In this document: positions 1 to 64,000 of the stretch, one piece after another
How positions within the stretch are numbered: position 1 is the stretch's first letter
How the letters are laid out: the number at the start of each line of letters is the position of its first letter
Source: a virus
DNA: 64,000 nucleotides
Virus record (IMG/VR): IMGVR_UViG_3300019888_000004
Coordinates: 3,023-67,022 of that record
Strand: one strand, 5' to 3'
Made by a program: the position numbers and the translations under genes
The notes under the pieces: generated by a model
The model's input: only the letters and a program-made list of their open reading frames with translations
What the model was told of the DNA's origin: nothing
The model's database searches: none

Positions 1-8
1 CTATTGAT

Positions 9-371
9 ATGATCGAGCGGTTTGGAAAGGCCGTTGGTTTTCGCCTCCCACTATGGCGAGGCCGACAAGCGGAACTGTGGTTTCTGCCGCGCGGCGCTGT
101 GGTTCCTCCCCACGTCCACCGAACCATTGACAGCTTCATCGTCTATCTCCTGGGCCGGATGCGCGTCACCGTTGGCCATACAACCAGAGAGGTGTGCGGC
201 CCGTTGCGAAAGCGCGCAAGCACAGGCCGATGGATTCTTGCGGTCAAACACATACCCCGCGGTGTGAGGCATTGCGCCGAAGTCGTAGGGTCATTCGCCG
301 TGTTTGTTAATTTCGAGAAGTGTTACGGCGAAAGAACGAGTGCTGCCGCAGACTTCCTGCCAGTTCAATAA
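9..371 (+). CDS. cupin-fold protein
   Basis: PPHVH motif plus IPRGVRH, matching cupin motifs 1 and 2. Confidence 0.65.
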   Translation: MIERFGKAVGFRLPLWRGRQAELWFLPRGAVVPPHVHRTIDSFIVYLLGRMRVTVGHTTREVCGPLRKRASTGRWILAVKHIPRGVRHCAEVVGSFAVFVNFEKCYGERTSAAADFLPVQ

Positions 372-373
372 AA

Positions 374-817
374 ATGACGCATGGCGAAAAGGAGGAATGG
401 CTGTCGGCCATCACCACCGGAAACTTGCAAGGCATGGAATTCCTGTCACGGTGGGGTGATTATCTCCGGGCGATAGACAACGTGCTGGACGAGGATCAAT
501 GGGATCGTGTGCATTTGACGCGGGCGTTCGCGTTGGGTTGCGACTGCTTTTCTTCTCAATTTTACATTCGCAACTTGCCGCAACTTCAAATGATCGTTCT
601 GGTCGCAACGTGTATTTTGGCCGACAGCGTTTCGTTTGAGAAATCGCCGGAGTTATGGAAACGGCAATGGGCGGACGTGCTGCGCCACGCGGACGGGCAT
701 GTCGTTCTGGCGGTCGCCCTGATTTGCGGCGGGTGGGATCACGTTCGGAAGTTGAGTCCGGTATTTCTGACTGCCGCCTATTACGAGCACAAGCAAAATC
801 ATGGAATCCCCGCTTGA
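374..817 (+). CDS. all-helical phage protein, possibly isoprenoid-synthase-like
   Basis: ATG 374 follows the upstream stop; degenerate Asp-rich IDNVLDED motif; VALICGG. Confidence 0.45.
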   Translation: MTHGEKEEWLSAITTGNLQGMEFLSRWGDYLRAIDNVLDEDQWDRVHLTRAFALGCDCFSSQFYIRNLPQLQMIVLVATCILADSVSFEKSPELWKRQWADVLRHADGHVVLAVALICGGWDHVRKLSPVFLTAAYYEHKQNHGIPA

Positions 818-1070
818 TCCAGCAGCCTCGTTATTTCTCGAAGCCTTTCTCGCCTATGCTGGCGAACTCGAAACCTTTCTTTCCAACCCGGCAAAAAATC
901 CAGAGGTGTTGCTGAAGCTGGCTGCGAGTACGAACGCTCTATATTCGCTGCCTTACTACGCAGCCAACGCCGCGAGACTTCAGCCAGTGGTGATTCAAGT
1001 GCTCGCGTCTGGCGATTTGCAGCCGCTCGTTCGAGCCGTCGGCATTGACAATCCAGCGTCAGGCGGATAA
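801..1070 (+). CDS. hypothetical protein, partial paralog of 374..817
   Basis: YSLPYYAANAARLQPVV resembles FSSQFYIRNLPQLQMIV. Confidence 0.5.
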   Translation: MESPLDPAASLFLEAFLAYAGELETFLSNPAKNPEVLLKLAASTNALYSLPYYAANAARLQPVVIQVLASGDLQPLVRAVGIDNPASGG

Positions 1071-1079
1071 AGGAATGGG

Positions 1080-2096
1080 GTGCCCTTCTATTACGGAAAC
1101 GATTTCTCGGCGGTGCAGCAGGCCCAGCAAGCCGACGAAGCTCTGCGACAGCACGCCCTTCAGTCTGCCTTCGCCAATTTGCAGTCGGCCAATCAGAGCG
1201 CCCAGCAAGGGTCTTATCAAAACCGCGAACTGGCACTTCGTCAGGCCATTCAGGACTGGCAGCAGAAGGAAGCTCAACAGAAGTTCGGCGAGAACGTGCG
1301 GCAGTTCGATATTGGAACAGGCTTGGCGAATCGGCAACTGGACATCATGGCGGACAAGCAAGGTCCGGATTCGCAAGCGGCTCACAAGGCGTATTTGGCA
1401 GATGCCACAGCGGATGTTCAGGTGACTCGCAATTTCAATGAGGACGACTGGATGGGAAAGGTTAATCCGGCTGATTTGGCTTCGCTCAAGCGACAGGACG
1501 ATGCGCTGCGTGCTCAAGAGGCGGACAGGCTGACTTTAGCCAACAAGGTTGCGCGCACTGGGAATATGCTGAAGCACATTGACCGCAATCGGCAAATGAT
1601 GACCCCGAGGGCGGTGGGTCCTGTTTTTACTGCGAACACGGCAGACTATGGCGACAGCACCGCCGCCGAGGCCGATCCGGCAGCAGCGGCAAGGCTCAAC
1701 GCTTTGCGGCAGCAGATCACGCCATATCTCGATCCGAAGCAGGGCTTGGTTCAGACCGATCCAGTGACCGGCGCGCTTTCCGCGCACCCGCAACTTATTA
1801 CACCGTGGATGCAGCGGACCAACACGACGAATCTCGTGCCGAGGCGGACCAACGCCCCGCCAGCGTTCAACATCAATTCATGGACCGCGCCAGCCTTCGG
1901 AGGCCGCACGAACGCCCCGGCGATTGACTACAGCTTTGGCGGGCAGGACGCGCGAACGATGAATCCGGCCATGTTCGCAGCGCCGCCGCAAACAAACGCG
2001 CTCGTCACAGTCCAGACGCCCGACGGCAGGATGTGGCAAATCCCGTCAACGAATGTTGGGACAGCGTTGCAGCGCGGGGCGAGAATAATCCAGTGA
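1080..2096 (+). CDS. putative internal virion/ejection protein
   Basis: Q/A-rich coiled coil, located upstream of the giant virion protein, AAGGA RBS. Confidence 0.55.
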   Translation: MPFYYGNDFSAVQQAQQADEALRQHALQSAFANLQSANQSAQQGSYQNRELALRQAIQDWQQKEAQQKFGENVRQFDIGTGLANRQLDIMADKQGPDSQAAHKAYLADATADVQVTRNFNEDDWMGKVNPADLASLKRQDDALRAQEADRLTLANKVARTGNMLKHIDRNRQMMTPRAVGPVFTANTADYGDSTAAEADPAAAARLNALRQQITPYLDPKQGLVQTDPVTGALSAHPQLITPWMQRTNTTNLVPRRTNAPPAFNINSWTAPAFGGRTNAPAIDYSFGGQDARTMNPAMFAAPPQTNALVTVQTPDGRMWQIPSTNVGTALQRGARIIQ

Positions 2097-2101
2097 GCCG
2101 A

Positions 2102-2281
2102 ATGACACTCCTCCAAAAGAATCAGCGTGCTTTTGTAAAAAATATCTTCTTTGGTAAACCATCCGGGTTAAAACCAATGCCCGGGTCGCCTGTGGTGAGT
2201 TATGGAAATCCAAGCGCCAAAGGGGTGAAGTCATTGTTGCTGAAAAAGCGACGCCTTGTAAAAGCCAGCGTGCGGGCGTAA
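2102..2281 (+). CDS. small basic protein
   Basis: fills the gap between co-oriented genes; K/R-rich. Confidence 0.4.
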   Translation: MTLLQKNQRAFVKNIFFGKPSGLKPMPGSPVVSYGNPSAKGVKSLLLKKRRLVKASVRA

Positions 2282-2291
2282 AGGTTGGAGC

Positions 2292-5200
2292 GTGCCCGAC
2301 TTCGATCTCTCCGACTTGGGCGGCGTGATGGTTGCGCCGCCAGAAGCTCGCCCCTCGTTGCATGATCTCAGCGACCTCGGCGGAGTCCCGCTCGCGCCGA
2401 GACAGCCCGCAGCGGACTTGTCCGATCTTGGAGGAATTCCAGCACAGCGACCGCCGTTGGTGCCAGCGCCGATACCCGCTGATCTGAGTCGCATCCCGTC
2501 TGGGCGCGTTCCGATTCGTCTGGACGCCGGCCTGACGCGCCAGTTGCCGCCTGATTACATTACCCCGACTCCATCTGACGCGACCGCGAGCATTGGCCCG
2601 GACACGCGGCCGCCGTGGGATGTGACGCGGGATTGGATTGGCGAGAAACTCGAACCTCTCACGCCGAAGGCCAAAGGCTTTCCGTCCATCACTGCGGAAG
2701 ACATTGCAAATGGAAACTTCGCCGCGCTTCTACCTGGCGTTGACCCGGAGACCGGCGAAAGCATCCGCAGTCTGAGAACGCCGGGCTACGAAGCGCCGTT
2801 GGCGGCGAAGATTGGCGCAGGCGTCGAGCGTGGGGTGGCGCGGACGGCTGACGTGCTGGCGCCATGGGTGATAGGCGGGCCGGTGCTAGGTGCGGCAACT
2901 CGTGCGCCATTGGCCGGGCGCGCGGTCAGTGCCGTATTCGCTGCGCAGATGGCCGGCGGCTTGCCGGACACTGCGAAGGCGTTCATCAACGCGGTCGAGA
3001 ACAACGACGTGCAGGGCGCGGTCGAGACGGCAGTGGGCGGGACGTTGGGCGCGTATTTCACCTACAAGGCTGGGCAGCACGCGCTGGGTCGGCAGCAAGT
3101 GCCGATGACCAAGATGGTTGACTACAATCCGCAGCAAGTGAGCGAAGCGTTCGACCGCGTTAATCGCGGAGAGGGAACGCCGACAGATGAGGCAGTCGCG
3201 CAGTTCATGGGACAATTCGCGCAACCGCTGGAAGCTGCTGGAAAAGGCATCAAGATTCCGCTGCCTGTTTTGGACGAGTCAGGCGAACCGCAGATGCGCT
3301 ACGTCGGACTGGCGGAAGAAAGCCCAGCGATTAGGCGCTTGCTCACCAAGCAGATCACGACCGAGTTCACGCCGGATCAGATCAAGGATATTTACGCTCG
3401 CGTGAACACCGACCAGGCGACACCTCCAGAACAGGAGTTGGTGCGGTTCATCAACCAGGCGTTCGAGGCGCCTGGCGAAGCGGTGCGCAAAGGCGTGAAA
3501 GTCAGCACGGGCGAGCCGCGAATTGAAAGCCAGTTCTGGCGGGATTACCTCGGATTGAAGCCGGGCGAGACGACCATCGAACTCTTGCGCGGCGGAAAGA
3601 AAGGAACTTATGCCTCTCGTAAGCAAAGCTCAGTGGCGCAAATTGGCAGCCAAGAAGCCATCGGTGTTTCAGAAGCTCGTGGCGGAACAGGACCGCCCCT
3701 ACCGCCGATTGCCGGAACGGGTGAAACAGCCCAAAGGCCGTTCATTGCGCCGCCAGTCGTCGCGCCGGGGAGTGCGCCGCCGGAACTGATGGAGCCAAAA
3801 GAAAGACATTCCGCCCCAAATCCGCAACAAGACGCTGCCGTTGCCGACGAGTCCAATGATTCAATAGTTGGACGGACGAATGTGGGTGACGAGCGTGACA
3901 AAGCCTTTGCGGAACGCGCCAAGGCAGCGACAAGGCTGGCCAACACACTGCGCCCTGGAGACAAGATTGTAGAGAACGATGGAACTATCAATACGGTCGA
4001 GAGCAATCTTGGCAATGGCGTGTTCCATACGGAAGAAGGCGGTGTCGGAGTAAATCTGGCAATTCTTTTCATCCCGCATGATGCGAACCTCACGGTTGGC
4101 GAAGGCGGACGCATAATGGCCGGGACTACAATTCCTGCGGCGAAGATTGTTCGCGGAAATTCTGCAAAGGATATTCACACGCAGTATGCCGAAGCGTCCG
4201 GGCACAGGAAAGAGTTGCGTCAGGCCATTACGGATCGAAAGCCAGTCAATACTGAAGCTGCCGATGCCTATGGAATGCAAAAGTCACTTGCCAAAAATGG
4301 CTATGTGCGCGAAGGCGACCGCTACGTTTTCAAAGCCACCACTGCGCCCGCGGGCCAAGCGGTGCCGGACCTGACCGCAGTTGTCGGCCATCTCACCATG
4401 CTTGCGCCGGACCAGTTCCGGGCGTGGCGTGATGGGATTGGCGCAGGACTGCCAGCGATGCAGCAGCAACTTGCGACCATAGCACCGGACGCGCTGAGGA
4501 ACGCGCTCGCCATCGCGACTGAGCAGGCGACCCAGGCGCAGGCGCAATCACGGGCCAATCCGAACGGGCAGACCTTGCAAGCGTACCAGGATGCTGCGGG
4601 CAAGGTTCAATTCTTCAATGAGACTTTGGCGTTCGCCAAACCGAAGGCGACGGCACCGCCCAAAATACCTAAGTCGAGCACGCAGTTGACGCTGCCGAAT
4701 CAGCACGCTTTGCCATTCCATCAATTCGCGCAGTCAATCCCCGACTCGGAGGTTTACCACAAAGCCGACGAGACGGGGAAAGAGGATTTCGGAATCGAAA
4801 CCGAACCGCACATCACAGTGCTCTACGGCCTGACCGAACACGAGCCGTCAGCCGTGGCCAAAATTGCAGCAGGCTCGAAGCCGATCACCGTCACGCTGGG
4901 CAAGTTGTCAGTGTTCGAGCAGCCGGATTACGACGTGCTCAAGGTGGACGTTCACGGCGATGATCTTCGCGCTCTCAACAAGGAGATTTCCAAACTGCCG
5001 AATGAGCAGACGCACCCAGAGTACACACCACACCTGACCATCGCGTACTTGAAGAAGGGCGAGGGTAAGAAATACGTCGGCGACAAACGGTTTAACGGAA
5101 TGACGTTGACGTTTCCGTCCGTCACGTTCTCGCCGCCGAAAGAAATCCGCGCCGTAACCGGAAGGCATGAATTGCCGTTCACCCCACCCGCGAAGCCCGC

Positions 5201-8200
5201 GGCGAAAGAGCCGACAGGCCGCTCGCTTAGGCGCGGGCTGATTGATGTTGAGCGTCAGACCAAAGCCCTGCAAGCGGAGCGCATCCAGATCAATCGCTTG
5301 CTCGATGAGATGCAGCGACGGCGCGACATTGGCGAATATCCACTGCCGAGCCGTGAAGCCGAGGACCGGCTGAAGCAACGGCTGAAGGTCGTTGAGGAAC
5401 AACTTTTCGCACAGGCCAAGCGACCACCCGCGCCGACGCCATCCGTCGCACTTGAGCCTGAGCGAGCCGCCGCAGACCTGACAGACTTTTCCGACGCGGA
5501 AATTGAAAGCCTGTTGAGCGCGCCAGAACCGGCAACGCAGAAACCGCCGCAGCCGCACAAACCCGCGCCAAGCATCCCGCGCCCCAAGGCGGCTCGGAAG
5601 CCTCCAACGGCGAAGGAATCGCTGGGCGGCGCGGCCAAGGACCTCAAGGACGCGATGGAAGAAGGGATGAAGGGCCTGGACGAACTGTTCGGTGGCGGCA
5701 CGCACGTCGGCGCACTTGGTCCTACGTTCAGCGAGGAAACGTATCAGAAGGCCAAGCCGCATTTCAAAAAGGCGTATGAGGATTGCGTCAACGCGGGCGG
5801 CAAAATGTCCGACTTCATCAACGCCGTGCTCGCGCGTTTCAAGAAGTTTGGCGACGCCATCAAGCCGTATCTCAAACGGTTTTTGCAGGAGTTGCGTGAC
5901 GGTAAAATTGAGATTAACCTGAAAGGCAAAGATGAATCCGAGCGTCAGGCCGGAAAACGACCCTTGGTTCCAAAGCCGCCTGGTGTGGCTGAGGGACAAT
6001 CACCCGGAACTGTTGAGGGAGAAGCCGAAGGAACTGTTCAAGGCGGTGGATCAGGCGGTGCAGGCGGCACGCCGGGTTCACCATCAAGCCCTGGCAAGGG
6101 GCGCTCGGTCAGACCTCGCGATGGAGGTGGCGCTAAGCGAACTACTGCCGGTGGAGAACCCGCCGGAGAACCTGATCCCGATGAACGACCTGGAGTTTCA
6201 GAAGGTGCAGGGGACGCTGAGGTCCGTCGCGGCAAGGATGTAGCCCCGACCGACAACCTTCGCATTCAGCCGGGCGACAAGATCGTCCCGGACGCACGCA
6301 GCGGAAGAATCCAAGCCAACCTCGCAGCGTGGGCACTCAGCAAGCGTCTCGCGGCAGGAGATATGCTTCCGACACCAAGCGAGAAGCGCATCCTCGCGCA
6401 GTTCTCCGGCTGGGGCGATACCTTCCAAGTGTTCGGCCTAACGCAGATCAACGCGCACAACACCGCTGCCGATGTTTACGACGAGGAAAAGGCCGGCCAC
6501 CAGGCTTACTACATCCTCCACAATCCGAAGGAGCGCGAGTCGTATGAGAAGTGGAAGAAGCAGTACGCCGCGGCCTACGACACGCTGAAGGCGAGTCTCA
6601 CGCCGGAAGAATGGAAGTCGGCCAGCGAAAGCTCTCTCAACGCGCACTACACGAGTCGCGACGGCATCAATGCCATGTGGCAGATCGTGGAGCGCCTGGG
6701 CTGGCCGGGCGGCACAGCCGTTGAAACTTCGGCGGGCATTGGCCACATCATCGGACTGACGCCTGACGCCTTGGCAGGCAAGGTTCATTGGGTCGGGGTC
6801 GAGTTGGACAAGATGAGCGCACAGATGCTCGGCCAGCTTTATCCCGCCAGCGACATCCAGAATTCAGCTTTTGAAAAGAGTCTCCGAACCGAGAACAACA
6901 GCGCCAATCTTGCGATCAGCAACTTCCCGTTTGGCGACTACCCGATTGCCGACATCGCCCACCCGGATTACGACGGCTGGAGCATCCACAATTATTTCCT
7001 CGCCCGCTCGGTGGACATGGTGAAGCCGGGCGGCTTGGTCGTGGCCATCACCAGCCGCTACACGATGGACGGCTCCGACGGCCAGAAGATGCGGCGCTGG
7101 CTCGCCGAACGCGCGGACATGGTTGGCGCGATCCGCCTGCCGAACACGGCTTTCAAGGCGAGCGCCGGCACGGAGGTTGTCACCGACATCCTGATTTTCA
7201 GAAAGAAGGCCGGGATCGGAAACCTGGTCGGCGAACGGTTTACCGCGCTCGCCAACGTCGAGATACCCGCCGCGAATCGCGCGGCGCAGCGCGAGGGCGA
7301 GTCACCCGCAGAGTATCAGGAACGCATTTCCAAGCCGGTGATGGTGAATGAATACTTCGCCGAGCATCCCGAGATGGTGCTCGGACAGCATTCGACCAAG
7401 GGCACGATGTATTCCAAGGACAGCTACACGGTGTCGCCAAAGACGGACAAGCCGCTCAAAGCGCAGTTGGAGGAAGCCGTTGCGACGCTGCCGCAGAATA
7501 TCATCCACGCCGAACAGGACCGCATCGAAGCCGAGGACACCGGAGAGAGCTTGCGGACCATCAAGGGCAGAAAGACCGACAGCTACGTCTTTGAGGACGG
7601 CAAGGTCTGGCAGGTGGACGATCAGGGCCGGATGCAAACGCCCGACTGGGGAGAAAGCGCGGCGCAAGCGGCCAAGGCGCGGCAACTGATTGGCCTGCGC
7701 GACGCTACGCTGAACCAGATAAATCTTGAGCTGGATGAAAACTCGGACGACGCCGCGCTCACTGCGGCGCGCAAGGAACTGAACAAGCTGTTCGACTCGT
7801 TCACGGCCAAGCACGGCGCGCTGAATGACCGGAAGAACAATCTGATTGATGACGACCCCGAGTGGCCGCTGGTGGCGTCTTTGGAGGACGAGCGCAGCGA
7901 TCCAGTTGAGATCGAGCGCGGCGGGCGCAAGGTGATTCGCTTCGTCGCCAGCTATTCCAAAGGGCCGATGCTGTTGCGCCGGGTGAACTTCCCACACTCC
8001 GAGCCGGCCAAGGCGGACAATCTTTCCGACGCGGTGAGCATCAGCATCAATTATCGCGGCGGCATTGACGCGGAGTATGTCGGCAGGATGCTCGCCATTC
8101 CGACCGAGGAAGCGCGGCAGCGTGTGCTGACCGAGGAACTGGCCTACGAGAATCCGGCGAACGGATTGCTCGAACAGCCGGACCTGTATCTGAGCGGGTT

Positions 8201-11200
8201 CGTGAAAGAGAAGTTGGGGGCCGCGCGGCGGGCACAGACGACAGACGACCGATTCAGCCGCAACGTCGCCGCTTTGGAAAAGGTGCAGCCCAAACCGCTG
8301 CCGGCGGACATCATTTATTTCCGGTTGGGTAGCAACTGGATTGCGAGCAACCAGATTCAGCGGTTCTTGCGCGATGTGCTGGAGGTGGATTCGAGCGTGA
8401 TGTTTGTGCGTGCGGGCGATGAGACGCGCTGGATCGTTGGCGATCCGAGCCGTTCGAGCGTGGCCAACCTCAGCAACTACTCGGCGGGCGGCGTCGCCGG
8501 GCACAAGCTCGTTGAGGACAGTCTCAACCTGAAGCTCACCGAGGTTACTGACAAGATCGAGTTGCTGGATGTGAACGGCAAGCCATACGAAAAGACGGTG
8601 GTTCTCCCGGAAGAAACGGCGGCGGCCCGGGACATGCAGGACAGGATTCAGCAAGCATTCCGCAGGTGGGCGCTGGAAAGCCCGCAGGAGGCTGGCGAGG
8701 TCGAGGAAGTTTACAATCGCCTGTTCAACGGCATGGTGCGGCGCGAATATCCCGTGCCGAAGTTCGACAGATTTCCGGGCGCCTCGAACATGGTGGACTT
8801 GCGCGACTGGCAGAAGCGCGTCGCAGCCAGGGCGGTGCAGGAGGGCACGCTGATGGCACACGCCGTCGGGACAGGCAAGACCTTCAGCCTTATTACCGCC
8901 GCAATGGAGATGCGCCGGCTCGGCACCGCGCGGAAGCCTTTGATCGTCGCGAAGAATGCGACTCTCACGCAATTCGCAAACAGCTTCCGCAAACTGTACC
9001 CGACGGCTCGATTGTTGATCGGGAACTCGAAGGCGACAGCAGCGGAGAAGCGCAACCGATTCATCGCCCGCATCGCAACCGGCGATTGGGATGCCGTCGT
9101 TGTCCCCACAAGTTTCTTCGAGCGCATTGACAACGACCCAGCGCGCGAGCAGGCGTATGTCCATGAGCAACTCGCCGCCATTGAGACGGCAATCCGCGAG
9201 GCTGAGGGGGAGAATTACACGCCGGGCAAAAAGCCAAAGAGCACTCTCGGCAAGGCGCTGATGCGCGTCCTGAAACGGTATGAGGCGAAGATGGATCGCA
9301 TCATGCAGCGTCTCGACAAAAAGAGCGACGACCTGATTACTTTCGAGAAGCTCGGAGTGGACGCCTTGCTTGTGGATGAAAGTCACGATTTCAAGCGTGG
9401 CGATTTTATGACCAAGATGGACCGCATCAAGGGTCTGGACAGCAACGGCAGCGACCGGGCGATGGATTTCCTTCTCAAGACGCAGTGGATTCACATGAAG
9501 TCGCCCGACCGCAACGTGGTTCTCGCCACAGGCACGCCGATCAGCAACACGCTCGCCGAGTTGTGGACGGCGCTGCGCTACGTGCGCCCCGGCCTACTGG
9601 CAAAGTTCAACGTCTCCACGTTTGACGATTTCGTCGGGACGTTTGCGATCCCGGTTGCGACCATAGAAGAAACACCGACGGGAGATTTCGCGCAGGTGTT
9701 GCGTCTGGCCAAGTACGTCAACGGCCCGGAGATTGGCCAACTATGGCGCGCGGGGGCCGACGTGTATGTGCTCAACCGTGAAGATTTCAAAGCACTCGGG
9801 GTCAACGTGCCCGAGATCAAAGGCGGCGCGCCAAGGGAGGTCGTGCTAGAGAGATCGGAAGCAACTGGCAACTTCGTGGATTTTCTGCGCGACTGGCGTT
9901 TGTGGTGGGAAGACCTGGACGGCAAGGACAAGGCCGAGCTTTCCTATGTGCCGATTCTGCAATACGGATTGGCGCGCAAGGCGGCCATTGATCTTCGCCT
10001 TGTCAACCCGATGCTGCCCGACGATCCGGCAAGCAAGGTCAACCGAGTCGTAAACGACGCTTACAATTTTTGGCGCGACACCAAGGAATCGAGCGGCACG
10101 CAACTGATCTTCTCCAATCTTCAGAACAGCCACGACCCGGACAAGCGATGGCTCAAAGAGGATTTGCACCTGGCCAATCCGCTTTACGGCAAGCCGGTGT
10201 TCAACGTGTTCGACGACATGCGGAAAAAGCTGGTCGCTCTGGGCGTGCCGTCCGGCGAGATCGCCGACTTTACGAACATGACCGAACCGCAACGGTTTTC
10301 CTCAATGGAACAGGTGCAGGCCGGAAGGATACGAATTGTTTTTGGCAGCACTGAATCCCTGGGCACGGGCGTCAACGTGCAGGATCACGTCGTTGCGGTC
10401 CACCACATTGACCCGCAGTTCAGGCCGATGGATTTCGAGCAGCGCAACGGGCGCGCCATACGGCAGGGGAATCAGAACAAGGAGGTGGAGCTTCTCGTTT
10501 ACGGCGTGAAGCGCACGATGGATTCGACGCTCTACCAACTGATGTTGATAAAGCAGAAGTTCATCGCGCAGGTGATGACGGCGGACAACTTGAGCCGCGA
10601 GTTCGAGGACCCCTCCGACGACAGCACGATGAGCTTTCAGGCGATGGCGGCGGCCTTCAGCGGCAATCCCGTTTTCGCCCAACGCTTCGCCCTGGAGAAC
10701 GAAGTCCGCAAGCTTTCCATCCTGGAGGAAGATTGGGGGCGCAAACGTTCGGATGGCCGCACTGAATTGCGAACCGTTCAAGAGGGCAAGGCCAAGTTCG
10801 ACGACACGGTTGACGTGTTGAGGAAGGCGCAAGCCGCGCTCACCAAGGCGTTCAGCGGTGACGAGTTCGCCGTCATCTACAAGGATCAGTCAGCGGCGGG
10901 CGATGACGGGAAGAAGTTGCTCGACAAGGTGCTCGCCGACGCCATTGCCGAGATGCAGACCAATCTCAAGGAGGAATTTGACGCAGGCGAGTTGCACCAG
11001 TCGCACGCGAAGGATATTGACGCCCACAAGAAAAGGAAATTCCCGGAAGATTACTTGCTGTCCCTTCCAACCCGCGAGCGAACCCGCCGGTTTTCAATCA
11101 ACGGAGTCGAGTTTGTCATCAAACTCAGCCAACCCTCCGAGATACCGTTGGTGAAAGAAAAAGGCGCTTTGAATTTGAGAGAGCCTAACGGTTGGTGGGA

Positions 11201-14200
11201 ACTCAAAGGCCATAACACCGCCGACTGGTCGCCCGATAAACCATGGTACAACAGCGTCAACGAAATCCACGGCCACGCAACAACCGGGTCGGGGCTTCAA
11301 ACCTCTCTCGGCCACGCCATCAAGGTCATGGGCGAGCGGCTCACGACCGTTGACGCATCGCGCAAACGCTTCGACAAGGTTGAGTCGGATTTGAAGCGCG
11401 AATTGTCCAAGCCCTTCGAGTCCGCGAACCGGCTCGTCGAACAGCGGCAAAAGCTGGAGGAAGTTCTGGCGCAACTGGCGGCGTCCGGCGCGGCAGTCGG
11501 CCAGCAAGCGGCGCCGACGATGGATGAGATCGTTCGCAAGTACCCGCAGTTGGCCTATCTCACCCGCCAGGTGCAGGCCGAGGGCAACGCCGAACTCGTG
11601 GCCAAATTCAACGCCGAGGATCGGGAGAAAGCCAAGAACGCCTTCTACCGGCGCGTGTCGTCTGGTGGATTTGAGATCGTGAAGAACGCGCGCCCGGTGA
11701 AGCTGAAAGGCTTCGAGTGGATGGACGCTTTCGTCTGGCAGGAGAAGGACACGCTCAAATGGAGGATTGCCGACGGCGCGACGGGGATGGGGATGGGTTC
11801 TGGCGATACGGCGGACGCGACCAAGGCGAAGGCTGAGGAATCTCTCGCAGCCAACGGCGAAGAACAGGTGCGGCGCGTGCTGAGGAACGCCGCGCTCAAC
11901 ACGGGCCTGACGCCTCGCGCCAAAGCGCGCGACGGAGAGAACGCGAGCATCTTCAGCAAGTTCCAAGAGGGTGCGCTGGTCGTGCTCGAACGCGACAAGG
12001 ACCGTTACATCGGGCCAATCAAGCAGATCAACCTGGACACGGGCGAACTGGTGATGGAGGTCAACGGCAACAGCGTCGTTGTGCCGGCGCGCTTCGTTCA
12101 ACTCGCATCGAAAGAGGAACAAGCCAAATGGATCGAGGACCGGAAGGTTGATCCCGAAGGCGCGGCGTCGTTGACCGAAAGCGAAGCGCAACCATCCGGC
12201 CCGTTGAATCCCGAGCGCGCAGCGGCAGTCGTCCAAGCGTGGCGCAAAGAAATTCCCAACGCGCCCGACGTTGACATCGTGAACGATCCTGGGATGACGC
12301 GGATTGGCTCGGACGGCCTTCCGTATGGCGTCAAGGCGTTGTGGGACGGCCAGAAGATCATCGTCAACCTGGCATTCCTGCCCGACGAAGCGGCTTTGCG
12401 CGGCGCGCTCGAACACGAACTTGTTCACCCGCTGATGGACTCGCCCGAAGGCTTGCAAGCGATTGACGAGGCGATTGCCGCAGAACTCGGCAAGGACGAA
12501 CTCGACAACCTGCGGCGGCGGTACAAACAGGGAGCGTCTGAGGCGGAAGATCAATACCGCCGTCGCATCTACGCCGAATGGTTCGCGCGATTGAAGGAGC
12601 GGTCGCTGTCCGCGTGGCAGCGCATCATCGCGGCGATCAGAAAGTTTCTGGCCAAGCTGAAGCTGGTGAAGCTGACGGATGAGGAAATCGGTCGGGCGAT
12701 CCTGAGCCGGTTGCAGGCTGACGCTCGCGGGCCGTCTGGTTTGCAGGAAGGCATGGCAAGCCTTGGCGGTGCGCTCTACCAGTTTTACTCCCGCCTGACT
12801 CGCACCGTCGAACAATCGCAGCAAGGCAAGGCGACCGGCGCGCAGTGGAAGGCGACCATCCGCAACAGCAAGCTCGGCGCGAACATGGACGAGTTCGCGC
12901 TGGTGGGCGTCAATGATCTGGAGGACGGCAAGAGCTACACGAAGCAGGAAGTGCTGGATTACCTCCGGGCGAATGAAGTGGTGGTGAAGGATGTGACGCT
13001 GGGGGGATTCAACCGAACCGGATTCCGTGTTGAACGCGGACGGCAAACAACCGACCCGGCAGACCAAACCTGGGATGTTTACGACAAAGACGGAAGGTAT
13101 CTCACATCTGGGCTGAGCGAAGATGGCGCATGGAGAGCACTCAAGGAGTATGTCACTCGCGGTCGTGCGAGAATAAAAGAGCTTCAAGCCAAATGGCGCG
13201 ATGCGGGGAGCGGCGGGCTTGCACGATCCGAGCGGGCCGAATTGACCGACCTCGTAAACAGCGACATTGAGCACGCCGCGAGTGATCCAACACACTTCGC
13301 GCAGTACCAGTTGCCCGGCAGTAAGGAGGGGAGCTATCGCGAGATTTTACTGACCGTGCCGGAGCGTGTTGGCTCCGTTGACTGGCAGAACAGTGGGCCG
13401 ATCAGATTGAATCTTGAAGTGAGTGGTGGCGGGTCTCGGGTTGTGGACTCGCAGCAATGGAAGGCCAACATAAACGGTGCCGACTACACGATTACCTACA
13501 ACCCGAATGTCGCTGCAAAATATAGACTTGATGGCGAAAAAGGAGGACTTCAAAACGCCCGCTTCGGCTCGCTTGAAGAAGCCAAACTACGCGCGCAGGA
13601 AGGCACTAATTACAAATACTCTGGTCGTATGACGTGGCGCGACGGCCACTCCCAATACAGCGCCATTGCCAATCCGATTGTCCGCATTCGCCTGAACGAA
13701 CGAACCACGTCAGACGGCAAGAAAATTTTGTTCCTTGAAGAAGTCCAACCCCCACAGAAAGGCGAGTTCGAGAAGATGCCCGCGCTGTTCCAAAAGAACT
13801 GGAGGGAAATCGCGTTTAAGTGGGCGCTGCAAAAAGCCGCATCGGAAGGATACGATTCGCTGGGGTGGACAACGGGCGAGCAGCAAGCGGCGCGTTACGA
13901 TTTAAGCGAGCAGGTTGATAACGTCATCGCACTTCGCTGGGCCGACGGATGGACGATTGCTGTCACAGGCAAAGACGGAAAGCGATTCCAACCTCAAGAA
14001 AAGCAATACAAGACTGAATCAGAACTCGCTGAATTGGTTGGTAAAGACCTCGCCGCAAAGATCGTCAAGGAAGTCGTTACGCCTTATTCAGAAAAGGAGT
14101 ATTCAGGGATTGATCTCAAAGTCGGCGGTGAAGGACTCAAAAAACTCTACGGCGTGGACTTCCGCAACGTCGTCAACAACCTGCCCGCGGTGAAGAAGTC

Positions 14201-17200
14201 GGGGCAGAAGGTGGGGACGGCGGAGATTACCGTTGCGCCGAAGCGTGTTTTTGTAAGAGATGAGGTCAACAGCATAGTGCTTCGCAAGGACGTGCTGAAC
14301 AAGGTGGAGTTAATCCGATCCGTCTGGGAAATGCCAGGGCGCACAGCGGAGGGGTGGCAAAACTGGAACACCGCATTGGATCAGCAGGCCGACAATGTTC
14401 TTTCCGAAATGGGCCACGGGTCAAGCTATGACAAATCAATAGAACAATTCGGGTCGCAAGGACTTGCTGATAAGTTGGGTTTTGGTGGAACATTTGACCG
14501 GGAATCCACAACCAGCCCAATCCACTCCCTCTCCATCACGCCGCAAATCCGTGAATCCGTCATGGGCGGGCAGGCGTTGTTTAGCCTGACCGGAAAACCG
14601 ATTCGCGGCCACGCCAGCCTGACCGACGAGCCAGTGCAGGGGATGGATGTAGAAGAATTCGAGCGCGAGATTGACCAGACACTTGCCGACGAAGAAGGCG
14701 TGCCCACCGTCGTCATGGGCCACAAGGACACCGTGCGCGGCAAGCCTCGGCTGAACCAAGCGGCGGGAGTTGCGATGGCCAAGCAGGTGTTCGACGACGC
14801 CGGCCTAACAGTTGTTGCGCGGACGGACGGCTTCTGGCAACTGGCCGATCCCACAACCAGCCAGGAAGCCGCCGGGCAGGCGTTGCTGGCGAAGCTCAAG
14901 GAGTTGAACGCCGATCCCAACAGCGAGCTATTCAGCGCCCCAGGCGGCGCGGGCGGCAACCTGCTCAACTCCGTCGTGGTTTACATGACGGGCGACGATC
15001 TCCAAGCCTTCTCGGCCGGATTGAAGCGCGAGCTTTACAAGGCGGCGCAGTCCGAACGCAGTCACCGCGGCACGATGCTGGCCGCATTGCGCGGCGGAAA
15101 GCAGTCCGTGGAATACGTGGCCAAGCACGTTGACGTGATGTTGAACGCGCAGTACGCAAAGGAATTCGGCGGGCCGGACATCGAGCGCGTCATCAAGGCA
15201 GGACTGGAAGACTTTCGCGGGCAGTTTACGGACGAGGAATTGGAGAACGCGCTGAAAGACGCGCCCGCCTTTGCGGACCTGCTCAAAAAGCTGACGGGGA
15301 ACAACGCACTGGAATTCCTGCGTCGGGTATTTCAACTGCCGTTCTCGCAGCGGAGGGAACTGCGCGCCAACGCTGAACGGCTGGCCGTCGAGACACTAAA
15401 CGTCACTCCTGAAATGGCCCGGACGCTCGGCAAGGAGTTCGAGAAGACGTTTGACACGATGTTCGACCGCGCAACCACTCACGCCCTGTCGGTACTCGAG
15501 AAAATGCTGTCGGCGGCGGAACGGCGGCGGCTGGGCGTGGGCCGGCGGAGCGGCGCGTGGGTGAAGATCGTGGCTGCCGTCAAGGCCGGCAAGTTCGACG
15601 CGGGTTACGTGCTCCAGCGCATTGCCGAGGCGGGCGGCTACACCATTCCGAGCGAAGCCGAAATCGCCAAGGTCCGCGAGATGGCCGAGCGCCTGGACAA
15701 ATTGCGGAAGCTGCCGCCGGAGATTGCTGCCGCTGCGGGCAAAGACCAAGCCGCCTTGCGAGCCGCCTACCGCAAGTTCAGCGCCGGCACGAGCGAGCGC
15801 CAGACTTCCCTGCAACGTGACATCGGGACTTATTGGGCGAAGTGGACGCGGCCCTTCACACTCCGCAGCGGGCAGGGCCGGGCGAACATTGTGGAGGGCA
15901 TCTACGAATTCGCGTCGGCGAACATCCTGGCGAAGATTGGTTTTCTCACGCGCCAATCCTTTGATGTTGGCCCAACGGCGGTCATGCACATCCCATTCCG
16001 GTCCTTCGCCAACGCGCTGGTCCAGCACGGCGGCTTTCGCGGCGCGAGCACCGCCGAATTCTGGCAGGACGCCAACCGGCTGCTGCGCGAGAGCGTCACC
16101 GGCCAATCACAGGCCCTACGCGCGGCGCTACGCGAATTCCGCGAGGCCCTGAAAGGCACGGCGGAGATCAAGAACGTGGACCGCCTGCTATCCGGCATCG
16201 CGCTGTTCGAGCGTGTCGGACTGAAGGCGGACGAACTGGCGGCCAAAGGGCAGCCCGCGCAGGCGTTTGTCCTGCGCTTGTTCGGCGCCATCCGGTTCTC
16301 TTACCGCTTCGCGTCCGCGTGGGACAACCTGCAAGGAGTGCCGCAGGAATGGCAGGAAATCCGGTCGGAAGCCTACCGCGAGTTCCGGCAGCGCGGCATG
16401 TCGCCGGCGGAAGCGGCGGTCGCCGTGGACCGCATCATGCCCGATGTGAAGGCCGATTACCTTCGCGCAGTCGAGGAAGCCAGGCGCTACTACGAACTGT
16501 CCGAGCCTGATCATGCGCCTTCCAAGTCTGAAATCGAAACCGGTGCATGGCACATCCTCAAAGGCATGGCCTACCAGCGGATGCGCGAAGCCGGGATGCC
16601 CGCCGACGAATACGAGCAGAAGAACCGGCTGATGCGCTCGACGAACGCCTGGAACGAGAGCATGACTGGCGTGGTTTCCCCGGGCGGTATCATCTCCTCG
16701 ACAATCAAACAGTTCGGCGAACTGGGCAAGAACGTCCCGATTCCATTCGGCGCGCTGGCGGCGGCCTTTGGCCGGTTCGGAAACGCTATAGGCATCGGCG
16801 TGGATCGTGCGTTGATGTACCCGCTGGGATTCTTCCCCGCCGCGTTCGGCGTTCCATCCAAATACATTGATCCCGAAACTGGCATTGCCAGCCGTGGCAA
16901 TCCATTCATGCGGACGGCGGAGGACCGCGCGCAGCGAAAAGTCGAGGCCACTGTGTTCTCGTCCATCGGCCTGCTCATTGCGCTGCTCATCATGGGCGGA
17001 ATGGTCGTCTATCGCGGACGCTGGCCGCGCGACAAGGAGGAACGCGACATCTGGGACGCCAACGGCTGGCGCCCGGGCACTGCGGCAATCCAGCTTGGCG
17101 ACGGCAAGGAGATCGTTGTCAGCACCACGGTCGGGCCATTCGCCCCACTGCGCCCATACATGGCCGCCGCTGGCGCGCTGGTTGACGCGCAGACGCGCAA

Positions 17201-18140
17201 GGCCAAGCAACAGGCGGCGCTCGATGCGAAGGCGGCGAAACTCGGACTGGCACCGGGCGCCGTGCCCCGTCTGGACATCGCCGACATGCTTGGCATTGCT
17301 GCCGAAACCGCTTGGGCCGCCGCGCTGGGCGGGCGCACCGCCGGCGGTTTGCTCGGTTCGCTGACAGATCAGGGCACGTTCAACGCCAGCAAAAGCCTGG
17401 CTGCGACCGTCAGCCCGCTCGTGCCGGGACTGCCCGGCATCCAAGAGGCAACGCGGCTGGCCGGTGTCACGCTGGATAACAGGACAGCAACCGTCTTGGA
17501 TTTCATGCTGCCGTTGCCCACAAGCAAAGCCGCGAAAGTGAACATGCTCGGGGATCCCGCCGGTAATCAGAACGACGTGCAGCGGATCGTCCAAATCCTG
17601 ACCGGGGGCACATACCCAGGCATCACCGACACCCAGGCCGGCAAAGCCCGTGAAGGATATGCGGCACTGTTCAACACTGGCTACCGCCCGCCGTCCATTG
17701 ATCCCGGCAAGGGTTACGCTTTCGCGGACGCCTACCGCACCATGACCGACGCCGAGCTTGAGCGTTACAGCACCCTGCGCGGGCAGTATTTCAAGGCTGA
17801 ACTTGCTGGAATAGGGCCGGATGCCGACGTAAAAGCTGTCCGCCAGGCGTTTCAGACGGCCAACGCCCGCGCTCTGGGCGAATTGGGAGTGTCTCAACCC
17901 ACCTCGGCGGCGCAATCGCAGCAGGGCGCCCCACGCAGCGCACAAGGCACGGGCTTTGGCGCCGGTGTGGGGAGACTGGCGTTCGGCGGAAGGGTTGGAC
18001 TTGGGCGCTCACTCCGGCGCACGGGCCGATCCATTGGCCGGCGCTCAAGCAGGCTGGCGCGTGGACCAAGCTTGCGTTCGGCTCGCTCGCTCAGGCTGGG
18101 GAGTCGGTTTGGGAGAAATCGTGCGCTGACGGTGCGCTAA
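2292..18140 (+). CDS. giant DarB-like polyvalent virion protein (2H phosphoesterase, N6-MTase, SNF2 helicase, HExxH peptidase, C-terminal helical/TM region)
   Basis: 5282 aa; HITV/HLTI (about 4810 and 5030); ETSAGIG and NFPF (6720-6932); AHAVGTGKT (8857), DESH (9375), QRNGRAIRQG (10440); HELVH (12414); TM segment about 16950-17010. Confidence 0.9.
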   Translation: MPDFDLSDLGGVMVAPPEARPSLHDLSDLGGVPLAPRQPAADLSDLGGIPAQRPPLVPAPIPADLSRIPSGRVPIRLDAGLTRQLPPDYITPTPSDATASIGPDTRPPWDVTRDWIGEKLEPLTPKAKGFPSITAEDIANGNFAALLPGVDPETGESIRSLRTPGYEAPLAAKIGAGVERGVARTADVLAPWVIGGPVLGAATRAPLAGRAVSAVFAAQMAGGLPDTAKAFINAVENNDVQGAVETAVGGTLGAYFTYKAGQHALGRQQVPMTKMVDYNPQQVSEAFDRVNRGEGTPTDEAVAQFMGQFAQPLEAAGKGIKIPLPVLDESGEPQMRYVGLAEESPAIRRLLTKQITTEFTPDQIKDIYARVNTDQATPPEQELVRFINQAFEAPGEAVRKGVKVSTGEPRIESQFWRDYLGLKPGETTIELLRGGKKGTYASRKQSSVAQIGSQEAIGVSEARGGTGPPLPPIAGTGETAQRPFIAPPVVAPGSAPPELMEPKERHSAPNPQQDAAVADESNDSIVGRTNVGDERDKAFAERAKAATRLANTLRPGDKIVENDGTINTVESNLGNGVFHTEEGGVGVNLAILFIPHDANLTVGEGGRIMAGTTIPAAKIVRGNSAKDIHTQYAEASGHRKELRQAITDRKPVNTEAADAYGMQKSLAKNGYVREGDRYVFKATTAPAGQAVPDLTAVVGHLTMLAPDQFRAWRDGIGAGLPAMQQQLATIAPDALRNALAIATEQATQAQAQSRANPNGQTLQAYQDAAGKVQFFNETLAFAKPKATAPPKIPKSSTQLTLPNQHALPFHQFAQSIPDSEVYHKADETGKEDFGIETEPHITVLYGLTEHEPSAVAKIAAGSKPITVTLGKLSVFEQPDYDVLKVDVHGDDLRALNKEISKLPNEQTHPEYTPHLTIAYLKKGEGKKYVGDKRFNGMTLTFPSVTFSPPKEIRAVTGRHELPFTPPAKPAAKEPTGRSLRRGLIDVERQTKALQAERIQINRLLDEMQRRRDIGEYPLPSREAEDRLKQRLKVVEEQLFAQAKRPPAPTPSVALEPERAAADLTDFSDAEIESLLSAPEPATQKPPQPHKPAPSIPRPKAARKPPTAKESLGGAAKDLKDAMEEGMKGLDELFGGGTHVGALGPTFSEETYQKAKPHFKKAYEDCVNAGGKMSDFINAVLARFKKFGDAIKPYLKRFLQELRDGKIEINLKGKDESERQAGKRPLVPKPPGVAEGQSPGTVEGEAEGTVQGGGSGGAGGTPGSPSSPGKGRSVRPRDGGGAKRTTAGGEPAGEPDPDERPGVSEGAGDAEVRRGKDVAPTDNLRIQPGDKIVPDARSGRIQANLAAWALSKRLAAGDMLPTPSEKRILAQFSGWGDTFQVFGLTQINAHNTAADVYDEEKAGHQAYYILHNPKERESYEKWKKQYAAAYDTLKASLTPEEWKSASESSLNAHYTSRDGINAMWQIVERLGWPGGTAVETSAGIGHIIGLTPDALAGKVHWVGVELDKMSAQMLGQLYPASDIQNSAFEKSLRTENNSANLAISNFPFGDYPIADIAHPDYDGWSIHNYFLARSVDMVKPGGLVVAITSRYTMDGSDGQKMRRWLAERADMVGAIRLPNTAFKASAGTEVVTDILIFRKKAGIGNLVGERFTALANVEIPAANRAAQREGESPAEYQERISKPVMVNEYFAEHPEMVLGQHSTKGTMYSKDSYTVSPKTDKPLKAQLEEAVATLPQNIIHAEQDRIEAEDTGESLRTIKGRKTDSYVFEDGKVWQVDDQGRMQTPDWGESAAQAAKARQLIGLRDATLNQINLELDENSDDAALTAARKELNKLFDSFTAKHGALNDRKNNLIDDDPEWPLVASLEDERSDPVEIERGGRKVIRFVASYSKGPMLLRRVNFPHSEPAKADNLSDAVSISINYRGGIDAEYVGRMLAIPTEEARQRVLTEELAYENPANGLLEQPDLYLSGFVKEKLGAARRAQTTDDRFSRNVAALEKVQPKPLPADIIYFRLGSNWIASNQIQRFLRDVLEVDSSVMFVRAGDETRWIVGDPSRSSVANLSNYSAGGVAGHKLVEDSLNLKLTEVTDKIELLDVNGKPYEKTVVLPEETAAARDMQDRIQQAFRRWALESPQEAGEVEEVYNRLFNGMVRREYPVPKFDRFPGASNMVDLRDWQKRVAARAVQEGTLMAHAVGTGKTFSLITAAMEMRRLGTARKPLIVAKNATLTQFANSFRKLYPTARLLIGNSKATAAEKRNRFIARIATGDWDAVVVPTSFFERIDNDPAREQAYVHEQLAAIETAIREAEGENYTPGKKPKSTLGKALMRVLKRYEAKMDRIMQRLDKKSDDLITFEKLGVDALLVDESHDFKRGDFMTKMDRIKGLDSNGSDRAMDFLLKTQWIHMKSPDRNVVLATGTPISNTLAELWTALRYVRPGLLAKFNVSTFDDFVGTFAIPVATIEETPTGDFAQVLRLAKYVNGPEIGQLWRAGADVYVLNREDFKALGVNVPEIKGGAPREVVLERSEATGNFVDFLRDWRLWWEDLDGKDKAELSYVPILQYGLARKAAIDLRLVNPMLPDDPASKVNRVVNDAYNFWRDTKESSGTQLIFSNLQNSHDPDKRWLKEDLHLANPLYGKPVFNVFDDMRKKLVALGVPSGEIADFTNMTEPQRFSSMEQVQAGRIRIVFGSTESLGTGVNVQDHVVAVHHIDPQFRPMDFEQRNGRAIRQGNQNKEVELLVYGVKRTMDSTLYQLMLIKQKFIAQVMTADNLSREFEDPSDDSTMSFQAMAAAFSGNPVFAQRFALENEVRKLSILEEDWGRKRSDGRTELRTVQEGKAKFDDTVDVLRKAQAALTKAFSGDEFAVIYKDQSAAGDDGKKLLDKVLADAIAEMQTNLKEEFDAGELHQSHAKDIDAHKKRKFPEDYLLSLPTRERTRRFSINGVEFVIKLSQPSEIPLVKEKGALNLREPNGWWELKGHNTADWSPDKPWYNSVNEIHGHATTGSGLQTSLGHAIKVMGERLTTVDASRKRFDKVESDLKRELSKPFESANRLVEQRQKLEEVLAQLAASGAAVGQQAAPTMDEIVRKYPQLAYLTRQVQAEGNAELVAKFNAEDREKAKNAFYRRVSSGGFEIVKNARPVKLKGFEWMDAFVWQEKDTLKWRIADGATGMGMGSGDTADATKAKAEESLAANGEEQVRRVLRNAALNTGLTPRAKARDGENASIFSKFQEGALVVLERDKDRYIGPIKQINLDTGELVMEVNGNSVVVPARFVQLASKEEQAKWIEDRKVDPEGAASLTESEAQPSGPLNPERAAAVVQAWRKEIPNAPDVDIVNDPGMTRIGSDGLPYGVKALWDGQKIIVNLAFLPDEAALRGALEHELVHPLMDSPEGLQAIDEAIAAELGKDELDNLRRRYKQGASEAEDQYRRRIYAEWFARLKERSLSAWQRIIAAIRKFLAKLKLVKLTDEEIGRAILSRLQADARGPSGLQEGMASLGGALYQFYSRLTRTVEQSQQGKATGAQWKATIRNSKLGANMDEFALVGVNDLEDGKSYTKQEVLDYLRANEVVVKDVTLGGFNRTGFRVERGRQTTDPADQTWDVYDKDGRYLTSGLSEDGAWRALKEYVTRGRARIKELQAKWRDAGSGGLARSERAELTDLVNSDIEHAASDPTHFAQYQLPGSKEGSYREILLTVPERVGSVDWQNSGPIRLNLEVSGGGSRVVDSQQWKANINGADYTITYNPNVAAKYRLDGEKGGLQNARFGSLEEAKLRAQEGTNYKYSGRMTWRDGHSQYSAIANPIVRIRLNERTTSDGKKILFLEEVQPPQKGEFEKMPALFQKNWREIAFKWALQKAASEGYDSLGWTTGEQQAARYDLSEQVDNVIALRWADGWTIAVTGKDGKRFQPQEKQYKTESELAELVGKDLAAKIVKEVVTPYSEKEYSGIDLKVGGEGLKKLYGVDFRNVVNNLPAVKKSGQKVGTAEITVAPKRVFVRDEVNSIVLRKDVLNKVELIRSVWEMPGRTAEGWQNWNTALDQQADNVLSEMGHGSSYDKSIEQFGSQGLADKLGFGGTFDRESTTSPIHSLSITPQIRESVMGGQALFSLTGKPIRGHASLTDEPVQGMDVEEFEREIDQTLADEEGVPTVVMGHKDTVRGKPRLNQAAGVAMAKQVFDDAGLTVVARTDGFWQLADPTTSQEAAGQALLAKLKELNADPNSELFSAPGGAGGNLLNSVVVYMTGDDLQAFSAGLKRELYKAAQSERSHRGTMLAALRGGKQSVEYVAKHVDVMLNAQYAKEFGGPDIERVIKAGLEDFRGQFTDEELENALKDAPAFADLLKKLTGNNALEFLRRVFQLPFSQRRELRANAERLAVETLNVTPEMARTLGKEFEKTFDTMFDRATTHALSVLEKMLSAAERRRLGVGRRSGAWVKIVAAVKAGKFDAGYVLQRIAEAGGYTIPSEAEIAKVREMAERLDKLRKLPPEIAAAAGKDQAALRAAYRKFSAGTSERQTSLQRDIGTYWAKWTRPFTLRSGQGRANIVEGIYEFASANILAKIGFLTRQSFDVGPTAVMHIPFRSFANALVQHGGFRGASTAEFWQDANRLLRESVTGQSQALRAALREFREALKGTAEIKNVDRLLSGIALFERVGLKADELAAKGQPAQAFVLRLFGAIRFSYRFASAWDNLQGVPQEWQEIRSEAYREFRQRGMSPAEAAVAVDRIMPDVKADYLRAVEEARRYYELSEPDHAPSKSEIETGAWHILKGMAYQRMREAGMPADEYEQKNRLMRSTNAWNESMTGVVSPGGIISSTIKQFGELGKNVPIPFGALAAAFGRFGNAIGIGVDRALMYPLGFFPAAFGVPSKYIDPETGIASRGNPFMRTAEDRAQRKVEATVFSSIGLLIALLIMGGMVVYRGRWPRDKEERDIWDANGWRPGTAAIQLGDGKEIVVSTTVGPFAPLRPYMAAAGALVDAQTRKAKQQAALDAKAAKLGLAPGAVPRLDIADMLGIAAETAWAAALGGRTAGGLLGSLTDQGTFNASKSLAATVSPLVPGLPGIQEATRLAGVTLDNRTATVLDFMLPLPTSKAAKVNMLGDPAGNQNDVQRIVQILTGGTYPGITDTQAGKAREGYAALFNTGYRPPSIDPGKGYAFADAYRTMTDAELERYSTLRGQYFKAELAGIGPDADVKAVRQAFQTANARALGELGVSQPTSAAQSQQGAPRSAQGTGFGAGVGRLAFGGRVGLGRSLRRTGRSIGRRSSRLARGPSLRSARSLRLGSRFGRNRALTVR
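2304..2435 (+). repeat. three DLSDLGG peptide repeats at the N-terminus of the giant protein
   Basis: DLSDLGGVM / DLSDLGGVP / DLSDLGGIP. Confidence 0.85.
3610..3789 (+). CDS. nested +1-frame small basic phage protein (59 aa, MPLVSKAQWRKLAAKKP...LPERVK)
   Basis: AAGGA RBS before ATG; resembles recalled MPFKSKAQ...LPERV small phage proteins; host frame is low-complexity here. Confidence 0.6.
   Translation: MPLVSKAQWRKLAAKKPSVFQKLVAEQDRPYRRLPERVKQPKGRSLRRQSSRRGVRRRN
5932..6243 (+). CDS. nested +1-frame helical protein, DUF1896/TnpV-like
   Basis: GAAAGG RBS; WLRDNHPELL...ARGARSDLAMEVALSELLP; ends just before the MTase domain; host frame is a G/P/E linker. Confidence 0.6.
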   Translation: MNPSVRPENDPWFQSRLVWLRDNHPELLREKPKELFKAVDQAVQAARRVHHQALARGARSDLAMEVALSELLPVENPPENLIPMNDLEFQKVQGTLRSVAARM

Positions 18141-18268
18141 AGGCCCGGGACAACGAGGTCCGGCAGGTGGCAACGGAAACAGGCGGCTTCAAAGACGAGC
18201 ATGAGCAGCACGATGGCGGCAAGGGTGAGAAGGATGACGACGGATTCGGTGAGTTCTCTGGTTTTCAT
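18137..18268 (-). CDS. small membrane protein (43 aa)
   Basis: SVVILLTLAAIVLLMLVF; ATGA coupling with the upstream gene. Confidence 0.4.
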   Translation of the reverse strand: MKTRELTESVVILLTLAAIVLLMLVFEAACFRCHLPDLVVPGL

Positions 18269-18435
18269 CGCGTTTTTGGTTGGTTTCTCCGCAGCCGGCA
18301 TCTATCGCACCGGCTCATAATTTTGACTCGCCCGGCAATCGTCCGCGTTGCCGCTGGTTGCCCGCATTCGACACACAGGTTGTCGCGCCGGCGAACCTCT
18401 CGGATCGCGGCGATTGAGCGCGCTTGGCGGGTCAT
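18265..18435 (-). CDS. small Zn-finger protein (56 aa)
   Basis: CVECG...RCDRC; ATGA overlaps on both sides. Confidence 0.5.
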   Translation of the reverse strand: MTRQARSIAAIREVRRRDNLCVECGQPAATRTIAGRVKIMSRCDRCRLRRNQPKTR

Positions 18436-18663
18436 CGTGCCCTCGCTTCGATTTCAGCGTGCAGCCGATCAAAACGAGGACCGGCTGTTTTGCTTCCGGC
18501 CTTCCATGCTCGATATGCGCGGCTTTTTGCAGCATCCAGCCTAGCCATGACGTTTCCGTATCCGAACAGGTTTGCCCAGTGCGCGTCCTGCGGCTTGACT
18601 TGCTTCGTCTCGTTTATTTTCATAAATTTCACGCGATGCTGCGCGCCTGGCGGGTTGTCGTTT

Positions 18664-18864
18664 TCATTTGCAAGCTTTCGCTTTCGCAATCGCGGCAGAC
18701 ACACCCGGCGGCACGATCAGGCCGGCCGCGCTCAACTGTACAGTCAGCGCGACGAGTTGGGCGAGCAAGTCCGCCGAGACATTCACCAGCGCGTTGTGTT
18801 CCTCGCGCAGCGCCCGGGACTCGGTTTTGCTGATCTTGCGGTCGGGCCAAAGCCAGGTTTTCAT
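18664..18864 (-). CDS. hypothetical phage protein
   Basis: GGAGG RBS, ATGA overlap; ADLLAQL...AAIAKA pattern. Confidence 0.55.
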   Translation of the reverse strand: MKTWLWPDRKISKTESRALREEHNALVNVSADLLAQLVALTVQLSAAGLIVPPGVSAAIAKAKACK

Positions 18865-19790
18865 CGCGTCACCTCCTGCCCAGCGTTCGCTGCACGGTGC
18901 TCCTGAATCTCCGCCCATTTGTAGGGCAGCGGCCAAGGAAAGCAGGACGTGACCGCAACCGTCTTTGGGTTGCACTTCACCACCTGCGCCCAGCGCCTAC
19001 GAATCATCACAGCATCGCCCGGCTTTACGTTGTCCCGGCTGAATGCCGCACCGCCCAGCGCGTTCATGGCAGCGGTGAAGTATTCGAGACGTTCTTGATA
19101 CTCGGCCCGGAGCACGCCCAATCTGGTTTGATAGGCTTTCGCTTGTTCGTCGGTCTGCTCAATCACTCCCTGCCCAGCCATGCGCCGGTCCACGTCGCGG
19201 ATTTGCGCGGCGTTCTCGTCAATGCGGTTTTGCAGATACACCTTGTCCCGCATTTGCACCTGGCTGGCGGTGTACTCCGCGGAAGCCGCCCGACCCGCGA
19301 AGTATTTCGCCTTGTCGCTTTCCTCAATGCCGCGGCGCATGGCGTTGTCAGCGCGTTCAATCGCCCGGCGATGTCTGCGTTCGCTGTGATGGCCAACAAG
19401 GATCGGCTGACCGAATGGAATGCCTGACTTTTCTTCGCTCAAGTCGGCCCGGTCGAACGCGACGGCAGCGCGGCGTTCTGCGTTGTCCGCGTGCGTTTCC
19501 ATGCGCTCGACGCGCTCTGCGGCGCGCTCAACTTTTGATTCTTGCTGCTCGGCGAAGCTCAATCGCTCGCCCGTTTCGCCGTCATCGGTCAAGCCTAGCG
19601 CGGTGGCGACCTGCACGGCCCGATAGTCGCTGCGCGTCGCCCGGCTCACCCAGCAACCGGCCCGGCCCGAGAATAGGCAGGCGCTTTTGATCGTGCTCTT
19701 TTGCGCGTCGCTCAAGGCCATGTAATCAGCCTTTGAGAATCGCAATTCCACCTTGCCGGTTTCCAGGTTGCGGACAAATGAGCCGTTCAT
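18861..19790 (-). CDS. DUF3560-domain protein
   Basis: GIPFGQPILVGHHSERRHRR signature; GGAGG RBS. Confidence 0.85.
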   Translation of the reverse strand: MNGSFVRNLETGKVELRFSKADYMALSDAQKSTIKSACLFSGRAGCWVSRATRSDYRAVQVATALGLTDDGETGERLSFAEQQESKVERAAERVERMETHADNAERRAAVAFDRADLSEEKSGIPFGQPILVGHHSERRHRRAIERADNAMRRGIEESDKAKYFAGRAASAEYTASQVQMRDKVYLQNRIDENAAQIRDVDRRMAGQGVIEQTDEQAKAYQTRLGVLRAEYQERLEYFTAAMNALGGAAFSRDNVKPGDAVMIRRRWAQVVKCNPKTVAVTSCFPWPLPYKWAEIQEHRAANAGQEVTR

Positions 19791-19981
19791 AGATAACCTC
19801 CACGCGCATAAATGAACTTCTTGCCGCGGCGAATCTCGTAATCGAATGGGGTTGTTGCCCTGCCCTCATTCACTTCCTTCCGGCCTGCGCGTATGCGCCG
19901 CTCACAGGCGTTGACAGCAAGGGCTTTGGTGCGGTGGCGTGAAATCTCGAAGCGGAAGGCCAGCAATCGGTATGCGCTCAC
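19787..19981 (-). CDS. hypothetical early protein
   Basis: GGAGG RBS, coupled stop/start. Confidence 0.5.
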   Translation of the reverse strand: MSAYRLLAFRFEISRHRTKALAVNACERRIRAGRKEVNEGRATTPFDYEIRRGKKFIYARGGYL

Positions 19982-20181
19982 GATTGCACCTCCTTCAGTG
20001 TGTTCAAATGATACCGCACCAGTTCAAGGATCGCCTCGTCACGCATCGCTCGCGGAAACTGCTCGATGGCCGGCGCGTGGAATACCGCGTGATCTTCCGA
20101 CGCGGGGTCGTCGTGCCAGGCCGCGTTTGCAGCGGCCAGGTAGTCCGCTGTCCGGTCCATGTCGCGCTGAAGCATGGTCAC
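19978..20181 (-). CDS. hypothetical early protein
   Basis: part of a tightly packed leftward operon. Confidence 0.45.
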   Translation of the reverse strand: MTMLQRDMDRTADYLAAANAAWHDDPASEDHAVFHAPAIEQFPRAMRDEAILELVRYHLNTLKEVQS

Positions 20182-20185
20182 CAGC

Positions 20186-20440
20186 TTACGGATGCGGTTG
20201 AAGCTCGGTTGATCGTTCTGGACGACGTTGACTTTGCGGGTTGTAAAAATTTCCGGCGGCGTCTTCGACCGTCCAGAAATTGCCCGCCATTTTCACGGTT
20301 GACCCGCCATATCGTGCGGCATCAGCCCTTTCTTTTTTTCGCGCGAGCGCGCAGGCGGCGGACAGACTCGGCGTCACAAGCTCCACCACGTCCACCACGT
20401 CGCCAGCGTCGTTCTTCCTCTTTACTGTGTAGTTTTTCAT
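20186..20440 (-). CDS. hypothetical early protein
   Basis: ATGA coupling. Confidence 0.5.
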   Translation of the reverse strand: MKNYTVKRKNDAGDVVDVVELVTPSLSAACALARKKERADAARYGGSTVKMAGNFWTVEDAAGNFYNPQSQRRPERSTELQPHP

Positions 20441-20643
20441 GTGTAGAAAAAGTATGCGCCGTCCGTGCGCAGAACTGTTTTGCCGGGCCGGTGCAATTTC
20501 ATCCAGTCGTTAATTTCGCTCAGGTGACGAATTGCTTTGACGGATTCCCATTCTCCGTCATCGGCCCGCTGGCGCTGCACGGTGGCCGAATAAGGGACGG
20601 GGTGTCCGTCAATTATCCGCGCTGGTCCGGTGTGGTTGTTCAT
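20437..20643 (-). CDS. hypothetical early protein
   Basis: ATGA coupling. Confidence 0.5.
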   Translation of the reverse strand: MNNHTGPARIIDGHPVPYSATVQRQRADDGEWESVKAIRHLSEINDWMKLHRPGKTVLRTDGAYFFYT

Positions 20644-21092
20644 GGGGCGGGCGCAAGTTTTGCGGCCAACGCGATGGCCTCTTGATCTTCGGCGGCCTGG
20701 CGGGAGTTATTCGCCGCGATGGCCTCGGCCAGTCCTTTGGCGATGTCCAGCAGGATGCGGTCGGGCACACTCAGCAGCGGCTCGCCGATTGGCTCACTCG
20801 GCGGATTCTCTGCGCGGTCGCGCTGGAGGTAGTATTTGCTCTGGCGCTCGATTTGGTTGTGCCCGTCGAAGTAGTCGAGCGTGGGGAAGGTCAACTGGTA
20901 CTGGCCGTCCACGATATACGCATAGTCGCTACGCGTCTGGTCCCAATCTCGGTCGCAACCGCTCCACTGCGAGCAGCCGGCATATACGAGTTGATCGCTG
21001 ATTGTGTGGCCACCAACATCCAGCGGCATCATATCGTCATCGAGTTGCGCGAGGATGGCTTGACGGAGTGCTTTGCGTGCTTCTTTTTTCAT
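20640..21092 (-). CDS. hypothetical protein, first gene of the leftward early operon
   Basis: 150 aa with globular composition, downstream of a sigma54-like promoter. Confidence 0.6.
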   Translation of the reverse strand: MKKEARKALRQAILAQLDDDMMPLDVGGHTISDQLVYAGCSQWSGCDRDWDQTRSDYAYIVDGQYQLTFPTLDYFDGHNQIERQSKYYLQRDRAENPPSEPIGEPLLSVPDRILLDIAKGLAEAIAANNSRQAAEDQEAIALAAKLAPAP

Positions 21093-21184
21093 GTTTGTCT
21101 ATCGGCCTCTCAGCCGTTTGCCCGGATGGTTTTGCCGCCGGGATCGCGGTGCGCTCAAGTGAGCGCGTCAACACCATTTTGCTC

Positions 21185-21199
21185 GCAGTCTCCATGCCA
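21185..21199 (-). promoter_or_regulatory. sigma54-like promoter (leftward)
   Basis: TGGCATGGAGACTGC = GG-N10-GC. Confidence 0.5.
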
Positions 21200-21356
21200 T
21201 GCGGAAATCCCCAATGTTTTCCGTTGTCCCGATCCTGTGAATTGTAAGCAATCCCGACGCGCATTTTGCACACTGTCTGCGTTTCCGACGCACCGTTACC
21301 GTTAATCACGCGACGGTTGACGCTACCGAAACTGACTTTGGGTGTTGACGGGATTA

Positions 21357-21384
21357 TTGACGGAAAAGTCTTACATTTTACACT
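21357..21384 (+). promoter_or_regulatory. sigma70-like promoter
   Basis: TTGACG-N16-TACACT. Confidence 0.45.
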
Positions 21385-21426
21385 CCCGAGAAGTCGCGCA
21401 ACCGTTAAAGGTTGGAGATCGGAGAT

Positions 21427-21441
21427 TGGCACGGGACACGC
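21427..21441 (+). promoter_or_regulatory. sigma54-like promoter (rightward)
   Basis: TGGCACGGGACACGC = GG-N10-GC; predicted +1 coincides with the leader start at about 21454. Confidence 0.55.
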
Positions 21442-21453
21442 TAAACCGAAAGC

Positions 21454-21541
21454 GTGAAGCAGACGAAAAATCTTCCGGGGACTGGCCAAGCGCGCGCTTG
21501 TCTGCTTCACATCTTTCATCCGTGCGCTGGTTGGTCCTCGG
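21454..21541 (+). ncRNA. A-B-A'-B' structured leader (c4/CI-like), copy 1
   Basis: GTGAAGCAGAC/GTCTGCTTCAC and CCGGGGACTGGCCA/TGGTTGGTCCTCGG interleaved. Confidence 0.6.
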
Positions 21542-21559
21542 TTTTCCAAACAACAAACA

Positions 21560-21967
21560 ATGAACGCAACTGAAATCATCACCTCGAAACCCGTGAACGT
21601 GTGGCAGATCGGGCCCGATGGCTGCGGGGCATACGACTTCAACTACGATGGAGATAAAGTCGTATTGCTCAAGAAATCCCAGCGGGCTTTCCTGCTAACA
21701 GACGAATGGTGTGGTGGAAACGTCGAAGGGGAATGCTACCGCTGCCATTTTTCGGAAGTCGGCTACAGCGATGCGGTGGAAGCCGTCCTGTCTGCCTCCC
21801 GGGGCAAAGAGCCGAGCCTCGGCGGCAATGGTGGAAGCCGCTACGGAAATGCACCGGTGTGGCTCAAGCAGGCCGTAAAACGCGCCGACGTGCGCGACGC
21901 GCTGGATGATAAAGAACTCACAGCCGCAATCGATGAAGAACAGGTGGGAAGCGAGGTGCTGCCGTGA
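21560..21967 (+). CDS. hypothetical protein
   Basis: 135-aa ORF following the structured leader. Confidence 0.55.
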   Translation: MNATEIITSKPVNVWQIGPDGCGAYDFNYDGDKVVLLKKSQRAFLLTDEWCGGNVEGECYRCHFSEVGYSDAVEAVLSASRGKEPSLGGNGGSRYGNAPVWLKQAVKRADVRDALDDKELTAAIDEEQVGSEVLP

Positions 21968-22071
21968 ACACATGGGCCTGAACACGCGCCGCCGGCCTCC
22001 GCGAACTGGGGTATTTCTCGCCAGCGCACTTTTCGCTAGCGCACGTCCCGGAACAGGGGTAAATACGTCCT

Positions 22072-22446
22072 GTGTCAGCCTGCCCACACTGCGGCCAGGC
22101 CATTGAGCCGGCGCCAATACTCGCCTACAACCCGGGACCGCCAGCGTTACAGATTCACACTGAATGGGTTACGGTCAGATTGCATGTGAGATGCGCCAAT
22201 GCTATCGCAAGCCTTCACCGCCGCGCTCGGTGCGCTGCGAGCACCCGCCCAATTCTCGCACCACCGCCAGAAGCCGCCCAAGCCGCGTTTCTCGCAATCC
22301 GCCGCCGCCTGAATAGCCACACTGGAGCTACGCTGTCCGTGCCAGACAACACAGAGGTTTACTGGACCAAACGCCCGCCGGTCACGCCTACCATCCGCCG
22401 CTGGATCGTCACCGCCGCTGACCTGCTCAATATCCCGTGGGAGTGA
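22072..22446 (+). CDS. hypothetical protein (CPHCG)
   Basis: ORF track; Zn-ribbon-like start. Confidence 0.35.
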   Translation: MSACPHCGQAIEPAPILAYNPGPPALQIHTEWVTVRLHVRCANAIASLHRRARCAASTRPILAPPPEAAQAAFLAIRRRLNSHTGATLSVPDNTEVYWTKRPPVTPTIRRWIVTAADLLNIPWE

Positions 22447-23210
22447 GCCGTCTTGTGTGTGTCACACCGCTACGGGTTGTGGTTCAGGAAGTGAATTTTT
22501 CGGGTTATGGCCACAAGTCACGAACGCCCTGATTTCATTTGTGTTTATGACGCGGCATGTGGGCATAACTGACATTGTTCTTCATTATGGTCAGTAGTTG
22601 ACCCGACGACGCACTTTCCCGGCCACGAGGCAAAACCGGGCCGTCATCTCCGCGCTGATCGCCGACAGGCCGGGCCGGAGTCGTCCAGCCCGCCCCGAGG
22701 TGGCCGCCGACCATCGAGCCATCCAGCCCGACCGCGCCACGAGCCGACACCCACCCCGGTCGAGCGGGGCTACTGGGGTAGTGGCGTCCAGAACGGCGTA
22801 TAGACCAACCCCGGACTCGCGGACTCTTTTTGAAAATTTTACGCACCGACCACAAGAAGGTTCATCTGGCGATGCTGGTCAATTTTGGCGGCTTTCGTAA
22901 GGTTCTCTTTCGGTTTCAGAGGTTGGAGGTTTGAGAAGTGGGCGCATTGCTGGAATTGAAGCGGGTCGGCCAGATTTTTCAGAACTCAGCTTTCGGACTC
23001 AGCGAATGATTTTCCGGCCTTGCGCGGCTGGTGCGTTCCTGTCGCGGGCTGAGGTTCGGCCGCGTTTGGGGCAACGGGTCCGCTTTGGGTGGAGTGACGG
23101 TACTCGAGCAAGAGGGGAGCCGCGTGGCTGGAGTACTCGAGCAAATGGACACGATGCGATGGATAGTCCTGCTGTAGGCGGGAGGGAGGAGGCGGGGTGG
23201 TTCGGTGGGG

Positions 23211-23343
23211 GTGGAAGTCCGTGGAGGTTGAGCGAACCGTGGAAGGCGGTAAAAACCAGCGTGGCTCCCTAAGAAGTGTATGTCGGGTGTCAAGCCTCAC
23301 ACTTCTCCACATGACTCCACAAAACTCCACAAAAGGCTTGACT
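23211..23343 (+). repeat. 10-bp-phased CTCCAC/GTGGAR repeats upstream of a TTGACT promoter
   Basis: CTCCACA x3 at 23305, 23315 and 23325; inverted GTGGAA/GTGGAG at 23211 and 23221. Confidence 0.6.
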
Positions 23344-23371
23344 GGATTTGGGTGGTTTGGGAGCCTGCGGA

Positions 23372-23917
23372 ATGAACAACTGGTCGCCGCTTTTCGGGAA
23401 GATTGTGGACTCGTCGCTGTGGCGCGAGGACGACATGGTGGTGAAGGTGTTTCTGACGATGCTGGCGAAAAAGGATGCCGACAACGTGGTTCGGGCCAGC
23501 GCGTTTATGCTTGGGGAATGGGCGAAGAAGTCTGAGGAGGATGTGCTCAAAGCCTTGAAGGTTCTATCCGCGCCGGACACCAAGCGGATCGAGCCGCAGC
23601 CGTTCGAAGGCCGCCGGATCGGAAAGGTGGATGATGGCTGGCTGATTCTCAACGCCCAGTATTACCGGGGGCTGGTCAGCAAGTATGTTCAGAAGGATTA
23701 CAACCGGGAGTGGATGGAGAAATACCGGGAGGAACTGAAGAAGAAAACGCCGGAGCAGATTGCCTACATCAAGAGAATCAGGGAGCTTGGGAAGAAGATT
23801 CGGCACTGGCACAAGCTGTCGAAGGATGAGGTTGGGAACAACGGGAATCCGACGGCGAAGGAGATTCAGGACGCCGAGAATGAATATCGGGCGGCAACGA
23901 TGAAGGAGAAAGAATGA
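23372..23917 (+). CDS. putative replication initiator / replisome-organizer-like wHTH protein
   Basis: WSPLFGKIVDSSLW...VFLTMLA...GRRI..VDDGWLILN pattern. Confidence 0.6.
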   Translation: MNNWSPLFGKIVDSSLWREDDMVVKVFLTMLAKKDADNVVRASAFMLGEWAKKSEEDVLKALKVLSAPDTKRIEPQPFEGRRIGKVDDGWLILNAQYYRGLVSKYVQKDYNREWMEKYREELKKKTPEQIAYIKRIRELGKKIRHWHKLSKDEVGNNGNPTAKEIQDAENEYRAATMKEKE

Positions 23918-24813
23918 CAAGCTCACTGACAATCTTCACCCGCGCGGCGGCAATGCTGGCCGAAGCGGACACCATCCAAAAGGCGAAGGAGTTGAAGGAT
24001 TTGGCGCTCACGGCGAAGGATTGGGCGCGGCGAAAGGGAATGGGCGAGGAAGCGATTCAGCATGCCCGGAGTTATGCGTTTGAGGCGGAGCGGAAGATGG
24101 GGCAGATGCTATCGGTTATGCCGAAGAACAAGGGGGCGATTCGAGGTAAGACTGGTATCCAAGGCAAACCACTCCCGGATAAATTGCCGACGCTTCAGTC
24201 TTTCGGTTTGAACAAACTCTCAAGTTCAAAGGCGCAGGCGTTGGCCGCGCTTCCGGTGGAAGTCTTCGAGAAAGTGAAGGCTGGAATTCTGTCTCGAAAT
24301 GGAAAATCGGTTCACGTCTCCCACAACTCCGGCGAGAACGAGTGGTACACGCCGTCCGAGTTCGTGGAAGCGGCGCGGGCGGCGATGGGTGGTATTGACT
24401 GCGACCCGGCGTCGTCGGCGATTGCGAATAAGACGGTTAAGGCGCGAAAATTTTTCGACAAGGAGTGCGACGGATTGAAACAGGCATGGACAGGGCGGGT
24501 GTTCTTGAATCCGCCGTATGCGCAACCGCTCGTGGCACAGTTCGCGAACGCGGTTGCCGACAAGTTCAACCTCGGCGAGATCGAACATGCTTGCGTCCTG
24601 GTGAACAACGCGACGGAGACGGCGTGGTTTGTGAAGATCGCGCAGGTGGCTTCGGCGATTTGCTTCCCAACTACGCGCGTCCGGTTTCTTGATCCAACTG
24701 GCGCGGCGGCTGGAGCGCCGTTGCAGGGGCAGGCCGTGCTTTACCTCGGGCGGCGCCGGGCGGCGTTCTGTGCTGCGTTCAAACCGTTTGGAATTTGCGT
24801 GCATGTCGTTTGA
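23914..24813 (+). CDS. phage DNA N6-adenine methyltransferase
   Basis: EWYTP, DPAS, FLNPPY. Confidence 0.85.
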   Translation: MTSSLTIFTRAAAMLAEADTIQKAKELKDLALTAKDWARRKGMGEEAIQHARSYAFEAERKMGQMLSVMPKNKGAIRGKTGIQGKPLPDKLPTLQSFGLNKLSSSKAQALAALPVEVFEKVKAGILSRNGKSVHVSHNSGENEWYTPSEFVEAARAAMGGIDCDPASSAIANKTVKARKFFDKECDGLKQAWTGRVFLNPPYAQPLVAQFANAVADKFNLGEIEHACVLVNNATETAWFVKIAQVASAICFPTTRVRFLDPTGAAAGAPLQGQAVLYLGRRRAAFCAAFKPFGICVHVV

Positions 24814-25375
24814 AAAACAACTGGCAGTCGGACTTTACGGCGAGGATTTGATAAGCCGATGGCTCATCCGGCGCGGAATGCAAGTGTTGCCAGCGTACCA
24901 GATTCAGGAGAACCACGGCAAAGGCCCGCGCCTGTTCGGACAATACGGACAGTTGATTTGCCCCGATCTTCTGGTGTTCAAAGCCGAGCGGGTGATTTGG
25001 ATTGAGGCCAAGCTGAAATCGGCATTCACTTGGCATCGCATGTCGGCGAGTTGGCAGACGGGAATTGATCGGCGGCACTGGCGCGATTATGTGGAAGTCG
25101 AGCGCGTTACACCGTTCCCCGTCTGGCTCTTTTTCCTCCACGCTCCCGGACACGCGGCCAAGGACACGCCGGAAGGATTGAAAAGCCCCAGCGGACTTTA
25201 CGGTAACAGCGTAAAGTTGCTGGTTGAATGCGTGCATCACGAGCACGATGGGCACGGGCCAAGCGGGATGGTTTACTGGCGCGAATCGGCCTTGAAAAAG
25301 CTGGCTGATTGGAGTGCGTTTCTGCCAGACAAGATTGCCGCCGAGGGCCTGCCCGGAAATGGAGAGGCGCGATGA
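24803..25375 (+). CDS. PD-(D/E)xK nuclease-fold protein
   Basis: PDLLVF...WIEAK. Confidence 0.65.
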   Translation: MSFEKQLAVGLYGEDLISRWLIRRGMQVLPAYQIQENHGKGPRLFGQYGQLICPDLLVFKAERVIWIEAKLKSAFTWHRMSASWQTGIDRRHWRDYVEVERVTPFPVWLFFLHAPGHAAKDTPEGLKSPSGLYGNSVKLLVECVHHEHDGHGPSGMVYWRESALKKLADWSAFLPDKIAAEGLPGNGEAR

Positions 25376-25631
25376 CTCAACCGATATGAAGAAGGTTGCG
25401 GCGGCGCTGTTCAGGATACTGTGTAGGATACGGCACAAACGCCACTGGCATGAACAGGTCTATACGGATAGGGTGCGCTACTATCAGCGGACTGAGTGCT
25501 GGAAGTGTGGGGCGGTGCAATCGGCATATCGCGTATGCCGCAACCAAAAGCATCCGCATGAAACGCGCGCTTCCGAAGTTCGCGCGGAGGCTGGCTTGTC
25601 CGCGAAGGCCGAAGGACTGCCGGACAACTGA
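25372..25631 (+). CDS. hypothetical protein
   Basis: GGAGAGG RBS, ATGA coupling, CWKC. Confidence 0.4.
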
Positions 25632-25639
25632 GAGGACCC

Positions 25640-25810
25640 ATGCCCGACGAATCGCACAACCCGGTAGCATCCGACCAACTGCGGCAGGAAATCCGAGAAG
25701 TTATCCGCCGCTATGGCCAGGAGAGCGACGTGACGGTGTATCAGGCAATCGGAGTGCTGGAGATCGTGAAATTCGACCTTGTGGACATGCTGGAAAAGGC
25801 GCGGGAGTAA
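25640..25810 (+). CDS. hypothetical protein (56 aa)
   Basis: GAGAGGA RBS; TVYQAIGVLEIVKFDL. Confidence 0.55.
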   Translation: MPDESHNPVASDQLRQEIREVIRRYGQESDVTVYQAIGVLEIVKFDLVDMLEKARE

Positions 25811-25844
25811 TGTTCAGCTGGGGGTTTCGGGTTTCCGGTTTCGC

Positions 25845-26123
25845 TCATGGTTCAGTCACTACGTATTCGATTTGCTTTTCAGGTCCGGCGTGCGCGCTCA
25901 CATCCCAGGCGTGCTCGAAGGTTGTGACCCACGCTTCGGATTTGTCTGGTGTGTAGCCTTGCGCGTTTTCTCGCCACCACATTTCCCACTGAGCCGACCA
26001 GATTCGAACATTCTTGCCGAGCACGTGGCGTTTCAGGGCGGGATAGCGTTTGAGTTTTTCGAGACGGATTCGAGAGTTCAGCCGTGGCTTAACAACCGCG
26101 AGAGTGCGGGGTTCTCTTGTCAT
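25845..26123 (-). CDS. hypothetical protein
   Basis: VRIWSAQWEMWWRENAQGYT; GGAG RBS. Confidence 0.55.
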   Translation of the reverse strand: MTREPRTLAVVKPRLNSRIRLEKLKRYPALKRHVLGKNVRIWSAQWEMWWRENAQGYTPDKSEAWVTTFEHAWDVSAHAGPEKQIEYVVTEP

Positions 26124-26322
26124 GGCTCTCCATTCCTTTCCGAGTCTCGCTGCTTGCGTGCGCACGCGGAACAAACCAACCCCACAGTCCACGCGCCGCA
26201 AGCGCACTTGTGGACGATGCCGCCGGCCTGGGATTTGGCGATGGCGCGGCGGGTGTCCTTAGCGTCGTCCACGAGGTGCTTCAATCGGACGGCGAGTTGA
26301 TTTTCCAATTCGTCGTTCATTG

Positions 26323-26613
26323 TCAAAACGGTTCTCCAACGGGCGACGGCAACGGCCTGAAATCAATCACGTCGTCAGCTTTTCGCCCATTGCAGACATC
26401 ACATAAAATTTGCAAATTATCGTGCTGAAAATGCTGCTTCCGGTAAAACAGCATTCGCTGGTCGGTGCTGCCGCGGTGATGATCGTCGCCAGTCGGTTCG
26501 ATGCAGTCGAAGGTAAGGTTGTCAGTCGCCCCACACTTCGCGCAGACCGGCCCAAGGATCGCGAGCAGGTCGGCCCGCGCTTTTATCGCCCAGGATTTTG
26601 CGCGCGCGCTCAT
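26323..26613 (-). CDS. HNH endonuclease (McrA-like)
   Basis: CAKCG...LTFD...NLQILCDVCN. Confidence 0.7.
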   Translation of the reverse strand: MSARAKSWAIKARADLLAILGPVCAKCGATDNLTFDCIEPTGDDHHRGSTDQRMLFYRKQHFQHDNLQILCDVCNGRKADDVIDFRPLPSPVGEPF

Positions 26614-26782
26614 GGTTAAAATGGTTCTCGGCATTTCTCGCAGATAAACTTTCCGTCCTCCAGCGTGATCTGCCGCACGTTGAACAACTTCCCGCACTCG
26701 TCGCATCGCTCCAGCGTGGCGTCCACGGGAAGACCGATCAGTGGGATGGAATAGTTGCCGACGTGAACGATGGCGTGAGCAC

Positions 26783-27190
26783 TCATTTTACAACTTCTCG
26801 AAACTCGTCAAGCGAAGTGACTACTGCGGCCTTGGCTCCGAGCTTCACCAGCCATGCGAGTGTGGCGGCTTGTTCTGTTGTCAGTTTTTGGCCCGGCCTT
26901 TTCACCTCTACAAACCACACGCGCCCACCATCTCCGACGATTATGAAGTCGGGTTCGCCAATCCGGCGTCGCGTTCTGTGGGCCATTGAGCCATGAAAGA
27001 ATAGCCAGCCCTTGCTCCGGCAGAATTCCATCATTGCCTCATGCAGATCGGATTCGGATTCAGCCCGCCGTCCGCGGTGTGCGCTTTCAACGCCAGCGGG
27101 CCGATCCGAAGTCCCCTCGTCAGGCTGCCGCACGCGATTCGCGTTCAGGCGGCGAACCATTTCGTCAAATTGTAATCGGGTGACAGTCAT
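26783..27190 (-). CDS. VRR-NUC nuclease / resolvase
   Basis: ESDL...GEPDF...FVEVKRPGQKLTTEQ. Confidence 0.85.
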   Translation of the reverse strand: MTVTRLQFDEMVRRLNANRVRQPDEGTSDRPAGVESAHRGRRAESESDLHEAMMEFCRSKGWLFFHGSMAHRTRRRIGEPDFIIVGDGGRVWFVEVKRPGQKLTTEQAATLAWLVKLGAKAAVVTSLDEFREVVK

Positions 27191-27193
27191 GGG

Positions 27194-27379
27194 TTATCCG
27201 TGCGTTCTCACAAACTCATCAGCATCCGCCTGCTCGCGGAACGTGGCGAGCCATTCGATGCCGCCGTCCCAGCTTGGATTTCCGTTTGGCCAGGCGATTT
27301 CAAAGTTGCCGGTGTCTGGGTTGTGCCAGATCACGCATCTGGGGTAGCGCGGCTTGGCTATCGGGATTTCGTCAGTCAT
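27194..27379 (-). CDS. hypothetical protein
   Basis: packed in the operon. Confidence 0.45.
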   Translation of the reverse strand: MTDEIPIAKPRYPRCVIWHNPDTGNFEIAWPNGNPSWDGGIEWLATFREQADADEFVRTHG

Positions 27380-27975
27380 TTGGACTCTTTTGCGATGGTC
27401 AGCCGAGCGGCTTCTCTAGCAGCGTGGAGATGCGGCCAATTTTTCCCGGTTCTAATGCTGCGGATCGCGCTTTCAAAGACACCGTATTTTTTGGCCAGTT
27501 CTTTGGGCGTCGTTGAGCAATTTATTATTTCCAAAGCTTGAGCCTCTGTGAATTTGTGGTTTGGTCTTCCCTCTCCGGGATTCGACCTTCCTTTTGCCAC
27601 CATGTCTTGTGAGTTGTCCTTGGCGGTTCCAACAAAAAGATGGTCAGGGTTTACACATGGACGATTGTCGCAGCGGTGGCAAACAAACAAACCGGCTGGG
27701 ATTTGACCGACAAAAAGCTCGTAGGAAACTCTGTGGGCTGGCCTGGTTTTTGTGCCCCGCACTCCAATCGTTCCGTATCCGCGCGTTGTTCCGCCGGTCC
27801 AAATCCAGCACGTTGAAGTTTTGTCAACCTTAACCTTCGCCAGAAATCGTCCCAGGATTGGCTGTGTTCGGGTTTTGAAATAACAGATTCTTGAGCAGTA
27901 CTTTCTTGCTTCAAACCTGGATCGTTCCGGCTTGAATGGCCGTCCGCAAACTTCACAAAGTTTTTCCGCCATCAT
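27376..27975 (-). CDS. HNH homing endonuclease
   Basis: CWIWTG...AHRVSY...VCHRCDNRPCVNPDHL; C-terminal HTH. Confidence 0.9.
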   Translation of the reverse strand: MMAEKLCEVCGRPFKPERSRFEARKYCSRICYFKTRTQPILGRFLAKVKVDKTSTCWIWTGGTTRGYGTIGVRGTKTRPAHRVSYELFVGQIPAGLFVCHRCDNRPCVNPDHLFVGTAKDNSQDMVAKGRSNPGEGRPNHKFTEAQALEIINCSTTPKELAKKYGVFESAIRSIRTGKNWPHLHAAREAARLTIAKESK

Positions 27976-28119
27976 TGCTGCACCTTTTGAGGTGTCCCGG
28001 CCCGCGTGTGCAGCGTTCGCTGGAAGGCGAGGCAAGCCCACTGAAGGACTTCGCGAGCCGAGACAGATTTGATTTACGCTGCACACAGGAACGATGCCAG
28101 TTTTATCCGCATCCGTCAA
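27976..28119 (-). ncRNA. promoter plus A-B-A'-B'-A leader, copy 2
   Basis: TTGACG-N17-CATCGT; GTGTGCAGCGT/ACGCTGCACAC; GTCTCGGCTCGC/GCGGGCCGGGAC; GTGCAGC repeated before ATG. Confidence 0.65.
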
Positions 28120-29721
28120 CCGGATTTGCCAGAGTTAATCTTGAAATGTACTTGAGACAATCCGACTTTAGCGCCGCGAGCTTGGTGAGCTTGGCCGCCG
28201 CATCAGTGTTCAATCGCGCGGTTTCTTCCACGCGATAACGCGCGGTTTCAATTTTCGCTTCGATCTCGGCGAGCTTTTGCCGGAGGGCGGTTAGTTCCGC
28301 GGATTCTTTTTGCGGGTCGCTCATGGGCGAATTAGTCATAGGGGTCGTTGAAGGTTTCCTCGAAGGCAAACGGCCCGTCGTTCACGGTGTCTTTTGTATC
28401 GCCGTATTTACAGCGGCAGCCGCACGGATGGAAGCAGCACGTCGCACAGCATCGCGGCTCACCGCCGGACACTAGGCCGGTTGCGGGCGCGCCACAGCAG
28501 CACAAGCGAACCGCCGATTGCGTCTCAATTTTCGATTCTTTCATGGAATGTCCTTCTGCATGTTATCCCAGAACTCCAGGCCCGCCGTTGCCAGGCGGCG
28601 CGCCTGAGTTTTCCTTGAGCCGAGCGCGATTTGTTCGAGCAAGTCGCGGTAAAAGGCTTTCTCGCGCTCGATCGTTCGGGCGTCGTCGGCCCAGATCAAC
28701 CCGCAGGCAGGCTCATGTTGAGCTTCGCACAGCGCATCTACAATCGGAGTAGGCGTGGAATCTTGCGTTTTGCACGATTTGGGTTTTGATTTCGGTTTCA
28801 TCTCGTGATGGCTCACGGCAATGGGGCGCCCTGCGCGCTTGGCGGGCGTCGGCGCTGTTGAAGCCCTGTTAAGGCTTGCAGATTGGCGAGGTTATCATCC
28901 GACCATGCGCAAAAGAAATTGGCTTCCCGATCGCCGACGGATTTAGGCGTCAGCCAGCGGGATTGCGCGAGGCATTTGCGGACGAACTTTGGACCAATTA
29001 CGGTCAGGCCAAGTTTGGCAATACCGAACTCCCAAATCTGGCTTCGGTGGCCTTTACCATCCACGAACCAGCCGTCGCTATGAGCACGTAGGCGATAGTT
29101 TGAGGCTAGTCCCAGCAATCTTTCACGGTTTTCCGGGAAGTCACATAGCAGTTCGCCGGTAATGACGTTGTGCCGCCTGATAACTCGTCCTGTGAGCAAT
29201 GCTCCGTTGGTTTGAAGTTTCGTGTTCATTGTTCCTTTTGGTTGATTGTTTCGCCTTGATACGGGTCGTTCCACTCCAGCCTGAGTCTCCACAGTCCAGC
29301 CTCGACAGCCACCATCCCGGCGACGTGCGCGCCCTGCGAGCGCAGTTCCGCGAGCTTGGCTGCCAGTTGAAGGCCAGCTACGTCAACGAAGTCGGGTTTG
29401 AGCAGGTTGGGGAGATTGGCGGGTTGAGAATTCATCGCATCGTTTTCGCCGTCGCCGAAGCGAGGAACTTCGCTTTGACTTCGGCGATGTGCTTGCTGGT
29501 CCGAGTCGTTCCGCTCGATCCGCCCGCTGGGTCGCCGCCTGTGCCCCAGTAGTGAAAATCACCGCAGGCTTTGCAGCGCCAGCGCGCAACGACGAGCGTG
29601 CCGGGAGAATTCGCGGTCTTGAAAGCGTCCATCTCAGCCGGCGTGGCGAAGGCGGGCAAGTTTGCAGCGACACATATTCTCGGGCCGTTGAGCCATCGGG
29701 GCGGATCGAAGGTCGCGCTCA
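28103..29721 (-). other. run of small hypothetical phage genes (28103-28325, 28332-28544, 28541-28816, 28813-29229, 29226-29435, 29432-29721)
   Basis: overlapping stop/start packing on the minus strand. Confidence 0.45.
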
Positions 29722-29846
29722 TGCCGTGTTGCGCTTCGTGCCGCGCGCCGTCAGCCCCCTGGCCGCGAACCTGGCTGCCCGCCGCCGCCACTTGTCGCGG
29801 TTGATCCGGCGCCTGACCAGCGGGCCGACTTTTCGGAGGTTGGTTC

Positions 29847-30410
29847 TCATCGCATCGGGTAAGGTTTTACGGACGAAAGATCAACGACGACTGAGTTTCT
29901 CAACAGCCGGTCGCTGATTCTCACGTCAAATTTCTCCGACCATGATGGCGGCATTATGTTGGTCGTAATCACCGTGAACATCCGTTCCCGCCGCGAAAGG
30001 ATTTGGCACAAGGCATCAGCGCAGACTTTCCAAGGATCGTTCTCGGCGCCAACATCATCCAGGATCAGTAGGCTGCTTTCAAAAGAGTCGGTCATGTAAG
30101 AGCGGTTCTTTTCTGAAAGTTCGCAGGCTAATTCGGGCCACGAAATGTAATCCACGCTTGGCATTTTGTGATTGCCCCAATGTCCTCTTTCAAACGACGT
30201 GAACGCCGACGCTACTCCAAATCGGTGAATCTTCTTGGCGAGATGCGTCTTGCCGGTTCGCACGTCGCCGCAAAGCACGAGTAGGGAATGCTGTGGGGAG
30301 TTCTTAAACCAACGAGCGCAGAACGCTTCGGCAATATCTCCAACCGCTTCCAGTTCGGGCGATTGAGAAACATCCATACCCAGCCACTTCGTTTGCCACT
30401 TGTTCTTCAT
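29847..30410 (-). CDS. DnaC/IstB-like AAA+ helicase loader
   Basis: GDVRTGKT Walker A, LILDDVG Walker B, ITTN, RISDRL. Confidence 0.85.
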   Translation of the reverse strand: MKNKWQTKWLGMDVSQSPELEAVGDIAEAFCARWFKNSPQHSLLVLCGDVRTGKTHLAKKIHRFGVASAFTSFERGHWGNHKMPSVDYISWPELACELSEKNRSYMTDSFESSLLILDDVGAENDPWKVCADALCQILSRRERMFTVITTNIMPPSWSEKFDVRISDRLLRNSVVVDLSSVKPYPMR

Positions 30411-30411
30411 T

Positions 30412-31215
30412 TTACTTGATCTCTCCACGCTCGCGGAGTTCGGCGACGATTCGATCGCTGGTTTGCTTCGCTGTGGAAGGCATTCCAAAGTTGCGAGGGT
30501 TTTCGGCAGTATTTCTCCGAGGGTTTTGAATTCTTGGTCCATTTTGTCCTCCGTATTCCTCCCAGTGTCGTTTCCAGTTCGCGAGCGCAGCGGGCCACAG
30601 TTTCATCGGATTCTTGCCAACTCTCCACCCGTTCGCTTGGTAGTAGTCGTAAAACTTGTCACCCTCTGACTCCGGCAAAGCAATTTCAGCGCATTGGAGT
30701 TTTACGGCTTCAATCGTCGGCTTTGAGAATCCTTTCCCAGAGGGGTTGGGCGGAAGCGCGGCATTTCCTTCTTCCGTTCCTTCCATTCCTTCCATTCCCT
30801 TCCCTCCTTGGGCACCTGACTGACAGGACGATGGCACCCTGCTGGCACCCTGCTGGCACCCAACTGCATCATTCGTAATTTCAGACACTTCCAGCCAATC
30901 CGTGTTTTTTTCTAGGTAATCAAGAGAGACTGTCAGCCAACTGACAGGCGCACGGCACTTGACTGACAGGCTGCTGACAGTGTGTGGCGTTCCGTTGTCT
31001 CGGATAAGCGTACCGCGAGGACTGCATTTTGAGGCGATTTCGACCATCAAGACGAATGCGGCAAAAATCTCGGCGCCGCGCGGGTGCGCCATAATGTTAC
31101 TGAAATTTTCCCCATCGTGTTTGTTTGGCATGGCAACCCAGGAGAGAACCTTGACCGTTCTGGAGCGGTTGTTTTCATAGAGAGCGTCCCAGTTGCGAAT
31201 CTTGTAAAGTTTCAT
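30412..31215 (-). CDS. phage replication initiator (O-like)
   Basis: YKIRNW N-terminus; internal iterons; FSKPT...FYDYYQANGWRVGKNPMKLW C-terminal domain; adjacent to the DnaC-like gene. Confidence 0.8.
   Translation of the reverse strand: MKLYKIRNWDALYENNRSRTVKVLSWVAMPNKHDGENFSNIMAHPRGAEIFAAFVLMVEIASKCSPRGTLIRDNGTPHTVSSLSVKCRAPVSWLTVSLDYLEKNTDWLEVSEITNDAVGCQQGASRVPSSCQSGAQGGKGMEGMEGTEEGNAALPPNPSGKGFSKPTIEAVKLQCAEIALPESEGDKFYDYYQANGWRVGKNPMKLWPAALANWKRHWEEYGGQNGPRIQNPRRNTAENPRNFGMPSTAKQTSDRIVAELRERGEIK
30768..30862 (-). repeat. intragenic iterons / probable origin
   Basis: GGCACC at 30811, 30833, 30844 and 30855 (11-bp phase) next to a CCTTCCATT purine-asymmetric tract. Confidence 0.65.
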
Positions 31216-31428
31216 GTGGGGATGTCGTCGTCGCTGACGCAATCGAACTCGGACTTGCAAGTCGGGCAGAAGAAATGCGCTGTGTGAAGTTCGGCATGTT
31301 CCCACTCGTAACCGAATCCAGCTTCTTGAACGGCGCGGCGCATCATTTCTTGAAACGTCCGCGCCTTCGGCCCTTCCCTGCCGCACTTTTCGCAGACAAG
31401 GCAATCTCCAACTGGTGATAATTTCATG
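31212..31428 (-). CDS. Zn-finger protein
   Basis: CEKCG...CPTC. Confidence 0.55.
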
Positions 31429-31439
31429 CGGCAAAACAA

Positions 31440-31630
31440 TTACCCCGTTGCGGAGTCCGGCCCGGAATGGGTAGTAAGGGTCAGCGTTTCCGCTGAACTT
31501 AACTGTTCCGAACCCCGCAACGGGGCATTGCTCAAACATAACCTTCTACCCGTTAGAGCCAGTTTCCGGGGCTGGCTTGTCAGTATTTCTACCGACGACC
31601 GATTGAATCATCGGCGGGAATTATCCGCAA
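31440..31630 (-). ncRNA. promoter plus A-B-A'-B' leader, copy 3
   Basis: TTGCGG-N17-TTCAAT; GGGTAGAAGG/CCTTACTACCC; CCCCGTTGCGGGGTTCGG/CCGGACTCCGCAACGGGG. Confidence 0.6.
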
Positions 31631-32244
31631 GAAAATAATTCAGCTTTTTCTTTTCTGCTTCCACCAAACCGGAAAGGTGGTGTTAGGAGCCTTTCCACGC
31701 CAGCGTAATTGCAGAAGGTTTTGAATTGATCGCGACTGATTCCGAGGCTTGTAATATCTTCAAACGAAAGAGATTTTCTTCCAGCGCACATATCTAAAAA
31801 CGCCTTGAAGACAGCGGATTCAAAGACGCGCATCTTGCCATGACATCTCAAGCAGAGAGGCACAGTCTCGTCCTTTGAATAATCTTCATGGTGGCCGTGC
31901 AGTGACTTCGAGCGACGACCACAAGCTGAACACACATCCGTTCGCGGCTTCTTGGCTATCAACTGCTGTGCTCTTTGGTGGGAAAAGCCAAACTCGTCTC
32001 CGATTTCAGAATAGCTCTTGCCCTGAATTTTAAGGAGGCGAATGAGTGCTATCCTTTTTATTGTTTGTGGCCGATGGCCTTTCGGAGCGCCGGGCTTAAA
32101 ACACGGAAATCCAAGCCGCTTCCTAACCTTAGAAATCTCGTGATGGTTGGTTCCTAAAGCCGCAATGATAGCCACTGGAGGCTTTCCAACTTTGAGTAAT
32201 TCTTCGATTTTGAGAATCGTTGGTGATATTGAGTTGTCAGGCAT
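31621..32244 (-). CDS. HTH plus HNH-like protein
   Basis: GKSYSEIGDEFGFSHQRAQQ; CSACG...HGHHEDYSK...LCLRCH. Confidence 0.7.
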   Translation of the reverse strand: MPDNSISPTILKIEELLKVGKPPVAIIAALGTNHHEISKVRKRLGFPCFKPGAPKGHRPQTIKRIALIRLLKIQGKSYSEIGDEFGFSHQRAQQLIAKKPRTDVCSACGRRSKSLHGHHEDYSKDETVPLCLRCHGKMRVFESAVFKAFLDMCAGRKSLSFEDITSLGISRDQFKTFCNYAGVERLLTPPFRFGGSRKEKAELFSCG

Positions 32245-32367
32245 AAACGGATCATCGTTTGTGTTTAGTGGTGGGTGTCCGGCCATCAACCGGCGCCCGC
32301 TACGACTTTCGAGATTCCTCCGCGTTGTCGCAAGAAAAATCTGCGGATTTCGTTTCCGTCAAGGTTT

Positions 32368-32607
32368 TCATGCCCATAGCGACTCATAAAATTTGGCGCG
32401 TTCTTGTTCGAGCCTGGCGAGCGCCTCAGTCTCATTCCTGCCAATTCCGATGATCTCACCCCCGTCAACTTCAGCGCCGAAGATCGTATGAATTCGCTCC
32501 TTGGCGACAAAGTATCTGCCTGTGCGAGAATTCGGATTGATAACTTCTTCAACGGTTGGTTGGCTGGTCGTCAGTCCGGGTGATTTGGATTCGTGAATTT
32601 GAATCAT
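32368..32607 (-). CDS. hypothetical protein
   Basis: ORF in operon. Confidence 0.45.
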   Translation of the reverse strand: MIQIHESKSPGLTTSQPTVEEVINPNSRTGRYFVAKERIHTIFGAEVDGGEIIGIGRNETEALARLEQERAKFYESLWA

Positions 32608-33035
32608 CTCTGGATTTTTTGTTGCACGATCCCGTCCTCAGTCCGATAGTTCCTTGCCCGCGCAATGCGGGTTGTTGGTTTCAACAGGTTATCCGGCGGC
32701 GGAGTCGTCGCCGGTTTTTGTTGCAACACCAAGGGCAGCCAATAAACCAAAGAAGTCAGCATTTCGATCTCGTAGTTTATAGTCCGATTCCTCGCTCGGT
32801 TAAGCCTCTGCCGCTCGCGCTGACCCGCTCGCTTTCTTCGACTCATACAATAGCCCGCGTCGTGGATGTCGTGGGCTGGGTCGGTTGATACGCCGAACCA
32901 GCGTCTTTGCGCCAGAGGTGGTCGGTTGATTGGATTTCATTTCACCTTTTTGAGCGCATTGCGCCTGACTCCACAGAGCGCCATTCAGCTTGCCCAAGTT
33001 CCGGTTTTGGTTCTTATATCGCATGTCGGCTTGCA

Positions 33036-33215
33036 TCATGTGGCCTTCGTTATTGAAAGCCGCTTGCCGTTTGGGTGGGTTTTCTTCCAGTCCATCAATT
33101 CGGCTATGGTTGTCGCAGGCGTGCAAACGTGCGTTTCGACCCACATGTCGCCCACGGTTTCGTTGCCGTCGCTGCATTCGAGCACGGCCACGTAATCGGA
33201 TTCGTCGGATTCCAT
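33036..33215 (-). CDS. hypothetical protein, probably leaderless
   Basis: TTGCCC-N17-TTTAAT immediately before ATG. Confidence 0.5.
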   Translation of the reverse strand: MESDESDYVAVLECSDGNETVGDMWVETHVCTPATTIAELMDWKKTHPNGKRLSITKAT

Positions 33216-33221
33216 TTCGCA

Positions 33222-33290
33222 ATTAAACCACGGGCGGATTGGCGGGGCAAGAAAAAAGTTGTTGACATTATTCGGCAACACGGCATGATG
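33222..33290. promoter_or_regulatory. divergent back-to-back promoters
   Basis: minus strand TTGCCC-N17-TTTAAT; plus strand TTGACA at 33262 then CATGAT; gene orientation switches here. Confidence 0.55.
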
Positions 33291-33297
33291 CTTGGAA

Positions 33298-33504
33298 ATG
33301 CCAACATCAACCAAGCCAAAAAAACTCAGCACGCTTGCCATCGCCGCGAAGCTCAAGGCCGAGAAAACCTTCTGGGTCGGCACGGATCGAGAACGCAGGG
33401 ACGTGCTCGCAGTCGCGCGCTACCTCGACCTCGGCGTGAAGATTACAACCCGGGCCTGTGTTGGCTCCGAGGGCTTCAACGTCTATTTCATCAATTCAAA
33501 ATGA
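33298..33504 (+). CDS. small DNA-binding-like protein
   Basis: leaderless after the TTGACA promoter. Confidence 0.45.
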   Translation: MPTSTKPKKLSTLAIAAKLKAEKTFWVGTDRERRDVLAVARYLDLGVKITTRACVGSEGFNVYFINSK

Positions 33505-33866
33505 ACACCCAACTCCTCCGCCGCATCCAGCGGCAGATTCTCAAAGAGCCGGAGCAGTTCCAGATGCGGACCTGGTTCACCAGCTGGTCCTACTCAACAA
33601 TCCCAAACTGCGGCACGGCGGCCTGCATTGGCGGCTGGGCTGTAAGTCTGAAACATGGACGAACTCCAAGAGATGAGCGCATGGCAATTCCCAAAGGTGG
33701 CGTATTTGAGGCCGCGCGCAGAGCCGTCGGGCTTACCACAAAACAAGCGCACCTGCTGTTCATTCCCATCAACTGGCCAGCGCGGTTTAAGCGATTCCAC
33801 CACGACAACCCAAAACAAGCCGTGGCGAGAATTTCACATTTCATCAAAACGAAAGGCGAAGATTGA
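33501..33866 (+). CDS. hypothetical phage protein (CGTAACIGGWA family)
   Basis: FQMRTW...CGTAACIGGWA motif. Confidence 0.65.
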   Translation: MNTQLLRRIQRQILKEPEQFQMRTWFTSWSYSTIPNCGTAACIGGWAVSLKHGRTPRDERMAIPKGGVFEAARRAVGLTTKQAHLLFIPINWPARFKRFHHDNPKQAVARISHFIKTKGED

Positions 33867-34258
33867 GCGATCCAATTCAAATCAGCGACGCTGCGCGCGA
33901 AGCGGCTCTCGACATGGACGGCGGGGTGAGTTGGAGGGCCGAAAGAATTCAGAAGGCAATAGATGCCGCGACCTCCGAGTTACAGAAGGAAATCAATCGC
34001 AATAAGCGTTCTGTAAACTGGGCCGACGATACACGCATCGCACTGTCAAAAGAACTCGGCTGCGCGGCGATGGCCTCTGAAGTTGTCCTGCAAGTCAAAA
34101 AACTGCGCGTCGAGAACAACAGGTTGCGCGAAGCCTTGAAATGTCTGGCGCTATCACACACGCCGGAATGGTGGCTGAGTGGAGCGCCAGAACAGATCGC
34201 CGAGAATGCCCTCGCGCAAAAACCGGAGGAAAAACCATGCGAAACGAAACCAGCTTAG
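33863..34258 (+). CDS. hypothetical coiled-coil protein
   Basis: ENNRLREALK pattern. Confidence 0.5.
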   Translation: MSDPIQISDAAREAALDMDGGVSWRAERIQKAIDAATSELQKEINRNKRSVNWADDTRIALSKELGCAAMASEVVLQVKKLRVENNRLREALKCLALSHTPEWWLSGAPEQIAENALAQKPEEKPCETKPA

Positions 34259-34539
34259 GCGGATCACCGGCGGCGACGCCACAACCCAAACCATCGCGCA
34301 AGCGCCGGCCCGCGCTGCCGTTCCCGAAACGCGCCGAAGAACCGGAGGCAGCATGATAGTCATAGACGGAATCGAAATGGACGATGGCGTGGACGAGCCG
34401 GACGCAGGACACGAGGACAGCGATGATGATGCCTGCGCTACGTGCGGCGGTGACGGAGTGAACGCGCAAACCCAAATTCTAACCCCGCGCGGTTACGACG
34501 AAACTCACGCCGAGTGCCTTGAGCGAGTTGAGAAATGAC

Positions 34540-34686
34540 TTGCACCGCAAAACGAATCAGGCCATCATCCGAACGGCCTTAGAACGGCTGAAAAAGCAGA
34601 TGCAAAACGATACTCTCCAGCGCCCTTCACGGTTGCCGCAAATCTGCGCGGGTTCTACTTCACGGTCGGGTGCTGGTTTTGCGTTT
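34540..34686 (+). ncRNA. promoter plus A-B-A'-B' leader, copy 4 (weaker)
   Basis: TTGCAC-N17-CATCAT; GCAGAT/ATCTGC; CCAGCGCCC/GGGTGCTGG. Confidence 0.45.
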
Positions 34687-35313
34687 ATGGGGAAACTTCA
34701 AGACCTAACAGGGAAAACCTTTTCACGATTGTTTGTTGTCGGACTCGCCGGCAGAAACAACAGCGGAACGCACCTATGGGAATGTTTGTGTCAATGCGGG
34801 GCTACAACCTCCGCCACACGAGGCAACCTCAAAAACGGGCACACCAAATCTTGCGGTTGTTTAAGGATGGATGTCTCGTTTCAAATCAACCTTAAGCATG
34901 GGCACGCACACAAAGGAGAGAGAACACCAACCTATCGAAGTTGGGACGCAATGAAAGACAGGTGTTTGCGCCAAGAATGCGAAGCTTTCAAGCATTACGG
35001 CGGGCGCGGGATAAAAATTTGCGAGCGGTGGCTTCATTCGTTTGAAAACTTTCTGGCCGACATGGGGGAGTGTCCTCCCGGACTTACGATAGACCGCAAG
35101 AACAACGACGGCAATTACGAGCCTGATAATTGCCGATGGGCCGACAGAAAAACCCAAGCCAATAATAATCGCCGCAATCGAATCATGGAATTCAACGGAG
35201 AGCGATTAACAGCTTCACAGTGGGCGGACAAACTTGGGATTAGATCACGCACAATCCTTGAGAGAATTAACAATGGCTGGGGCATTGAAAAAACGCTCAC
35301 AACACCAATATAA
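34687..35313 (+). CDS. HNH homing endonuclease
   Basis: DLTGKTFSRL...KSCGC...YGGRGI...IDRKNNDGNYEPDNCRWA. Confidence 0.9.
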   Translation: MGKLQDLTGKTFSRLFVVGLAGRNNSGTHLWECLCQCGATTSATRGNLKNGHTKSCGCLRMDVSFQINLKHGHAHKGERTPTYRSWDAMKDRCLRQECEAFKHYGGRGIKICERWLHSFENFLADMGECPPGLTIDRKNNDGNYEPDNCRWADRKTQANNNRRNRIMEFNGERLTASQWADKLGIRSRTILERINNGWGIEKTLTTPI

Positions 35314-35546
35314 AAACGACATTGCGCTTCCTGATACCCATGTTAATTGACGAGACTTTTGATGAATGCCTGAATCGCCAGACGAGAGAGAGCCGCTTCG
35401 CACTCAAGCCGAAACCCGTCCAGCACGATTGGCATGTTCGCATGTGGGCGGTTGAAATGTTTGAACTCATCGAAACGCTCGCGTGGCAGAGGCGACAAGC
35501 CCGCGCAAACTTTGAATAATGGAAAACCAAAAACCCAAGGAAACTC

Positions 35547-36155
35547 ATGCCTACCTTTGAGAGATGCGATAAATCCGTTGAATCTCTGGCCCGCGAGTTA
35601 ATCGGAAAATACGACACCAACAAGCCGTTGGACCAGATTGGTGTGAAGATTGACTACGTGTTCGCCTACGCGGATTTAGACGATAAGGACCGACCGATCA
35701 ACGATGCACTGACAAATAACGGAATCAAGGCGCTGGGCATCACGCGCAAGATTCCGCTCAAAGACCGCGCTCTTGGACGAGGCGATGCCGAAATTGCGCT
35801 GGACGGCGACTGGTGGAAGGTGGCCACAGACGACCAACAGGCGGCGCTGCTCGACCACGAACTTCACCACATCGAAATCAAATCGGACAAGCACGGCAAC
35901 GTCCAGTATGACGACCTTAACAGGCCGCAGTTGAGGCTGAGGAAGCACGATCAGGAATTTGGGTGGTTCAACTGCATCGCTGAACGCCACGGCGCCGCGA
36001 GCCAGGAACGGATTCAAGCCAAGTCAATCATGGATTTCTCCGGTCAATTCTACTGGCCCGGCATCGCGCCAACGATTGAGTTGTCCAGTGGTGGAAAAAG
36101 CACAGGACTAATCCCTCTCGGCGCATTCGCAAAGGCCGCAGCCAAGAAAATTTGA
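35547..36155 (+). CDS. putative phage metallopeptidase
   Basis: ALLDHELHH (HExxH), LRKHD.EFG. Confidence 0.75.
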   Translation: MPTFERCDKSVESLARELIGKYDTNKPLDQIGVKIDYVFAYADLDDKDRPINDALTNNGIKALGITRKIPLKDRALGRGDAEIALDGDWWKVATDDQQAALLDHELHHIEIKSDKHGNVQYDDLNRPQLRLRKHDQEFGWFNCIAERHGAASQERIQAKSIMDFSGQFYWPGIAPTIELSSGGKSTGLIPLGAFAKAAAKKI

Positions 36156-36519
36156 ACGCTATGACCGACGAACAATTCTCCCAACTCAAAGCGGACGAGG
36201 AAGCCGCTTACGCTGCGTATGACGAGCAGTTAAACGCAACCAATCCGCTGGGGGCACAATGGCTGCTGCTTAAACAGAAACTCGACCGCGAGAACATGCG
36301 CCGGGAAATTCTGGCCGAGGAAGCGGCGGCGCTGAAATCCATCCCTGACCACGAACTCGCATGAAGCGCGACCTCCGCAGCCCTCTCGCCAAGGCCCGCG
36401 ACGAATGGCTGGCGAGCGAGGAAGGGAGACCAGTCGCCGTCCCATACCTCCAAAACCGGCTCACGATGGCCTTTCTTTGCCGGGGCGCAGTGGGCGACGA
36501 AACAACTCAAAGAAAATGT

Positions 36520-36547
36520 TTGACGAACCTAAACGCTTAGGTATTCT
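36520..36547 (+). promoter_or_regulatory. promoter with palindromic operator
   Basis: TTGACG-N16-TATTCT; ACCTAA-ACGC-TTAGGT in the spacer. Confidence 0.65.
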
Positions 36548-36550
36548 CGG

Positions 36551-36688
36551 ATGAATGCTAAAAACAAACACGCAGTTGCTCTTGGTAGGATTGGCGGCAA
36601 AGCTAAGACGAGGGCCAAAACCAAAGCGGTCAGAGCCAACGGTCGTCTGGGTGGACGGCCAAGAGTGTATCGGCGTACCGCTGACTAA
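36551..36688 (+). CDS. 45-aa basic GxxGG peptide (MNAKNKHAVALGRIGG...ANGRLGGRPR)
   Basis: translated by hand; overlaps the HNH N-terminus in another frame. Confidence 0.65.
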   Translation: MNAKNKHAVALGRIGGKAKTRAKTKAVRANGRLGGRPRVYRRTAD

Positions 36689-37175
36689 AGGTATGGTTGC
36701 GATAGTTGATAAAGAGGACGCGCCTCGCGTGCTGGAATACTTCTGGGTTGCCAAGAAGCACGGCTCTGAGCCAAACGTGATTTGGTATGCCGAACGGCGC
36801 ATCAGGACTGATGAGCCAAATTTTGGAAAGCGTCAGCTTGTAAAGCTTCACCAGTTCATACTTCCAGGCCAACGGGAAATAGATCATCACAACAGTGATG
36901 GGCTTGATTGCCGAAAATGCAATCTTCGGCCTGCGAGCCATTCTCAAAATGCAGGCAACACTCGTATCGCATCAAGTTCTAAAACAGGATTCAAAGGAGT
37001 CAGTTTCAGGCCCGCAAAAGGAAATCGAAGAAGCCGATGGATTGCCCGCATAAACGGAAATGGAATCCGAAAACAGTTGGGATCATTTCAGAGTCCGGTT
37101 GAGGCCGCCAAAGCATATAATGTCGCCGCGCTGGAAAGGTGGGGAGAATTTGCCCGGTTAAACACAATCCCATAA
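36555..37175 (+). CDS. HNH-AP2 homing endonuclease
   Basis: PLTKGMVAIVD...IDHHNSDGLDCRKCNLR...GFKGV...WIARI...EAAKAYN...GEFARLN. Confidence 0.9.
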   Translation: MLKTNTQLLLVGLAAKLRRGPKPKRSEPTVVWVDGQECIGVPLTKGMVAIVDKEDAPRVLEYFWVAKKHGSEPNVIWYAERRIRTDEPNFGKRQLVKLHQFILPGQREIDHHNSDGLDCRKCNLRPASHSQNAGNTRIASSSKTGFKGVSFRPAKGNRRSRWIARINGNGIRKQLGSFQSPVEAAKAYNVAALERWGEFARLNTIP

Positions 37176-37200
37176 ACAACAAAACAAAAGGTAAAATCCG

Positions 37201-37623
37201 ATGCACATTTCACAATTGAAACAGTCCAAATTTTTAACTCGTGCCGACGTGGGGAAAGGGGTGCTTGCAACTATCAGAACAATTCATCAACAGGACGTAA
37301 GTAAGGAAGGCGCGCCCGAGGAACTTCGCTGGTGCATCACCTTTGATGAATACGAAAAGCCGATGGTGCTCAACTCGACCAACGGCCAACTGATAGCCCA
37401 AATCACCAAGAGCGAGGACACGGATGCGTGGGCCGGCCAAAAGATTGTGCTCTACGATGATCCAAGTGTGTCCTTTGGGGGCAAGTTGGTCGGAGGAATC
37501 CGGGTCCGGGCTCCGCGCAATCAACCCGCCAAGCCAGCACCGGCGCCGGCATCGGCTCCGGCAAGGCCAGCGCCAGTGCAGCAACCGGAGGCTGGAGATC
37601 CGGATGGCGAGATCCCTTTTTGA
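37201..37623 (+). CDS. putative ssDNA-binding protein
   Basis: SKFL...LNSTN...W.G.KI.LY...GGIRVR; acidic EIPF tail. Confidence 0.65.
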   Translation: MHISQLKQSKFLTRADVGKGVLATIRTIHQQDVSKEGAPEELRWCITFDEYEKPMVLNSTNGQLIAQITKSEDTDAWAGQKIVLYDDPSVSFGGKLVGGIRVRAPRNQPAKPAPAPASAPARPAPVQQPEAGDPDGEIPF

Positions 37624-37793
37624 GTGAAACTAAGGAAGCGCGGCTTTGTGTCGGGTGCGGCCAGTTCAGAAAATTGCTCTGGTCAAACAAGCACAAGGAG
37701 TTCACATGCTTCCAATGTTTCCTCAAGCCAAAGTTGTTTTGAAGCCAATCGTCCTTAACACAATTCTGGGGCGGGCTGCCACGAGAAACGATG

Positions 37794-37940
37794 TTGACGG
37801 AATCCGGACTGTGAATATGATTCTGGCGTGCAACAGAACGTCAAATCTTCCTGCCGCTTCGGAACGGCTTACGCCTACACTCCGCTTTTTGCGGGACTGT
37901 TGCACACCGGGGCGGCGGGAACTTCAAAATGGTGCAACAG
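37794..37940 (+). ncRNA. promoter plus A-B-A'-B'-A leader, copy 5
   Basis: TTGACG-N16-TATGAT; GTGCAACAG (37828) / CTGTTGCAC (37897) / GTGCAACAG (37932); TTCCTGCCGCTTCGG/CCGGGGCGGCGGGAA. Confidence 0.7.
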
Positions 37941-38461
37941 TGAAAAAAATAGGAAGCAATCGGATTGGGATTATTTGTCCGCATTGTCATAAGAGCATAA
38001 CCCACTTCGTTTCCACCCACGGGAAATACAACACCCCGGAGTACCGAAGCTGGTTCGGGATGAAGTCCAGATGCCTTAACCCGAGAAATTACGGGTTCCG
38101 AAATTACGGCGGCAGAGGGATAACGGTCTGTAAAAAATGGATGGAGTTTGAGGGATTCATCGAGGACATGGGGTTAAAACCTTCTCCTGAATACAGCCTC
38201 GAAAGAATTGACAACAACGGCAATTATGAGGCTTCCAATTGTCGTTGGAGCAACAGGCAGGACCAAAACAACAACAGGAGAACAACCAGATTATTGTCCC
38301 ATGAAGGACAAACAAAAACACTGAGTCAATGGGCTGAACATATTGGAATTCACCAGTCTGGTTTGAGCAGAAGGTTGAATCAATTGGGATGGCCGTTGGC
38401 GCAGGCTCTTACAACTCCACCAAATTACGGAAACAGGCACCGCAATGGCAAAACCCATTGA
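37940..38461 (+). CDS. HNH homing endonuclease
   Basis: THG...EYRSW..MKSRC...YGGRGI...LERIDNNGNYEASNCRW. Confidence 0.9.
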   Translation: MKKIGSNRIGIICPHCHKSITHFVSTHGKYNTPEYRSWFGMKSRCLNPRNYGFRNYGGRGITVCKKWMEFEGFIEDMGLKPSPEYSLERIDNNGNYEASNCRWSNRQDQNNNRRTTRLLSHEGQTKTLSQWAEHIGIHQSGLSRRLNQLGWPLAQALTTPPNYGNRHRNGKTH

Positions 38462-38816
38462 ATTACATGCGGTGCTTGGTCGCGCGGCCACCAAATCCGA
38501 CGGCACCCTTTCGCTTATTTTCAGCACCGGCGAATTCAGTGCTGAAGAAATGGCCGTCTTGTTCAAGCTCCTTCGGATAAATCTTCTTCTCAGGCTGACT
38601 CCGCTCGGAGAATCACTTGAGCCGCCCGTGGAGGTAAAGACCGATATTCAGACCAAAACTCCATCTGCGCGGCTTCGCGGTGTGCTGTTTGTGCTCTACA
38701 AGCAGTTGGACGGGCAAGAATTAGTTAAGGGCAAATCCTTTGAATTATTTTACTCAGAACAAATGAACCGGGTTATTGACGATTTCAAAGCGCAACTGGA
38801 ACCAGAACAAGCATGA
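38445..38816 (+). CDS. conserved phage protein (recombination-module associated)
   Basis: KTPSARLRGVLFVLYKQ motif. Confidence 0.55.
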   Translation: MAKPIELHAVLGRAATKSDGTLSLIFSTGEFSAEEMAVLFKLLRINLLLRLTPLGESLEPPVEVKTDIQTKTPSARLRGVLFVLYKQLDGQELVKGKSFELFYSEQMNRVIDDFKAQLEPEQA

Positions 38817-38822
38817 TTTGAA

Positions 38823-38851
38823 TTGACACACGCAAGCCGCTTGCGCATAAT
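38823..38851 (+). promoter_or_regulatory. promoter with palindromic operator
   Basis: TTGACA-N17-CATAAT; CGCAAGC-C-GCTTGCG in the spacer. Confidence 0.75.
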
Positions 38852-38853
38852 CC

Positions 38854-39066
38854 ATGAATGATTCAGTCAAAACGTATCTCTCAAAAATTGGCCGTCGCGG
38901 CGGCAAGGCTGGCGTTGGAGCATCCAAAGCACGCCCACCTGTTCTCGCCCGAAAGGCGGCTAACACCCGATGGAAAAACAAAGTGTTGCATCGTGACGTG
39001 CGACAGGCCCGTAACCGGAAAAGGGCTGTGCGTGGGTCATTACGCAAGGTGGAAGTACAAATGTGA
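38854..39066 (+). CDS. basic GxxGG peptide (YLSKIGRRGGKAG...ARKAANTRW)
   Basis: KGG-like motif; overlaps the HNH gene in another frame. Confidence 0.6.
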   Translation: MNDSVKTYLSKIGRRGGKAGVGASKARPPVLARKAANTRWKNKVLHRDVRQARNRKRAVRGSLRKVEVQM

Positions 39067-39382
39067 ATTGAATCCAGACATTCCACTCGACAAAGCGCAA
39101 AACCATAAAGGCGCACTTAATGGGAATTGGAAGGGTGGAGAAATAAGCGATGGGCACGGCAGAATCTTAATTTATGCGCCTAAACATCCAAATCCTTCGT
39201 ACTGTGGAACGCACGTTTACCGCTATCGGCTCGTCATGGAGAAGTATCTTGGGAGGTTTCTGCTGCCGAGTGAAATTGTTCATCACAAAAATGAAGACCA
39301 GTCAGACGACAGAATCGAAAATTTAGAAGTGATGACTCAGGCGAAACACTGCAAGCTGCATCTACATCCAACGCAAAGGTAA
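38858..39382 (+). CDS. HNH homing endonuclease
   Basis: NGNWKGG...PKHP...RLVMEKYLGRFL...VHHKNEDQSDDRIENL. Confidence 0.85.
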   Translation: MIQSKRISQKLAVAAARLALEHPKHAHLFSPERRLTPDGKTKCCIVTCDRPVTGKGLCVGHYARWKYKCELNPDIPLDKAQNHKGALNGNWKGGEISDGHGRILIYAPKHPNPSYCGTHVYRYRLVMEKYLGRFLLPSEIVHHKNEDQSDDRIENLEVMTQAKHCKLHLHPTQR

Positions 39383-39386
39383 AAGA

Positions 39387-40106
39387 ATGAGCCATGTGAT
39401 TTTCTTCGATTTAGAAAGTGCCGCATTCGACGCGGAACAGCTTCAACCGTTCATGCCCGAGTTTCTCCCGGCTGGGAATTTGAAAGACCCGGACAAGATC
39501 GCGGCTAGCATAGCCGAGAAGCGCGAGGCGTGGCTGTCCCGGTGCGCGTTGTCGGCCACAACGGGCCGCATCATCGCAGCCAGCATCGCGAGAAACAGCG
39601 ATGTGCCCGAGTTCATCTACGCCCCGGATGAACGCACCATTATTGACGTGCTGCTCCACGATCTGTCCGAAACTATTGCTTTGGGCGGGACTGCGTTCGG
39701 TTGGAACAGCCACGGATTCGACCTGCCGTTTCTGGCACAGCGTGCAGCGTCTCACGGCATCCCAGCCTTCACACTGCTCACGACCAGCTTTCGCGGCAGG
39801 CGTTCCTGGAACGAGGTGTTTGCGGATGTGATGCAGGTCTGGTGCGGGCCTTACAACCGTAGTGACGGCATGAGCCTGAAAAATGTGGCCTTGGCGCTGG
39901 GAGTTGGCACCAAGGCCGGTAGCGGGTCGGACTTTTCCGAATTACTCAAGAGTGATCCCGTCAAAGCCAAGGAGTATTCTCTGAATGATGTGGTGTTGTT
40001 GAGAAACATCGCGGTAAAAATGGGACTGGCTGATCTCACACCCCCGCCTCGCCCGAAGCTCACGCCGCTCAAAGAGCCGGAAGAACCGACGGACGTGGGG
40101 CATTGA
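39387..40106 (+). CDS. DEDD 3'-5' exonuclease (PolB/DnaQ-like)
   Basis: FFDLES, GWNSHGFDLPFL, YSLNDV. Confidence 0.8.
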   Translation: MSHVIFFDLESAAFDAEQLQPFMPEFLPAGNLKDPDKIAASIAEKREAWLSRCALSATTGRIIAASIARNSDVPEFIYAPDERTIIDVLLHDLSETIALGGTAFGWNSHGFDLPFLAQRAASHGIPAFTLLTTSFRGRRSWNEVFADVMQVWCGPYNRSDGMSLKNVALALGVGTKAGSGSDFSELLKSDPVKAKEYSLNDVVLLRNIAVKMGLADLTPPPRPKLTPLKEPEEPTDVGH

Positions 40107-40304
40107 ACACATGACCAAATTCCCTGCCATGACACCGCCAACCAGCCCTTCGGAAGTCGGAGGGCGGGGCACGGATAAAAAGAAGAAGTGCCGCGTCGTG
40201 GCAGGTTTCCGAATCAAGCCTCCGAAAATCGAAGGAGACCGATGGATTGTGCAATCCCGCAGCCGCTCGGGACGATGGGAAACGCGAATTACTACGCACT
40301 GCCG

Positions 40305-40556
40305 ATGAAAAATAAACGTCGAATTTCTCGCAAAGCCGGATGCCGAAAGCGAACCTGCGGTTTGCTGCATCCGGCGGCTGGTTCGGCGGAAACGTCGAGC
40401 GACACAAAACTGTGGCGGCGATACCGGCTCACTCATGTCACGGTCGCGTGGCAGGAACGATACGGTGAACATTGGTATGACTACTCGAAGAAAATCACGC
40501 ATGAGGACTTCCTGAAGCACTACTCACAAGTGCCGCCCGCCGAACGACAAAGCTGA
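40305..40556 (+). CDS. cassette ORF, hypothetical
   Basis: starts inside an attC-like loop and ends in the next site. Confidence 0.45.
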   Translation: MKNKRRISRKAGCRKRTCGLLHPAAGSAETSSDTKLWRRYRLTHVTVAWQERYGEHWYDYSKKITHEDFLKHYSQVPPAERQS

Positions 40557-40574
40557 GCGGCGCAACGAAGACCC

Positions 40575-40772
40575 ATGAACAAACCTGAAAGCGTAAATGC
40601 GTCCGCTCCAGCGGCGGACGACCGATGCCGCGAACTCGAAAAGCGCATAGCCGAGCTAACGAAACTGTGCCATCGCGCCGGAGATGCAATGGACGCCGCA
40701 CTGACCTGCCCCAACGATGCGGGATACCGCGCCGATGCCGCCGATGCCGTGGAAGAACTTCAAGCGGTGTAG
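40575..40772 (+). CDS. cassette ORF, hypothetical coiled coil
   Basis: starts inside an attC-like loop. Confidence 0.45.
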   Translation: MNKPESVNASAPAADDRCRELEKRIAELTKLCHRAGDAMDAALTCPNDAGYRADAADAVEELQAV

Positions 40773-40799
40773 GACCCCTAACGACCAAGCTCACCGACC

Positions 40800-41165
40800 A
40801 TGCGAATAAAAACCAAAACCGTAATGGACCAAATGAACGCCGAGAAGCCAGACGGCGTGCTCGCAGACCTGGAGGCTAAGCATGGTTCGGTGCAGCGGCT
40901 GGTTAGCCCGCTTCCGTGCCCGTTCTGTGGCTCGACGAAAATCACAGTCGAATGGGAGGAATGCGAGCCACTCGACTCGACAGACACAAACCGTCGCTGG
41001 TTCGCGGAATGCGCTCAATGCTGTTGCCAAGGTCCATTTTGCCAGAAAGAACCGCAGGTCATACCGGCGTGGAATAAGCGGGCTAACAGGGGATTAACCG
41101 TCGCAAACGACGGGATATTGGATGGGCCAAGCACGAATCACCCACCAAACACGTCGAAGGTTTAG
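40800..41165 (+). CDS. Lar-like restriction-alleviation Zn-ribbon protein (cassette)
   Basis: PLPCPFCGS...EC..C...GP...AWNKRA. Confidence 0.7.
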   Translation: MRIKTKTVMDQMNAEKPDGVLADLEAKHGSVQRLVSPLPCPFCGSTKITVEWEECEPLDSTDTNRRWFAECAQCCCQGPFCQKEPQVIPAWNKRANRGLTVANDGILDGPSTNHPPNTSKV

Positions 41166-41183
41166 ACCGGCACTTGCGGTTCG

Positions 41184-41372
41184 TCAGGAAATCCCGAGAC
41201 GATCACGCGCAGCTTGTTTCTCGGCTGCGGGGGTCGCAGCGTCCACTTGCGCGAGAAAGTCGCTCAAATCTTGCGGTGTCGGCTTCCAGCCTTCCGGCTT
41301 GTTCGCGTGCTCTGCCCAAATTTGGATAAGAGTGTTGATGCCAGTTCCGACGAGAGTAAGAATGCTGTCCAT
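41184..41372 (-). CDS. small lysis-cassette-like protein
   Basis: amphipathic N-terminus, follows the lipoprotein. Confidence 0.4.
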   Translation of the reverse strand: MDSILTLVGTGINTLIQIWAEHANKPEGWKPTPQDLSDFLAQVDAATPAAEKQAARDRLGIS

Positions 41373-41373
41373 G

Positions 41374-41733
41374 TCAGTTTGGTTTGAGGGTTAGAGTCAG
41401 CTTGTCCGCGCCTGCCTTCACCTCAGCGGGCGGTGCGGCACTCCAGTTCTGGCCCGCAGCGACCAAAGCTGTTCGAAAGGTACTGCGGAAGGCGTTCCAC
41501 GCCAAATCCGCTTGAGCCTCCTGATCCTTCGTGACTTTGCCTTGCACGACGCGCTCACAGAACGCGCCATAGGCGGCATGGGCGACATTCCAGGTGTCTT
41601 TGAGAGAATGGTAGGCGATTGCCTCTTTTGTGTCCGTCGTCGAGCAGCCGACAAGCCCGACGGTTGACAACGCGACCGGCAAGGCGGTGGCACAGAGCAG
41701 GACGGACAGGACGACAGATCGGAATCGTTTCAT
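41374..41733 (-). CDS. lipoprotein (spanin-like)
   Basis: signal peptide and LVGC lipobox. Confidence 0.6.
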   Translation of the reverse strand: MKRFRSVVLSVLLCATALPVALSTVGLVGCSTTDTKEAIAYHSLKDTWNVAHAAYGAFCERVVQGKVTKDQEAQADLAWNAFRSTFRTALVAAGQNWSAAPPAEVKAGADKLTLTLKPN

Positions 41734-43323
41734 GGCTTCAATTTGCCACCGGCGGGCTGGATTGGCAACCCTGGGGTTTTCACGATCCAACATCGCGCCT
41801 CGCACCACGCTTCCCATGCGAGTTGCACGGCGATGTCTTTGTATTGGTCGGGCCACGCGTGCGTGGTTTCGTCTTGCGGCCAGCGTTCTGTTTCGCGCTC
41901 ATACGGCGGGCCTGCAACCCATTGTTCAAATGACGACCGCGCAGAACCTTGGTCGATCTCGGACAGAGCTTGGTCGTATGTTGGCAGCCCACATGTTGCT
42001 TCGCCGTTCATCTGTTTCCTTTTCGTCGCGCCAACTGATAGTTTCTTTGCTCGTCCCGCTCGTCCGCTGGACGCGGCAACGGGTTGGGAAGTTTTGTTCG
42101 GCGACGGCGGGCAAGCGCGTCATACGCGCGAAGTTCCGCTTTTGTCATTCGCCTATTCACACCTGTCCCGATGTTGTAAATAGTCACGCCTTCGTCTCCA
42201 TTAACGCATCATGCACCGCCATATGCCGCAGAATGTGCCGCGCCTGTTCCTGCCACGGCTCATTCGATCCGACGAGCACCGGCAGCGAGTATTTCACGCG
42301 GACGAGGTAGCAGACATACGGCCACTCAGTATCTAATACCGCGCAGTCCGCCTTGTATTTCCACCAAAACAAGTCTGGAGACGATTGAAGAACGCGAATC
42401 TGGTCAGGCAAGAGCCACGCCAGTTCGGCCTGCAACTCGTCGTCTGAAATGTCGGTCAACATCAATCCTTAAGCGCCACAGCGCCGACTTTACGAAAGCC
42501 GGAAATTATTCAGTAGCAGTTTGCCATTCTTTCCGCTCGCGTTGGGTGCTGCAAGTCTTCGATCTCCTTCTCAAGTTCTTTGATCTCCTCCTCAAGCTCT
42601 TTGATCCTCGCCAACGCTGCGGTCAGCAACGAAGCTGTTTGAATATAGTCCACTTCCCAGGTCAAGAGTTTTTCAGGCGACTGAATCGCTATAGGAGCTT
42701 CTTTAATCTCTCTTTCCAGATTCGTCATTCTGCCGCCTTGCTCTCTGGTAACTGTCGCACGGGAACAGCGTCTCCCACGGGGATGTTTCCGGCGGCCAGG
42801 ATTCCATCACTGATCGCCCCAATCAGCGCCTTGTTGTGCCCGTCGGAGTTTGGGCTGTACGCGTCCTCGTAATACGCAAACAGGTCCATAAAGGCCAGGC
42901 GCGCCTGCAATGTCCATTTGTCGTTCTCGGAGGCGCGTGTGAGCTTGGCTTTGAGTTCAGATGGGAACAACACGTTACCACGAACCGCTTCAATCAGGTT
43001 GTTGCGGCAGGACGAACTCAGGTGCAGGCCCGCGCGCGGATATTGTCGGAACGTCTGCACAAGCCTGCTCTCGACCACCAACTTCAAAGTCTCGGGTGTC
43101 ATTGAGTGGAGTCTGGGATTGTTGCTTTTGCCACATCGTCAACGTGGAGACATTCCTTGAGATTCGGCATCACGTCTGATGGAGACGTTGGCGCAATCCT
43201 TCCGTTGCATGTGTCGTTGCCGGCGACAGCGTCGTAAAGAATCCCAGCCACCGGCGCGCCGTAGGAAGGAATCAAAACAACCTTATCTCCGTTCTTCGCT
43301 TCTCTGCCGTTTTTGTAGTGCAT
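41730..43323 (-). other. run of small hypothetical genes (41730-42011, 42184-42465, 42510-42728, 42725-43102, 43099-43323)
   Basis: coupled ORFs; the 43099 gene begins MHYKNGREAKNGD. Confidence 0.5.
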
Positions 43324-43438
43324 GGCGACAATATGCTTTGCTTTCGGGCAACCGTCGAGGCACAATTCGCGGGTGAGCGCCCGTTGATGCGGAACGCCCA
43401 CCCGCTAATCACAACGTTAGAAATCGAAGACGAACGTT

Positions 43439-44182
43439 ATGCCTGACACACCTGATAATCCAATCGGAACCTACCGTCCACACGCAAATGCGAGGACAAT
43501 CCCACCCGGAACGAAATTCGCGAGACTGACCGTTCGCGAGCCTGGGCCAATCGTAAAACAACGAAGCACCAGCATTTGCGATTGTGTATGCGGTAACGTC
43601 GCCACCGCCTTGAACAAGAGATTGCTGAACGGAATGACATCATCCTGCGGGTGCTTGAAGAACGAGGGCAACAATTTCAAACACGGGCACGCCCTTGCTG
43701 GAAATCCAAGCCGAATGTACCAGCAATGGCAAAATATGGTTAAGAGATGCTGCAATCCAAACGCCACGCAGTTTGAGTGCTGGGGCGGGCGTGGAATTCG
43801 AGTGTGCGAACGCTGGAGAAATTCCTTCCCGGCGTTTCTCGAAGACATGGGCGAGTGTCCGCCTGGGCTTGAGATTGACCGCTGGCCGGACAAGAATGGG
43901 AATTATTCCTGCGGGAAGTGCGACGAGTGTTTGCGTAACGGCTGGAAGTTCAACTGCCGGTGGGCCACCAAAAAAGAACAAGCCAGAAACAAGCGCGACA
44001 ACTTGGTGTTCACCGTGCGTGGCACCACAGCCTGTTTGGCAGAATTATGCGAACGCTTTGGTTTGGACTACGTCAGAACGCACTGCCGATTGACGGCAGG
44101 GTGGGATATTGAAAGAGCGTTATTTCAACCCGTGGCGAATCGGGGTCAGCTTAAAGCATCGGAGTCGAGAGAAGCGAAGTAG
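43439..44182 (+). CDS. HNH homing endonuclease inserted opposite to the surrounding operon
   Basis: FARLTV...SCGC...WGGRGI...EIDRWPDKNGNY...NCRWAT; own TTGCTT-N17-CACAAT promoter. Confidence 0.88.
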   Translation: MPDTPDNPIGTYRPHANARTIPPGTKFARLTVREPGPIVKQRSTSICDCVCGNVATALNKRLLNGMTSSCGCLKNEGNNFKHGHALAGNPSRMYQQWQNMVKRCCNPNATQFECWGGRGIRVCERWRNSFPAFLEDMGECPPGLEIDRWPDKNGNYSCGKCDECLRNGWKFNCRWATKKEQARNKRDNLVFTVRGTTACLAELCERFGLDYVRTHCRLTAGWDIERALFQPVANRGQLKASESREAK

Positions 44183-45186
44183 CGGCTGATGTCCCTGCGA
44201 AGGCCAGGACTTCGGTCGGTGAGTTGATAAAGGCCATTGGCTCCTGGTTTTAAGTCCCTGTCGGGATCGAAACCATGGCGCATGAGAATTTGACCGCGCG
44301 TGTTGTACTGCCGGTTAGCCCGACTTCCGTGCCAGAAATGAATGCACAAAGAACGCATCAATCCGATGTTTCCAACTATGCTTCGCTCCTGCCACCGTCC
44401 ACGGCGTAAGTGTTCCTGGTACTTGAGCATTTTTTCTACGAAGGCCGGGGACAAATCGTTCCTGAATTTTATCGCGTCGTCCAGAGTTCCAAGCAGCGCC
44501 GCGCTTTGATACCAGTCGCCCGCGCCCAACGCGCAAACGTCCAATAATCCGCCCATTTGCTCGATGGCTTCGCGTCGCGCGGCCCAGCATAATCCCGGCG
44601 ACCCGAATTTCTGTCCGCCGGGTTCGTAGTAATTTCCGGGTGGCCGTCCAGGATGTTCAAACTGAATTGACATCAAGCTCCGCAACTGACTTTTTATTTC
44701 GTAATTAACCGTGACGTTCGTGAGTTCAGAGAAGCACTGAATCACGGGCCAATGTTCGAGCAAGTGAAGGATTTCATTTGCCCAGTCTGGGCGGACCCAA
44801 ATAAAGTCACCATCACACCACGCCATTTTTTCCCAGTCTGGGAACATGCGCGTGAGGTGGGTCGTGCCGACGTTGATTGCCCGCTCTTTCAGCCAAAGCT
44901 CGTGCCAGGTCCGAAGTTGGATGTCTAACGGATTGTCGGCCTTGGTGACTACGAAATCACGATCTCCGAAACTGACCTCGATGGTAATCAGCACGGCCCC
45001 CGCATTACTGCAATGCCTTCGGAAATCATCAAACAGCTTCCATCTGGCGCGTGAGCGTGAGGCGTTGATGATTGGGCACAAGACGTAAAGTGGGGTGTGC
45101 AATTTATCCTGCCTTTGCAGGATAGTCTCCAGCATGGGGTCGCTAGGGGGTCTTTCAACCCCAGCCGGTGATACGTCTTCAGGCAT
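44146..45186 (-). CDS. glycosyltransferase-like protein (GT-A fold)
   Basis: WLKERAIN, WCDGD (DxD), GAGD, HFWHG. Confidence 0.65.
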   Translation of the reverse strand: MPEDVSPAGVERPPSDPMLETILQRQDKLHTPLYVLCPIINASRSRARWKLFDDFRRHCSNAGAVLITIEVSFGDRDFVVTKADNPLDIQLRTWHELWLKERAINVGTTHLTRMFPDWEKMAWCDGDFIWVRPDWANEILHLLEHWPVIQCFSELTNVTVNYEIKSQLRSLMSIQFEHPGRPPGNYYEPGGQKFGSPGLCWAARREAIEQMGGLLDVCALGAGDWYQSAALLGTLDDAIKFRNDLSPAFVEKMLKYQEHLRRGRWQERSIVGNIGLMRSLCIHFWHGSRANRQYNTRGQILMRHGFDPDRDLKPGANGLYQLTDRSPGLRRDISRYFASLDSDALS

Positions 45187-45230
45187 CGTGGAATTTACCC
45201 CTTACGCCGCCGTTCGGCACCAAGAAAAAA

Positions 45231-45650
45231 TTATCTTTTATCCGTCCCCACTTCCGGCGTGGGCGTCGGCTCAATGCCCGCCGAAATCTTGATCTGCGCA
45301 AGCGACGCGCGAAGCGTGGCAATTTGCGCGTTAGCCCTTCCCAATTCCGTGCTAGGTGAGAACGATTCTGGCACGACCGGAACGAGGACTGACAAAGCCG
45401 GCAGACCTTCTTTAGCGCGAAACGAATTCTCTCGCGCTCTCATAACTTTTTCAGAATCAGTGCTGATGTCTCGAAAGCTTTTCCACAGGAGTTCCAACTC
45501 GCGGAGATCGCGCTCCTTTTCTTTCAGGAGTGCAGAATGTTCGCGTTCCTTGCTGGCAATCAGCATCCAGAACAGCGCGCTGATAGTGCCGACCAAAACC
45601 GTCAAGGCTGTTAATGCCTGACCCGTTGAGATTTCAATGCTGGCAATCAT
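45231..45650 (-). CDS. single-TM coiled-coil protein (holin-like)
   Basis: ALTALTVLVGTISALFWMLI. Confidence 0.5.
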   Translation of the reverse strand: MIASIEISTGQALTALTVLVGTISALFWMLIASKEREHSALLKEKERDLRELELLWKSFRDISTDSEKVMRARENSFRAKEGLPALSVLVPVVPESFSPSTELGRANAQIATLRASLAQIKISAGIEPTPTPEVGTDKR

Positions 45651-45653
45651 GGT

Positions 45654-47678
45654 TCAGCGATGGTTACGCTTTGGTGTGGTCAGGACAAGCGTGCCCGACG
45701 ACACGCTCTCTCCGTCCGAGTTGAAGGCCGTGACGTTGAACGCAAACGTCGTATTGGCACGCAGGAACAATGTCGTGGAAGTTCCAGTCACGGTTTGCGA
45801 AAGGACGCCGGACGAATAGACCCTATAACTGACCCCTGCGGTCGAGCTTGCAACCCAGTCGAGAGAAACGGAAACGGTGTTGTGTTCGATCAAAACTAAT
45901 GACCAACCCAGATCGGTTGGCGGGGCTGGCAATGTCGGCAGCACGGCGGGATAGATGGTAAACGCACTCGTCGCAAAGCTCGACCCGGCTGAGTTGGCAG
46001 CGAACAATCCAACCGAATAGATTCCCGCCGCGGTAGGCACGCCGGTTATTACTCCAGTTGATCCGTCCAGAGTTAGGCCGGGAGGTAGGTTTGTCGCTCC
46101 AAAAGTTGTCGCGGTATTGCTCGTTATGATTGAGTAGATAAAGAACGTAGCTCCATTCGTCCCGGATATGTTGCCGCCGCTGATGATGACTGGCGGGTAA
46201 ATCACTGGCGGAACAACGACCCCGCCCGCTTCGTAAGCCCCCATGCTCCACGCCACTCGCTTCACCCCGCGTATGTCCGTCGTGAACCAGGCCGACAGGT
46301 TTGTTCCCACTGCCCTCGCAGGACTGGTTGGTTGTAGCGTGAGGTCCTTCGGGTAAGCCGTGAATCCAGGGTTCGTGTCGAAAAGCTGCGTGCTGAATGA
46401 AAAGCTGTTGCCTGAGCCGTTGGCCGAGACTTTGAAGCGGTAATCGGGCGACGCACTGCCGGCATCCGAGAAATTGAACCACGTCGGGTTGTGATCCGTC
46501 CCGCCGATTTCGAGTCCGGGGTGAATCGCGGTGTTTGGGTCCCACCACAAATTGTAGGCGATGACGTTGTTGTTCCCGAGCGACGACCCGCCCGAAGGCG
46601 CGTAGATGCCTACTGGCAGAGTGATTCCGCCAGCCGCACCAACAGGAGCTTCGGACGTGATGATGTTGTTCAGAATCAAAGTGCCATTCACCCCCGCGCT
46701 ACGGCAGTCGAATGAGATGCCAGCGTTGTAAGTTCCCGACGAGTCAATGTCGATGAGCGTGTTGTTGAAAATCTTGTTTCGGTCGCCCACGCCGCCGCCC
46801 TGTCCGTTGTCGAGCTTGATGCCGCCCCGGTGACAGTGAGCGATTACGTTGTTGTAAAAAAGATTGTCGCTCGTCGTAAGGGGTGAACCGATGGAGAACT
46901 TTATTCCGTAGCCAGGATCAGTTCCGGTTGTCATCAAGACGTTGACGCCCGCATTCGAAATCGTGTTTCCGAACACTCGGTTGCCGTCCGAGGTCAGGAC
47001 AATGCCGTGATCGCGAGCGTTCCAAAGGAAGTTGTTGACGATGGTGTTGTAACCAGCTCGGTAAGTCTCGATGCATTTTTGGGTGGAGTTGTAGATCGTG
47101 CAGTTAGTGACCGTGTGATACGACGCACCTTGCGAGTCGTTGATGATTTCCACGCCGTCTGCGTGTGCGTTCGCGCTGCTTGTCCCAATGTCGTGGACGA
47201 TGCAGGAGTCGAGGAAGTTTGAGACGCAGTTACGGAAAGTCACCGCTGAGGCGTCCGCCGCCGGGCTTGAAACTGTGTTGCCCATCTTCAATCCTCGAAA
47301 CCGCGCATTCGAAACGTAGGAGAACAGAATCCAGTTGCCGACGCCCGCGCCGTCGATGGAAGGCATTCCTGAGCCGTAACCAACCTCAGAGCCGTTGGCA
47401 ATTGTGATGCCCGGACTGTAGCCAGGAGAGTCGAGCGTGATGCCGCTGGAGGTGGCGAGCGCGTAAACGCTGCCGCCTTTAAGGTAGATTGTGCCGGTTA
47501 TTCCGGTTGCCGAAGCGGGAGTTCCAGTCGCGCTAGGGTCGCCCGGCAGGTGCTTCCAGGGCGCGCTGATGGAAAGGCCGGAGTTGGAGTCGTTGCCGGA
47601 GCCGCTGTCCACGTAGTAAACCGACGCGGCGGCGCACTTGGCCAGCGCGAGGAACAGGATGAGAGGGAGGGGTTTCAT
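45654..47678 (-). CDS. signal-peptide beta-helix (pectate-lyase-like) protein with Ig and FN3 domains; putative depolymerase
   Basis: MKPLPLILFLALA..A/SVYYVD.G.D.NSG; parallel beta-helix repeats; LPPGLTLD...GVITGVP; VTAFNSDGES. Confidence 0.8.
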   Translation of the reverse strand: MKPLPLILFLALAKCAAASVYYVDSGSGNDSNSGLSISAPWKHLPGDPSATGTPASATGITGTIYLKGGSVYALATSSGITLDSPGYSPGITIANGSEVGYGSGMPSIDGAGVGNWILFSYVSNARFRGLKMGNTVSSPAADASAVTFRNCVSNFLDSCIVHDIGTSSANAHADGVEIINDSQGASYHTVTNCTIYNSTQKCIETYRAGYNTIVNNFLWNARDHGIVLTSDGNRVFGNTISNAGVNVLMTTGTDPGYGIKFSIGSPLTTSDNLFYNNVIAHCHRGGIKLDNGQGGGVGDRNKIFNNTLIDIDSSGTYNAGISFDCRSAGVNGTLILNNIITSEAPVGAAGGITLPVGIYAPSGGSSLGNNNVIAYNLWWDPNTAIHPGLEIGGTDHNPTWFNFSDAGSASPDYRFKVSANGSGNSFSFSTQLFDTNPGFTAYPKDLTLQPTSPARAVGTNLSAWFTTDIRGVKRVAWSMGAYEAGGVVVPPVIYPPVIISGGNISGTNGATFFIYSIITSNTATTFGATNLPPGLTLDGSTGVITGVPTAAGIYSVGLFAANSAGSSFATSAFTIYPAVLPTLPAPPTDLGWSLVLIEHNTVSVSLDWVASSTAGVSYRVYSSGVLSQTVTGTSTTLFLRANTTFAFNVTAFNSDGESVSSGTLVLTTPKRNHR

Positions 47679-49063
47679 CAGAAAGGTTTCCAAGTTGCGG
47701 TTGGTGTTCCCAATGTGTAGGTGATTACGGTCCATTCCCCATTTTGCAGGCTGATGGTATTTTGGCCGATGGTGTTGAACACAGTCGTTCCATTTATTCC
47801 GACCGTTCCTGTCACCGATACCCCGTCCACATAAACGTGGACATTCGCCCCGCTCGTGTTCGTCCAGGAAAATGGAGACGCACCAACGGTAATAGTTGCC
47901 GCAGCCAGCTTGTTCGATATGTAGCTAACGAAGCCGTTGGTTGTAACTGAAACGAGTGCCTCTATCTGAGCACCGGCAGTCGCACCATTTGCAAGAAACT
48001 GAATTCGGGTGGTGCTTGGCGAAAGCATTGTTCCACGACCGTTCCAGGAAATTTGTTGTCCTGCTCCTGCTGATATATAGCTAGTCGTCACAATAGGTCC
48101 AGTCCCGTTGATTGTTCCATCTGAATCAAGCCGAATCCCTGTCGAAGCAGGTGCATTTGTTCCATTCCTAAAATATAACCACAACTGGCCGTTTGGGTCA
48201 TTGACAGTTCCTTGGACTGGCACATCAACCCAAAAGAAATCAACATTCGTTGAGCTTCCAGTCGTCCGCATCCCACGCCCGCTCAGTCTAATCGCAGCCC
48301 ATTGCTGCGCGTTAGTCAAAGCCACTTGGCTGTTGACGGCACTAATAATTGGCACAACCGTCGCGCCCGCTCCAGTTGATGTAGTTGCCGAGATAGTTCC
48401 TCCAGTTGTCGTAACACTACCAAGCGCATTGCTGATAGCCACCCCACCAGTACTGATTGAAATACCATTTGTCTGTCGCGCGTCGCCATAACCGATGACT
48501 GAGTTCGTGAATGGATTTGGAGCGCCAGCGGGAGTTCCACTAACCGCCGAAGCAAGAATCCCCGTCAGCAACGCACCATTGTAAGTGCGCCACCGATTAA
48601 GCCCTATCAACTCCAGCAAATAACCGCCTTGATTACCGTTCGTCAGTCCAGCCGCTATTCCGCCTACTGGGACTTGCCCGCCAACTGTCAAGTTTGATGC
48701 CGCATAGCCTGTTGCACCACTAAGATCACCAGCAATCGAGTTCGCCGCGTTGTTTGCGGTGATCGCGCCGGAGAGGTTTAGGGCGCGAGAGTCCTGCGTC
48801 CGAACTAACGAGTTGTAGAACGCTGGGCCGTTTGAGTATGCGATTGATCCGGCATTAAGCACCTGCGCGACGTTGATGTTCGTCTGCGCCAACGCTGCCC
48901 GCAGATCGGTGTTGAGCTTGTTTGTTTCCGGCGCTACGGTCAACAGCACCACGTTCGTCCACGCTGCCGGCGTGTTCGTCGTTCCTGGACCGCGCAGGAC
49001 TGGGCCTTGCGAGAAGGCGGAGAACGACAGGAGCGAGAGAAGGAGGGTAAGGATGATTTTCAT
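47678..49063 (-). CDS. signal-peptide T/N/G-rich tail-fibre-like protein
   Basis: MKIILTLLLSLLSFSAFSQ; beta-rich; ITVGASPFSWTN C-terminus. Confidence 0.55.
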   Translation of the reverse strand: MKIILTLLLSLLSFSAFSQGPVLRGPGTTNTPAAWTNVVLLTVAPETNKLNTDLRAALAQTNINVAQVLNAGSIAYSNGPAFYNSLVRTQDSRALNLSGAITANNAANSIAGDLSGATGYAASNLTVGGQVPVGGIAAGLTNGNQGGYLLELIGLNRWRTYNGALLTGILASAVSGTPAGAPNPFTNSVIGYGDARQTNGISISTGGVAISNALGSVTTTGGTISATTSTGAGATVVPIISAVNSQVALTNAQQWAAIRLSGRGMRTTGSSTNVDFFWVDVPVQGTVNDPNGQLWLYFRNGTNAPASTGIRLDSDGTINGTGPIVTTSYISAGAGQQISWNGRGTMLSPSTTRIQFLANGATAGAQIEALVSVTTNGFVSYISNKLAAATITVGASPFSWTNTSGANVHVYVDGVSVTGTVGINGTTVFNTIGQNTISLQNGEWTVITYTLGTPTATWKPF

Positions 49064-49064
49064 T

Positions 49065-49403
49065 TTATGCGATGAGAGCTACCCAGCCCGTGTTGGTTGC
49101 GCTGCCAGTGACTTTAACCCAAAAATTGTTCGAGTCGGTCGCCACGTAGGTTTGCCCCGGCGAGCCAACCTGAGCGCCTTCTGGTGAGCCGACTCCCGCC
49201 AGCCCGCTTGCGCCACCGCCCGTCACAAGCGACCACACGCCGCCCGATTTTGTGTAAGCGGTGCCAGAATCCCGGTCCACGTACACGTCGCCGTTTGATC
49301 CGAGTGAATCGCTGGGCGCGCCACTGCCGGAATGCAGATCGCCGCCTGCGAAAAGCGTGGTTGGATCAGGCCCTTTCAGGCCGGGAACGTAATCAATAGC
49401 CAT
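49065..49403 (-). CDS. small virion fibre/decoration protein
   Basis: two GSGAP...GDVYVD...YTK...W repeats. Confidence 0.6.
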   Translation of the reverse strand: MAIDYVPGLKGPDPTTLFAGGDLHSGSGAPSDSLGSNGDVYVDRDSGTAYTKSGGVWSLVTGGGASGLAGVGSPEGAQVGSPGQTYVATDSNNFWVKVTGSATNTGWVALIA

Positions 49404-49406
49404 GCC

Positions 49407-49970
49407 CTACTGTTTAACCCCGATTGGCGTCTCTGGCAATGCGATTGTCTCCGGCGCTGGCGTGGCCACCGTCTCGGCGACCATTGGAATCACTTGCTGC
49501 CCCGGCTTGAACGAATCTCGAATTGGCGCTGGTGGATCAGGATTCAGATTGCCGGCCAACCTTCCCTCTGTTTCGAGCAGAGATTTCTGGGCGTAAAGGA
49601 TCACCTGGCCCTGGTTGGCAATCCCGTCCATGATCCTGATTCGCTCCTTCATCGCCTCCTTCGTGTTCTTCCCCTTGTAAAACTGCAAATGCTCCTCCAG
49701 GACGTTAATGTTCTCGAACATCCTGGCCTGCACCATCACGTTCGCGCCGCGGATCAGGTCACGAATGCCAACGTTTCTGATGAACTTTCCAAGCGTCAGG
49801 ATGTTTCGCAGGAAAAGCTTGGTGTCGGTCGTCGTCTGAAGTTTCAGTTCCTCGAAGGCCCGGCGCACGTTCGGATCGGCGCTGTCCACGAGGCCGTCCA
49901 GAGGCGTACCTTCACAGTCAAGCAGGACGACTGGCTTGCTTAGTGCGGGTCTTGTTGGTCGTCGGTCCAT
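49407..49970 (-). CDS. hypothetical helical protein (possible terminase small subunit)
   Basis: size and proximity to terL only. Confidence 0.3.
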   Translation of the reverse strand: MDRRPTRPALSKPVVLLDCEGTPLDGLVDSADPNVRRAFEELKLQTTTDTKLFLRNILTLGKFIRNVGIRDLIRGANVMVQARMFENINVLEEHLQFYKGKNTKEAMKERIRIMDGIANQGQVILYAQKSLLETEGRLAGNLNPDPPAPIRDSFKPGQQVIPMVAETVATPAPETIALPETPIGVKQ

Positions 49971-50343
49971 TGTAATACGAAGCGTTTAATTCATTCGGCC
50001 AACCGTGCGTGCCGCGCGTCTTGGTCCACAGCCAACAATCTGTATGCAATCTTGCTTTCCACGGCATGTGGCACCAGCACCCGTACTGTTCCTCTTTCCC
50101 AGTCTCCGGGTCAATGAATGTATCGCCAGGTGTCCCACATGTCGAGATTTCCGAGAAAAGAGGACAGACCGAACAGTGGGCGGCGCGCTTCGCCCGCAGC
50201 ACGTTGTCCGGCAAGCCGCGACCAAATCGAACGATGGTGTGCGACCAGACGAGAAACCAAAGCACGCCTACGACATCGAACAGACAGAGCCAAGGCCGCA
50301 GGCGGCATTTTGCGACGGTGGCGAGCAGCATTGCTCTCAGCAT
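49918..50343 (-). CDS. Cys-rich protein
   Basis: RAAHCSVCP...CG...GCWC...KA...C. Confidence 0.5.
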   Translation of the reverse strand: MLRAMLLATVAKCRLRPWLCLFDVVGVLWFLVWSHTIVRFGRGLPDNVLRAKRAAHCSVCPLFSEISTCGTPGDTFIDPETGKEEQYGCWCHMPWKARLHTDCWLWTKTRGTHGWPNELNASYYNGPTTNKTRTKQASRPA

Positions 50344-50541
50344 GGCCAGAACGTAACTTGTCGGAGTGAGCGCGTCAGTTCAAAAGTGCCCAGATTGCGG
50401 CAAGCCGCTTTCGGCGGTTGTCCACCCGGAGGACCGCACGGCGGTCTATCTTTACTGCACCGCCACGCCCTGCAATCCGCTCGCGCTTCGCAACCTCGGC
50501 GTGCCGGCAACGGTTGCCGCGCCGAAGAAGAAGCGGCGCCG

Positions 50542-50859
50542 GTGAAAACATTGCTCCAGCGGTTGAATGAGATTTCGCCGAGCCGATGCCGCATCGCGGC
50601 GCAACAGAGAGGACGCCCCATTACACAGCTTGAACTCTCCGTTCGCATCGGCTGGAGCAAAACGAAGGTCATTCGCGTTTCTCGTTTGAAGGCTTGGGAC
50701 ACTCTGTCAATCGCCGATTGCCAAAAGTGGGCGTCTGCTTGCGGGTTGAGACTGCCAAGGTTAAAGAGCGATTTTTACCATCGCCTCAGAAGAACCAAAT
50801 TGGTTTTCTCAAAATTGAAAGAGAGCCAACGGAGAATGTATGGACGGCTGATGAAGTGA
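50542..50859 (+). CDS. HTH-like protein
   Basis: ITQLELSVRIGWSKTKVIR. Confidence 0.5.
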   Translation: MKTLLQRLNEISPSRCRIAAQQRGRPITQLELSVRIGWSKTKVIRVSRLKAWDTLSIADCQKWASACGLRLPRLKSDFYHRLRRTKLVFSKLKESQRRMYGRLMK

Positions 50860-50889
50860 AAAGCGGCGACTGCACTCGCAATCGCCGCT
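50859..50889 (-). terminator. intrinsic terminator
   Basis: AGCGGCGA...TCGCCGCT stem followed by a short U run on the minus strand. Confidence 0.5.
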
Positions 50890-51040
50890 AAAGTAACCAT
50901 ACCGCGGCCATGCCAACCGGACCTCTGCTGGACTCGGCTAGGCTTTGCCAACCGCTGCTGGCCATGCCACAAATTGTTTCACGGGTATGAGTCCGTTTAA
51001 CGAAATGACGTTACCAAAGATTTCAACCGGGAGTCAACAA

Positions 51041-54000
51041 CTATCTCACGCAAACCGCCAAGCCTGCCCTGGCGCCGGTGGCGAACCTCGGAATTGCCTC
51101 AAGTTCGTCGGCAAGTTCCATCAAAAGCGCGTAGCTCACGGCGTCAAAAATGTGTTTTGAATCCTGCCCCGCCGCGACGAAGTTGATCCGGCTGGATGGG
51201 TTGCCCACGGGCGCTCGACCCTTCTTCAAATCGTTCAGCATCTTGATCGTGTAGTGGCAATGCGCTGAAACCTTGATCCGGTCGAACGCCAGAAGTTGCT
51301 GCAAAAGCTGGACGCGCGCCATCATCGTGCCGCGCGGCTTCGGCACTCCAATCAGCACGATGCGACCGAGTGACACGGCGTTGATCTGAACGGCAGGGAA
51401 CGTATCTGCCGTCGCCGAGTACATCGTGACTGCGCTCAAATCCGAGTAGGCTTTTGAGAGATCGAACTTCCTGCCCGCCTGTTCTTCCAAATCGGCGATC
51501 AGGTCCATGAAGTTGTTCGTGAATTCTTCCAGCGACATTTCGGTGTGCAGGCTGACGAGTTCGTCAATGACGGTGAAGTGCGCGCGGCTGATGGTGGTTT
51601 TCGTCTTGGGCAGGTACTGCGTGTAATTCTGCCGCTCGATGATGACGGCGGCGTGGTTGGTTTCGCCGGTGTCCCACCCGGTAATCAGTTCGTAGCAGTT
51701 GTTCGTCGGGTTGGCGAATTCCCATGCGTCCTCGTCCTGGCCGTCCACGTTGCCGACGACGTGAATGTTGGGCTTGAAGAAACGGCGGAAGTGCAGCGAT
51801 GTTTCACCGCTGCCGTAAACCCACTTGCCCTCGACGAACCGCGCGTAAAGACCAGGATCGTAGGAGTACGTGCCTTTCAGTTCTTCAAGCTGGCCGGGCT
51901 TCAAGCGTTCGTTGTCCTCAGCCTGCATTTCGATGACGCGCGTGTTCTGTTTGAAGTTCAGGAACGTGGCCTCGCCCATTGCCGGTCGGCCAAGCTTTAC
52001 CTGCCGGTCGCGGTACTCCTCGTAGGTCAGCTTCGGCTCGATGTAGAACGCTTCATAAATCCACGAGTTCTCGCCTTCGTCGGACGGGTTGGTATCAGCC
52101 AGCCACATCTGCTGCTTGAAGTCCAGGTAGGGCATTCGCAGGCACATCAGGCCGAGACTCAGCACCGCGCGCGTGTAAAAGTTGGAAAGCTCGCTGAAAT
52201 AGATCAGGCTGAACTCGCGCTCCTTCAGAATGGATTCGGCGTCGTTGTCGTTGAGCAAGGAAAACAACATGCACTCGGACTCGCCTCCGTGAAGGTTGGT
52301 CACGCGAAAGAACGGCGTGCGCGTTGTGCCGTCAACCTTTGGACCCACCTTGTCATCGTAGTTGCGCGTCGTGAATCTCATTCCAATCCCTGATTGAATC
52401 CATTCCTTCAAAGTATAGTTTTCAAGATTTTTCCAAGCGCCAGCATCCTTTGAGTTCTTCAACACTCTCGAAAACATTGCGACGCGAGCATTTGGAGTTT
52501 CCCACAAGTGGCGAGCAATGCGGTGGAGCGCCGACCATGAATTGTGATTCACGAATCCGTTCCCAATGAAATTATGAAATCGCGGAACGGATAAATCGTA
52601 AAGGTTCACCTGGCACGGCGTTGCAGACACAACGGCTTCCCATGCTACTTTTCCTTCCAAGAAATATCTATTTAGCACCTCGTCGTCTTGAGACAACGAA
52701 AACGCCATCAGGCGTCTTAACTTTTCGGATGACACTGATCTTCCGCTTGATTTGCAGTATAATCCAGCAGAGCTTTTACCACTTCCGCGAGGAATCGTTC
52801 CCCTTGGCGCCCCTCTTGAGTGTCTCGATAGATAGGCACGCCTAACCTCGGTTCTGATCTCTGGCGGGTAATCCATTGGCTCTTGCAGGTATTTAATAGT
52901 TACAGCGCCTTTTGCTTGTTTTCTGAGCAATCGAAATCCGACCGTTTTGTAAAATAGCCGAGCGTTTTGTCCGTAGATTCCGACCTTCCAATAACCTCGG
53001 TGATTGTTTTCATGGCGTGTCCGCGAGCTTTCTATTCCGAACGCCAGGAGAATCTGATGAACGTCGCAGGCCAGGGATTCGCTCGTGCTGGCAAACGAAG
53101 CGGTTCCCAAACGCCCCATGCCGTCGGTGTCAAATAAGCCCTGCAACAAGGCTTTTAACACTGGCTCTGGAGACTCTATCAAACAGTCGGGGATTCGCTT
53201 GTTAAAGAAATGGACGCCAAGATGCAGGTGTCTGACTAAGGCGATCAACGAAAGGGAGGCGATTTTCCAACCATACGGACCAGATTTGTTGAGTGTGTGA
53301 TCCGGGAAATGCTCCTTCAAGATTTCTCTTACAGCCTCGACAATCTCAGAATCAGCCGTGCTAAACAGGACGCAGCTTTTGGATAAACACGTCTCCGTCA
53401 TACATCCGTCTCCGATCAGAATTCCAATAAGGTAGGCCAAGGATTGATTGAGCGTCAGGTGGTGTTGTTTGATTTTTTTCCGCTCGTTGAAAAAAGAGCG
53501 CACGGCCCTTACCTGAGTTTTTGCCGCTGCCGCTATTTGGCTCACATTTGAGCATTCTCCGGCTTCAACAATGGCAGCGATCCTGTCGTGCGTGGCCGCA
53601 ACGCGGTGTTCCCGCTTGTCCACGGACATGAAGTTGAGCACAAGGCAATCAAAGTCTCGCCACGCGGCTCCTTTTACCAACGGTAGCCAGACGCGCTTTC
53701 CGCTTTCGACCAGCGATTTGATTTCGGTGGAGTTCCTGTAATTGAACACGCCGTCGCAGAAAGACCACACGGGATGCCACGGGGAAACTTTTATTGAATA
53801 GCCAAAATCAGTCACCAGCTTGATCCCGCACTTGTGATCGTTACGAAATACCGCATCAATCGCAGCGGTCGAGAAGCGTGACTGCTGAACATCAAGGGCT
53901 GTTACAGTGTGGCCGTGGCGCATTGATGAAATGCGCTTTAGCGCGCCGTCACAATGCACGATTGTGTCTGCGTCAACACATTTCCCACTGAGGCGGCCAC

Positions 54001-54094
54001 CCGACAGAAGCAGTGCTCGTTCGTACGAATTAAATACCGACCACTGGACGCCAAAGAGATTTGGCAGCCAAATGCGATTGGGTTCTTCAGGCAC
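51041..54094 (-). CDS. terL: terminase large subunit with intein
   Basis: GGRLSGK[intein]S Walker A; FSEL Walker B; DTNP; GWDTG nuclease; HIFDAVSY. Confidence 0.9.
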   Translation of the reverse strand: MPEEPNRIWLPNLFGVQWSVFNSYERALLLSGGRLSGKCVDADTIVHCDGALKRISSMRHGHTVTALDVQQSRFSTAAIDAVFRNDHKCGIKLVTDFGYSIKVSPWHPVWSFCDGVFNYRNSTEIKSLVESGKRVWLPLVKGAAWRDFDCLVLNFMSVDKREHRVAATHDRIAAIVEAGECSNVSQIAAAAKTQVRAVRSFFNERKKIKQHHLTLNQSLAYLIGILIGDGCMTETCLSKSCVLFSTADSEIVEAVREILKEHFPDHTLNKSGPYGWKIASLSLIALVRHLHLGVHFFNKRIPDCLIESPEPVLKALLQGLFDTDGMGRLGTASFASTSESLACDVHQILLAFGIESSRTRHENNHRGYWKVGIYGQNARLFYKTVGFRLLRKQAKGAVTIKYLQEPMDYPPEIRTEVRRAYLSRHSRGAPRGTIPRGSGKSSAGLYCKSSGRSVSSEKLRRLMAFSLSQDDEVLNRYFLEGKVAWEAVVSATPCQVNLYDLSVPRFHNFIGNGFVNHNSWSALHRIARHLWETPNARVAMFSRVLKNSKDAGAWKNLENYTLKEWIQSGIGMRFTTRNYDDKVGPKVDGTTRTPFFRVTNLHGGESECMLFSLLNDNDAESILKEREFSLIYFSELSNFYTRAVLSLGLMCLRMPYLDFKQQMWLADTNPSDEGENSWIYEAFYIEPKLTYEEYRDRQVKLGRPAMGEATFLNFKQNTRVIEMQAEDNERLKPGQLEELKGTYSYDPGLYARFVEGKWVYGSGETSLHFRRFFKPNIHVVGNVDGQDEDAWEFANPTNNCYELITGWDTGETNHAAVIIERQNYTQYLPKTKTTISRAHFTVIDELVSLHTEMSLEEFTNNFMDLIADLEEQAGRKFDLSKAYSDLSAVTMYSATADTFPAVQINAVSLGRIVLIGVPKPRGTMMARVQLLQQLLAFDRIKVSAHCHYTIKMLNDLKKGRAPVGNPSSRINFVAAGQDSKHIFDAVSYALLMELADELEAIPRFATGARAGLAVCVR
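52541..53980 (-). mobile_element. intein with LAGLIDADG endonuclease (480 aa)
   Basis: N-terminal CVDADT, C-terminal YDLSV..HNF..NG..NHN followed by Ser; LIGILIGDG and LLQGLFDTDG. Confidence 0.93.
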
Positions 54095-54146
54095 GCTTGC
54101 AGATTACCCTTGCTTGCGCGAGACTTTCAATCGTATAAGACGCCAC

Positions 54147-54368
54147 ATGGCCACAATGAAAATCACCATTCCCAAAGATCACCCCGCGCACAAGGGCTTG
54201 AAAGTCGGCGACATGGTTGCCATGCGCGGCCCGGTGACGGCGATGGGCGACGAAGGGGCGGAGTGCGAGATGGATGGATGTGAAAAGGAGAAAGCGCCGC
54301 CGAAGGGGAAGAAGAAAATGACGCCGCTCGATTATCTTCGCGCGAAGCGCCGGGGGGAAACAGATTGA
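54147..54368 (+). CDS. small basic protein upstream of the portal
   Basis: follows TTGCGC-N17-TATAAG. Confidence 0.55.
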   Translation: MATMKITIPKDHPAHKGLKVGDMVAMRGPVTAMGDEGAECEMDGCEKEKAPPKGKKKMTPLDYLRAKRRGETD

Positions 54369-56854
54369 TTGATATTGGCTATTTACGCGAATCCGGCCTC
54401 AGCGATTCAAATTTGAAGCTTTGGCTCGGCGGCGACCCGAAGCTCTGGCCCAGCGTCCCCGTTGCGAGTGGCGAGGAAAAGAACGACGCCGACAAGCGCG
54501 TCGCCCTCCACAACCGCATCCGTTCGCGCACCGATGAAGGCCGGCAGCGCAATTTCTCCGATTGGCGCGTGTTCGCGGCCATTGACAAATCATGGTCGCA
54601 AGCTCTCTACCAGATCAGCCCCAGCATTCTCGCCAGTTTCATTGACACCGATCCGAACAGTGAGGACGTGCTGAAACAACTCGACGGCTGGGGCTTGGCA
54701 CATCTCATAACCGAAACGGTTGACGCCAAGAGCGGCAAAGCGGTGAAGAAGCTCAACCTTCCGGTCTTCTTCAAAGTGTTCGTGCCGCTGGTAAAAGCGT
54801 ATGTGACGATCCGTTGGGCGAAGATAATGAATGATCGCCGGCAAACGCCGTTCTTCAAATACGAGCCGTTCAAGCAAACCACGCCGATGCGTCTCAAGTG
54901 CGAGGCGCTCACCGACCGCATCAACGTCATCAGCAACCAGTACGGTTATTACGACGTGATGAAGCAGGCCGTGCTGAAGATGCTCAATTATTCCTACGCG
55001 CTGCAATTCATCACGAAGGAATGGGATTACGAGGAACAATGGCGCAAGGCCACGGCGGAGGATGTGGCTCTGGGAAAGACCAAGGCCGCGCCGAGCGACG
55101 CGGACCCAAACGCGCGCCTGCCGGTGAACGAAGGCGAATACATCAAGGTGACGGACAGGGAAGGGTTGAGTTACCACACACCGCACCCGTCGCGCTCGTT
55201 CTGGGACATGGCGCACGGCAAGCACACGATCAACTACGACCACGGCTGCCAATTCACCGGCTATTGGCGCATCGCCCGCTATCGCGAACTCAAGGAGAGC
55301 AATTTCTGGAACACGGAAGCCATCGCCCTGGGCGGCACGGACCTTATCGGGGCGCACAAGGCGTTTTTCGACAACGTGTACCCGTGCATGATGAAATACG
55401 GATGCGCCTCGGCGACCGCCGCCTCGGCTGAGATTGGCGTCGGCGCTCCGCCACTGGATCGCGAGAAAGAAATTGCCAACCAGTATTACGGCACGGAACT
55501 GCTCGATCAAGGCGTGCTCGTGACCGAGTATTTCGAGAAATTGGTTCCCAAGGACAACGGGCTGGGCACCTACGATTGCCCGGTCTGGTTCAGATTCGTG
55601 CTCGCCGGGGATGGCTGCACGATTCTCTACGCCGCGCCGCTGCCCTACGCGCCGACGATCTATTACGGGTACGACGCCGACGAAAGCTTGTCCAAGAATT
55701 CGAGTCTCGCGCAGGAGGTTCAGCCGTTTCAGGATCATTTCGGCAATGTGCTGACGCAAATCCTGCACACGGCCAAACAGAACCTCGCCAACCTGACGTT
55801 GATTGACGAAGATCAGTTGACCGAGAACGCCTTCAAGAAAATCGGCAACATTGGCGATGACATTTATCAGGGGTTGAACCTGTTCGGGTTCAGCGGCAAG
55901 AAAGCGTTCCGCGGCCAGAACCGCGTGGTGGACGCCATCCACTCGTTCAATCTGCCCAAGGGCAACGTGGCCGAGTTGACGAACGTGCTAAAGACGATTC
56001 TCGACGTGCTGGAGCGCATCCTCGTCATGTCCTCGCAGGAAATCGCGCAAGCCGCTTCGCACGAGCAGACGCGCGAGGAAGTGCGGGTCATCTCGGCTTC
56101 GATGACTTCGCGCTTGCAATTCACATCAACGCCGGTGGACATCGCGACGGCGGCGTGGAAGCGGCAACTGTATCAGGCGGTGATGGCCTACGGCGATGAC
56201 GACATGTGGGCGCACCTGCCATCGGACATTCCATTGAGCAAGGAAGCATTGGAAGCGTTCGGATTTACATACGTGGACAAGGACGCGGTGGTGGGCCGCG
56301 ACCGTTACCGCGCGGTCAAGTTCAACAAGAAATCAACGGCGGTGGACATGTGGCTGTTCGCCAACACCCGGGACGACACTGATCGCGGCAGCGACAAGGA
56401 CGCGGCGGTTGCGTGGAGTCAGATCGTGCAAAACCTGATGAACAACCCGATAAGCGCGCAGGCAATAGGGGCGGATCAGATGATCGAAATTGCCAATCTG
56501 ATCGGGCATCTTTCGGGCGCTTTCCCGCGCGATTGGAATTTGAAGAACGCCGCGCCGAACGTCAGCGAGGAACAGCGCCAACAGCAGGCGCAGGAGCAAC
56601 TGAAGGCCGTCACGGATCAGGTGTTGAGCCAGGTGCATTCCGACATGCAGCACGCAATCGAACCGCTGTTGGAGGCCACGAAGAAAAATAGTGACGAGCT
56701 TGGCATAGTTATGCCAGCGGTGGGCCAACTGATGACGATGCTGCGCGGAGGTGCGCCGCCGCCGATGGCTGGAGGACCGCCAATGCCGCCGCAACTGCCG
56801 CCGAACGGTCAGCCGATGGTTGATCCGAGAATGGTTGGAATGCCAATGCAATGA
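54365..56854 (+). CDS. portal protein (P22/T7-like size)
   Basis: 829 aa, helical, QTREEV, Q/P/M-rich tail; position in the head module. Confidence 0.7.
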   Translation: MIDIGYLRESGLSDSNLKLWLGGDPKLWPSVPVASGEEKNDADKRVALHNRIRSRTDEGRQRNFSDWRVFAAIDKSWSQALYQISPSILASFIDTDPNSEDVLKQLDGWGLAHLITETVDAKSGKAVKKLNLPVFFKVFVPLVKAYVTIRWAKIMNDRRQTPFFKYEPFKQTTPMRLKCEALTDRINVISNQYGYYDVMKQAVLKMLNYSYALQFITKEWDYEEQWRKATAEDVALGKTKAAPSDADPNARLPVNEGEYIKVTDREGLSYHTPHPSRSFWDMAHGKHTINYDHGCQFTGYWRIARYRELKESNFWNTEAIALGGTDLIGAHKAFFDNVYPCMMKYGCASATAASAEIGVGAPPLDREKEIANQYYGTELLDQGVLVTEYFEKLVPKDNGLGTYDCPVWFRFVLAGDGCTILYAAPLPYAPTIYYGYDADESLSKNSSLAQEVQPFQDHFGNVLTQILHTAKQNLANLTLIDEDQLTENAFKKIGNIGDDIYQGLNLFGFSGKKAFRGQNRVVDAIHSFNLPKGNVAELTNVLKTILDVLERILVMSSQEIAQAASHEQTREEVRVISASMTSRLQFTSTPVDIATAAWKRQLYQAVMAYGDDDMWAHLPSDIPLSKEALEAFGFTYVDKDAVVGRDRYRAVKFNKKSTAVDMWLFANTRDDTDRGSDKDAAVAWSQIVQNLMNNPISAQAIGADQMIEIANLIGHLSGAFPRDWNLKNAAPNVSEEQRQQQAQEQLKAVTDQVLSQVHSDMQHAIEPLLEATKKNSDELGIVMPAVGQLMTMLRGGAPPPMAGGPPMPPQLPPNGQPMVDPRMVGMPMQ

Positions 56855-57543
56855 CTCTTGCCGCAAGCGCAACCGAAACGCAGCCTGAAATCCATCAACT
56901 TGTTGGGCGTTATTCGTCTGCGCTGCTCATACTCGGTGACTGCCTGACGATGCTCGGCGAGCATGAATGCGATGCGGTAATCAGTGACCCGCCGTATGGC
57001 ATCGCTCACAAGTCGAGCTTCGACGCCTCGTGGAGCGGAACTGAAATCGCTGGCGACCGCTGCACAACAGCACGCGATACAGTGTGGAATCACTACGCCG
57101 ACAAGCCGCGCGCCATGTTCGGCATCTCGTGGAAGCAACCGCCGCCGACGCTCGTCAGGATTTCTCTCGTCTGGAATAAAGGTCCGGCGTTCGGCGCGGG
57201 CGACCTGCGAATCCCGTGGAAGCCATCATGGGAGGAAATCTACATCGGCGGCGATGGCTGGGTCGGCAAGCGCGATGAAGGCGTCCTGAGTGGTCCGGTA
57301 GTAGTAAGCTGGGAAAGCAAGGGGAGGATGCACCCGCATCAGAAACCTGTGTGGCTCATGTGTCGGCTGCTCGAAAAGCTGCCAGACGCGAAAGTAATAC
57401 TCGACCCATTCATGGGCATCGGAACAACCGGCGTCGCCTGCGCAAAACTGCACCGCAATTTCATCGGCATCGAATTGGACGCCACGCACTTCAAAACCGC
57501 GTGCGACCGCATCGCGGACGAACTAGGAGGCGCGCTGCTATGA
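56851..57543 (+). CDS. DNA N4/N6 methyltransferase (beta class)
   Basis: GDCL, DPPY, HPHQKP, DPFMGIGTTG, FIGIE. Confidence 0.9.
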   Translation: MTLAASATETQPEIHQLVGRYSSALLILGDCLTMLGEHECDAVISDPPYGIAHKSSFDASWSGTEIAGDRCTTARDTVWNHYADKPRAMFGISWKQPPPTLVRISLVWNKGPAFGAGDLRIPWKPSWEEIYIGGDGWVGKRDEGVLSGPVVVSWESKGRMHPHQKPVWLMCRLLEKLPDAKVILDPFMGIGTTGVACAKLHRNFIGIELDATHFKTACDRIADELGGALL

Positions 57544-57836
57544 TACAAATTGTTCAAGTGCCATTTTCAGACCCAGACCGTCAAACACTGCATGACTGGT
57601 TGAATGCGCCCGGACGACTGCTCTACCAGCGATTCCTTTCGAGCCAGGCCAGCGAGATGATGGCCACCGCCGCGAACGTCAGAGTGCGCAACGAGCAAGG
57701 CGACAAAGAAGATTCGGAACTGCTCACCGATCAGGCGCGTGTCATCGTGGCCGCGAACAAAGCGTTCGATCAAGTGTTGACGAAAGAGTTTAAGTTCTAT
57801 TGCGTGGAACTACGCCCTGAAACGCCCGCAAAATGA
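57540..57836 (+). CDS. hypothetical head-module protein
   Basis: AGGAGG RBS, coupled. Confidence 0.55.
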   Translation: MIQIVQVPFSDPDRQTLHDWLNAPGRLLYQRFLSSQASEMMATAANVRVRNEQGDKEDSELLTDQARVIVAANKAFDQVLTKEFKFYCVELRPETPAK

Positions 57837-57874
57837 TGATTGACCTTGCAGATACGTTGAGTCCATCGTGTCCA

Positions 57875-58996
57875 ATGATTCGCGCCGTGCGCATTTCTCT
57901 TTCCGAAGCGACCGCTTCCAAACAGCGCCGTCTTCAATCCGTTCTGAGGGAACTTCGCTCGGCTGCTAATTTCTACGCACGGTCAATCTGGAAAGAAAAA
58001 GGTAAATTGGATGCGGAGACACATGGGCGGTACAAAAACGGATCGCTTAACTATAGCCAGCGAAATGCGGCTCTGAAATTCGCTCTGGATTCAGTCATTT
58101 GCGCAAAGAGCTTTGGGAAACAATTAAATTGTCGCGTAAGATGCCCGGTATTCAGGAATGCGCTTCGCCTCTCAAAACTTGTTTGCAGAATAGAACAAGG
58201 TAAGGGCTGTTTCGATTATGTGATGAAGGTTACTTCAATGAGGCTGCGTGAACCCTTGGTTCTTCCATTCAAGTCGCACGAACGATTGAACTACTGGTTG
58301 GCGAAGGGTGGAAAGATTCTTGATGGAGCAATCATAAGCTCCACGATGGCGGCATGGATTTACGTCGAACTCCCGGACGAGCCTGCCAAAACCGAAGGGG
58401 ACATCGTTGGATTGGACACCGGCTATAAAAAGTTGCTCACCGACAGTAATGGCAACTTTTATGGGAGAGACATCGGCGACATTGTGCAGAAAATTCGGCG
58501 CAAGAAACCAGGATCAATCGCCAAGCGCAAGGCGCGGGTGGAGCGCCAAGATTACGTCAATTTCGTCTGCCGCCGTTTGCCGTGGCAGACCGTCAAAACT
58601 TTCGTCCTCGAAGACCTGACCGGAATGAAAGTCGGTAAAGGTAATCGAGGGAAACGAAACCGCAAGCTGCTCGCTCCCTGGAGCTATCGGCAGGTGAGAA
58701 CAAGGCTGGAACAACTCGCGCCGGAGAACCGTGTTCGTCTGGAATTCGTCAGCCCTAAATTCACTTCCCGAATATGCCCCTCGTGTGGGTGGGAGAGCGC
58801 GAAAAACAGGGTGGGAGAGAAGTTCTGCTGTCTGCGATGCAACTACACAGCCGACGCCGACTTTGTCGGAGCGCGGAACATTCTCGCAAAGTTCACTACC
58901 ACTGGAAACTGTCCGGAGCGTACGGTCCCGGTCGGAGATTGCGGAGAACTACTGTGCGGGAAGAAGAAGGAAGAACCTTATGCCCAAAACGCTTGA
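57875..58996 (+). CDS. tnpB: TnpB-family RNA-guided nuclease (no TnpA nearby)
   Basis: VGLDTG, VLEDL, TSRICPSCG...C..C, ADFVGARNI; leaderless TTGACC-N18-CATCGT promoter. Confidence 0.88.
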   Translation: MIRAVRISLSEATASKQRRLQSVLRELRSAANFYARSIWKEKGKLDAETHGRYKNGSLNYSQRNAALKFALDSVICAKSFGKQLNCRVRCPVFRNALRLSKLVCRIEQGKGCFDYVMKVTSMRLREPLVLPFKSHERLNYWLAKGGKILDGAIISSTMAAWIYVELPDEPAKTEGDIVGLDTGYKKLLTDSNGNFYGRDIGDIVQKIRRKKPGSIAKRKARVERQDYVNFVCRRLPWQTVKTFVLEDLTGMKVGKGNRGKRNRKLLAPWSYRQVRTRLEQLAPENRVRLEFVSPKFTSRICPSCGWESAKNRVGEKFCCLRCNYTADADFVGARNILAKFTTTGNCPERTVPVGDCGELLCGKKKEEPYAQNA

Positions 58997-60506
58997 TGTT
59001 TCATTCACGGAAACGAAAAGAGGGAAGAAGAAGGATGAGCCAACCGTTCCTGCAACCGTAGCGGTTCAGCCTGAGCCAACGCCGCCCGCGCCCACCGCCG
59101 AGGAACTCGAAGCGCGCCGGAACACTCTGCACAAATCGCTGTTTGGCTCTGATCTTCCCAAAGAGCCTGCCGCTCCAGTTGTTGCCGTCGCGCCGGTCGA
59201 GCCACCGCCCGAACCGCCAGCCGCCCCTGTCGTGGCTGCGCCCGCCGCCCCTGCGCCTGCGCCTGCGCCCGAACCAGTCCAACCCGCGCCAGCATCAAGA
59301 ACGGAGATCGAAACCGCCGCCCGCGCCGCCGCCAGGATGGTGATGGATGAAAAGCCAGCGGCACCGGCGCAACCTCCACCACCGACCGCGCAACCAGCGT
59401 TCGAGTTGTCGCCCGAGGACAAGGCCGACTACGAAGTCGTACAGTTTTTGGAACGCACCGAGCCAGACAAGCACGCCGGGGCAGGCCAGAGATTTCTCGA
59501 CTACACCAAGGCGCACTACGCTTATCAGGCCGAGTGGTCGGCCAACAACAGCAACGCGGAGTTTGATCCCAATTCATCCGAGCACGAGGCATGGTACAAG
59601 CGCCATGATCCCGGCCTTGACGCCGACGAGATTGATCGCGGGCGCATGACGATGCTGGCCGAACGCGCCGCGCTCAAGATCGTTCAACCGCAGATGGAGG
59701 CGATGAGCCGCGAGAAAACCGAACGCGAACAGCGCGAGGCGATGAATAAGGCCATGCCGACCGTGGTGGGGTATGTGCAGCAGCGCATCGTGGAATTTGT
59801 CAGCGCCGTGGATGAGACGCTGGCCGCGCACATCAAGGACGACAAAGGCAAGCCGCTGCTCACCGAGGAAGCCATCGCCAAAATTGACGCCGCCGATTCG
59901 ATTGCCAAGCGCGTGCTCGATGACGTGGTGCGTTATCAACTTGAGCCGATGGTGATGGCCCTGGAAATGACTACCGTGGAGAAGGGCGGCTTCAAGTTGA
60001 ATCCAGCAGTCAACCCGGCTCATCGTCAGATTGCCGATTACATTGACAAGGCCGAACGCGAAATGCTGGCCGCTCCAGCCGAGGTCCGCATTCAGAACGG
60101 GAAAGAGTTTGCGACCATCGCGCAGCTTCAGCGCATGAAGCAATCCATCGAATCCGGCGGCGGCACGCGAGAGGGTAAGGAGCAGCAAATTGCCCAGGTC
60201 AACGACCGTTATTACACGCTGGGCGTGGATGACATCGAAGCGATTATCGTCGAAGAATGCGCTCAGACCGCCCGCACGCGCATTGATTTCGACGATGGAG
60301 TGGCGAAACGCAAATATCCACAGGCCAACGGCGCTGGACAACCGGCAGCGCAATCGGCGCACGCCGCACCAGCAGTGCCGGCAAGTGGGAAGCCCAATTC
60401 GCCCACCATCAGTTCAGCCGGCGATACGGTAGTGCAACGGGACCGAAATGCGCCGACGATAAAAAAAGCAGGAGAACAGATGGAAAGCATGTTGTTCAAG
60501 CGGTAA
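58980..60506 (+). CDS. putative scaffolding protein
   Basis: P/A-rich N-terminus, acidic coiled coil, directly before the capsid gene. Confidence 0.6.
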   Translation: MPKTLDVSFTETKRGKKKDEPTVPATVAVQPEPTPPAPTAEELEARRNTLHKSLFGSDLPKEPAAPVVAVAPVEPPPEPPAAPVVAAPAAPAPAPAPEPVQPAPASRTEIETAARAAARMVMDEKPAAPAQPPPPTAQPAFELSPEDKADYEVVQFLERTEPDKHAGAGQRFLDYTKAHYAYQAEWSANNSNAEFDPNSSEHEAWYKRHDPGLDADEIDRGRMTMLAERAALKIVQPQMEAMSREKTEREQREAMNKAMPTVVGYVQQRIVEFVSAVDETLAAHIKDDKGKPLLTEEAIAKIDAADSIAKRVLDDVVRYQLEPMVMALEMTTVEKGGFKLNPAVNPAHRQIADYIDKAEREMLAAPAEVRIQNGKEFATIAQLQRMKQSIESGGGTREGKEQQIAQVNDRYYTLGVDDIEAIIVEECAQTARTRIDFDDGVAKRKYPQANGAGQPAAQSAHAAPAVPASGKPNSPTISSAGDTVVQRDRNAPTIKKAGEQMESMLFKR

Positions 60507-60558
60507 CGACTCTTGAGCCGAAACCTGTCGCAATCAAGCACAGGACGGCACAAGAGCC

Positions 60559-62469
60559 ATGCTACGAAACCAAATCAACTACGGGCTTGCCGCCCTGTTC
60601 GTCGTCTCACTTCTCGTCGGTCTTTATCCGCTTGCCGTAGTCTGCTTCCTGATCGCCTGCGCGATCAACAAGCCGATCCCTGGCCAGCTTAACATCTCGC
60701 CGTTCCAGGAATTGCCGTGTTCAACCGTCGTGCGCAACACCTACGACACGCACGGCACGATCACGCGCGCCAGTATCAACATGCTGACGCCAACGCAACT
60801 GGAGGCGTTGTTCTCGACGAACGGCCTTTTCAACGAGATGGACGACTGGTTTCGGACGAGCTTCGAGATGAAGGCGTGCGGAACACGGGTCAACAGCATG
60901 TATGACTGGCTCATGTCGTCCATGCGTTCCGACCTGAAAGGGTTGCTGTCGTACGAGAAGCTGGACCGCGGCCCGTCGTTGCTCAAACCGTTCATTATGG
61001 CCCGCCAGGATTCGGTGGTGAACATTGACACCTACTGGGTCGTCGTCAACGGCGTCGCCAAATCCGGTTACACGCCCGACACGCCGTCAACCGCTGTGGG
61101 GACAGTTGCCGCTGGCCCGCTTACGACCGCTGACGTGGCGCTCGGCGACGCGGGCGACCGCATCGTGCGCGTTGTGACCCGCTACGGCGTTGACCTCGAC
61201 GCCAAATGGTTTCTCACCCGGGACCGAATCCAGATTTTCGGCTTGTCCGGCGGCACGACTCTGCGCGGCCAATGGAAGGTCATGGCCTCGCAAGCCGACA
61301 CGTCGCTTTCCTACATTGACGTGCTGCTCAAGTCCGAGAACGCCGGTAGTATCACGCCGTTCGCCGCCGCGCCCACCGCCGGCGTCATCCTCGCGGGCAC
61401 GAACAATGTGAACGATTTCGAGGTGTTCTGCCTGAACCGGCCCGTCATCAACCCGCGCAAGCACGTTCCGTTCTGGTACAAGACCGACCGCCGCGCCCGC
61501 CGCGTGGACAGCGAGTATCGCAAGGTGATCGCCCGGCTCGCCGAAGGAAACCAGTACTTCGAGCAGTTCCAGAATCTTCCGCTCTCCGAATACAACCGGC
61601 AGGACGAAGAACTGTATCAGCGCCGATTCGTGAACGACTTCTTCTTCTCCAAAAAGATCAGCGCCAATCAAACGATGGCCAACTGGCAGTCGCTCGAACA
61701 GATTACGACCGTCACCGGTGCCACAGTTGATCCCGGACTGGGCGGCAAATTGATCGCTTACCGCGCCAACCCGGTCGGCATCATCGAACAGCTTCAAGCC
61801 TGCGGTCGCGTCAAGGACCTGCAAAATCACGCGCTCAACTGGTACGAGTTCCTCGACGAGAACTACCGCATCGCCCGCGCTCGCAAGAGCCAGGGGCGCA
61901 CGGTGGATACGCTCGACTGGTTCACCGACCAGCGCACGGCGGCCAACATCGAAACCGCCTTCTTCGCTTATCTCAAAGCCGAATACGGCGACATCGTGCG
62001 CGTCAACATCGAGACTGGATCGAACGAACTCGGCTTCTCGTGGAAAATCTTTTCCAACTTGAAGTACCCGGTCGGACTCAAGATGGCCATTGTCACCGCC
62101 GATTTCTTCGATGACATGGTGAATGCGTTCGACGCCGAATCAGTCGGCAGCGCCGGTCGCGTCCTGTGGTGCCTCGACATCGGAAAGCCCGGCCCCAAGG
62201 GCGGCACGATCTATCCGGGCATGATCCAGTCCAACGCCAAGACCACCACGCTGGGCGACCTACAGACACTCAGCCGGATTGACGCGACGTTCGCCTGCGT
62301 GATGGAGCACATCACGGAGGAAGTGAAGATGGCGAGCAACACTGTCACTTATTTATGCGAATGTCCGGGGCAAAGTTTGGCCATAAACGGAATCGCGGAT
62401 GCTGTGCCTTCGACCCTTGGTCGCAGTAATGATTTTTATAGCACCCCAAGTTACTCAGACCTTTACTGA
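60559..62469 (+). CDS. putative major capsid protein with hydrophobic N-terminal segment
   Basis: position after the scaffold, strong codon bias, followed by a terminator; GIIEQL...DWFTD pattern. Confidence 0.6.
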   Translation: MLRNQINYGLAALFVVSLLVGLYPLAVVCFLIACAINKPIPGQLNISPFQELPCSTVVRNTYDTHGTITRASINMLTPTQLEALFSTNGLFNEMDDWFRTSFEMKACGTRVNSMYDWLMSSMRSDLKGLLSYEKLDRGPSLLKPFIMARQDSVVNIDTYWVVVNGVAKSGYTPDTPSTAVGTVAAGPLTTADVALGDAGDRIVRVVTRYGVDLDAKWFLTRDRIQIFGLSGGTTLRGQWKVMASQADTSLSYIDVLLKSENAGSITPFAAAPTAGVILAGTNNVNDFEVFCLNRPVINPRKHVPFWYKTDRRARRVDSEYRKVIARLAEGNQYFEQFQNLPLSEYNRQDEELYQRRFVNDFFFSKKISANQTMANWQSLEQITTVTGATVDPGLGGKLIAYRANPVGIIEQLQACGRVKDLQNHALNWYEFLDENYRIARARKSQGRTVDTLDWFTDQRTAANIETAFFAYLKAEYGDIVRVNIETGSNELGFSWKIFSNLKYPVGLKMAIVTADFFDDMVNAFDAESVGSAGRVLWCLDIGKPGPKGGTIYPGMIQSNAKTTTLGDLQTLSRIDATFACVMEHITEEVKMASNTVTYLCECPGQSLAINGIADAVPSTLGRSNDFYSTPSYSDLY

Positions 62470-62492
62470 TCAACGACTTACGTAGATTGAAT

Positions 62493-62522
62493 CGCCCCGG
62501 AAAGTTCCGGGGCTTTTTTGTT
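62493..62522 (+). terminator. intrinsic terminator
   Basis: GCCCCGGAA-AG-TTCCGGGGC-TTTTTT. Confidence 0.85.
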
Positions 62523-62663
62523 GACGCAAAACCTCTTTGAGTCTTTGCTATTGGCGTGACTCGGATGCAGGAAACTGAAACCTCAAAGCCGCTGTTTGGC
62601 GTAGCTTCCATACTACTGCCTTCGAGTCACATTGTTGGCAACCAGACGGCGGCTTTGAGGTTT
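62521..62663 (+). ncRNA. promoter plus A-B-A'-B' leader, copy 6
   Basis: TTGACG at 62521; GTGACTCGGA/TTCGAGTCAC; AAACCTCAAAGCCGCTGTTTGG/CCAGACGGCGGCTTTGAGGTTT. Confidence 0.65.
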
Positions 62664-62675
62664 GAGGAAGCACTG

Positions 62676-63314
62676 ATGACAACTCCCGTTCAGTTAGAAC
62701 TCACCGCGCCGAAGTTTCCTGGGAGACAATGTAAACGGCCCGGGTGCGGGCAGATGTTCTACACCAGAAAGAAGTCGCAGCAATTCTGTTCGCCAGCGTG
62801 CCGCTATCTGTCGCTGCGAATCCCGATTGAGCAAAGATTCTGGCCGCAGTTGAAGATCGCAGACAACGGATGCTGGGAATGGACGGATCGCGCAATAGAC
62901 AAAGACGGTTACGGGCAGCTTCAATGGAACGGTGAACAAAGAGCGCATCGAGTAGCGTGGATAATCACCTTCGGTCCAATCCCAGACGGCAAATGGGTGC
63001 TTCATAGTTGCGACAATCGAAAATGCTGCAATCCGTTCCACCTTTTCCTCGGTGATGCCGCGGCCAATAACGCAGACATGCTCTCCAAAGGCAGGCAGAA
63101 ATACTTGTGCGGCGAGGAACGGCGCGAGGCGAAGCTGACGACTGAACAGGTCTTGGAAATCCGTCGTCTTCACGCCGAAGGAATGCAGCAACGGAAGATC
63201 GCGAAACTTTTCTGCGTCGGCTTCAAGGCAATTAACAAGATCGTTTTGCGCCAGCGATGGAAGCACATTCCCGAAGCCCAATCCAACAAACTCCCCGCCC
63301 CCGCAATCGCATGA
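62676..63314 (+). CDS. HNH homing endonuclease
   Basis: CWEWT...AHRVAW...VLHSCDNRKCCNPFHL; C-terminal HTH; paralog of 27376..27975. Confidence 0.9.
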   Translation: MTTPVQLELTAPKFPGRQCKRPGCGQMFYTRKKSQQFCSPACRYLSLRIPIEQRFWPQLKIADNGCWEWTDRAIDKDGYGQLQWNGEQRAHRVAWIITFGPIPDGKWVLHSCDNRKCCNPFHLFLGDAAANNADMLSKGRQKYLCGEERREAKLTTEQVLEIRRLHAEGMQQRKIAKLFCVGFKAINKIVLRQRWKHIPEAQSNKLPAPAIA

Positions 63315-64000
63315 GCGCCGTGCAGCCAATCCTCTGCGCCGGCCACTTTGGAGATTTGTGCATCATCCTCCCTCTGCTCAAATCCCGCTTCGACAAATCT
63401 GGCGTGCGTCAGCCCGTTATCGTTGGAAAAAAGTACTCCGCGATGTTGGAAGGCGTGTCTTACGTCGAGCCGGTGGTGTTTGACGGCGACTGGAAGCGCG
63501 GCGGTGACTCTGAAGTGAATCGTGCGGCGGCTGAGTTCGCGAAGTCGAAGTTCCCGGACTCGGAGATTGCGTTCGTGAATCCAGTCTTCGGCAAGAACGG
63601 CGAAGCAAAGCACACGGACAGTTTCGCGAAAGAACTCTGGCATCACGCCGGCACGCTCGAAGGCTGGTCCAAGCTGCCGCTCGTGTTCGACCGGCGCGAC
63701 CCGGAGCGTGAGGCGGAACTGGCGCGCAAGCTGGTGTTTGCCAAGCCGACGATCCTCGCGGCCTTGGACGGCATTTCGTCGCCGTTTATGAAAAAGCCGG
63801 AACTGCTGAAATCGCTTCGCGACCGATTCAAGCATTGGAAGGTGGTGGACATGGCGAGCGTGAAGGCGAAGAAGCCGTTCGACTTGCTGGGATTGTTCGA
63901 CCGCGCGGCGCTGCTCGTGACGATTGACACGATGCACCTGCAGCTGTCGCGCGCATCGGCTGTGCCGGTGGTCGCCCTGGCCCGCGATGTGCCGAGCAAA
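63311..64000 (+). CDS. GT9-like (heptosyltransferase-like) glycosyltransferase, truncated by the window end
   Basis: MSAVQPILCAGHFGDLCIILPLL...LLVTIDTMHLQLSRASAVPVVAL. Confidence 0.65.
   Translation, partial: MSAVQPILCAGHFGDLCIILPLLKSRFDKSGVRQPVIVGKKYSAMLEGVSYVEPVVFDGDWKRGGDSEVNRAAAEFAKSKFPDSEIAFVNPVFGKNGEAKHTDSFAKELWHHAGTLEGWSKLPLVFDRRDPEREAELARKLVFAKPTILAALDGISSPFMKKPELLKSLRDRFKHWKVVDMASVKAKKPFDLLGLFDRAALLVTIDTMHLQLSRASAVPVVALARDVPSK

What the first reader, a model, noticed from the sequence alone, without database searches (positions are those of the whole stretch)
21454..62663. Six orthogonal A-B-A'-B'(-A) RNA switches, four gating HNH endonucleases
Seen: at 21454(+), 28086(-), 31551(-), 34596(+), 37828(+) and 62556(+), a promoter is followed by interleaved complementary segments A/A' and B/B' with many G-U pairs. 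The topology is the same but the sequences differ. Four begin with GTG near the predicted +1, and in two (37932, 27976) A is repeated at the downstream start codon. Known: the P1/P7 c4 and P4 CI RNAs use this logic, a processed hairpin whose loop pairs with upstream and downstream targets. Inference: a family of self-immunity lock-and-key RNAs that travel with homing endonucleases and silence them except in a naive cell. This many distinct specificities in one genome looks undescribed.
Basis: partly seen in the sequence, partly recalled or inferred. Interest (0 to 1): 0.85.

Follow-up and report, generated by a model that had tools for sequence, protein, structure and literature searches.

The report
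Knotted leader RNAs before phage nuclease genes
Five transcription units of this uncultured soil phage, three of them selfish DNA-cutting (HNH) genes, start with an RNA leader of about 90-110 bases whose two long helices cross each other; it most likely limits or times translation, and nothing supports the proposed trans-acting immunity RNA.

Summary
At five of the six sites (21454+, 28086-, 31551-, 37828+, 62556+) a segment A pairs with A' inside the loop of a 14-22 bp hairpin B:B', which ends 12-18 nt before a start codon. Site 34596 is only a nested hairpin and is no better than shuffles. Three of the five genes are HNH endonucleases; the other two encode a 135-aa and a 71-aa protein of unknown family.

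The helices differ in sequence between sites, cross-pair poorly, carry G-U pairs on the sense strand only, and match nothing in Rfam, including c4.

In an unrelated low-GC phage, the three best interleaved structures genome-wide are the leaders of its three HNH genes. Those three are paralogous, with covarying helices.

My reading: a cis-acting leader in which the transcript's 5' end and the hairpin either compete or form a knot next to the ribosome-binding site. At 37828, A' can alternatively pair across the start codon. The c4-like lock-and-key reading is not supported: B:B' is a stem rather than an antisense-target pair, no trans targets exist, and only one downstream copy of A is statistically sound.

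Other agents of this scan reported the same design in at least eight other genomes. My literature searches found no description of it.

The parts
21454..21541 (+). Leader S1. A 21454-64, B 21475-95, A' 21500-10, B' 21522-41. Linkers of 10, 4 and 11 nt fit a classical H-type pseudoknot. B' ends 18 nt before ATG 21560.
   Evidence: z -3.70; 0 of 500
21560..21967 (+). 135-aa protein of no known family. First gene of the rightward operon. Not an HNH.
   Evidence: no family; 3 homologues at 55-85% identity
27991..28119 (-). Leader S2. TTGACG hexamer 28119-14, A 28087-76, B 28065-52, A' 28016-05, B' 28004-27991. A' abuts B'. The stop codon of the upstream gene is at 28105-03.
   Evidence: z -2.25; 27 of 500
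27977..27983 (-). S2 partial copy of A (7 nt) over the Shine-Dalgarno region, just before ATG 27975.
   Evidence: duplex -14.1 kcal/mol; 100 of 500 shuffles as good: not significant
27376..27975 (-). HNH endonuclease, 199 aa (HNH_3).
31442..31551 (-). Leader S3. A 31551-42 (10 pairs, one bulge), B 31526-09, A' 31477-67, B' 31459-42 (18 pairs, 3 of them G-U). B and B' are each also self-complementary.
   Evidence: z -4.88; 4 of 500
31212..31427 (-). 71-aa ORF with two CxxC pairs (zinc-ribbon-like) that follows S3. No family match.
34598..34686 (+). S4: nested hairpin ending at ATG 34687. Not an interleaved leader by my tests.
   Evidence: z -1.39; 21 of 200 shuffles as good; absent from the top scores
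34687..35313 (+). HNH endonuclease, 208 aa (phrog_374 type).
37794..37921 (+). Leader S5. Promoter-like TTGACG-16-TATGAT at 37794-37821, A 37828-36 (7 nt after the -10 box), B 37848-62, A' 37897-905, B' 37907-21. There is 1 nt between A' and B'.
   Evidence: z -3.55; 26 of 500
37932..37941 (+). S5 second copy of A (10 nt) covering start codon GTG 37940. With A' and B:B' it could close a classical H-type pseudoknot over the start.
   Evidence: A':A2 -17.3 against A:A' -15.8 kcal/mol; 2 of 500
37940..38461 (+). HNH endonuclease, 173 aa (phrog_3377/374 type).
62494..62526 (+). Terminator-like hairpin plus T run (62494-62519), followed by a TTGACG hexamer (62521-26).
62556..62663 (+). Leader S6. 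A 62556-65, B 62578-99, A' 62621-30, B' 62642-63 (22 pairs). The Shine-Dalgarno sequence begins directly after B', and ATG 62676 lies 12 nt on.
   Evidence: z -7.32; 0 of 500
62676..63314 (+). HNH endonuclease, 212 aa (HNH_3 plus a helix-turn-helix).

Best explanation
These are cis-acting structured 5' leaders of separate transcription units. They act as portable expression-control modules, used above all by free-standing HNH homing-endonuclease genes.

Anatomy. Each leader has a strong hairpin (B:B', 14-22 bp) whose base sits 12-18 nt before the start codon. The first nucleotides of the leader (A), which lie at or near the predicted transcript start at S5, S2 and S6, pair with A' inside that hairpin's loop.

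Folding. During transcription A:A' can form first. B:B' is the more stable helix and takes over, or closes a pseudoknot, once B' is made. The leader therefore has either two states or a knotted state next to the ribosome-binding site.

Effect (inferred, not shown). I infer that this keeps nuclease translation low, brief, or dependent on an intact 5' end. At S5, and weakly at S2, A' can instead pair with a second copy of A that covers the start codon. The 5' copy would then act as an anti-sequestrator: present and free means ON; lost, occupied or outcompeted means OFF.

Shown here: the helices, their strand specificity, their placement, the folding order in a pseudoknot-free model, and the recurrence of the design in another phage.
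For: - Five of six sites have both helices.
- The four best interleaved loci of 946 windows are S6, S2, S1 and S5. Three of them lie directly upstream of 3 of the 7 HNH genes in the window.
- Sense-strand RNA: 17 of 138 helix pairs are G-U, and B:B' is 7.8-13.1 kcal/mol more stable on the sense strand than on the antisense strand at 5 of 5 sites.
- B' ends 12-18 nt before the start codon at 5 of 5 sites.
- Prefix folding: at 5 of 5 sites the minimum-energy fold contains A:A' (8-11 pairs) when A' has just been made, and B:B' (12-22 pairs) once B' is complete. Fold I is -23.0 to -34.5 and fold II -37.2 to -52.7 kcal/mol.
- At S5 the two partners of A' are near-isoenergetic (-15.8 and -17.3), and the downstream pairing beats 498 of 500 shuffles.
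- Independent replicate: in an unrelated 67,490-bp phage record of 37.5% G+C, the three best interleaved loci genome-wide are the leaders of its three phrog_374 HNH genes. Those leaders align at 75% column identity. They keep the extended -10 promoter and a U-rich linker motif, while A/A' and B/B' change together. Their 5' flank:loop pairing beat all 500 shuffles in 3 of 3.
- Known precedent: T-even homing endonucleases are held in check by RNA structures at the ribosome-binding site (PMC2988022, passages read).
Against: - No RNA data exist for this phage, so the transcript starts, the fold and any effect on translation are all unshown (one search listed no RNA run).
- By score alone the structures are only moderately above dinucleotide shuffles. 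The conditional tests for S2 and S5 are about 0.05 each.
- In the pseudoknot-free fold the start region is largely open at S1 (19 of 20 nt unpaired) and half open at S5 and S2 (12 and 10 of 20). Simple sequestration therefore does not explain all sites.
- Only S5 has a statistically sound downstream copy of A.
- An orthologue of the S1 gene at 85% protein identity has a different leader with no interleaved structure. At that gene the structure is therefore dispensable or quickly replaced.
- Among 86 upstream regions of HNH homologues from other viral contigs, only 2 score as high (6 of 1,761 control windows do). The design is sporadic, not a property of the HNH families.
- Consensus promoters were found by the scan at only 2 of 6 sites.
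Confidence: 0.5

Rival explanations
1. RNA processing or stability element. The long B:B' helix (alone, or stacked on A:A') is an RNase III-type cleavage site that cuts the cassette mRNA out of operon transcripts. Alternatively, pairing of the 5'-terminal nucleotides protects the mRNA from 5'-end-dependent decay. In either case any effect on translation is secondary.
For: - B:B' is 14-22 bp and nearly perfect. At S2 and S5, A' and B' are contiguous, so the two helices could stack to about 24-26 bp.
- A begins at or near the predicted 5' end at S5, S2 and S6 and in the three leaders of the other phage.
- S2, S3 and S5 lie inside operons.
- Phage T7 and lambda are known to use RNase III sites in leaders (recalled, not checked here).
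Against: - No processing data exist.
- The constant 12-18 nt spacing to the start codon, and the copy of A over the S5 start codon, point to translation initiation rather than cleavage alone.
- S1 and S6 head their own units, and S6 follows a terminator, where no excision from an operon transcript is needed.
Confidence: 0.2
2. One reading: a c4/CI-like lock-and-key antisense RNA. The B:B' hairpin is processed into a small RNA of 60-90 nt, whose loop (A') represses its own nuclease mRNA in trans by pairing at the start codon, with A acting as an upstream decoy. Each cassette would have its own specificity.
For: - The B..B' span is 67-86 nt at the five sites, near the 77 nt I recall for c4.
- At S5 the loop element pairs with both an upstream copy and a copy over the start codon.
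- The five A/A' sets cross-pair poorly.
- In another phage (locus L103), a 17-bp hairpin followed by a T run has a loop complementary both to an upstream copy and to the start region of an HNH gene.
Against: - No Rfam c4-type match at E <= 10.
- B/B' is an intramolecular stem, not a second antisense-target pair.
- Three of the five confirmed leaders have no downstream copy of A, and that of S2 is not significant.
- There are no other targets in the window.
- Two leaders precede genes that are not nucleases.
- No small RNA has been shown.
Confidence: 0.08
3. Transcription attenuation. B:B' acts as a terminator or pause hairpin, and pairing of the 5' end with its loop (A:A') acts as an antiterminator, so the decision is made at the level of transcript elongation.
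For: - At S1, B' is followed by four U residues.
- In locus L103 the hairpin is followed by seven T residues.
- Another agent of this scan read a similar family as pseudoknotted terminators (note e1-5947090; unchecked).
Against: S2, S3, S5 and S6 have no U tract after B'. The terminator scan lists none of the B:B' hairpins.
Confidence: 0.07
4. No RNA function. The repeats are chance, or are DNA-level remains, for example a small inserted element whose flanking duplication gives the two copies of A at S2 and S5.
For: - Score statistics against shuffles are modest.
- S2 and S5 each carry a direct repeat (7 and 10 nt) flanking about 100 nt. Two other HNH genes of this phage have promoters that abut the ATG directly, which could be the uninterrupted state.
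Against: - The G-U pairs are strand-specific.
- Placement before start codons is constant.
- A' inside the supposed insert is complementary to the flanking repeat and differs between S2 and S5 in step with it.
- The design recurs with covarying helices in an unrelated phage.
Confidence: 0.08

Closest known systems
RBS-sequestering hairpins of T-even phage homing endonuclease genes (I-TevI, I-TevII, I-TevIII, segB, Aeh1 mobE), and the hairpin just upstream of the RBS of seg43(25) in Aeromonas phage 25 (PMC2988022; passages read)
   Same: A cis RNA structure sits at or next to the ribosome-binding site of a selfish nuclease gene that has its own promoter. The presumed purpose is to restrain translation. 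As at seg43(25), the hairpin here ends just before the Shine-Dalgarno sequence rather than covering it.
   Different: In T4 the promoter lies inside the inhibitory hairpin, so that only read-through transcripts are repressed. Here the whole structure lies downstream of the promoter-like site. There are also two crossing helices, and the 5' end of the leader is one of the pairing partners.
P1/P7 c4 antisense RNA with its a1b1 / a'b' / a2b2 elements (Rfam c4 families; the mechanism is recalled, not read here)
   Same: At S5 an element in a hairpin loop is complementary to one copy upstream and one copy at the translation start of the downstream gene, all on a single transcript.
   Different: There is no covariance-model match. 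Only one loop element is involved. B/B' is the stem itself. The downstream genes are nucleases, not an antirepressor operon. Processing and trans action are not shown.
Delayed or sequential RNA folding controls: the MS2 maturation gene leader, the hok mRNA tac/fbi elements, and the alternative structures of lambda cIII mRNA (all recalled, not read here)
   Same: Long-range pairing involves the extreme 5' end. A fold made first during transcription is later replaced by a more stable one, so translation is possible only for a time or in one conformer.
   Different: There is no sequence or gene relationship. The interleaved topology and the association with homing endonucleases are particular to this case.
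Interleaved-helix leaders before homing endonuclease genes reported by other agents of this scan in at least eight other genomes (AI notes, unchecked)
   Same: Own promoter, a leader of about 55-115 nt with crossing, covarying helices next to the ribosome-binding site, upstream of HNH and other nuclease genes, and no Rfam match.
   Different: No sequence similarity to this window was found. I could not inspect those loci.

Membership tests
Rfam c4 antisense RNA families (C4, c4-2, c4-a1b1) | Match to the family covariance model | tested here: not met
   cmscan against all 4,227 Rfam 15 families. There were 0 matches at gathering score over the whole window. At E <= 10 there was no c4-type match in 21000-38500 (2 unrelated hits) or in 62300-62800 (11 unrelated hits, all upstream of the leader).
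Rfam c4 antisense RNA families (C4, c4-2, c4-a1b1) | Two loop elements (a', b'), each complementary to an upstream and a downstream target set at the RBS of the regulated gene (recalled definition) | tested here: not met
   B and B' pair with each other as the hairpin stem. Only A' has flanking partners, and a downstream partner is significant only at S5 (2 of 500; S2 100 of 500; none at S1, S3 or S6).
Rfam c4 antisense RNA families (C4, c4-2, c4-a1b1) | Processed stable small RNA acting in trans | not testable with these tools
   No RNA run was listed for this DNA. The laid runs are DNA contigs.
T4-type RBS-sequestering hairpin with nested promoter | Shine-Dalgarno sequence or start codon lies inside the stable hairpin | tested here: inconclusive
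   In the pseudoknot-free minimum-energy fold, 19, 10, 7, 12 and 6 of the 20 nt around the start are unpaired at S1, S2, S3, S5 and S6. B' itself ends 12-18 nt before the start.
T4-type RBS-sequestering hairpin with nested promoter | Promoter lies inside the 5' half of the inhibitory structure, so that its transcripts escape repression | tested here: not met
   Where a promoter-like site is seen (S5, and the TTGACG hexamers of S2 and S6), it lies wholly upstream of A.
H-type RNA pseudoknot (both helices formed at once) | Linker lengths able to span the helices | tested here: inconclusive
   S1 (linkers 10/4/11 nt) and S6 (12/21/11 nt) are compatible, and S3 (7-nt third linker) is tight. S2 and S5 have 0-1 nt between A' and B', which does not fit the classical geometry for A:A' plus B:B'. 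It does fit B:B' plus A':A2. No pseudoknot-aware energy model was available.
HNH homing endonuclease (the downstream genes) | Match to HNH profile families | tested here: met
   S2 and S6 match Pfam HNH_3 at 4.5e-13 and 1.2e-11. S2, S4, S5 and S6 match PHROG HNH families at 3e-35 to 2e-70. The S1 and S3 genes have no match.

The most novel reading that the evidence does not exclude
A widespread, uncatalogued class of portable promoter-plus-leader modules for selfish nuclease genes, in which the knot can be completed only by a free 5' end.

Both helices exceed one helical turn. Full A:A' pairing inside the closed B:B' loop therefore requires the short 5' terminus to thread through the loop. Only transcripts that start at the cassette's own promoter could reach the translatable fold. 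Read-through or 5'-trimmed RNAs would leave A' free to close over the start codon.

That would make the leader a 5'-end-sensing translational switch. Its helices can drift freely, which would explain why many orthogonal versions exist within one genome.
Probability: 0.2. Interest if true: 0.75.

Novelty: new variant of a known kind. Interest (0 to 1): 0.6.

Why it matters
Homing endonuclease genes must be expressed enough to spread, but not so much that they harm the phage carrying them. So far the only studied controls are the simple hairpins of T-even phages.

A recurrent crossing-helix leader would be a new and testable piece of RNA-based gene control. It appears here with five sequence versions in one soil phage and three more in an unrelated phage, and it is absent from Rfam. 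It could also serve as a source of compact, mutually orthogonal, context-insulated expression modules.

The result also corrects the more exciting reading: nothing here supports an RNA immunity system of the c4 type.

Tried and rejected
Relatives of the phage.
- Megablast of 27000-39000 against 50,697 phage records gave no match.
- The 636-aa protein next to S6 gave no relative in viral contigs.
- A profile of these proteins found one distant viral locus (L088, 40% identity) and three metagenome loci. Only L089 (85%) is close, and its leader is different.

Searches for homologous leaders by motif.
- A pattern from the shared S2/S5 motifs gave 7 hits in viral contigs, none with the helices. About that number is expected by chance, by my own estimate.
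- A pattern from the second phage's leaders found only that phage itself.

RNA evidence. No RNA holder was listed. Four DNA runs from 2 soil samples were laid.
- They show the same phage and, in one contig, a variant of S1 that keeps A' and the start of B' while 4 of 11 linker letters differ.
- The short islands at 28166-28204 and 37538-37575 seen in other contigs are G+C-rich coding sequence, and I do not interpret them.

Other checks.
- A leaderless reading frame starting at the 5' GTG: the frame is open across the leader at 4 of 4 GTG sites and is in frame with the HNH gene at S2 and S6. However, 45-55% of random positions are open that far, so this is not significant.
- tRNA-like or tmRNA elements: none in the window.
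- A general link between the HNH families and the structure: 2 of 86 upstream regions scored >=58 against 6 of 1,761 controls, with no enrichment at lower thresholds (3 of 86 against 3.9% at >=50).
- Literature: five searches found the T4 review (PMC2988022; passages read) but no description of crossing-helix leaders before HNH genes. In the main text of Weinberg et al. 2017 (PMC5737381), 'HNH', 'homing' and 'endonuclease' do not occur.

Full report
Setting.
The window is bases 3023-67022 of a 67,022-bp IMG/VR virus record. It has no near relative among 50,697 deposited phages, and the runs that hold it are soil metagenomes. It carries at least seven genes that match HNH endonuclease profiles: 27376-27975(-), 34687-35313, 36555-37175, 37940-38461, 38858-39382, 43439-44182 and 62676-63314.

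The observation.
I read all six sites. At each, a segment A is followed by B, then A' (complementary to A), then B' (complementary to B).
- B:B' is the dominant helix: 14-22 pairs, with duplex energies of -21.7 to -38.7 kcal/mol.
- A:A' has 9-13 pairs, at -12.7 to -21.1 kcal/mol.
- Ordinary folding, which sees only B:B', gives z-scores of -3.70 (S1), -2.25 (S2), -4.88 (S3), -3.55 (S5) and -7.32 (S6) against 200 shuffles each.
- S4 (34596) is different. Its two helices are nested into one hairpin that ends at the ATG, and 21 of 200 shuffles fold as well. I do not count it.

Is it more than chance?
- I scanned both strands for pairs of ungapped, crossing stems. Among 946 windows, S6, S2, S1 and S5 are the four best loci (77, 66, 63, 62); the next unrelated locus scores 56.
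- Against 25 dinucleotide shuffles of the whole window the excess is only moderate. Shuffle maxima were 54-68, and loci scoring >=58 averaged 1.3 per shuffle against five in the real sequence, with 1 of 25 shuffles reaching five.
- The position adds much more. Three of the four top loci lie directly upstream of three of the seven HNH genes. By my own arithmetic such upstream stretches make up under 1% of the two strands.
- A conditional test asks whether, given B:B', the 35 nt before B pair with the loop better than shuffled flanks do. The 500 shuffles reached the observed energy in 0, 27, 4, 26 and 0 cases for S1, S2, S3, S5 and S6.
- The pairing is an RNA property of the sense strand. Seventeen of 138 helix pairs are G-U, and each B:B' is 7.8-13.1 kcal/mol weaker when read on the opposite strand.

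- GTG opens A at S1, S2, S5 and S6.
- A consensus promoter lies directly before A only at S5. S1 has one 60-70 nt upstream. S2 and S6 share a TTGACG hexamer 27-29 nt before the GTG but have poor -10 boxes. S3 and S4 have none.
- A is repeated over the start codon at S5 (10 nt; 2 of 500 shuffles pair as well) and partly at S2 (7 nt; 100 of 500, not significant).
- The sequences are mutually distinct. No non-cognate A/A' pair is better than -10.5 kcal/mol, and no non-cognate B/B' pair is better than -17.2.
- S2 and S5 are visibly related to each other: same hexamer, a shared linker motif, and shared bases after B'. Yet they precede HNH genes of different families. The leader is therefore a module of its own.

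What follows the leaders.
- S2, S5 and S6 precede HNH genes.
- S1 precedes a 135-aa protein of no known family, at the head of the rightward operon.
- S3 precedes a 71-aa ORF with two CxxC pairs. The 375-aa ORF listed there looks non-coding over its first 108 codons. My reading is that it starts at the ATG at 31215.
- At all five sites B' ends 12-18 nt before the start codon.

Related sequences.
- No Rfam family matches the leaders, at gathering score or at E <= 10.
- I took the upstream regions of 86 HNH homologues from other viral contigs (80 kept of 548 relatives for the S5 protein, and 6 for the S2 protein). Two had an equally strong crossing structure, against 6 of 1,761 control windows.
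- One of the two belongs to an unrelated 67,490-bp phage record of 37.5% G+C. I fetched all of it. The three best crossing structures in that genome, on either strand, are the leaders of its three phrog_374 HNH genes.
- Those three leaders are paralogues (75% column identity). They share an extended -10 promoter placed 4-6 nt before A, a U-rich motif in the first linker, and a Shine-Dalgarno sequence after B'. A/A' and B/B' differ between copies but stay complementary. All three beat 500 of 500 shuffles in the conditional test.
- This is an independent replicate of both the architecture and its link to HNH genes.
- The second hit (locus L103, another phage) is a 17-bp hairpin with a T run. Its loop is complementary to a copy upstream and to a copy at the start codon.
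- Against conservation: the closest orthologue of the S1 gene that I could fetch (85% protein identity) has a different leader without the structure. One variant contig in a soil run keeps A' and the start of B' while 4 of 11 linker letters differ.

How it most likely works.
- Shown: two helices that cross; the stronger one abuts the ribosome-binding site; the weaker one uses the first bases of the leader.
- Prefix folding at 5 of 5 sites shows A:A' as the best fold when A' has just been transcribed. B:B' replaces it once B' exists (-23.0 to -34.5 against -37.2 to -52.7 kcal/mol). The model used cannot represent pseudoknots.
- The linkers at S1 and S6 would allow both helices at once as an H-type pseudoknot.
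- At S2 and S5, A' abuts B'. That does not suit A:A' plus B:B', but it suits B:B' plus A' paired to the downstream copy of A, which would bury the start codon. At S5 the two partners of A' are close in energy (-15.8 and -17.3).
- Inferred: a cis device that keeps translation of the nuclease low, brief, or dependent on an intact 5' end, in the spirit of the hairpins that restrain T-even homing endonucleases (PMC2988022). It may also insulate a mobile cassette from its surroundings.
- I put this at 0.5. Rivals are a processing or stability element (0.2), the c4-like trans RNA (0.08), attenuation (0.07), and no function or a DNA-level relic (0.08).

Comparison with the known.
- The leaders work somewhat like the T4-type hairpins, but they fail one defining feature: the promoter is not nested in the structure.
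- They resemble c4 only in that one loop element at S5 has an upstream and a downstream partner. They fail the covariance models and the two-element definition.
- Five literature searches found no description.
- Other agents of this scan reported the same design in at least eight other genomes. Those notes are unchecked and share no sequence with this window. One of them led me to test for a reading frame starting at the first base, which proved not significant.

Verdict.
This is a real, recurrent, uncatalogued leader architecture: a new variant of the known theme of RNA control of homing endonuclease genes. The claims of six switches and four gated HNH genes shrink to five leaders and three HNH genes. 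The immunity interpretation is not supported.

Noticed in passing
window 57833-58996 (+): 387-aa ORF matching PHROG transposase families (phrog_506 at 1.3e-22, phrog_12300 at 1.4e-20). It lies between large genes of unknown family. Another note of this scan calls it a stand-alone TnpB.
   Followed up: partly
window 2292-18140 (+): A single open reading frame of 5,282 codons, about a quarter of the window. I did not analyse it.
   Followed up: no
window 36520-36560 and 38823-38865 (+): Two further HNH genes (36555-37175 and 38858-39382) have promoter-like sites whose -10 box lies only a few bases before the ATG. Their transcripts would have almost no leader, in contrast to the structured leaders studied here.
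   Followed up: partly
window 30412-31539 (-): The first 108 codons of the listed 375-aa ORF look non-coding (arginine-rich, and covering leader S3). The gene probably starts at the ATG at 31215. The stop of the 71-aa zinc-ribbon-like ORF (31212-31427) overlaps that start.
   Followed up: partly
window 27376-28119(-), 34519-35313, 37646-38461, 62556-63314: The reading frame of each of the four HNH genes stays open 40-98 codons upstream of the likely start, through the whole leader. The 5' GTG of S2 and of S6 is in frame with the HNH gene. Background openness is 45-55% for 37-40 codons, so I treat this as unexplained rather than significant.
   Followed up: partly
L099 332-348, L100 (minus strand), L102 319-335 (record G001): The conserved U-rich motif in the first linker of the second phage's three leaders is complementary, with G-U pairs, to the start-codon region of each HNH gene. 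In two of the three, the minimum-energy fold extends B:B' over the Shine-Dalgarno sequence and the AUG.
   Followed up: partly
L103 400-501 (record G002): A 17-bp hairpin followed by seven T residues. Its loop is complementary both to a 9-nt copy upstream and to the same letters at the start codon of an HNH gene. This is the nearest thing to c4-like logic that I saw.
   Followed up: partly
window 21428-21444 (+): A GG-N10-GC element (sigma-54-like spacing) ends about 10 nt before A of S1, as another note of this scan says. If real, it would place the transcript start at A. I did not test it.
   Followed up: no
window 45654-47735, 47678-49063, 51041-54094, 54365-56854, 58731-60506, 60559-62469, 44146-45186: Seven large ORFs (346-1,017 aa) have no PHROG match at 1e-5. 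The phage lies far from described families.
   Followed up: no

Follow-up and report, generated by a model that had tools for sequence, protein, structure and literature searches.

The window, a stretch of 64,000 nt from a soil phage, carries two short cassettes on the plus strand, at 36520-37175 (copy 1) and 38823-39382 (copy 2). In agreement with the original prediction, a sigma70-type promoter with a dyad in its spacer precedes the heptamer ATGAATG at both sites, the common order being TTGAC(G/A), a spacer of 16-17 nt, a -10 box and a gap of 2-3 nt. The first ATG (ATG1) opens an ORF for a small basic protein, the second (ATG2), in the +1 frame, opens an ORF for a homing-type endonuclease, and the ORF listing confirms that both frames are open in both copies. 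In copy 1 the promoter (36520-36547) consists of TTGACG (36520-36525) and TATTCT (36542-36547) around a 16-nt spacer with the dyad CCTAA-acgc-TTAGG (36528-36541), whose perfect 5-bp arms are equalled in length by a fraction of 0.017 of spacer shuffles; cgg separates the -10 box from ATGAATG (36551-36557). The ATG1 ORF (36551-36688) encodes 45 aa with a C-terminal motif of the NGRLGGRPR class, and in a search of the window's own genome it matched the profile of the small protein family described below with an E value of 1.1e-18. The ATG2 ORF (36555-37175) encodes 206 aa with an HNH_3 region and an AP2-like tail, which score 22.4 bits against Pfam HNH_3 (PF13392; under the cut-off of 24.8) and 21 bits against AP2 (likewise under its cut-off); the protein matches PHROG 99 'HNH endonuclease' (1e-32) and its relatives are 30-40% identical. 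The family-conserved part starts at about 36663 (ECIGVPLT...), and the codons of residues 1-36 share their sequence with the peptide gene. Since distant relatives open directly at M-x-IPLT, at 9/9 loci where the match reaches query residues 1-5, this 36-residue extension would be dispensable for the fold.

The promoter of copy 2 (38823-38851) combines TTGACA (38823-38828), CATAAT (38846-38851) and a 17-nt spacer with the dyad CGCAAGC-c-GCTTGCG (38831-38845), the perfect 7-bp arms of which are reached by 0.002 of spacer shuffles. Two nucleotides, cc, lie between the -10 box and ATGAATG (38854-38860), and no purine-rich or Shine-Dalgarno-like run was seen by inspection ahead of either ATG. The ATG1 ORF (38854-39066) encodes 70 aa that align with the same family (E value of 1.1e-24 in the same search); its family-like part (IGRRGGKAG...ARKAANTRW) occupies 38854-38985, and its tail overlaps a Cys-rich segment of the nuclease that begins at 38984, 80 nt ahead of the peptide stop codon (39064-39066). 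The ATG2 ORF (38858-39382) encodes a nuclease of 174 aa, in which the N-terminal Cys-rich segment is followed by an HNH_3 domain that passes the curated Pfam cut-off (37.1 bits vs 24.8). The two nucleases had been assigned to different HNH families; both match HNH_3, and what does differ is the architecture, with an AP2-like tail in one and a Cys-rich N-terminus in the other.

The predicted spacing also held, with ATG1 3 nt (copy 1) or 2 nt (copy 2) past the -10 box and ATG2 starting at the 8th or 7th base, respectively. A promoter scan of the window lists both sites, with 9/12 matches for copy 1 and 11/12 for copy 2. ATGAATG alone is not enriched in the window (9 matches vs 8.42 expected), and TTGAC-N(21-29)-ATGAATG occurs twice vs 0.17 expected, a count reached in 2/100 shuffles. 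The peptide and nuclease ORFs overlap by 130-210 nt in the two copies, and the GC content of the nuclease bodies is 0.45-0.49 vs 0.58-0.60 in the flanks.

The two sites had been regarded as independent copies, which is wrong for their 5' part. ATGAATG, read as Met-Asn-Ala/Asp in both, probably reflects shared ancestry, because both peptides can be aligned with a single large family of small basic proteins that has no name. The profile of this family matches 1130 clusters (50% identity) at E<=1e-3; among the 150 best matches, 142 do not exceed 110 aa. The family has no Pfam or NCBIfam model; the window peptides had no Pfam match at E<=0.1, four stand-alone relatives had none at E<=1, and the profile searches matched no helix-turn-helix family to the peptide. 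The KGG stress-protein repeat (PF10685) was considered and rejected, as Pfam gave no match and the Atlas lead was weak (0.83, carried by 21% of the cluster). Members occur in phages and, judging by record titles, in Acidobacteriota, Burkholderiales and other bacterial genomes. The module also forms the C-terminal tail of DUF2442 proteins (32/89 longer relatives; 42 bits in L121) and of UPF0150-like ORFs (2/10, under the cut-off), and is fused to HNH and other proteins. HNH_3 is found in only 2/89 longer relatives, each a singleton cluster: P0238 (197 aa), where the module is N-terminal on an HNH_3 protein with an AP2-like tail, and P0287 (131 aa), where it forms the C-terminus. Judged from the sequence, the peptide is a conserved two-helix basic protein of about 40 residues and a real coding sequence. 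The listed relatives P0002-P0006 are all annotated in the nuclease frame; only the long nuclease ORF survives gene calling, so that the small gene is systematically missed.

A search for the cassette on other phages found it on further viral and metagenome contigs, combined with several types of nuclease. The same layout is present at L018, L104/L107, L023, L133/L137, L173, L190, L117, L120, L136 and L273, and also at L103, which is truncated by the contig end so that its nuclease lies out of view. The metagenomic locus L018 encodes a nuclease 71% identical to that of copy 2; the resemblance of this locus to the window sets in at the -35 box, and the upstream genes differ. This boundary and the lower GC content of the nuclease bodies hint at a mobile insertion. 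An empty, nuclease-free insertion site was looked for and none was found. Five nuclease types were distinguished, always in the +1 frame of the peptide: HNH_3+AP2 (window copy 1, L190), Cys-rich+HNH_3 (copy 2, L018, L023, L133), HNH_3/zf-His_Me_endon (L155, L173 and L107, the last at 24.1 bits vs the cut-off of 24.8), PHROG 3377 (L175, L273) and Endonuclease VII of PHROG 1035 (L120, L136; ~3e-6). The L117 nuclease has no family match and aligns with that of L136. The term 'toxin/controller' used for this unit is a loose label, the nucleases being homing-type endonucleases; the module's place at the C-terminus of DUF2442 and UPF0150-like proteins offers an analogy to type II toxin-antitoxin pairs and no more.

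The position of the second start distinguishes these loci from other peptide genes. An ATG in the nuclease frame lies within -15 to +12 nt of the peptide ATG at 7/9 distinct nuclease-linked class-1 loci, compared with 0/50 viral and 1/76 bacterial stand-alone peptide genes, the control loci placed under 'other' having been classed by ORF length and by eye; Fisher's test for 7/9 vs 0/50 gives p 1e-7, a nominal value because the cassettes are related. The class-2 locus L280, which has no nuclease, also has a nearby +1 ATG. A promoter score of at least 8.5 is attained by 11/12 cassettes vs 4/48 control peptide genes and 56/3000 random 60-nt windows. The nuclease ATG is the 6th-8th base past the -10 box in 10/12 cassettes (10/13 with L273 included), and it falls at the 10th, 11th or 13th base in L273, L133 and L120. 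Positions of the peptide ATG vary between the 2nd and the 19th base, and the offset between the two starts varies between -11 and +7 nt; at L120 and L273 the 6th base is taken by the peptide ATG instead of the nuclease ATG. The spacing of leaderless genes, with a -10 box 6-8 nt before AUG, is present in both window copies, and the lack of a Shine-Dalgarno-like run in copy 2 accords with the same pattern. Dyads with arms of at least 5 occur in only 6/12 cassettes, and shuffled sequences fold as well as the hairpins of the short palindromes. The CCGCTT-type promoter is not nuclease-specific, since it is also found ahead of the stand-alone peptide L277 and of L285, in which the module is fused in frame to a longer ORF.

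Selection in the overlap was assessed by dual-frame comparison of two pairs, L117/L136 and copy 2/L018. In the first pair 40/46 peptide residues are identical, compared with 155/240 nuclease-only residues that differ; by peptide codon position, the overlap differs at 9/47 first, 3/47 second and 15/47 third positions, and in the nuclease frame the second position is the most variable. This codon-position pattern clearly indicates that the peptide frame is under purifying selection. In the second pair, third positions in the overlap change at 11/41 and 9/41 sites in the two frames, compared with 59/96 nuclease third positions downstream; the lower divergence of the overlap could reflect recent exchange of the 5' head instead of double constraint.

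Building on the observed anatomy and recurrence, on the link of the second ATG to nuclease-linked cassettes and on the conserved peptide coding frame, we propose that both copies are free-standing cassettes for a homing-type endonuclease, each equipped with a sigma70-type promoter of its own. The 5' head of a cassette would comprise this promoter and the gene of the conserved small basic two-helix protein, on which the nuclease ORF is overprinted in the +1 frame. Because the nuclease ATG sits at the expected transcription start, the nuclease mRNA made from the local promoter would be leaderless. We assign this reading, a cassette with its own promoter, an overprinted nuclease and a leaderless nuclease mRNA, a probability of about 55% from sequence comparison. 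The original prediction of a leaderless mRNA agrees with the compared cassettes in that the promoter position predicts transcripts starting on the nuclease ATG or right beside it. In the window copies the peptide ATG, 3-4 bases past the -10 box, would be left off the local transcript and the peptide would be read only from transcripts of upstream genes, so that two transcripts may yield two products. This read-through part of the prediction suits six cassettes, in which the peptide ATG lies 2-4 nt past the -10 box. It does not suit L023, L190, L117, L136 and L133, where the peptide ATG is downstream of the nuclease ATG, or L120, L273 and L277, where it occupies the start-site position itself. 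That the peptide binds the dyad or the CCGCTT element in the spacer and sets nuclease expression is a speculative proposal that we hold to be well short of probable; the C-terminal module of DUF2442 and UPF0150-like proteins is a hint of such a role at most.

The trivial explanation, that an assembly or sequencing indel split one gene into two frames, comes to mind for a metagenome-assembled viral contig and is scarcely credible here. Re-assembled contigs show no indels where they cover the region: a Logan contig from run X1, possibly the source sample, spans 36400-39226 with 0 differences, and contigs of a second sample match without differences or gaps at 36400-36599 (X3) and 38887-39054 (X4), 36600-36685 falling outside the independent contig cover. 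Moreover, the same out-of-frame layout is found on contigs of other samples. A programmed +1 frameshift, as in prfB, or transcriptional slippage, which would join the peptide to the nuclease as an N-terminal nucleic-acid-binding arm, has natural parallels in the in-frame fusions P0238 and P0287, and the L023 junction contains A7 and A6 runs. We consider it improbable, as inspection revealed no shift site common to the junctions of copy 1, copy 2, L018, L104 and L023, and the nuclease frame has an ATG of its own and is open from there on, a feature that frameshifting does not require. The -10 geometry of the window copies would also exclude the peptide ATG from the locally initiated transcript, and fusions to HNH_3 are confined to the two singletons among the longer relatives.

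Two further explanations were weighed. If peptide and nuclease were ordinary overlapping neighbours, the nuclease would start inside the peptide ORF near its end, by coupling or re-initiation of the kind proposed for the free-standing endonucleases of T4, and ATG2 and the open +1 frame ahead of that start would be incidental. Candidate internal starts exist in copy 1 (GTG 36651 or ATG 36703), whose nuclease relatives begin M-x(1-3)-IPLT, and in L104, where a GTG about 10 nt before the peptide stop lies just ahead of the canonical FWKRVD N-terminus; at the nuclease-linked loci L155 and L175 the nuclease frame lacks a 5' ATG. Composition alone often keeps the +1 frame of stand-alone peptide genes open, an ATG falls inside NG codons (AATGG) in 5/9 nuclease-linked loci, and 5/12 free-standing endonuclease ORFs of T4 overlap the upstream ORF, by 1-24 bp (PMC2988022). 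However, incidental openness fails to explain why the 5' ATG is specific to nuclease-linked loci, AAT is not enriched at the NG site (5/9 vs 21/62), and the -10 geometry points to the nuclease ATG. In copy 2 the sole alternative in-frame starts, TTG 38888 and TTG 38915, are far beyond the seven-codon scanning window described in PMC2988022, and we regard this explanation as doubtful. Alternatively, the peptide frame may be what is left of a small gene that was captured and is now decaying, with only the nuclease made and the head reduced to promoter and leader. This would fit the six cassettes whose peptide ATG would be absent from the local transcript, the lack of a Shine-Dalgarno-like run before ATG1 of copy 2, and the copy 2 and L018 peptides, which depart from the consensus AR-T-x-E-Q-AR (ARPPVLAR and ARSSILAR) exactly where the nuclease frame has the invariant HPKHAHLFSP. 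A relic is nevertheless unlikely, since every cassette has an intact peptide ORF with the conserved family residues even though the nuclease bodies have diverged deeply, and since the L117/L136 peptides are conserved in the codon-position order second, first, third. The overprinted cassette with a leaderless nuclease mRNA remains our preferred reading.

Several known systems share single elements of this arrangement. In the operons of controller (C) proteins, known from restriction-modification systems such as PvuII, AhdI and Esp1396I, a small regulator gene lies just ahead of and overlaps the endonuclease gene, and the promoter carries palindromic operator boxes; C proteins are helix-turn-helix proteins, and the C-dependent transcripts of PvuII are leaderless. 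C proteins are encoded upstream of the nuclease, whereas the window peptide co-starts with it and matches no helix-turn-helix family. [quoted passage not shown] The window cassettes likewise place a homing endonuclease behind its own promoter; unlike these T4 genes, they have no visible ribosome-binding site and the start codon lies at the predicted 5' end. Unlike I-TevI autorepression, the promoter element recurs in cassettes whose nucleases are unrelated, and the protein that these cassettes have in common is encoded by a separate overprinted ORF. The free-standing endonuclease genes mobE, segC, segF, mobA and mobC of T4 also start within an upstream ORF, an overlap proposed to restrict how much nuclease is translated (PMC2988022); the overlaps described there span 1-24 bp, lie at the 3' end of a host gene and have no promoter of their own, in contrast to the near co-start, the 130-210 nt and the dedicated promoter of the window cassettes. 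An HNH homing endonuclease in an alternative frame of another coding sequence is likewise known from the ShiLan type, where it lies out of frame in a phage methylase gene and leaderless initiation was proposed by the authors (PMC11855218). That nuclease is wholly inside an insertion read through by the host methylase, and the available text of PMC11855218, in which the word 'promoter' occurs 0 times, describes neither a promoter nor a partner peptide.

As a tentative extension of the proposed model, a portable 5' head, composed of a sigma70-type promoter with CCGCTT/dyad, two out-of-frame starts and a 40-residue protein gene, may have been acquired, through overprinting, by five or more homing-nuclease families that are unrelated to one another. 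The choice of start, that is, which A is used locally or whether an upstream transcript is read, would decide the product, and the small protein would feed back on the promoter, giving a two-product switch in about 40 bp. The expression of homing endonucleases must suffice for their spread yet not harm the phage, and in the few studied cases, those of T4, control is exerted by hairpins, coupling and autorepression. The cassette described here suggests a different and very compact control, a leaderless start overprinted on a small gene, which is transferable from one nuclease family to another and occurs on several contigs of uncultured phages. The arrangement resembles a compact means of controlling a selfish gene, and it draws attention to a large family of small basic proteins that still lacks a name.

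The window spans bases 3023-67022 of a viral contig 67,022 bases long, with completeness estimated at 93%, and carries on its plus strand two cassettes whose promoters and start codons are as the original prediction described them. Copy 1 reads, from 36520, TTGACG, 16 nt, TATTCT, cgg and ATGAATG, and copy 2, from 38823, TTGACA, 17 nt, CATAAT, cc and ATGAATG; both promoter spacers contain an inverted repeat, or dyad (CCTAA-acgc-TTAGG and CGCAAGC-c-GCTTGCG, respectively). The first ATG (ATG1) opens an ORF for a small basic peptide (45 aa in copy 1, 70 aa in copy 2), and the second (ATG2), in the +1 frame, opens an ORF of 206 aa or 174 aa. The occurrence of ATGAATG alone is at the chance level (9 versus 8.42 expected), whereas its combination with TTGAC is above it (2 matches versus 0.17 expected, with at least as many in 2 of 100 shuffles). 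Both long ORFs were assigned by family searches to HNH_3-type endonucleases, with an AP2-like tail in copy 1 and an N-terminal Cys-rich segment in copy 2. The GC content is 0.45-0.49 in the nuclease bodies versus 0.58-0.60 in the flanking replication-module genes. The absence of any intron or other RNA family match in Rfam at E<=1 for 34000-41500 argues against a group I intron around these nucleases. Upstream of copy 1, the TAG (36538-36540) of a 59-codon ORF (36361-36540) falls inside the promoter spacer, so that the left edge of the cassette overlaps the end of a possible host-phage gene.

Other nuclease genes of the same phage are organized in several ways. A third homing-type nuclease gene (~37943-38461; PHROG 3377, 1.7e-51) lies between the two copies and is preceded by the promoter-like site TTGACG-16-TATGAT (37794-37821); the seventh base after its -10 box begins a GTG opening a 54-aa ORF (37828-37992), which does not resemble the peptide family and relative to which the nuclease is in the +1 frame. 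Two further HNH_3 genes, at 27376-28119 (minus strand, 52 bits) and 62556-63314 (plus strand, 47.6 bits), are devoid of a promoter/peptide head, the latter being preceded by a terminator-like hairpin and TTGACG at ~62520. The region 32240-43447 also contains a candidate second "HNH leader class" with a GTTGATG hairpin, ATGCCTGAC.

A search for the palindrome-ATGAATG-nuclease arrangement in other sequences demonstrated that the cassette recurs, for example in the loci L018, L104 and L023. In the metagenome contig L018, a nuclease 71% identical to that of copy 2 follows TTGACA-18-TATATT-cc-ATGAATG, the copy 2 dyad is present with one mismatch, both frames are open, and the similarity to the window starts at the -35 box, with none upstream. 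Two more viral contigs emerged when the dyad together with ATGAATG was searched for exactly: L104, where the nuclease body is a classic HNH_3, and L103, which ends 70 nt later, so that any nuclease would lie beyond the contig end. In L023, the peptide is of the copy 1 type and the nuclease of the copy 2 type, with the start order reversed: the nuclease ATG comes first and the peptide ATG lies 11 nt downstream. A scan with the class 1 peptide motif produced 80 viral loci (71 distinct ones); including the added L023, this set holds nine loci whose nuclease lies in frame +1 relative to the peptide, and a scan with the class 2 motif added the cassette L273. The nucleases of L133, L155, L173 and L190 were called as HNH_3, with L107 just under the cut-off; those of L175 and L273 match PHROG 3377, those of L120 and L136 match endonuclease VII PHROG 1035 at ~3e-6, and that of L117 aligns with L136 and has no family match.

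A second ATG, defined as a nuclease-frame ATG within -15 to +12 nt of the peptide ATG and open through to the motif, was found in 7 of 9 nuclease-linked class 1 loci versus none of the 50 other viral peptide loci whose ATG could be identified and 1 of 76 bacterial loci; the nominal Fisher values of ~1e-7 are overstated, owing to the relatedness of the cassettes and because the "other" class was delimited by ORF length and visual inspection. Among class 2 loci with a peptide ATG it occurs in 2 of 13, namely L273, which has a nuclease, and L280, which has none. Promoter scores of at least 8.5 were obtained for 11/12 cassettes versus 4/48 control peptide genes and 56/3000 random windows. In 10 of 12 cassettes (10 of 13 including L273), the nuclease ATG falls on the 6th-8th base past the -10 box, the exceptions being L273 (10th), L133 (11th) and L120 (13th); promoters that score at least 8.5 and end 6-8 nt upstream of the reference point occur in none of the 48 controls and in 3 of the 3000 random windows. 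The peptide ATG varies in position, between the 2nd and 19th base. At promoters of the primary sigma factor, transcription usually begins ~7 bases past the -10 hexamer; what the cassettes conserve is therefore the placement of the nuclease start codon at the 5' end predicted for the transcript.

The peptides of the two copies align to each other and to small ORFs elsewhere, and their sequence relationships indicate a real, large and unnamed protein family, which surfaced only by profile search. Run against 1.84 billion proteins, a profile built from eight sequences matched 1130 cluster representatives at E<=1e-3, of which 17 reached E<=1e-10; 142 of the best 150 matches are at most 110 aa long. 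The peptides alone gave no match in a word-index search and, in tblastn against cultured phages, either a best E of 0.1 or none at all; Pfam and NCBIfam contain no model for the family, the protein atlas returned viral hypothetical clusters only (0.89) plus a weak KGG lead, and no paper on the motif was found among the main texts searched. Two C-terminal variants are represented by copy 1 (...NG(K/R)LGGRP(K/R)) and copy 2 (...KAR-T-x-E-Q-AR-x-AA-x-ARW). The structure modeled from a 21-sequence alignment has two predicted helices (3-19 and 29-43; pLDDT 79.3) and no Foldseek match in PDB. In 80 bacterial loci, mostly labelled Acidobacteriota and Burkholderiales, the peptide is a stand-alone gene of ~38-41 codons, and the neighbours of 76 of these genes, viewed by eye, include no recurrent partner. 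In-frame fusions among 89 longer relatives involve DUF2442 (32), an N_methyl motif (5) and HNH_3 (2, with the peptide module N-terminal in the cluster entry P0238 and C-terminal in P0287). In viral loci, the module forms the end of DUF2442 proteins and of UPF0150-like ORFs (below the cut-off). The viral loci L119, L123 and L130 contain tandem ORF pairs of ~120 aa with a UPF0150/HicB-like N-terminus (below the Pfam cut-off) and the basic module at the end. Characterized antitoxins have their DNA-binding domain at the position corresponding to the module end of the UPF0150/HicB-like ORFs.

The out-of-frame layout could in principle result from an assembly indel that split one gene, which we regard as extremely improbable. 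Indels were looked for in re-assembled contigs: a Logan contig, possibly from the source-sample run, spans 36400-39226 with 0 differences, and second-sample contigs match the window at 36400-36599 and 38887-39054, also with 0 differences, 36600-36685 being without independent cover. More telling than re-assembly is the recurrence of the layout on contigs from other samples; the cassettes are not an artefact. The notion that the peptide frame is a relic, itself quite unlikely, is contradicted by the comparison of L117 and L136, whose peptides are identical at 40 of 46 residues and whose nucleases differ at 155 of the 240 aligned residues encoded by the nuclease frame alone. In their overlap, the first, second and third positions of the peptide codons differ at 9/47, 3/47 and 15/47 sites, respectively; this is the pattern of normal coding for the peptide frame and an abnormal one for the nuclease frame, because the second position of the latter is the most variable. 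The comparison of copy 2 with L018 points both ways: third positions of the two frames differ at 11/41 and 9/41 sites in the overlap versus 59/96 nuclease third positions downstream. In the second half of this overlap the nuclease frame is nearly invariant (HPKHAHLFSPE-RLTPDG), likewise in the closest relatives of the nuclease, P0002-P0006, and there the copy 2/L018 peptide deviates from the family consensus. We read the peptide as probably the older, selected gene, and the overprinted extension of the copy 2 lineage as having apparently come under some constraint itself; divergence in the overlap could also be lowered if cassettes exchanged their 5' heads, and double constraint is thus a candidate reading. 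An AlphaFold model of the copy 2 nuclease (6-row alignment; pLDDT 48.4) was uninformative on the overprinted N-terminus.

For the expression of the two frames, we favor, with a probability of roughly 0.55, a scheme in which transcription from the local promoter yields a leaderless mRNA for the nuclease, starting at ATG2, and read-through mRNA from upstream carries ATG1 and allows synthesis of the peptide. Transcripts of the co-directional upstream genes, which end at 36540 (copy 1) and 38816 (copy 2), would include ATG1, and no terminator-like sites were listed between either gene end and the next cassette; ribosomes translating the peptide on such mRNA would cover ATG2. An internal nuclease start with translational coupling is consistent with copy 1, L104 and the T4 precedents described in a review (PMC2988022), but copy 2 does not fit and the association with a second ATG is left unexplained; this explanation is unlikely. 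A +1 frameshift fusing peptide to nuclease has a parallel in the natural in-frame fusions, but these are rare singletons, no common shift site is present, and the -10/ATG geometry argues against such a product, which is very improbable.

The original prediction also assigned the peptide a role as repressor of its promoter, a guess to which we give a low probability. Perfect dyad arms of at least 5 are found in 6/12 spacers, with arm sequences that differ between cassettes and symmetry kept in those six; the pooled arm-length sum was reached by 0/2000 shuffles, and CGCT is present in 10/12 spacers. A terminator or start-hiding hairpin at the palindromes was set aside because the RNA of these regions is not more stably folded than shuffled sequences (z between -1.41 and +0.60 for all 5 of 5); the hairpins are weak as RNA and none contains a start codon. 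The dyad/CCGCTT element may act as a peptide operator, may be recognized by some other factor of phage or host, or may mark a class of promoter. At L277 (1150-1350), a stand-alone peptide gene follows TTGCTC-17-TATCAT with GCAAGCgGCTTGt in the spacer, with its own ATG on the 7th base past the -10 box; the cassette head may descend from a nuclease-free locus like this one. At L285 (1189-1845), the basic module (GGKAGTGKAKARSSEQARAAVNARW) heads a longer in-frame ORF, ligase-like by eye (EKCDG motif), behind a CCGCTT-type promoter with the ATG again at the 7th base.

As the CCGCTT-type promoter also heads L277 and L285, the promoter and peptide head looks like an older unit that was colonized by nucleases. 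In the main texts searched, no promoter was described that has two start codons and overlapping peptide and nuclease ORFs, and searches on leaderless or autoregulated homing endonucleases returned no account of this cassette. They did return the T4 review (PMC2988022) and a study of out-of-frame HNH genes inside a methylase, for which leaderless initiation was proposed (PMC11855218). We see the cassette as a new form of a known type of element, the free-standing homing endonuclease gene under regulation.

What the first reader, a model, noticed from the sequence alone, without database searches (positions are those of the whole stretch)
40240..41165. Integron-type attC cassette array in a phage, genes reversed and starting inside the attC loop
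Seen: on the minus strand, 40908-40776 reads GGCTAAC-CAGCC-GCTGCACCGAACCATGC...GCATGGTCGGTGAGC-TTGGTC-GTTAGGG, with R and L boxes and two extrahelical bases. Cassette ends are complementary as expected after circle integration: GTTCGGCGG (40381) / CCGCCGAAC (40537) and GTTAGCCCGCTT (40902) / AAGCGGGCTAAC (41076). The ORFs, including a Lar-like antirestriction gene, run opposite to the usual cassette polarity and start within the attC loop. No IntI is in the window. Inference: the phage uses a host integron integrase to shuffle anti-defence mini-genes, with the attC supplying the translation start.
Basis: partly seen in the sequence, partly recalled or inferred. Interest (0 to 1): 0.8.

Follow-up and report, generated by a model that had tools for sequence, protein, structure and literature searches.

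The report
Reversed integron cassette array in phage
This soil phage carries a short, partly decayed row of integron-type swappable gene cassettes, one encoding a Lar-like anti-restriction protein, built back to front so that each gene starts inside its own recombination hairpin.

Summary
Window 40776-40908 is a genuine attC-type site. It has an AAC/GTT R box, 6- and 5-nt unpaired spacers, and extrahelical bases at positions 16 and 23 separated by a 6-bp stem. A covariance model built only from 38 bacterial sites lying within 8 kb of integron integrase genes scores it 54.6 bits (E 2e-10). It scores a second site, 40539-40622, at 31.6 bits; the next hit is noise. With no integrase in the 67-kb record, this is a CALIN.

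It is decaying: the second site lacks the GTT of R'' and a third (40335-40387) is a remnant. The array ends in a motif that in a related phage lies directly upstream of intI.

The same attC family occurs in 46 viral stretches and at least 119 bacterial stretches. Two phage genomes carry it beside an IntI-family gene. In bacterial arrays the recognisable genes lie on the canonical strand. In viral arrays they all lie on the opposite (bottom) strand and start in the attC loop; cargo is mainly DNA methyltransferases and Lar.

CALINs in phages are published (Qi 2023). I found the reversed design in no paper, but this scan noted it earlier on other DNA (e1-5981734). Current mobility is unproven.

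The parts
40335..40387 (+). Decayed attC remnant. A short bulge-less hairpin (arms 40335-48 / 40362-75) is followed by GGCTG and the R'' box GTTCGGC (40381-40387).
   Evidence: Inverted repeat I7 and direct repeat D10 (GCGGCTGGTT, also at 40895). Sequence read. Not found by the covariance model at E<=10.
40381..40544 (+). Body of cassette 3 (remnant). It starts with GTTCGGCGG and ends with CCGCCGAA, which are 9-nt reverse complements. It lies inside ORF 40242-40556, of unknown function.
   Evidence: No Pfam or PHROG hit. No relative among the held loci.
40539..40624 (+). attC site 2: R' GCCGAAC, spacer GACAAA, stem GCT/GAGCGG/CGCA, 33-nt loop holding ATG 40575, then TGCG[T]CCGCTC[C]AGC and GGCGG. 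Where GTT is expected it reads ACGACCG, so the R box cannot form and the site is probably inactive.
   Evidence: Script scan, 0 mismatches. Covariance model R1: 31.6 bits, E 3.7e-5 over 40539-40622.
40545..40781 (+). Cassette 2, holding the 65-aa ORF 40575-40772 of unknown function, which starts in the loop of site 2.
   Evidence: No family hits. No relatives in the held loci.
40776..40908 (+). attC site 1, intact, 133 nt. The + strand has bottom-strand geometry: AAC on the 5' arm, and extrahelical C (position 16) and T (position 23) on the 3' arm.
   Evidence: Covariance model R1: 54.6 bits, E 1.8e-10, full length. The site upstream of Lar in L002/L011 is a different sequence that keeps the same stem layout and the same two bulges.
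40782..41086 (+). Cassette 1 (Lar cassette), running from the C of AA|C in site 1 to the AA of GGCTAA|C. The ends GTTAGCCCGCTT and AAGCGGGCTAAC are 12-nt reverse complements.
   Evidence: I9. Nucleotide homology to L011 runs 40884-41087 and stops exactly at the AAC in both sequences.
40800..41165 (+). Lar-like restriction-alleviation ORF (121 aa). The first 36 codons (40800-40907) are encoded by the attC. The last 26 residues are encoded beyond the cassette boundary.
   Evidence: PF14354 26.2 bits (cut-off 28.6) and phrog_599 E 1.4e-9. Relatives are 62-84% identical. Lar relatives without a recognisable site of this family have leaders of only 5-9 residues (L009; L004).
41085..41098 (+). attI-like junction AAC|AGGGGATTAAC, at the integrase-proximal end of the array.
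   Evidence: The pattern AACAGGNGATTAAC occurs once in the window, with 0.03 expected. Among 144 loci held the 14-mer matched only the site 23 nt upstream of intI in phage G011 (L100 3143-3156). The shorter 12-mer searched over 263 loci added one more hit, in L193. This rests on two sequences only.

Best explanation
Window 40335-41098 is an integron-derived cassette array without an integrase (a CALIN). It sits at the 3' end of the phage's + strand early/replication operon, just after a PolB-exonuclease-like gene.

Reading away from an attI-like junction (41085-41098), the array holds:
- Cassette 1: Lar-like anti-restriction gene, with an intact attC (40776-40908).
- Cassette 2: 65-aa ORF. Its attC (40539-40622) has lost the GTT of R''.
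- The remnant of a third cassette.

The sites are folded-single-strand recombination sites of the attC type, and the + strand is the recombinogenic bottom strand. Cassettes were put in and reshuffled by an IntI-family recombinase cutting at AA|C, supplied in trans by the host or a co-infecting phage.

Unlike bacterial cassettes with the same attC family, the phage cassettes carry their gene on the bottom strand. The attC loop holds the start codon, the 3' arm and R'' encode an N-terminal leader, and the gene reads towards attI. It can therefore be expressed by read-through of the phage operon rather than from Pc.

Shown here: site structure, family membership, cassette-end rule, gene strand, cargo.
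Inferred: the enzyme, the direction of transcription, the start codon actually used, and any present-day mobility.
For: Structure. Positions 16 and 23 of the 3' arm are extrahelical with a 6-bp stem between them. The spacers are 6 and 5 nt, AAC lies opposite the bulged arm, and the length is 133 nt. This matches the attC rules in passages I read of Nivina 2016 (PMC5027507).

Covariance model. A model built from 38 bacterial sites in loci with an IntI homologue hits only 40776-40908 (54.6 bits) and 40539-40622 (31.6 bits). The next hit is 12.9 bits.

Spread of the family.
- 7 sites lie in L011, chained by complementary boxes.
- 46 viral stretches and at least 119 bacterial stretches match the flank pattern.
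- All 13 stem pairs covary.
- 30 of 41 matches pass the non-circular complementarity test.

Integrase link.
- L137 is an IntI at 312.4 bits against TIGR02249 (cut-off 265). L136 scores 229.3 bits.
- In both, the sites lie on the integrase's sense strand just upstream of the gene.
- The layout is canonical in 12 of 16 loci that hold both features.

Gene strand, by Pfam on the longest ORF per cassette.
- Viral bottom strand: 11 families among 59 ORFs. Viral top strand: 0 of 59.
- Bacterial top strand: 77 families among 95 ORFs. Bacterial bottom strand: 5 families.
- An ATG-started ORF of 40 aa or more leaves the loop in 76 of 98 viral sites against 51 of 192 bacterial sites.

Cassette-precise homology ends. 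L011/window, L092/L100 and L106/L121 end at 0 nt from AA|C. L011/L092 ends at 2-4 nt.

Synteny. L103, a complete phage genome with terminal repeats, has the same exonuclease gene followed by at least 5 sites.
Against: - Only one of the three sites in the window is intact. Site 2 lacks GTT, and site 3 has no bulges and no R'.
- The first extrahelical base is C, where attC sites usually have G.
- R' and R'' each miss the RYYYAAC/GTTRRRY consensus at one position, and only 5 of 7 R-box pairs form.
- No integrase is present in the record. 8 of 14 near-complete related viral records have no tyrosine recombinase at all.
- Between relatives, homology usually begins in the 3' arm or R'' (+60 to +100 nt) rather than at AA|C. 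The 5' arm and loop therefore do not travel faithfully with the gene, and L013 has another site's 3' arm in front of Lar. This fits homologous exchange within sites as well as it fits IntI.
- My model and bacterial site set were retrieved with a flank pattern taken from the phage sites. They represent one attC subfamily, not IntegronFinder's general model.
- The phage status of the window rests on the collection's label. I found only a weak terminase hint (15.3 bits), and no PHROG hit for 5 of the large ORFs.
Confidence: 0.85

Rival explanations
1. The array is an evolutionary fossil. The cassettes arrived by integron recombination in an ancestor, but this copy is now fixed. The hairpins survive only as coding sequence and as mRNA structure around the start codons.
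For: - Site 2 lacks the GTT of R'' and site 3 is decayed.
- No integrase is in the record.
- Contigs from a second sample and study are identical over the array (records 6 and 7 of run X3).
- The Lar ORF runs 26 codons past the cassette boundary, so excision would truncate it.
Against: - Site 1 and the attI-like junction are intact, and together they bracket the Lar cassette. That is all an attI x attC excision needs.
- Relatives carry Lar in different arrays.
- Contigs cannot show rare excision variants.
Confidence: 0.4
IntI plays no present role in phages.
For: - Whole sites are 76-93% alike between unrelated contigs, in HSPs of about 100-112 bp running from -10 to +100 of AA|C.
- Homology of shared cassettes often starts inside the 3' arm.
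- L013 pairs the 3' arm of another site type with Lar.
- Most related viral records lack a tyrosine recombinase: 35 of 44.
Against: - Several homology ends fall exactly on AA|C.
- The 7-nt box complementarity that marks a circular intermediate is kept in 37 of 59 viral cassettes.
- Two phages keep an IntI-family gene beside the array.
- The positions of the bulges and spacers are conserved, which homologous recombination does not need.
Confidence: 0.15
3. The hairpins are RNA elements only (translation control or mRNA processing sites between early genes), and their likeness to attC is convergent.
For: - The start codon lies in the loop in most viral sites.
- The RNA fold of the + strand forms the same stem.
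Against: - The same site family bounds canonical, opposite-strand cassettes next to IntI in bacteria.
- The chained R-box complementarity has no RNA rationale.
- The 3' arm is read in different frames in different cassettes.
Confidence: 0.04
4. The inverted repeats arose by chance in GC-rich coding DNA.
For: - Fold z-scores are ordinary.
- Many chance hairpins fit the loose architecture.
- The motif AACGACNAAGCT at up to 2 mismatches is near expectation: 25 matches against 17.4 expected.
Against: - Covariance model E-values of 1.8e-10 and 3.7e-5.
- More than 100 family members with covarying stems.
Confidence: 0.01

Closest known systems
CALINs (clusters of attC sites lacking an integron integrase) in bacteriophage genomes: Qi, Rajabal, Ghaly, Tetu, Gillings 2023, Front Microbiol (PMC9892861; outline, abstract, section 3.4 and passages read)
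   Same: - Two or more attC sites in a phage with no IntI.
- Cargo enriched in orphan DNA methyltransferases read as anti-restriction.
- The idea that phages draw on the integron cassette pool.
   Different: - That paper describes typical cassette orientation for its two main examples, and does not mention genes on the bottom strand or starts inside the attC.
- It found 17 CALINs in sequenced phages. Here one attC subfamily alone is in 46 viral stretches.
- Its supplementary tables could not be seen, so an overlap in sites cannot be excluded.
Canonical integron attC sites and gene cassettes (Nivina 2016, PMC5027507, passages read; Cury 2016, PMC4889954, passages read)
   Same: - AAC/GTT R box and 5-6-nt unpaired spacer.
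- Extrahelical bases at positions 16 and 23 with a 6-bp stem between, on the arm opposite AAC.
- Variable loop, and length within 57-141 nt.
- Each cassette keeps an R'' complementary to the R' left at its other end.
- IntI lies beside the array in relatives.
   Different: - The first extrahelical base is C, not the usual G.
- In the viral arrays the ORF is on the bottom strand, begins in the variable loop, and reads towards attI and intI, whereas canonical ORFs end before the attC and read away from attI.
- Stop codons often lie in the next site (for example TGA in AAGCTGA).
Reverse-oriented cassettes with their own promoter (toxin-antitoxin cassettes) in sedentary chromosomal integrons. The own-promoter passage in Richard 2024 (PMC13108822) was read. 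The reverse orientation of such cassettes is recalled, not read.
   Same: A gene whose expression does not depend on Pc.
   Different: Those are a minority class with internal promoters. Here every recognisable viral cassette gene is reversed, and the start codon sits in the attC loop.
Lar (restriction alleviation protein of the Rac prophage; Pfam PF14354, phrog_599)
   Same: Small four-cysteine zinc-ribbon core, CPFCG...C..C...AWN.R.
   Different: - The Pfam score is just under the curated cut-off.
- About 36 residues of N-terminal leader are encoded by the attC.
- A 26-residue tail is encoded beyond the cassette.
- The function was not tested.

Membership tests
integron attC site | Conserved 5'-AAC-3' in R' of the bottom strand, paired with GTT in R'' (consensus RYYYAAC / GTTRRRY) | tested here: met
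   Site 1: CCCTAAC / GTTAGCC. Each fits its consensus at 6 of 7 positions, and 5 of 7 pairs form. Site 2: GCCGAAC is present, but ACGACCG stands where GTT should be, so the feature is NOT met for site 2.
integron attC site | Extrahelical bases on the arm opposite AAC: the first at position 16 (usually G), the last a conserved T at position 23/24, with a 6-bp stem between them | tested here: met
   Counting from the 3' end of site 1: R'' 7 nt + spacer 5 nt + 3 bp, then C at position 16, a 6-bp stem, then T at position 23. The rule comes from PMC5027507. The one deviation is C instead of G. This holds across the family: 114 of 186 viral and 200 of 243 bacterial hairpins are T/C.
integron attC site | Unpaired central spacer of 5-6 nt on each arm, and total length of 57-141 bp | tested here: met
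   Site 1 has spacers GACCAA (6) and GGCTG (5) and is 133 nt long. Site 2 is 84-86 nt long. Spacers are 6/5 in 91 of 186 family hairpins.
integron attC site | Match to a sequence-plus-structure profile of attC sites | tested here: met
   Model R1 was built from 38 of 39 bacterial sites in loci with an IntI homologue; one AT-rich row was dropped. It scores 54.6 bits (E 1.8e-10) and 31.6 bits (E 3.7e-5), and the next hit is at E 0.74. This is a subfamily model. IntegronFinder's own model was not available.
integron attC site | Physical association with an integron integrase gene in at least some genomes | tested here: met
   Two viral IntI genes score 312.4 and 229.3 bits against TIGR02249 (cut-off 265) and lie beside arrays. 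IntI homologues of 27-46% identity lie within 8 kb of sites in bacterial loci. The layout is canonical in 12 of 16 loci.
integron attC site | Recombined as a folded bottom strand by IntI | not testable with these tools
   This needs the suicide-conjugation assay. Public runs gave contigs only, with no joints.
integron gene cassette | Cassette start (TTxxxx of the preceding R'') is complementary to its own end (xxxxAA), the mark of a circular intermediate | tested here: met
   The window has 12-nt and 9-nt perfect complements at the predicted places. The rule holds 7/7 in 37 of 59 viral and 69 of 95 bacterial cassettes.
CALIN (Cury 2016) | At least two attC sites, with no integron integrase nearby | tested here: met
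   Two model hits lie 154 nt apart. TIGR02249 and PF00589 find nothing in the 67-kb record. tblastn with two phage IntI proteins gives a best E of 0.28.
complete integron | intI gene plus attI beside the first cassette | tested here: not met
   No intI is present. An attI-like 14-mer stands at 41085-41098, but the comparison rests on one other sequence.
Lar restriction alleviation family (PF14354) | Score at or above the Pfam gathering threshold | tested here: inconclusive
   26.2 bits against a cut-off of 28.6. phrog_599 gives E 1.4e-9. The L011 relative reaches E 9.4e-8.

The most novel reading that the evidence does not exclude
Phages maintain their own pool of 'back-to-front' integron cassettes. 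The gene sits on the attC bottom strand, and the attC loop serves as a portable translation-start module. Any cassette dropped into a phage early operon is then expressed by read-through towards attI, and towards intI where one is present.

These cassettes use the same attC family as the chromosomal integrons of Planctomycetota, Cyanobacteria, Abditibacteriaceae and others. Phage and host can therefore be served by the same integrases while keeping separate, oppositely oriented cargo: anti-restriction methyltransferases and Lar in phages, ordinary integron cargo in bacteria.
Probability: 0.5. Interest if true: 0.85.

Novelty: new variant of a known kind. Interest (0 to 1): 0.7.

Why it matters
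Integrons are known as bacterial devices, and phage-borne attC clusters have been described only recently and in small numbers. If phages keep a large, oppositely oriented cassette pool on the same recombination sites as their hosts' integrons, three things follow.

- Integron integrases become part of the arms race on both sides: anti-restriction genes in phages, defence genes in bacterial arrays.
- The attC gains a second role as a translation-start module.
- The unannotated small genes in these arrays become a ready-made catalogue of candidate anti-defence genes.

The strand bias can be tested directly with the existing attC x attI assays.

Tried and rejected
Fold energy as a test. The z-scores were ordinary, so energy does not discriminate these sites.

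Rfam and tRNA scans of the window. Nothing found.

Search for relatives of the exonuclease gene in viral contigs, and blastn of 38400-42500 against sequenced phages. No match. The synteny with L103 was found later by tblastx.

Loose hairpin scan. Too many chance hits, so I replaced it with strict criteria.

ORF-from-hairpin count with an opposite-strand control (75 of 98 against 63 of 98), and longest-ORF comparison in viral cassettes (36 against 23). Both are too noisy in GC-rich DNA. I replaced them with Pfam evidence per strand and a viral-versus-bacterial comparison.

All-against-all blastn of arrays to place homology ends. 5 of 85 unique ends lay within 10 nt of AA|C. The numbers were small, so the individual HSPs were read.

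Public sequencing runs.
- Four soil-metagenome runs from two studies hold the stretch.
- All are kept as contigs, and no joints, variants or loose ends were listed.
- This says nothing about rare excision products.

Viral hallmark genes.
- PHROGs on 10 ORFs of the window, mostly the large ones: 6 of 10 had no hit. The hits were a transposase-like ORF, an HNH endonuclease and two families of unknown function.
- Terminase and capsid families in the record: one sub-threshold terminase hint only.

Relatives of the window's other cassette ORFs among the held loci. None were found for the cassette ORFs. The one hit was for the non-cassette flanking ORF 41374-41856, to L102 (E 1.1e-05).

Literature. 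Searches found no paper describing reversed cassettes that start in the attC, and none linking integrons with restriction alleviation. Supplementary files of Qi 2023 were not readable and may list related sites.

Considered and rejected: IS200/IS605-type ends, RNase III sites, and single-strand promoters. None explains the chained AAC/GTT boxes or the IntI linkage.
Full report
**What is in the window**

The window is bases 3023-67022 of a 67,022-base IMG/VR virus record that CheckV rates 93% complete. From about 33 kb to 41.2 kb the genes run on the + strand:
- two HNH endonucleases, at 37646-38461 and 38858-39382
- a PolB-exonuclease-like gene, 39387-40106
- small ORFs at 40111-40308, 40242-40556 and 40575-40772
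- a Lar-like ORF, 40800-41165

The genes that follow lie on the - strand.

On the + strand the site reads CCCTAAC / GACCAA / GCTCACCGACCATGC / 76-nt loop / GCATGG[T]TCGGTG[C]AGC / GGCTG / GTTAGCC, over 40776-40908. The 12-nt pair 40902-13 / 41076-87 is perfect (I9).

**Is it more than chance?**

Taken alone, no.
- The fold energies are ordinary: z -0.97 and -1.19.
- A loose scan for 3 bp, bulge, 6 bp, bulge, stem finds dozens of such hairpins in the window.

Relatives settle the question.
- Around Lar, nucleotide homology to four viral loci and to metagenome contigs is confined to 40884-41087.
- Upstream of Lar, L002 and L011 carry a different sequence that folds into the same stem with the same two bulged bases.
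- The 3.2-kb contig L011 holds seven such sites. Each lies at a gene junction and all are on one strand.
- In L011 the 7-nt box after site n is the reverse complement of the box before site n+1 in five of six steps.

That chaining is the mark of cassettes that once passed through a circular form.

**How widespread the family is**

I searched a pattern that fixes only the flanks: AACGACCAAGCT, N45-75, T, N6, CAGCG, NNNK, GTT.
- It matched 46 stretches of viral contigs.
These came from Planctomycetota, Cyanobacteria, Abditibacteriaceae, Verrucomicrobiota, Acidobacteriota and others.
- Of 41 distinct viral matches, 30 have a perfectly complementary unspecified hexamer, where chance is 1 in 4096.

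A stricter script found 186 hairpins with AAC/GTT boxes in the viral loci, 114 of them with T and C bulges. In the bacterial loci it found 243, of which 200 were T/C.

In an alignment of 77 sites, all 13 stem pairs show changes on both sides. That set was chosen by pairing, so the 99% pairing figure is circular. One search is the non-circular test.

Adjacent-site box complementarity is 7/7 in 37 of 59 viral and 69 of 95 bacterial cassettes, where chance is 1 in 256.

**Are they attC sites?**

The passages I read in Nivina 2016 (PMC5027507) define the bottom strand by five features:
- AAC in R', paired to GTT in R''
- a 5-6-nt unpaired spacer
- extrahelical bases on the arm opposite AAC
- the first extrahelical base at position 16 (usually G) and the last a conserved T at position 23/24, with a 6-bp stem between
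- total length of 57-141 bp

Site 1 meets all of these on the + strand, with C in place of G at position 16.

Two of the 44 viral records tested encode integron integrases:
- L137, in a 66-kb complete genome, scores 312.4 bits against TIGR02249 (cut-off 265).
- L136, in a 37.8-kb genome with terminal repeats, scores 229.3 bits.

In both, the sites lie on the integrase's sense strand just upstream of the gene, which is the canonical layout. IntI homologues of 27-46% identity lie within 8 kb of sites in bacterial loci. The layout is canonical in 12 of 16 loci that hold both features, and 3 loci are of the inverted-integrase type.

A covariance model built only from 38 bacterial sites in IntI-bearing loci gives these hits in the window:

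| Place | Bits | E-value |
|---|---|---|
| 40776-40908 (+) | 54.6 | 1.8e-10 |
| 40539-40622 (+) | 31.6 | 3.7e-5 |
| next best | 12.9 | 0.74 |

With no integrase in the record, the locus meets the CALIN definition of Cury 2016.

**Anatomy of this copy**

Cassette 1 (40782-41086).
- It carries Lar and is bounded by site 1 and by GGCTAA|C.
- What follows, AGGGGATTAAC, matches the sequence that stands between the last cassette and the intI start in phage G011 (AGGTGATTAAC).
- The pattern occurs once in the window against 0.03 expected. Among 144 loci held, the 14-mer matched only the G011 site. The shorter 12-mer, searched over 263 loci, gave one further hit, in L193.
- I read this as an attI remnant, on thin evidence (two sequences).

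Cassette 2 (40545-40781) holds a 65-aa ORF. Its site has a perfect bulged stem but no GTT in R''.

A third cassette end (GTTCGGCGG ... CCGCCGAA) is preceded only by a bulge-less hairpin.

So one site is intact, one is crippled and one is decayed.

L103, a complete 58.6-kb phage genome, has the homologous exonuclease gene (about 45% identity) followed by at least five sites. The array position is therefore shared, while the cargo differs.

**Gene orientation**

I ran Pfam on the longest ORF of each cassette on each strand.

| Source | Strand | Result |
|---|---|---|
| Viral, 59 cassettes | bottom | 11 families |
| Viral, 59 cassettes | top | 0 of 59 |
| Bacterial, 95 cassettes | top | 77 families |
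| Bacterial, 95 cassettes | bottom | 5 families |

- The viral bottom-strand families were Dam, D12, MT-A70, C5 methylase, Methyltransf_11, PAPS reductase, Lar, DUF551, DUF7128 and two zinc ribbons.
- The bacterial top-strand families are typical integron cargo.
- The bacterial bottom-strand families were DUF5131, a DNA methylase (2 families) and an IS110 transposase (2 families).

An ATG-started ORF of at least 40 aa leaves the loop through R'' in 76 of 98 viral sites against 51 of 192 bacterial sites.

For Lar in the window:
- Every in-frame start codon upstream of the zinc ribbon lies inside the attC.
- No start lies between R'' and the first cysteine.
- Lar relatives without a recognisable site of this family have leaders of 5-9 residues (L009; L004). 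The cassette forms have 20-39.
- The 3' arm is read in different frames in different cassettes, so the conservation is in the nucleic acid, not the peptide.

**Mechanism**

Shown here:
- The sites are attC-type.
- The cassettes obey the circular-intermediate rule.
- Shared cassettes end exactly at AA|C in several pairs.
- Phage cassettes are reversed.
- The recognisable cargo is anti-restriction.

Inferred:
- An IntI from the host or from a co-infecting phage mobilises them.
- Transcription is on the + strand.
- The loop start codon is the one used.

Against a purely IntI-driven picture:
- Homology between relatives usually begins in the 3' arm rather than at AA|C.
- L013 couples another site's arm to Lar.
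- Homologous exchange within the conserved sites therefore probably contributes.

Public runs gave contigs only, with no joints.

**Comparison with what is known**

Qi et al. 2023 reported integrons and 17 CALINs in phages, with methyltransferase cargo and IntI1-competent sites. That makes this a known kind.

Their text describes typical orientation for its two main examples. It has no word of reverse or opposite orientation of cassettes or genes. Six further searches found no description of bottom-strand genes starting in the attC, and none of Lar in integrons.

The scan's own notebook holds many related notes. Note e1-5981734 describes the same back-to-front design in another soil phage. I took from it the idea of laying reads, which gave nothing here. 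Those notes are AI leads, not evidence.

**Verdict**

- This is a new variant of a known kind.
- Confidence that this is a true attC cassette array is about 0.85. Confidence that this copy can still move is about 0.4-0.5.

Noticed in passing
window 2292-18140 (+): One open frame of 5,282 aa, about a quarter of the record. It was not examined.
   Followed up: no
window 57833-58996 (+): A 387-aa ORF matching PHROG transposase families (phrog_506, E 1.3e-22). It is the only recombinase-like gene I saw in the window, and it is not a tyrosine recombinase.
   Followed up: partly
window 51041-54094 (-): A 1,017-aa ORF with a sub-threshold Terminase_6N match (15.3 bits, E 3e-4). This is the only virion-type signal found. 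6 of the 10 ORFs tested had no PHROG hit.
   Followed up: partly
L100 1867-1880 (phage G011): A methyltransferase cassette ends in GCCGAAC, and the next gene's ATG follows 7 nt later with no hairpin. This is a cassette boundary that has lost its attC, or two fused cassettes. Homology to L092 stops exactly at this AAC.
   Followed up: partly
L013 1070-1210: Upstream of Lar the 3' arm of an attC is intact, but the matching 5' arm is missing. A GCTAAC-GAC box stands about 110 nt upstream. The site looks broken or hybrid.
   Followed up: no
L039, L065, L041, L058, L069 (metagenome contigs with distant Lar relatives): These hold other attC-like site types with the same bulge layout but different L boxes (GTT...AAC, GAT...ATC). 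L039, L019 and L036 also hold IntI homologues of 39-42% identity. Lar-like genes therefore seem to be common integron cargo.
   Followed up: partly
L146, L186, L221 (bacterial loci): Here the sites lie beyond the 3' end of the IntI gene on the opposite strand. I recall this as the 'inverted integrase' layout reported for Planctomycetes and spirochaetes.
   Followed up: partly
bacterial loci: The few bottom-strand hits in bacterial arrays are phage-like (DUF5131, an N6/N4 DNA methylase). They may be phage-type reversed cassettes, or prophages, inside bacterial contigs.
   Followed up: no
L102 3152-3352 and window 41730-42011 (-): A 93-aa ORF about 650 nt beyond the window's array has a 63%-identical relative lying directly against the attC array of phage L102.
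   Followed up: no
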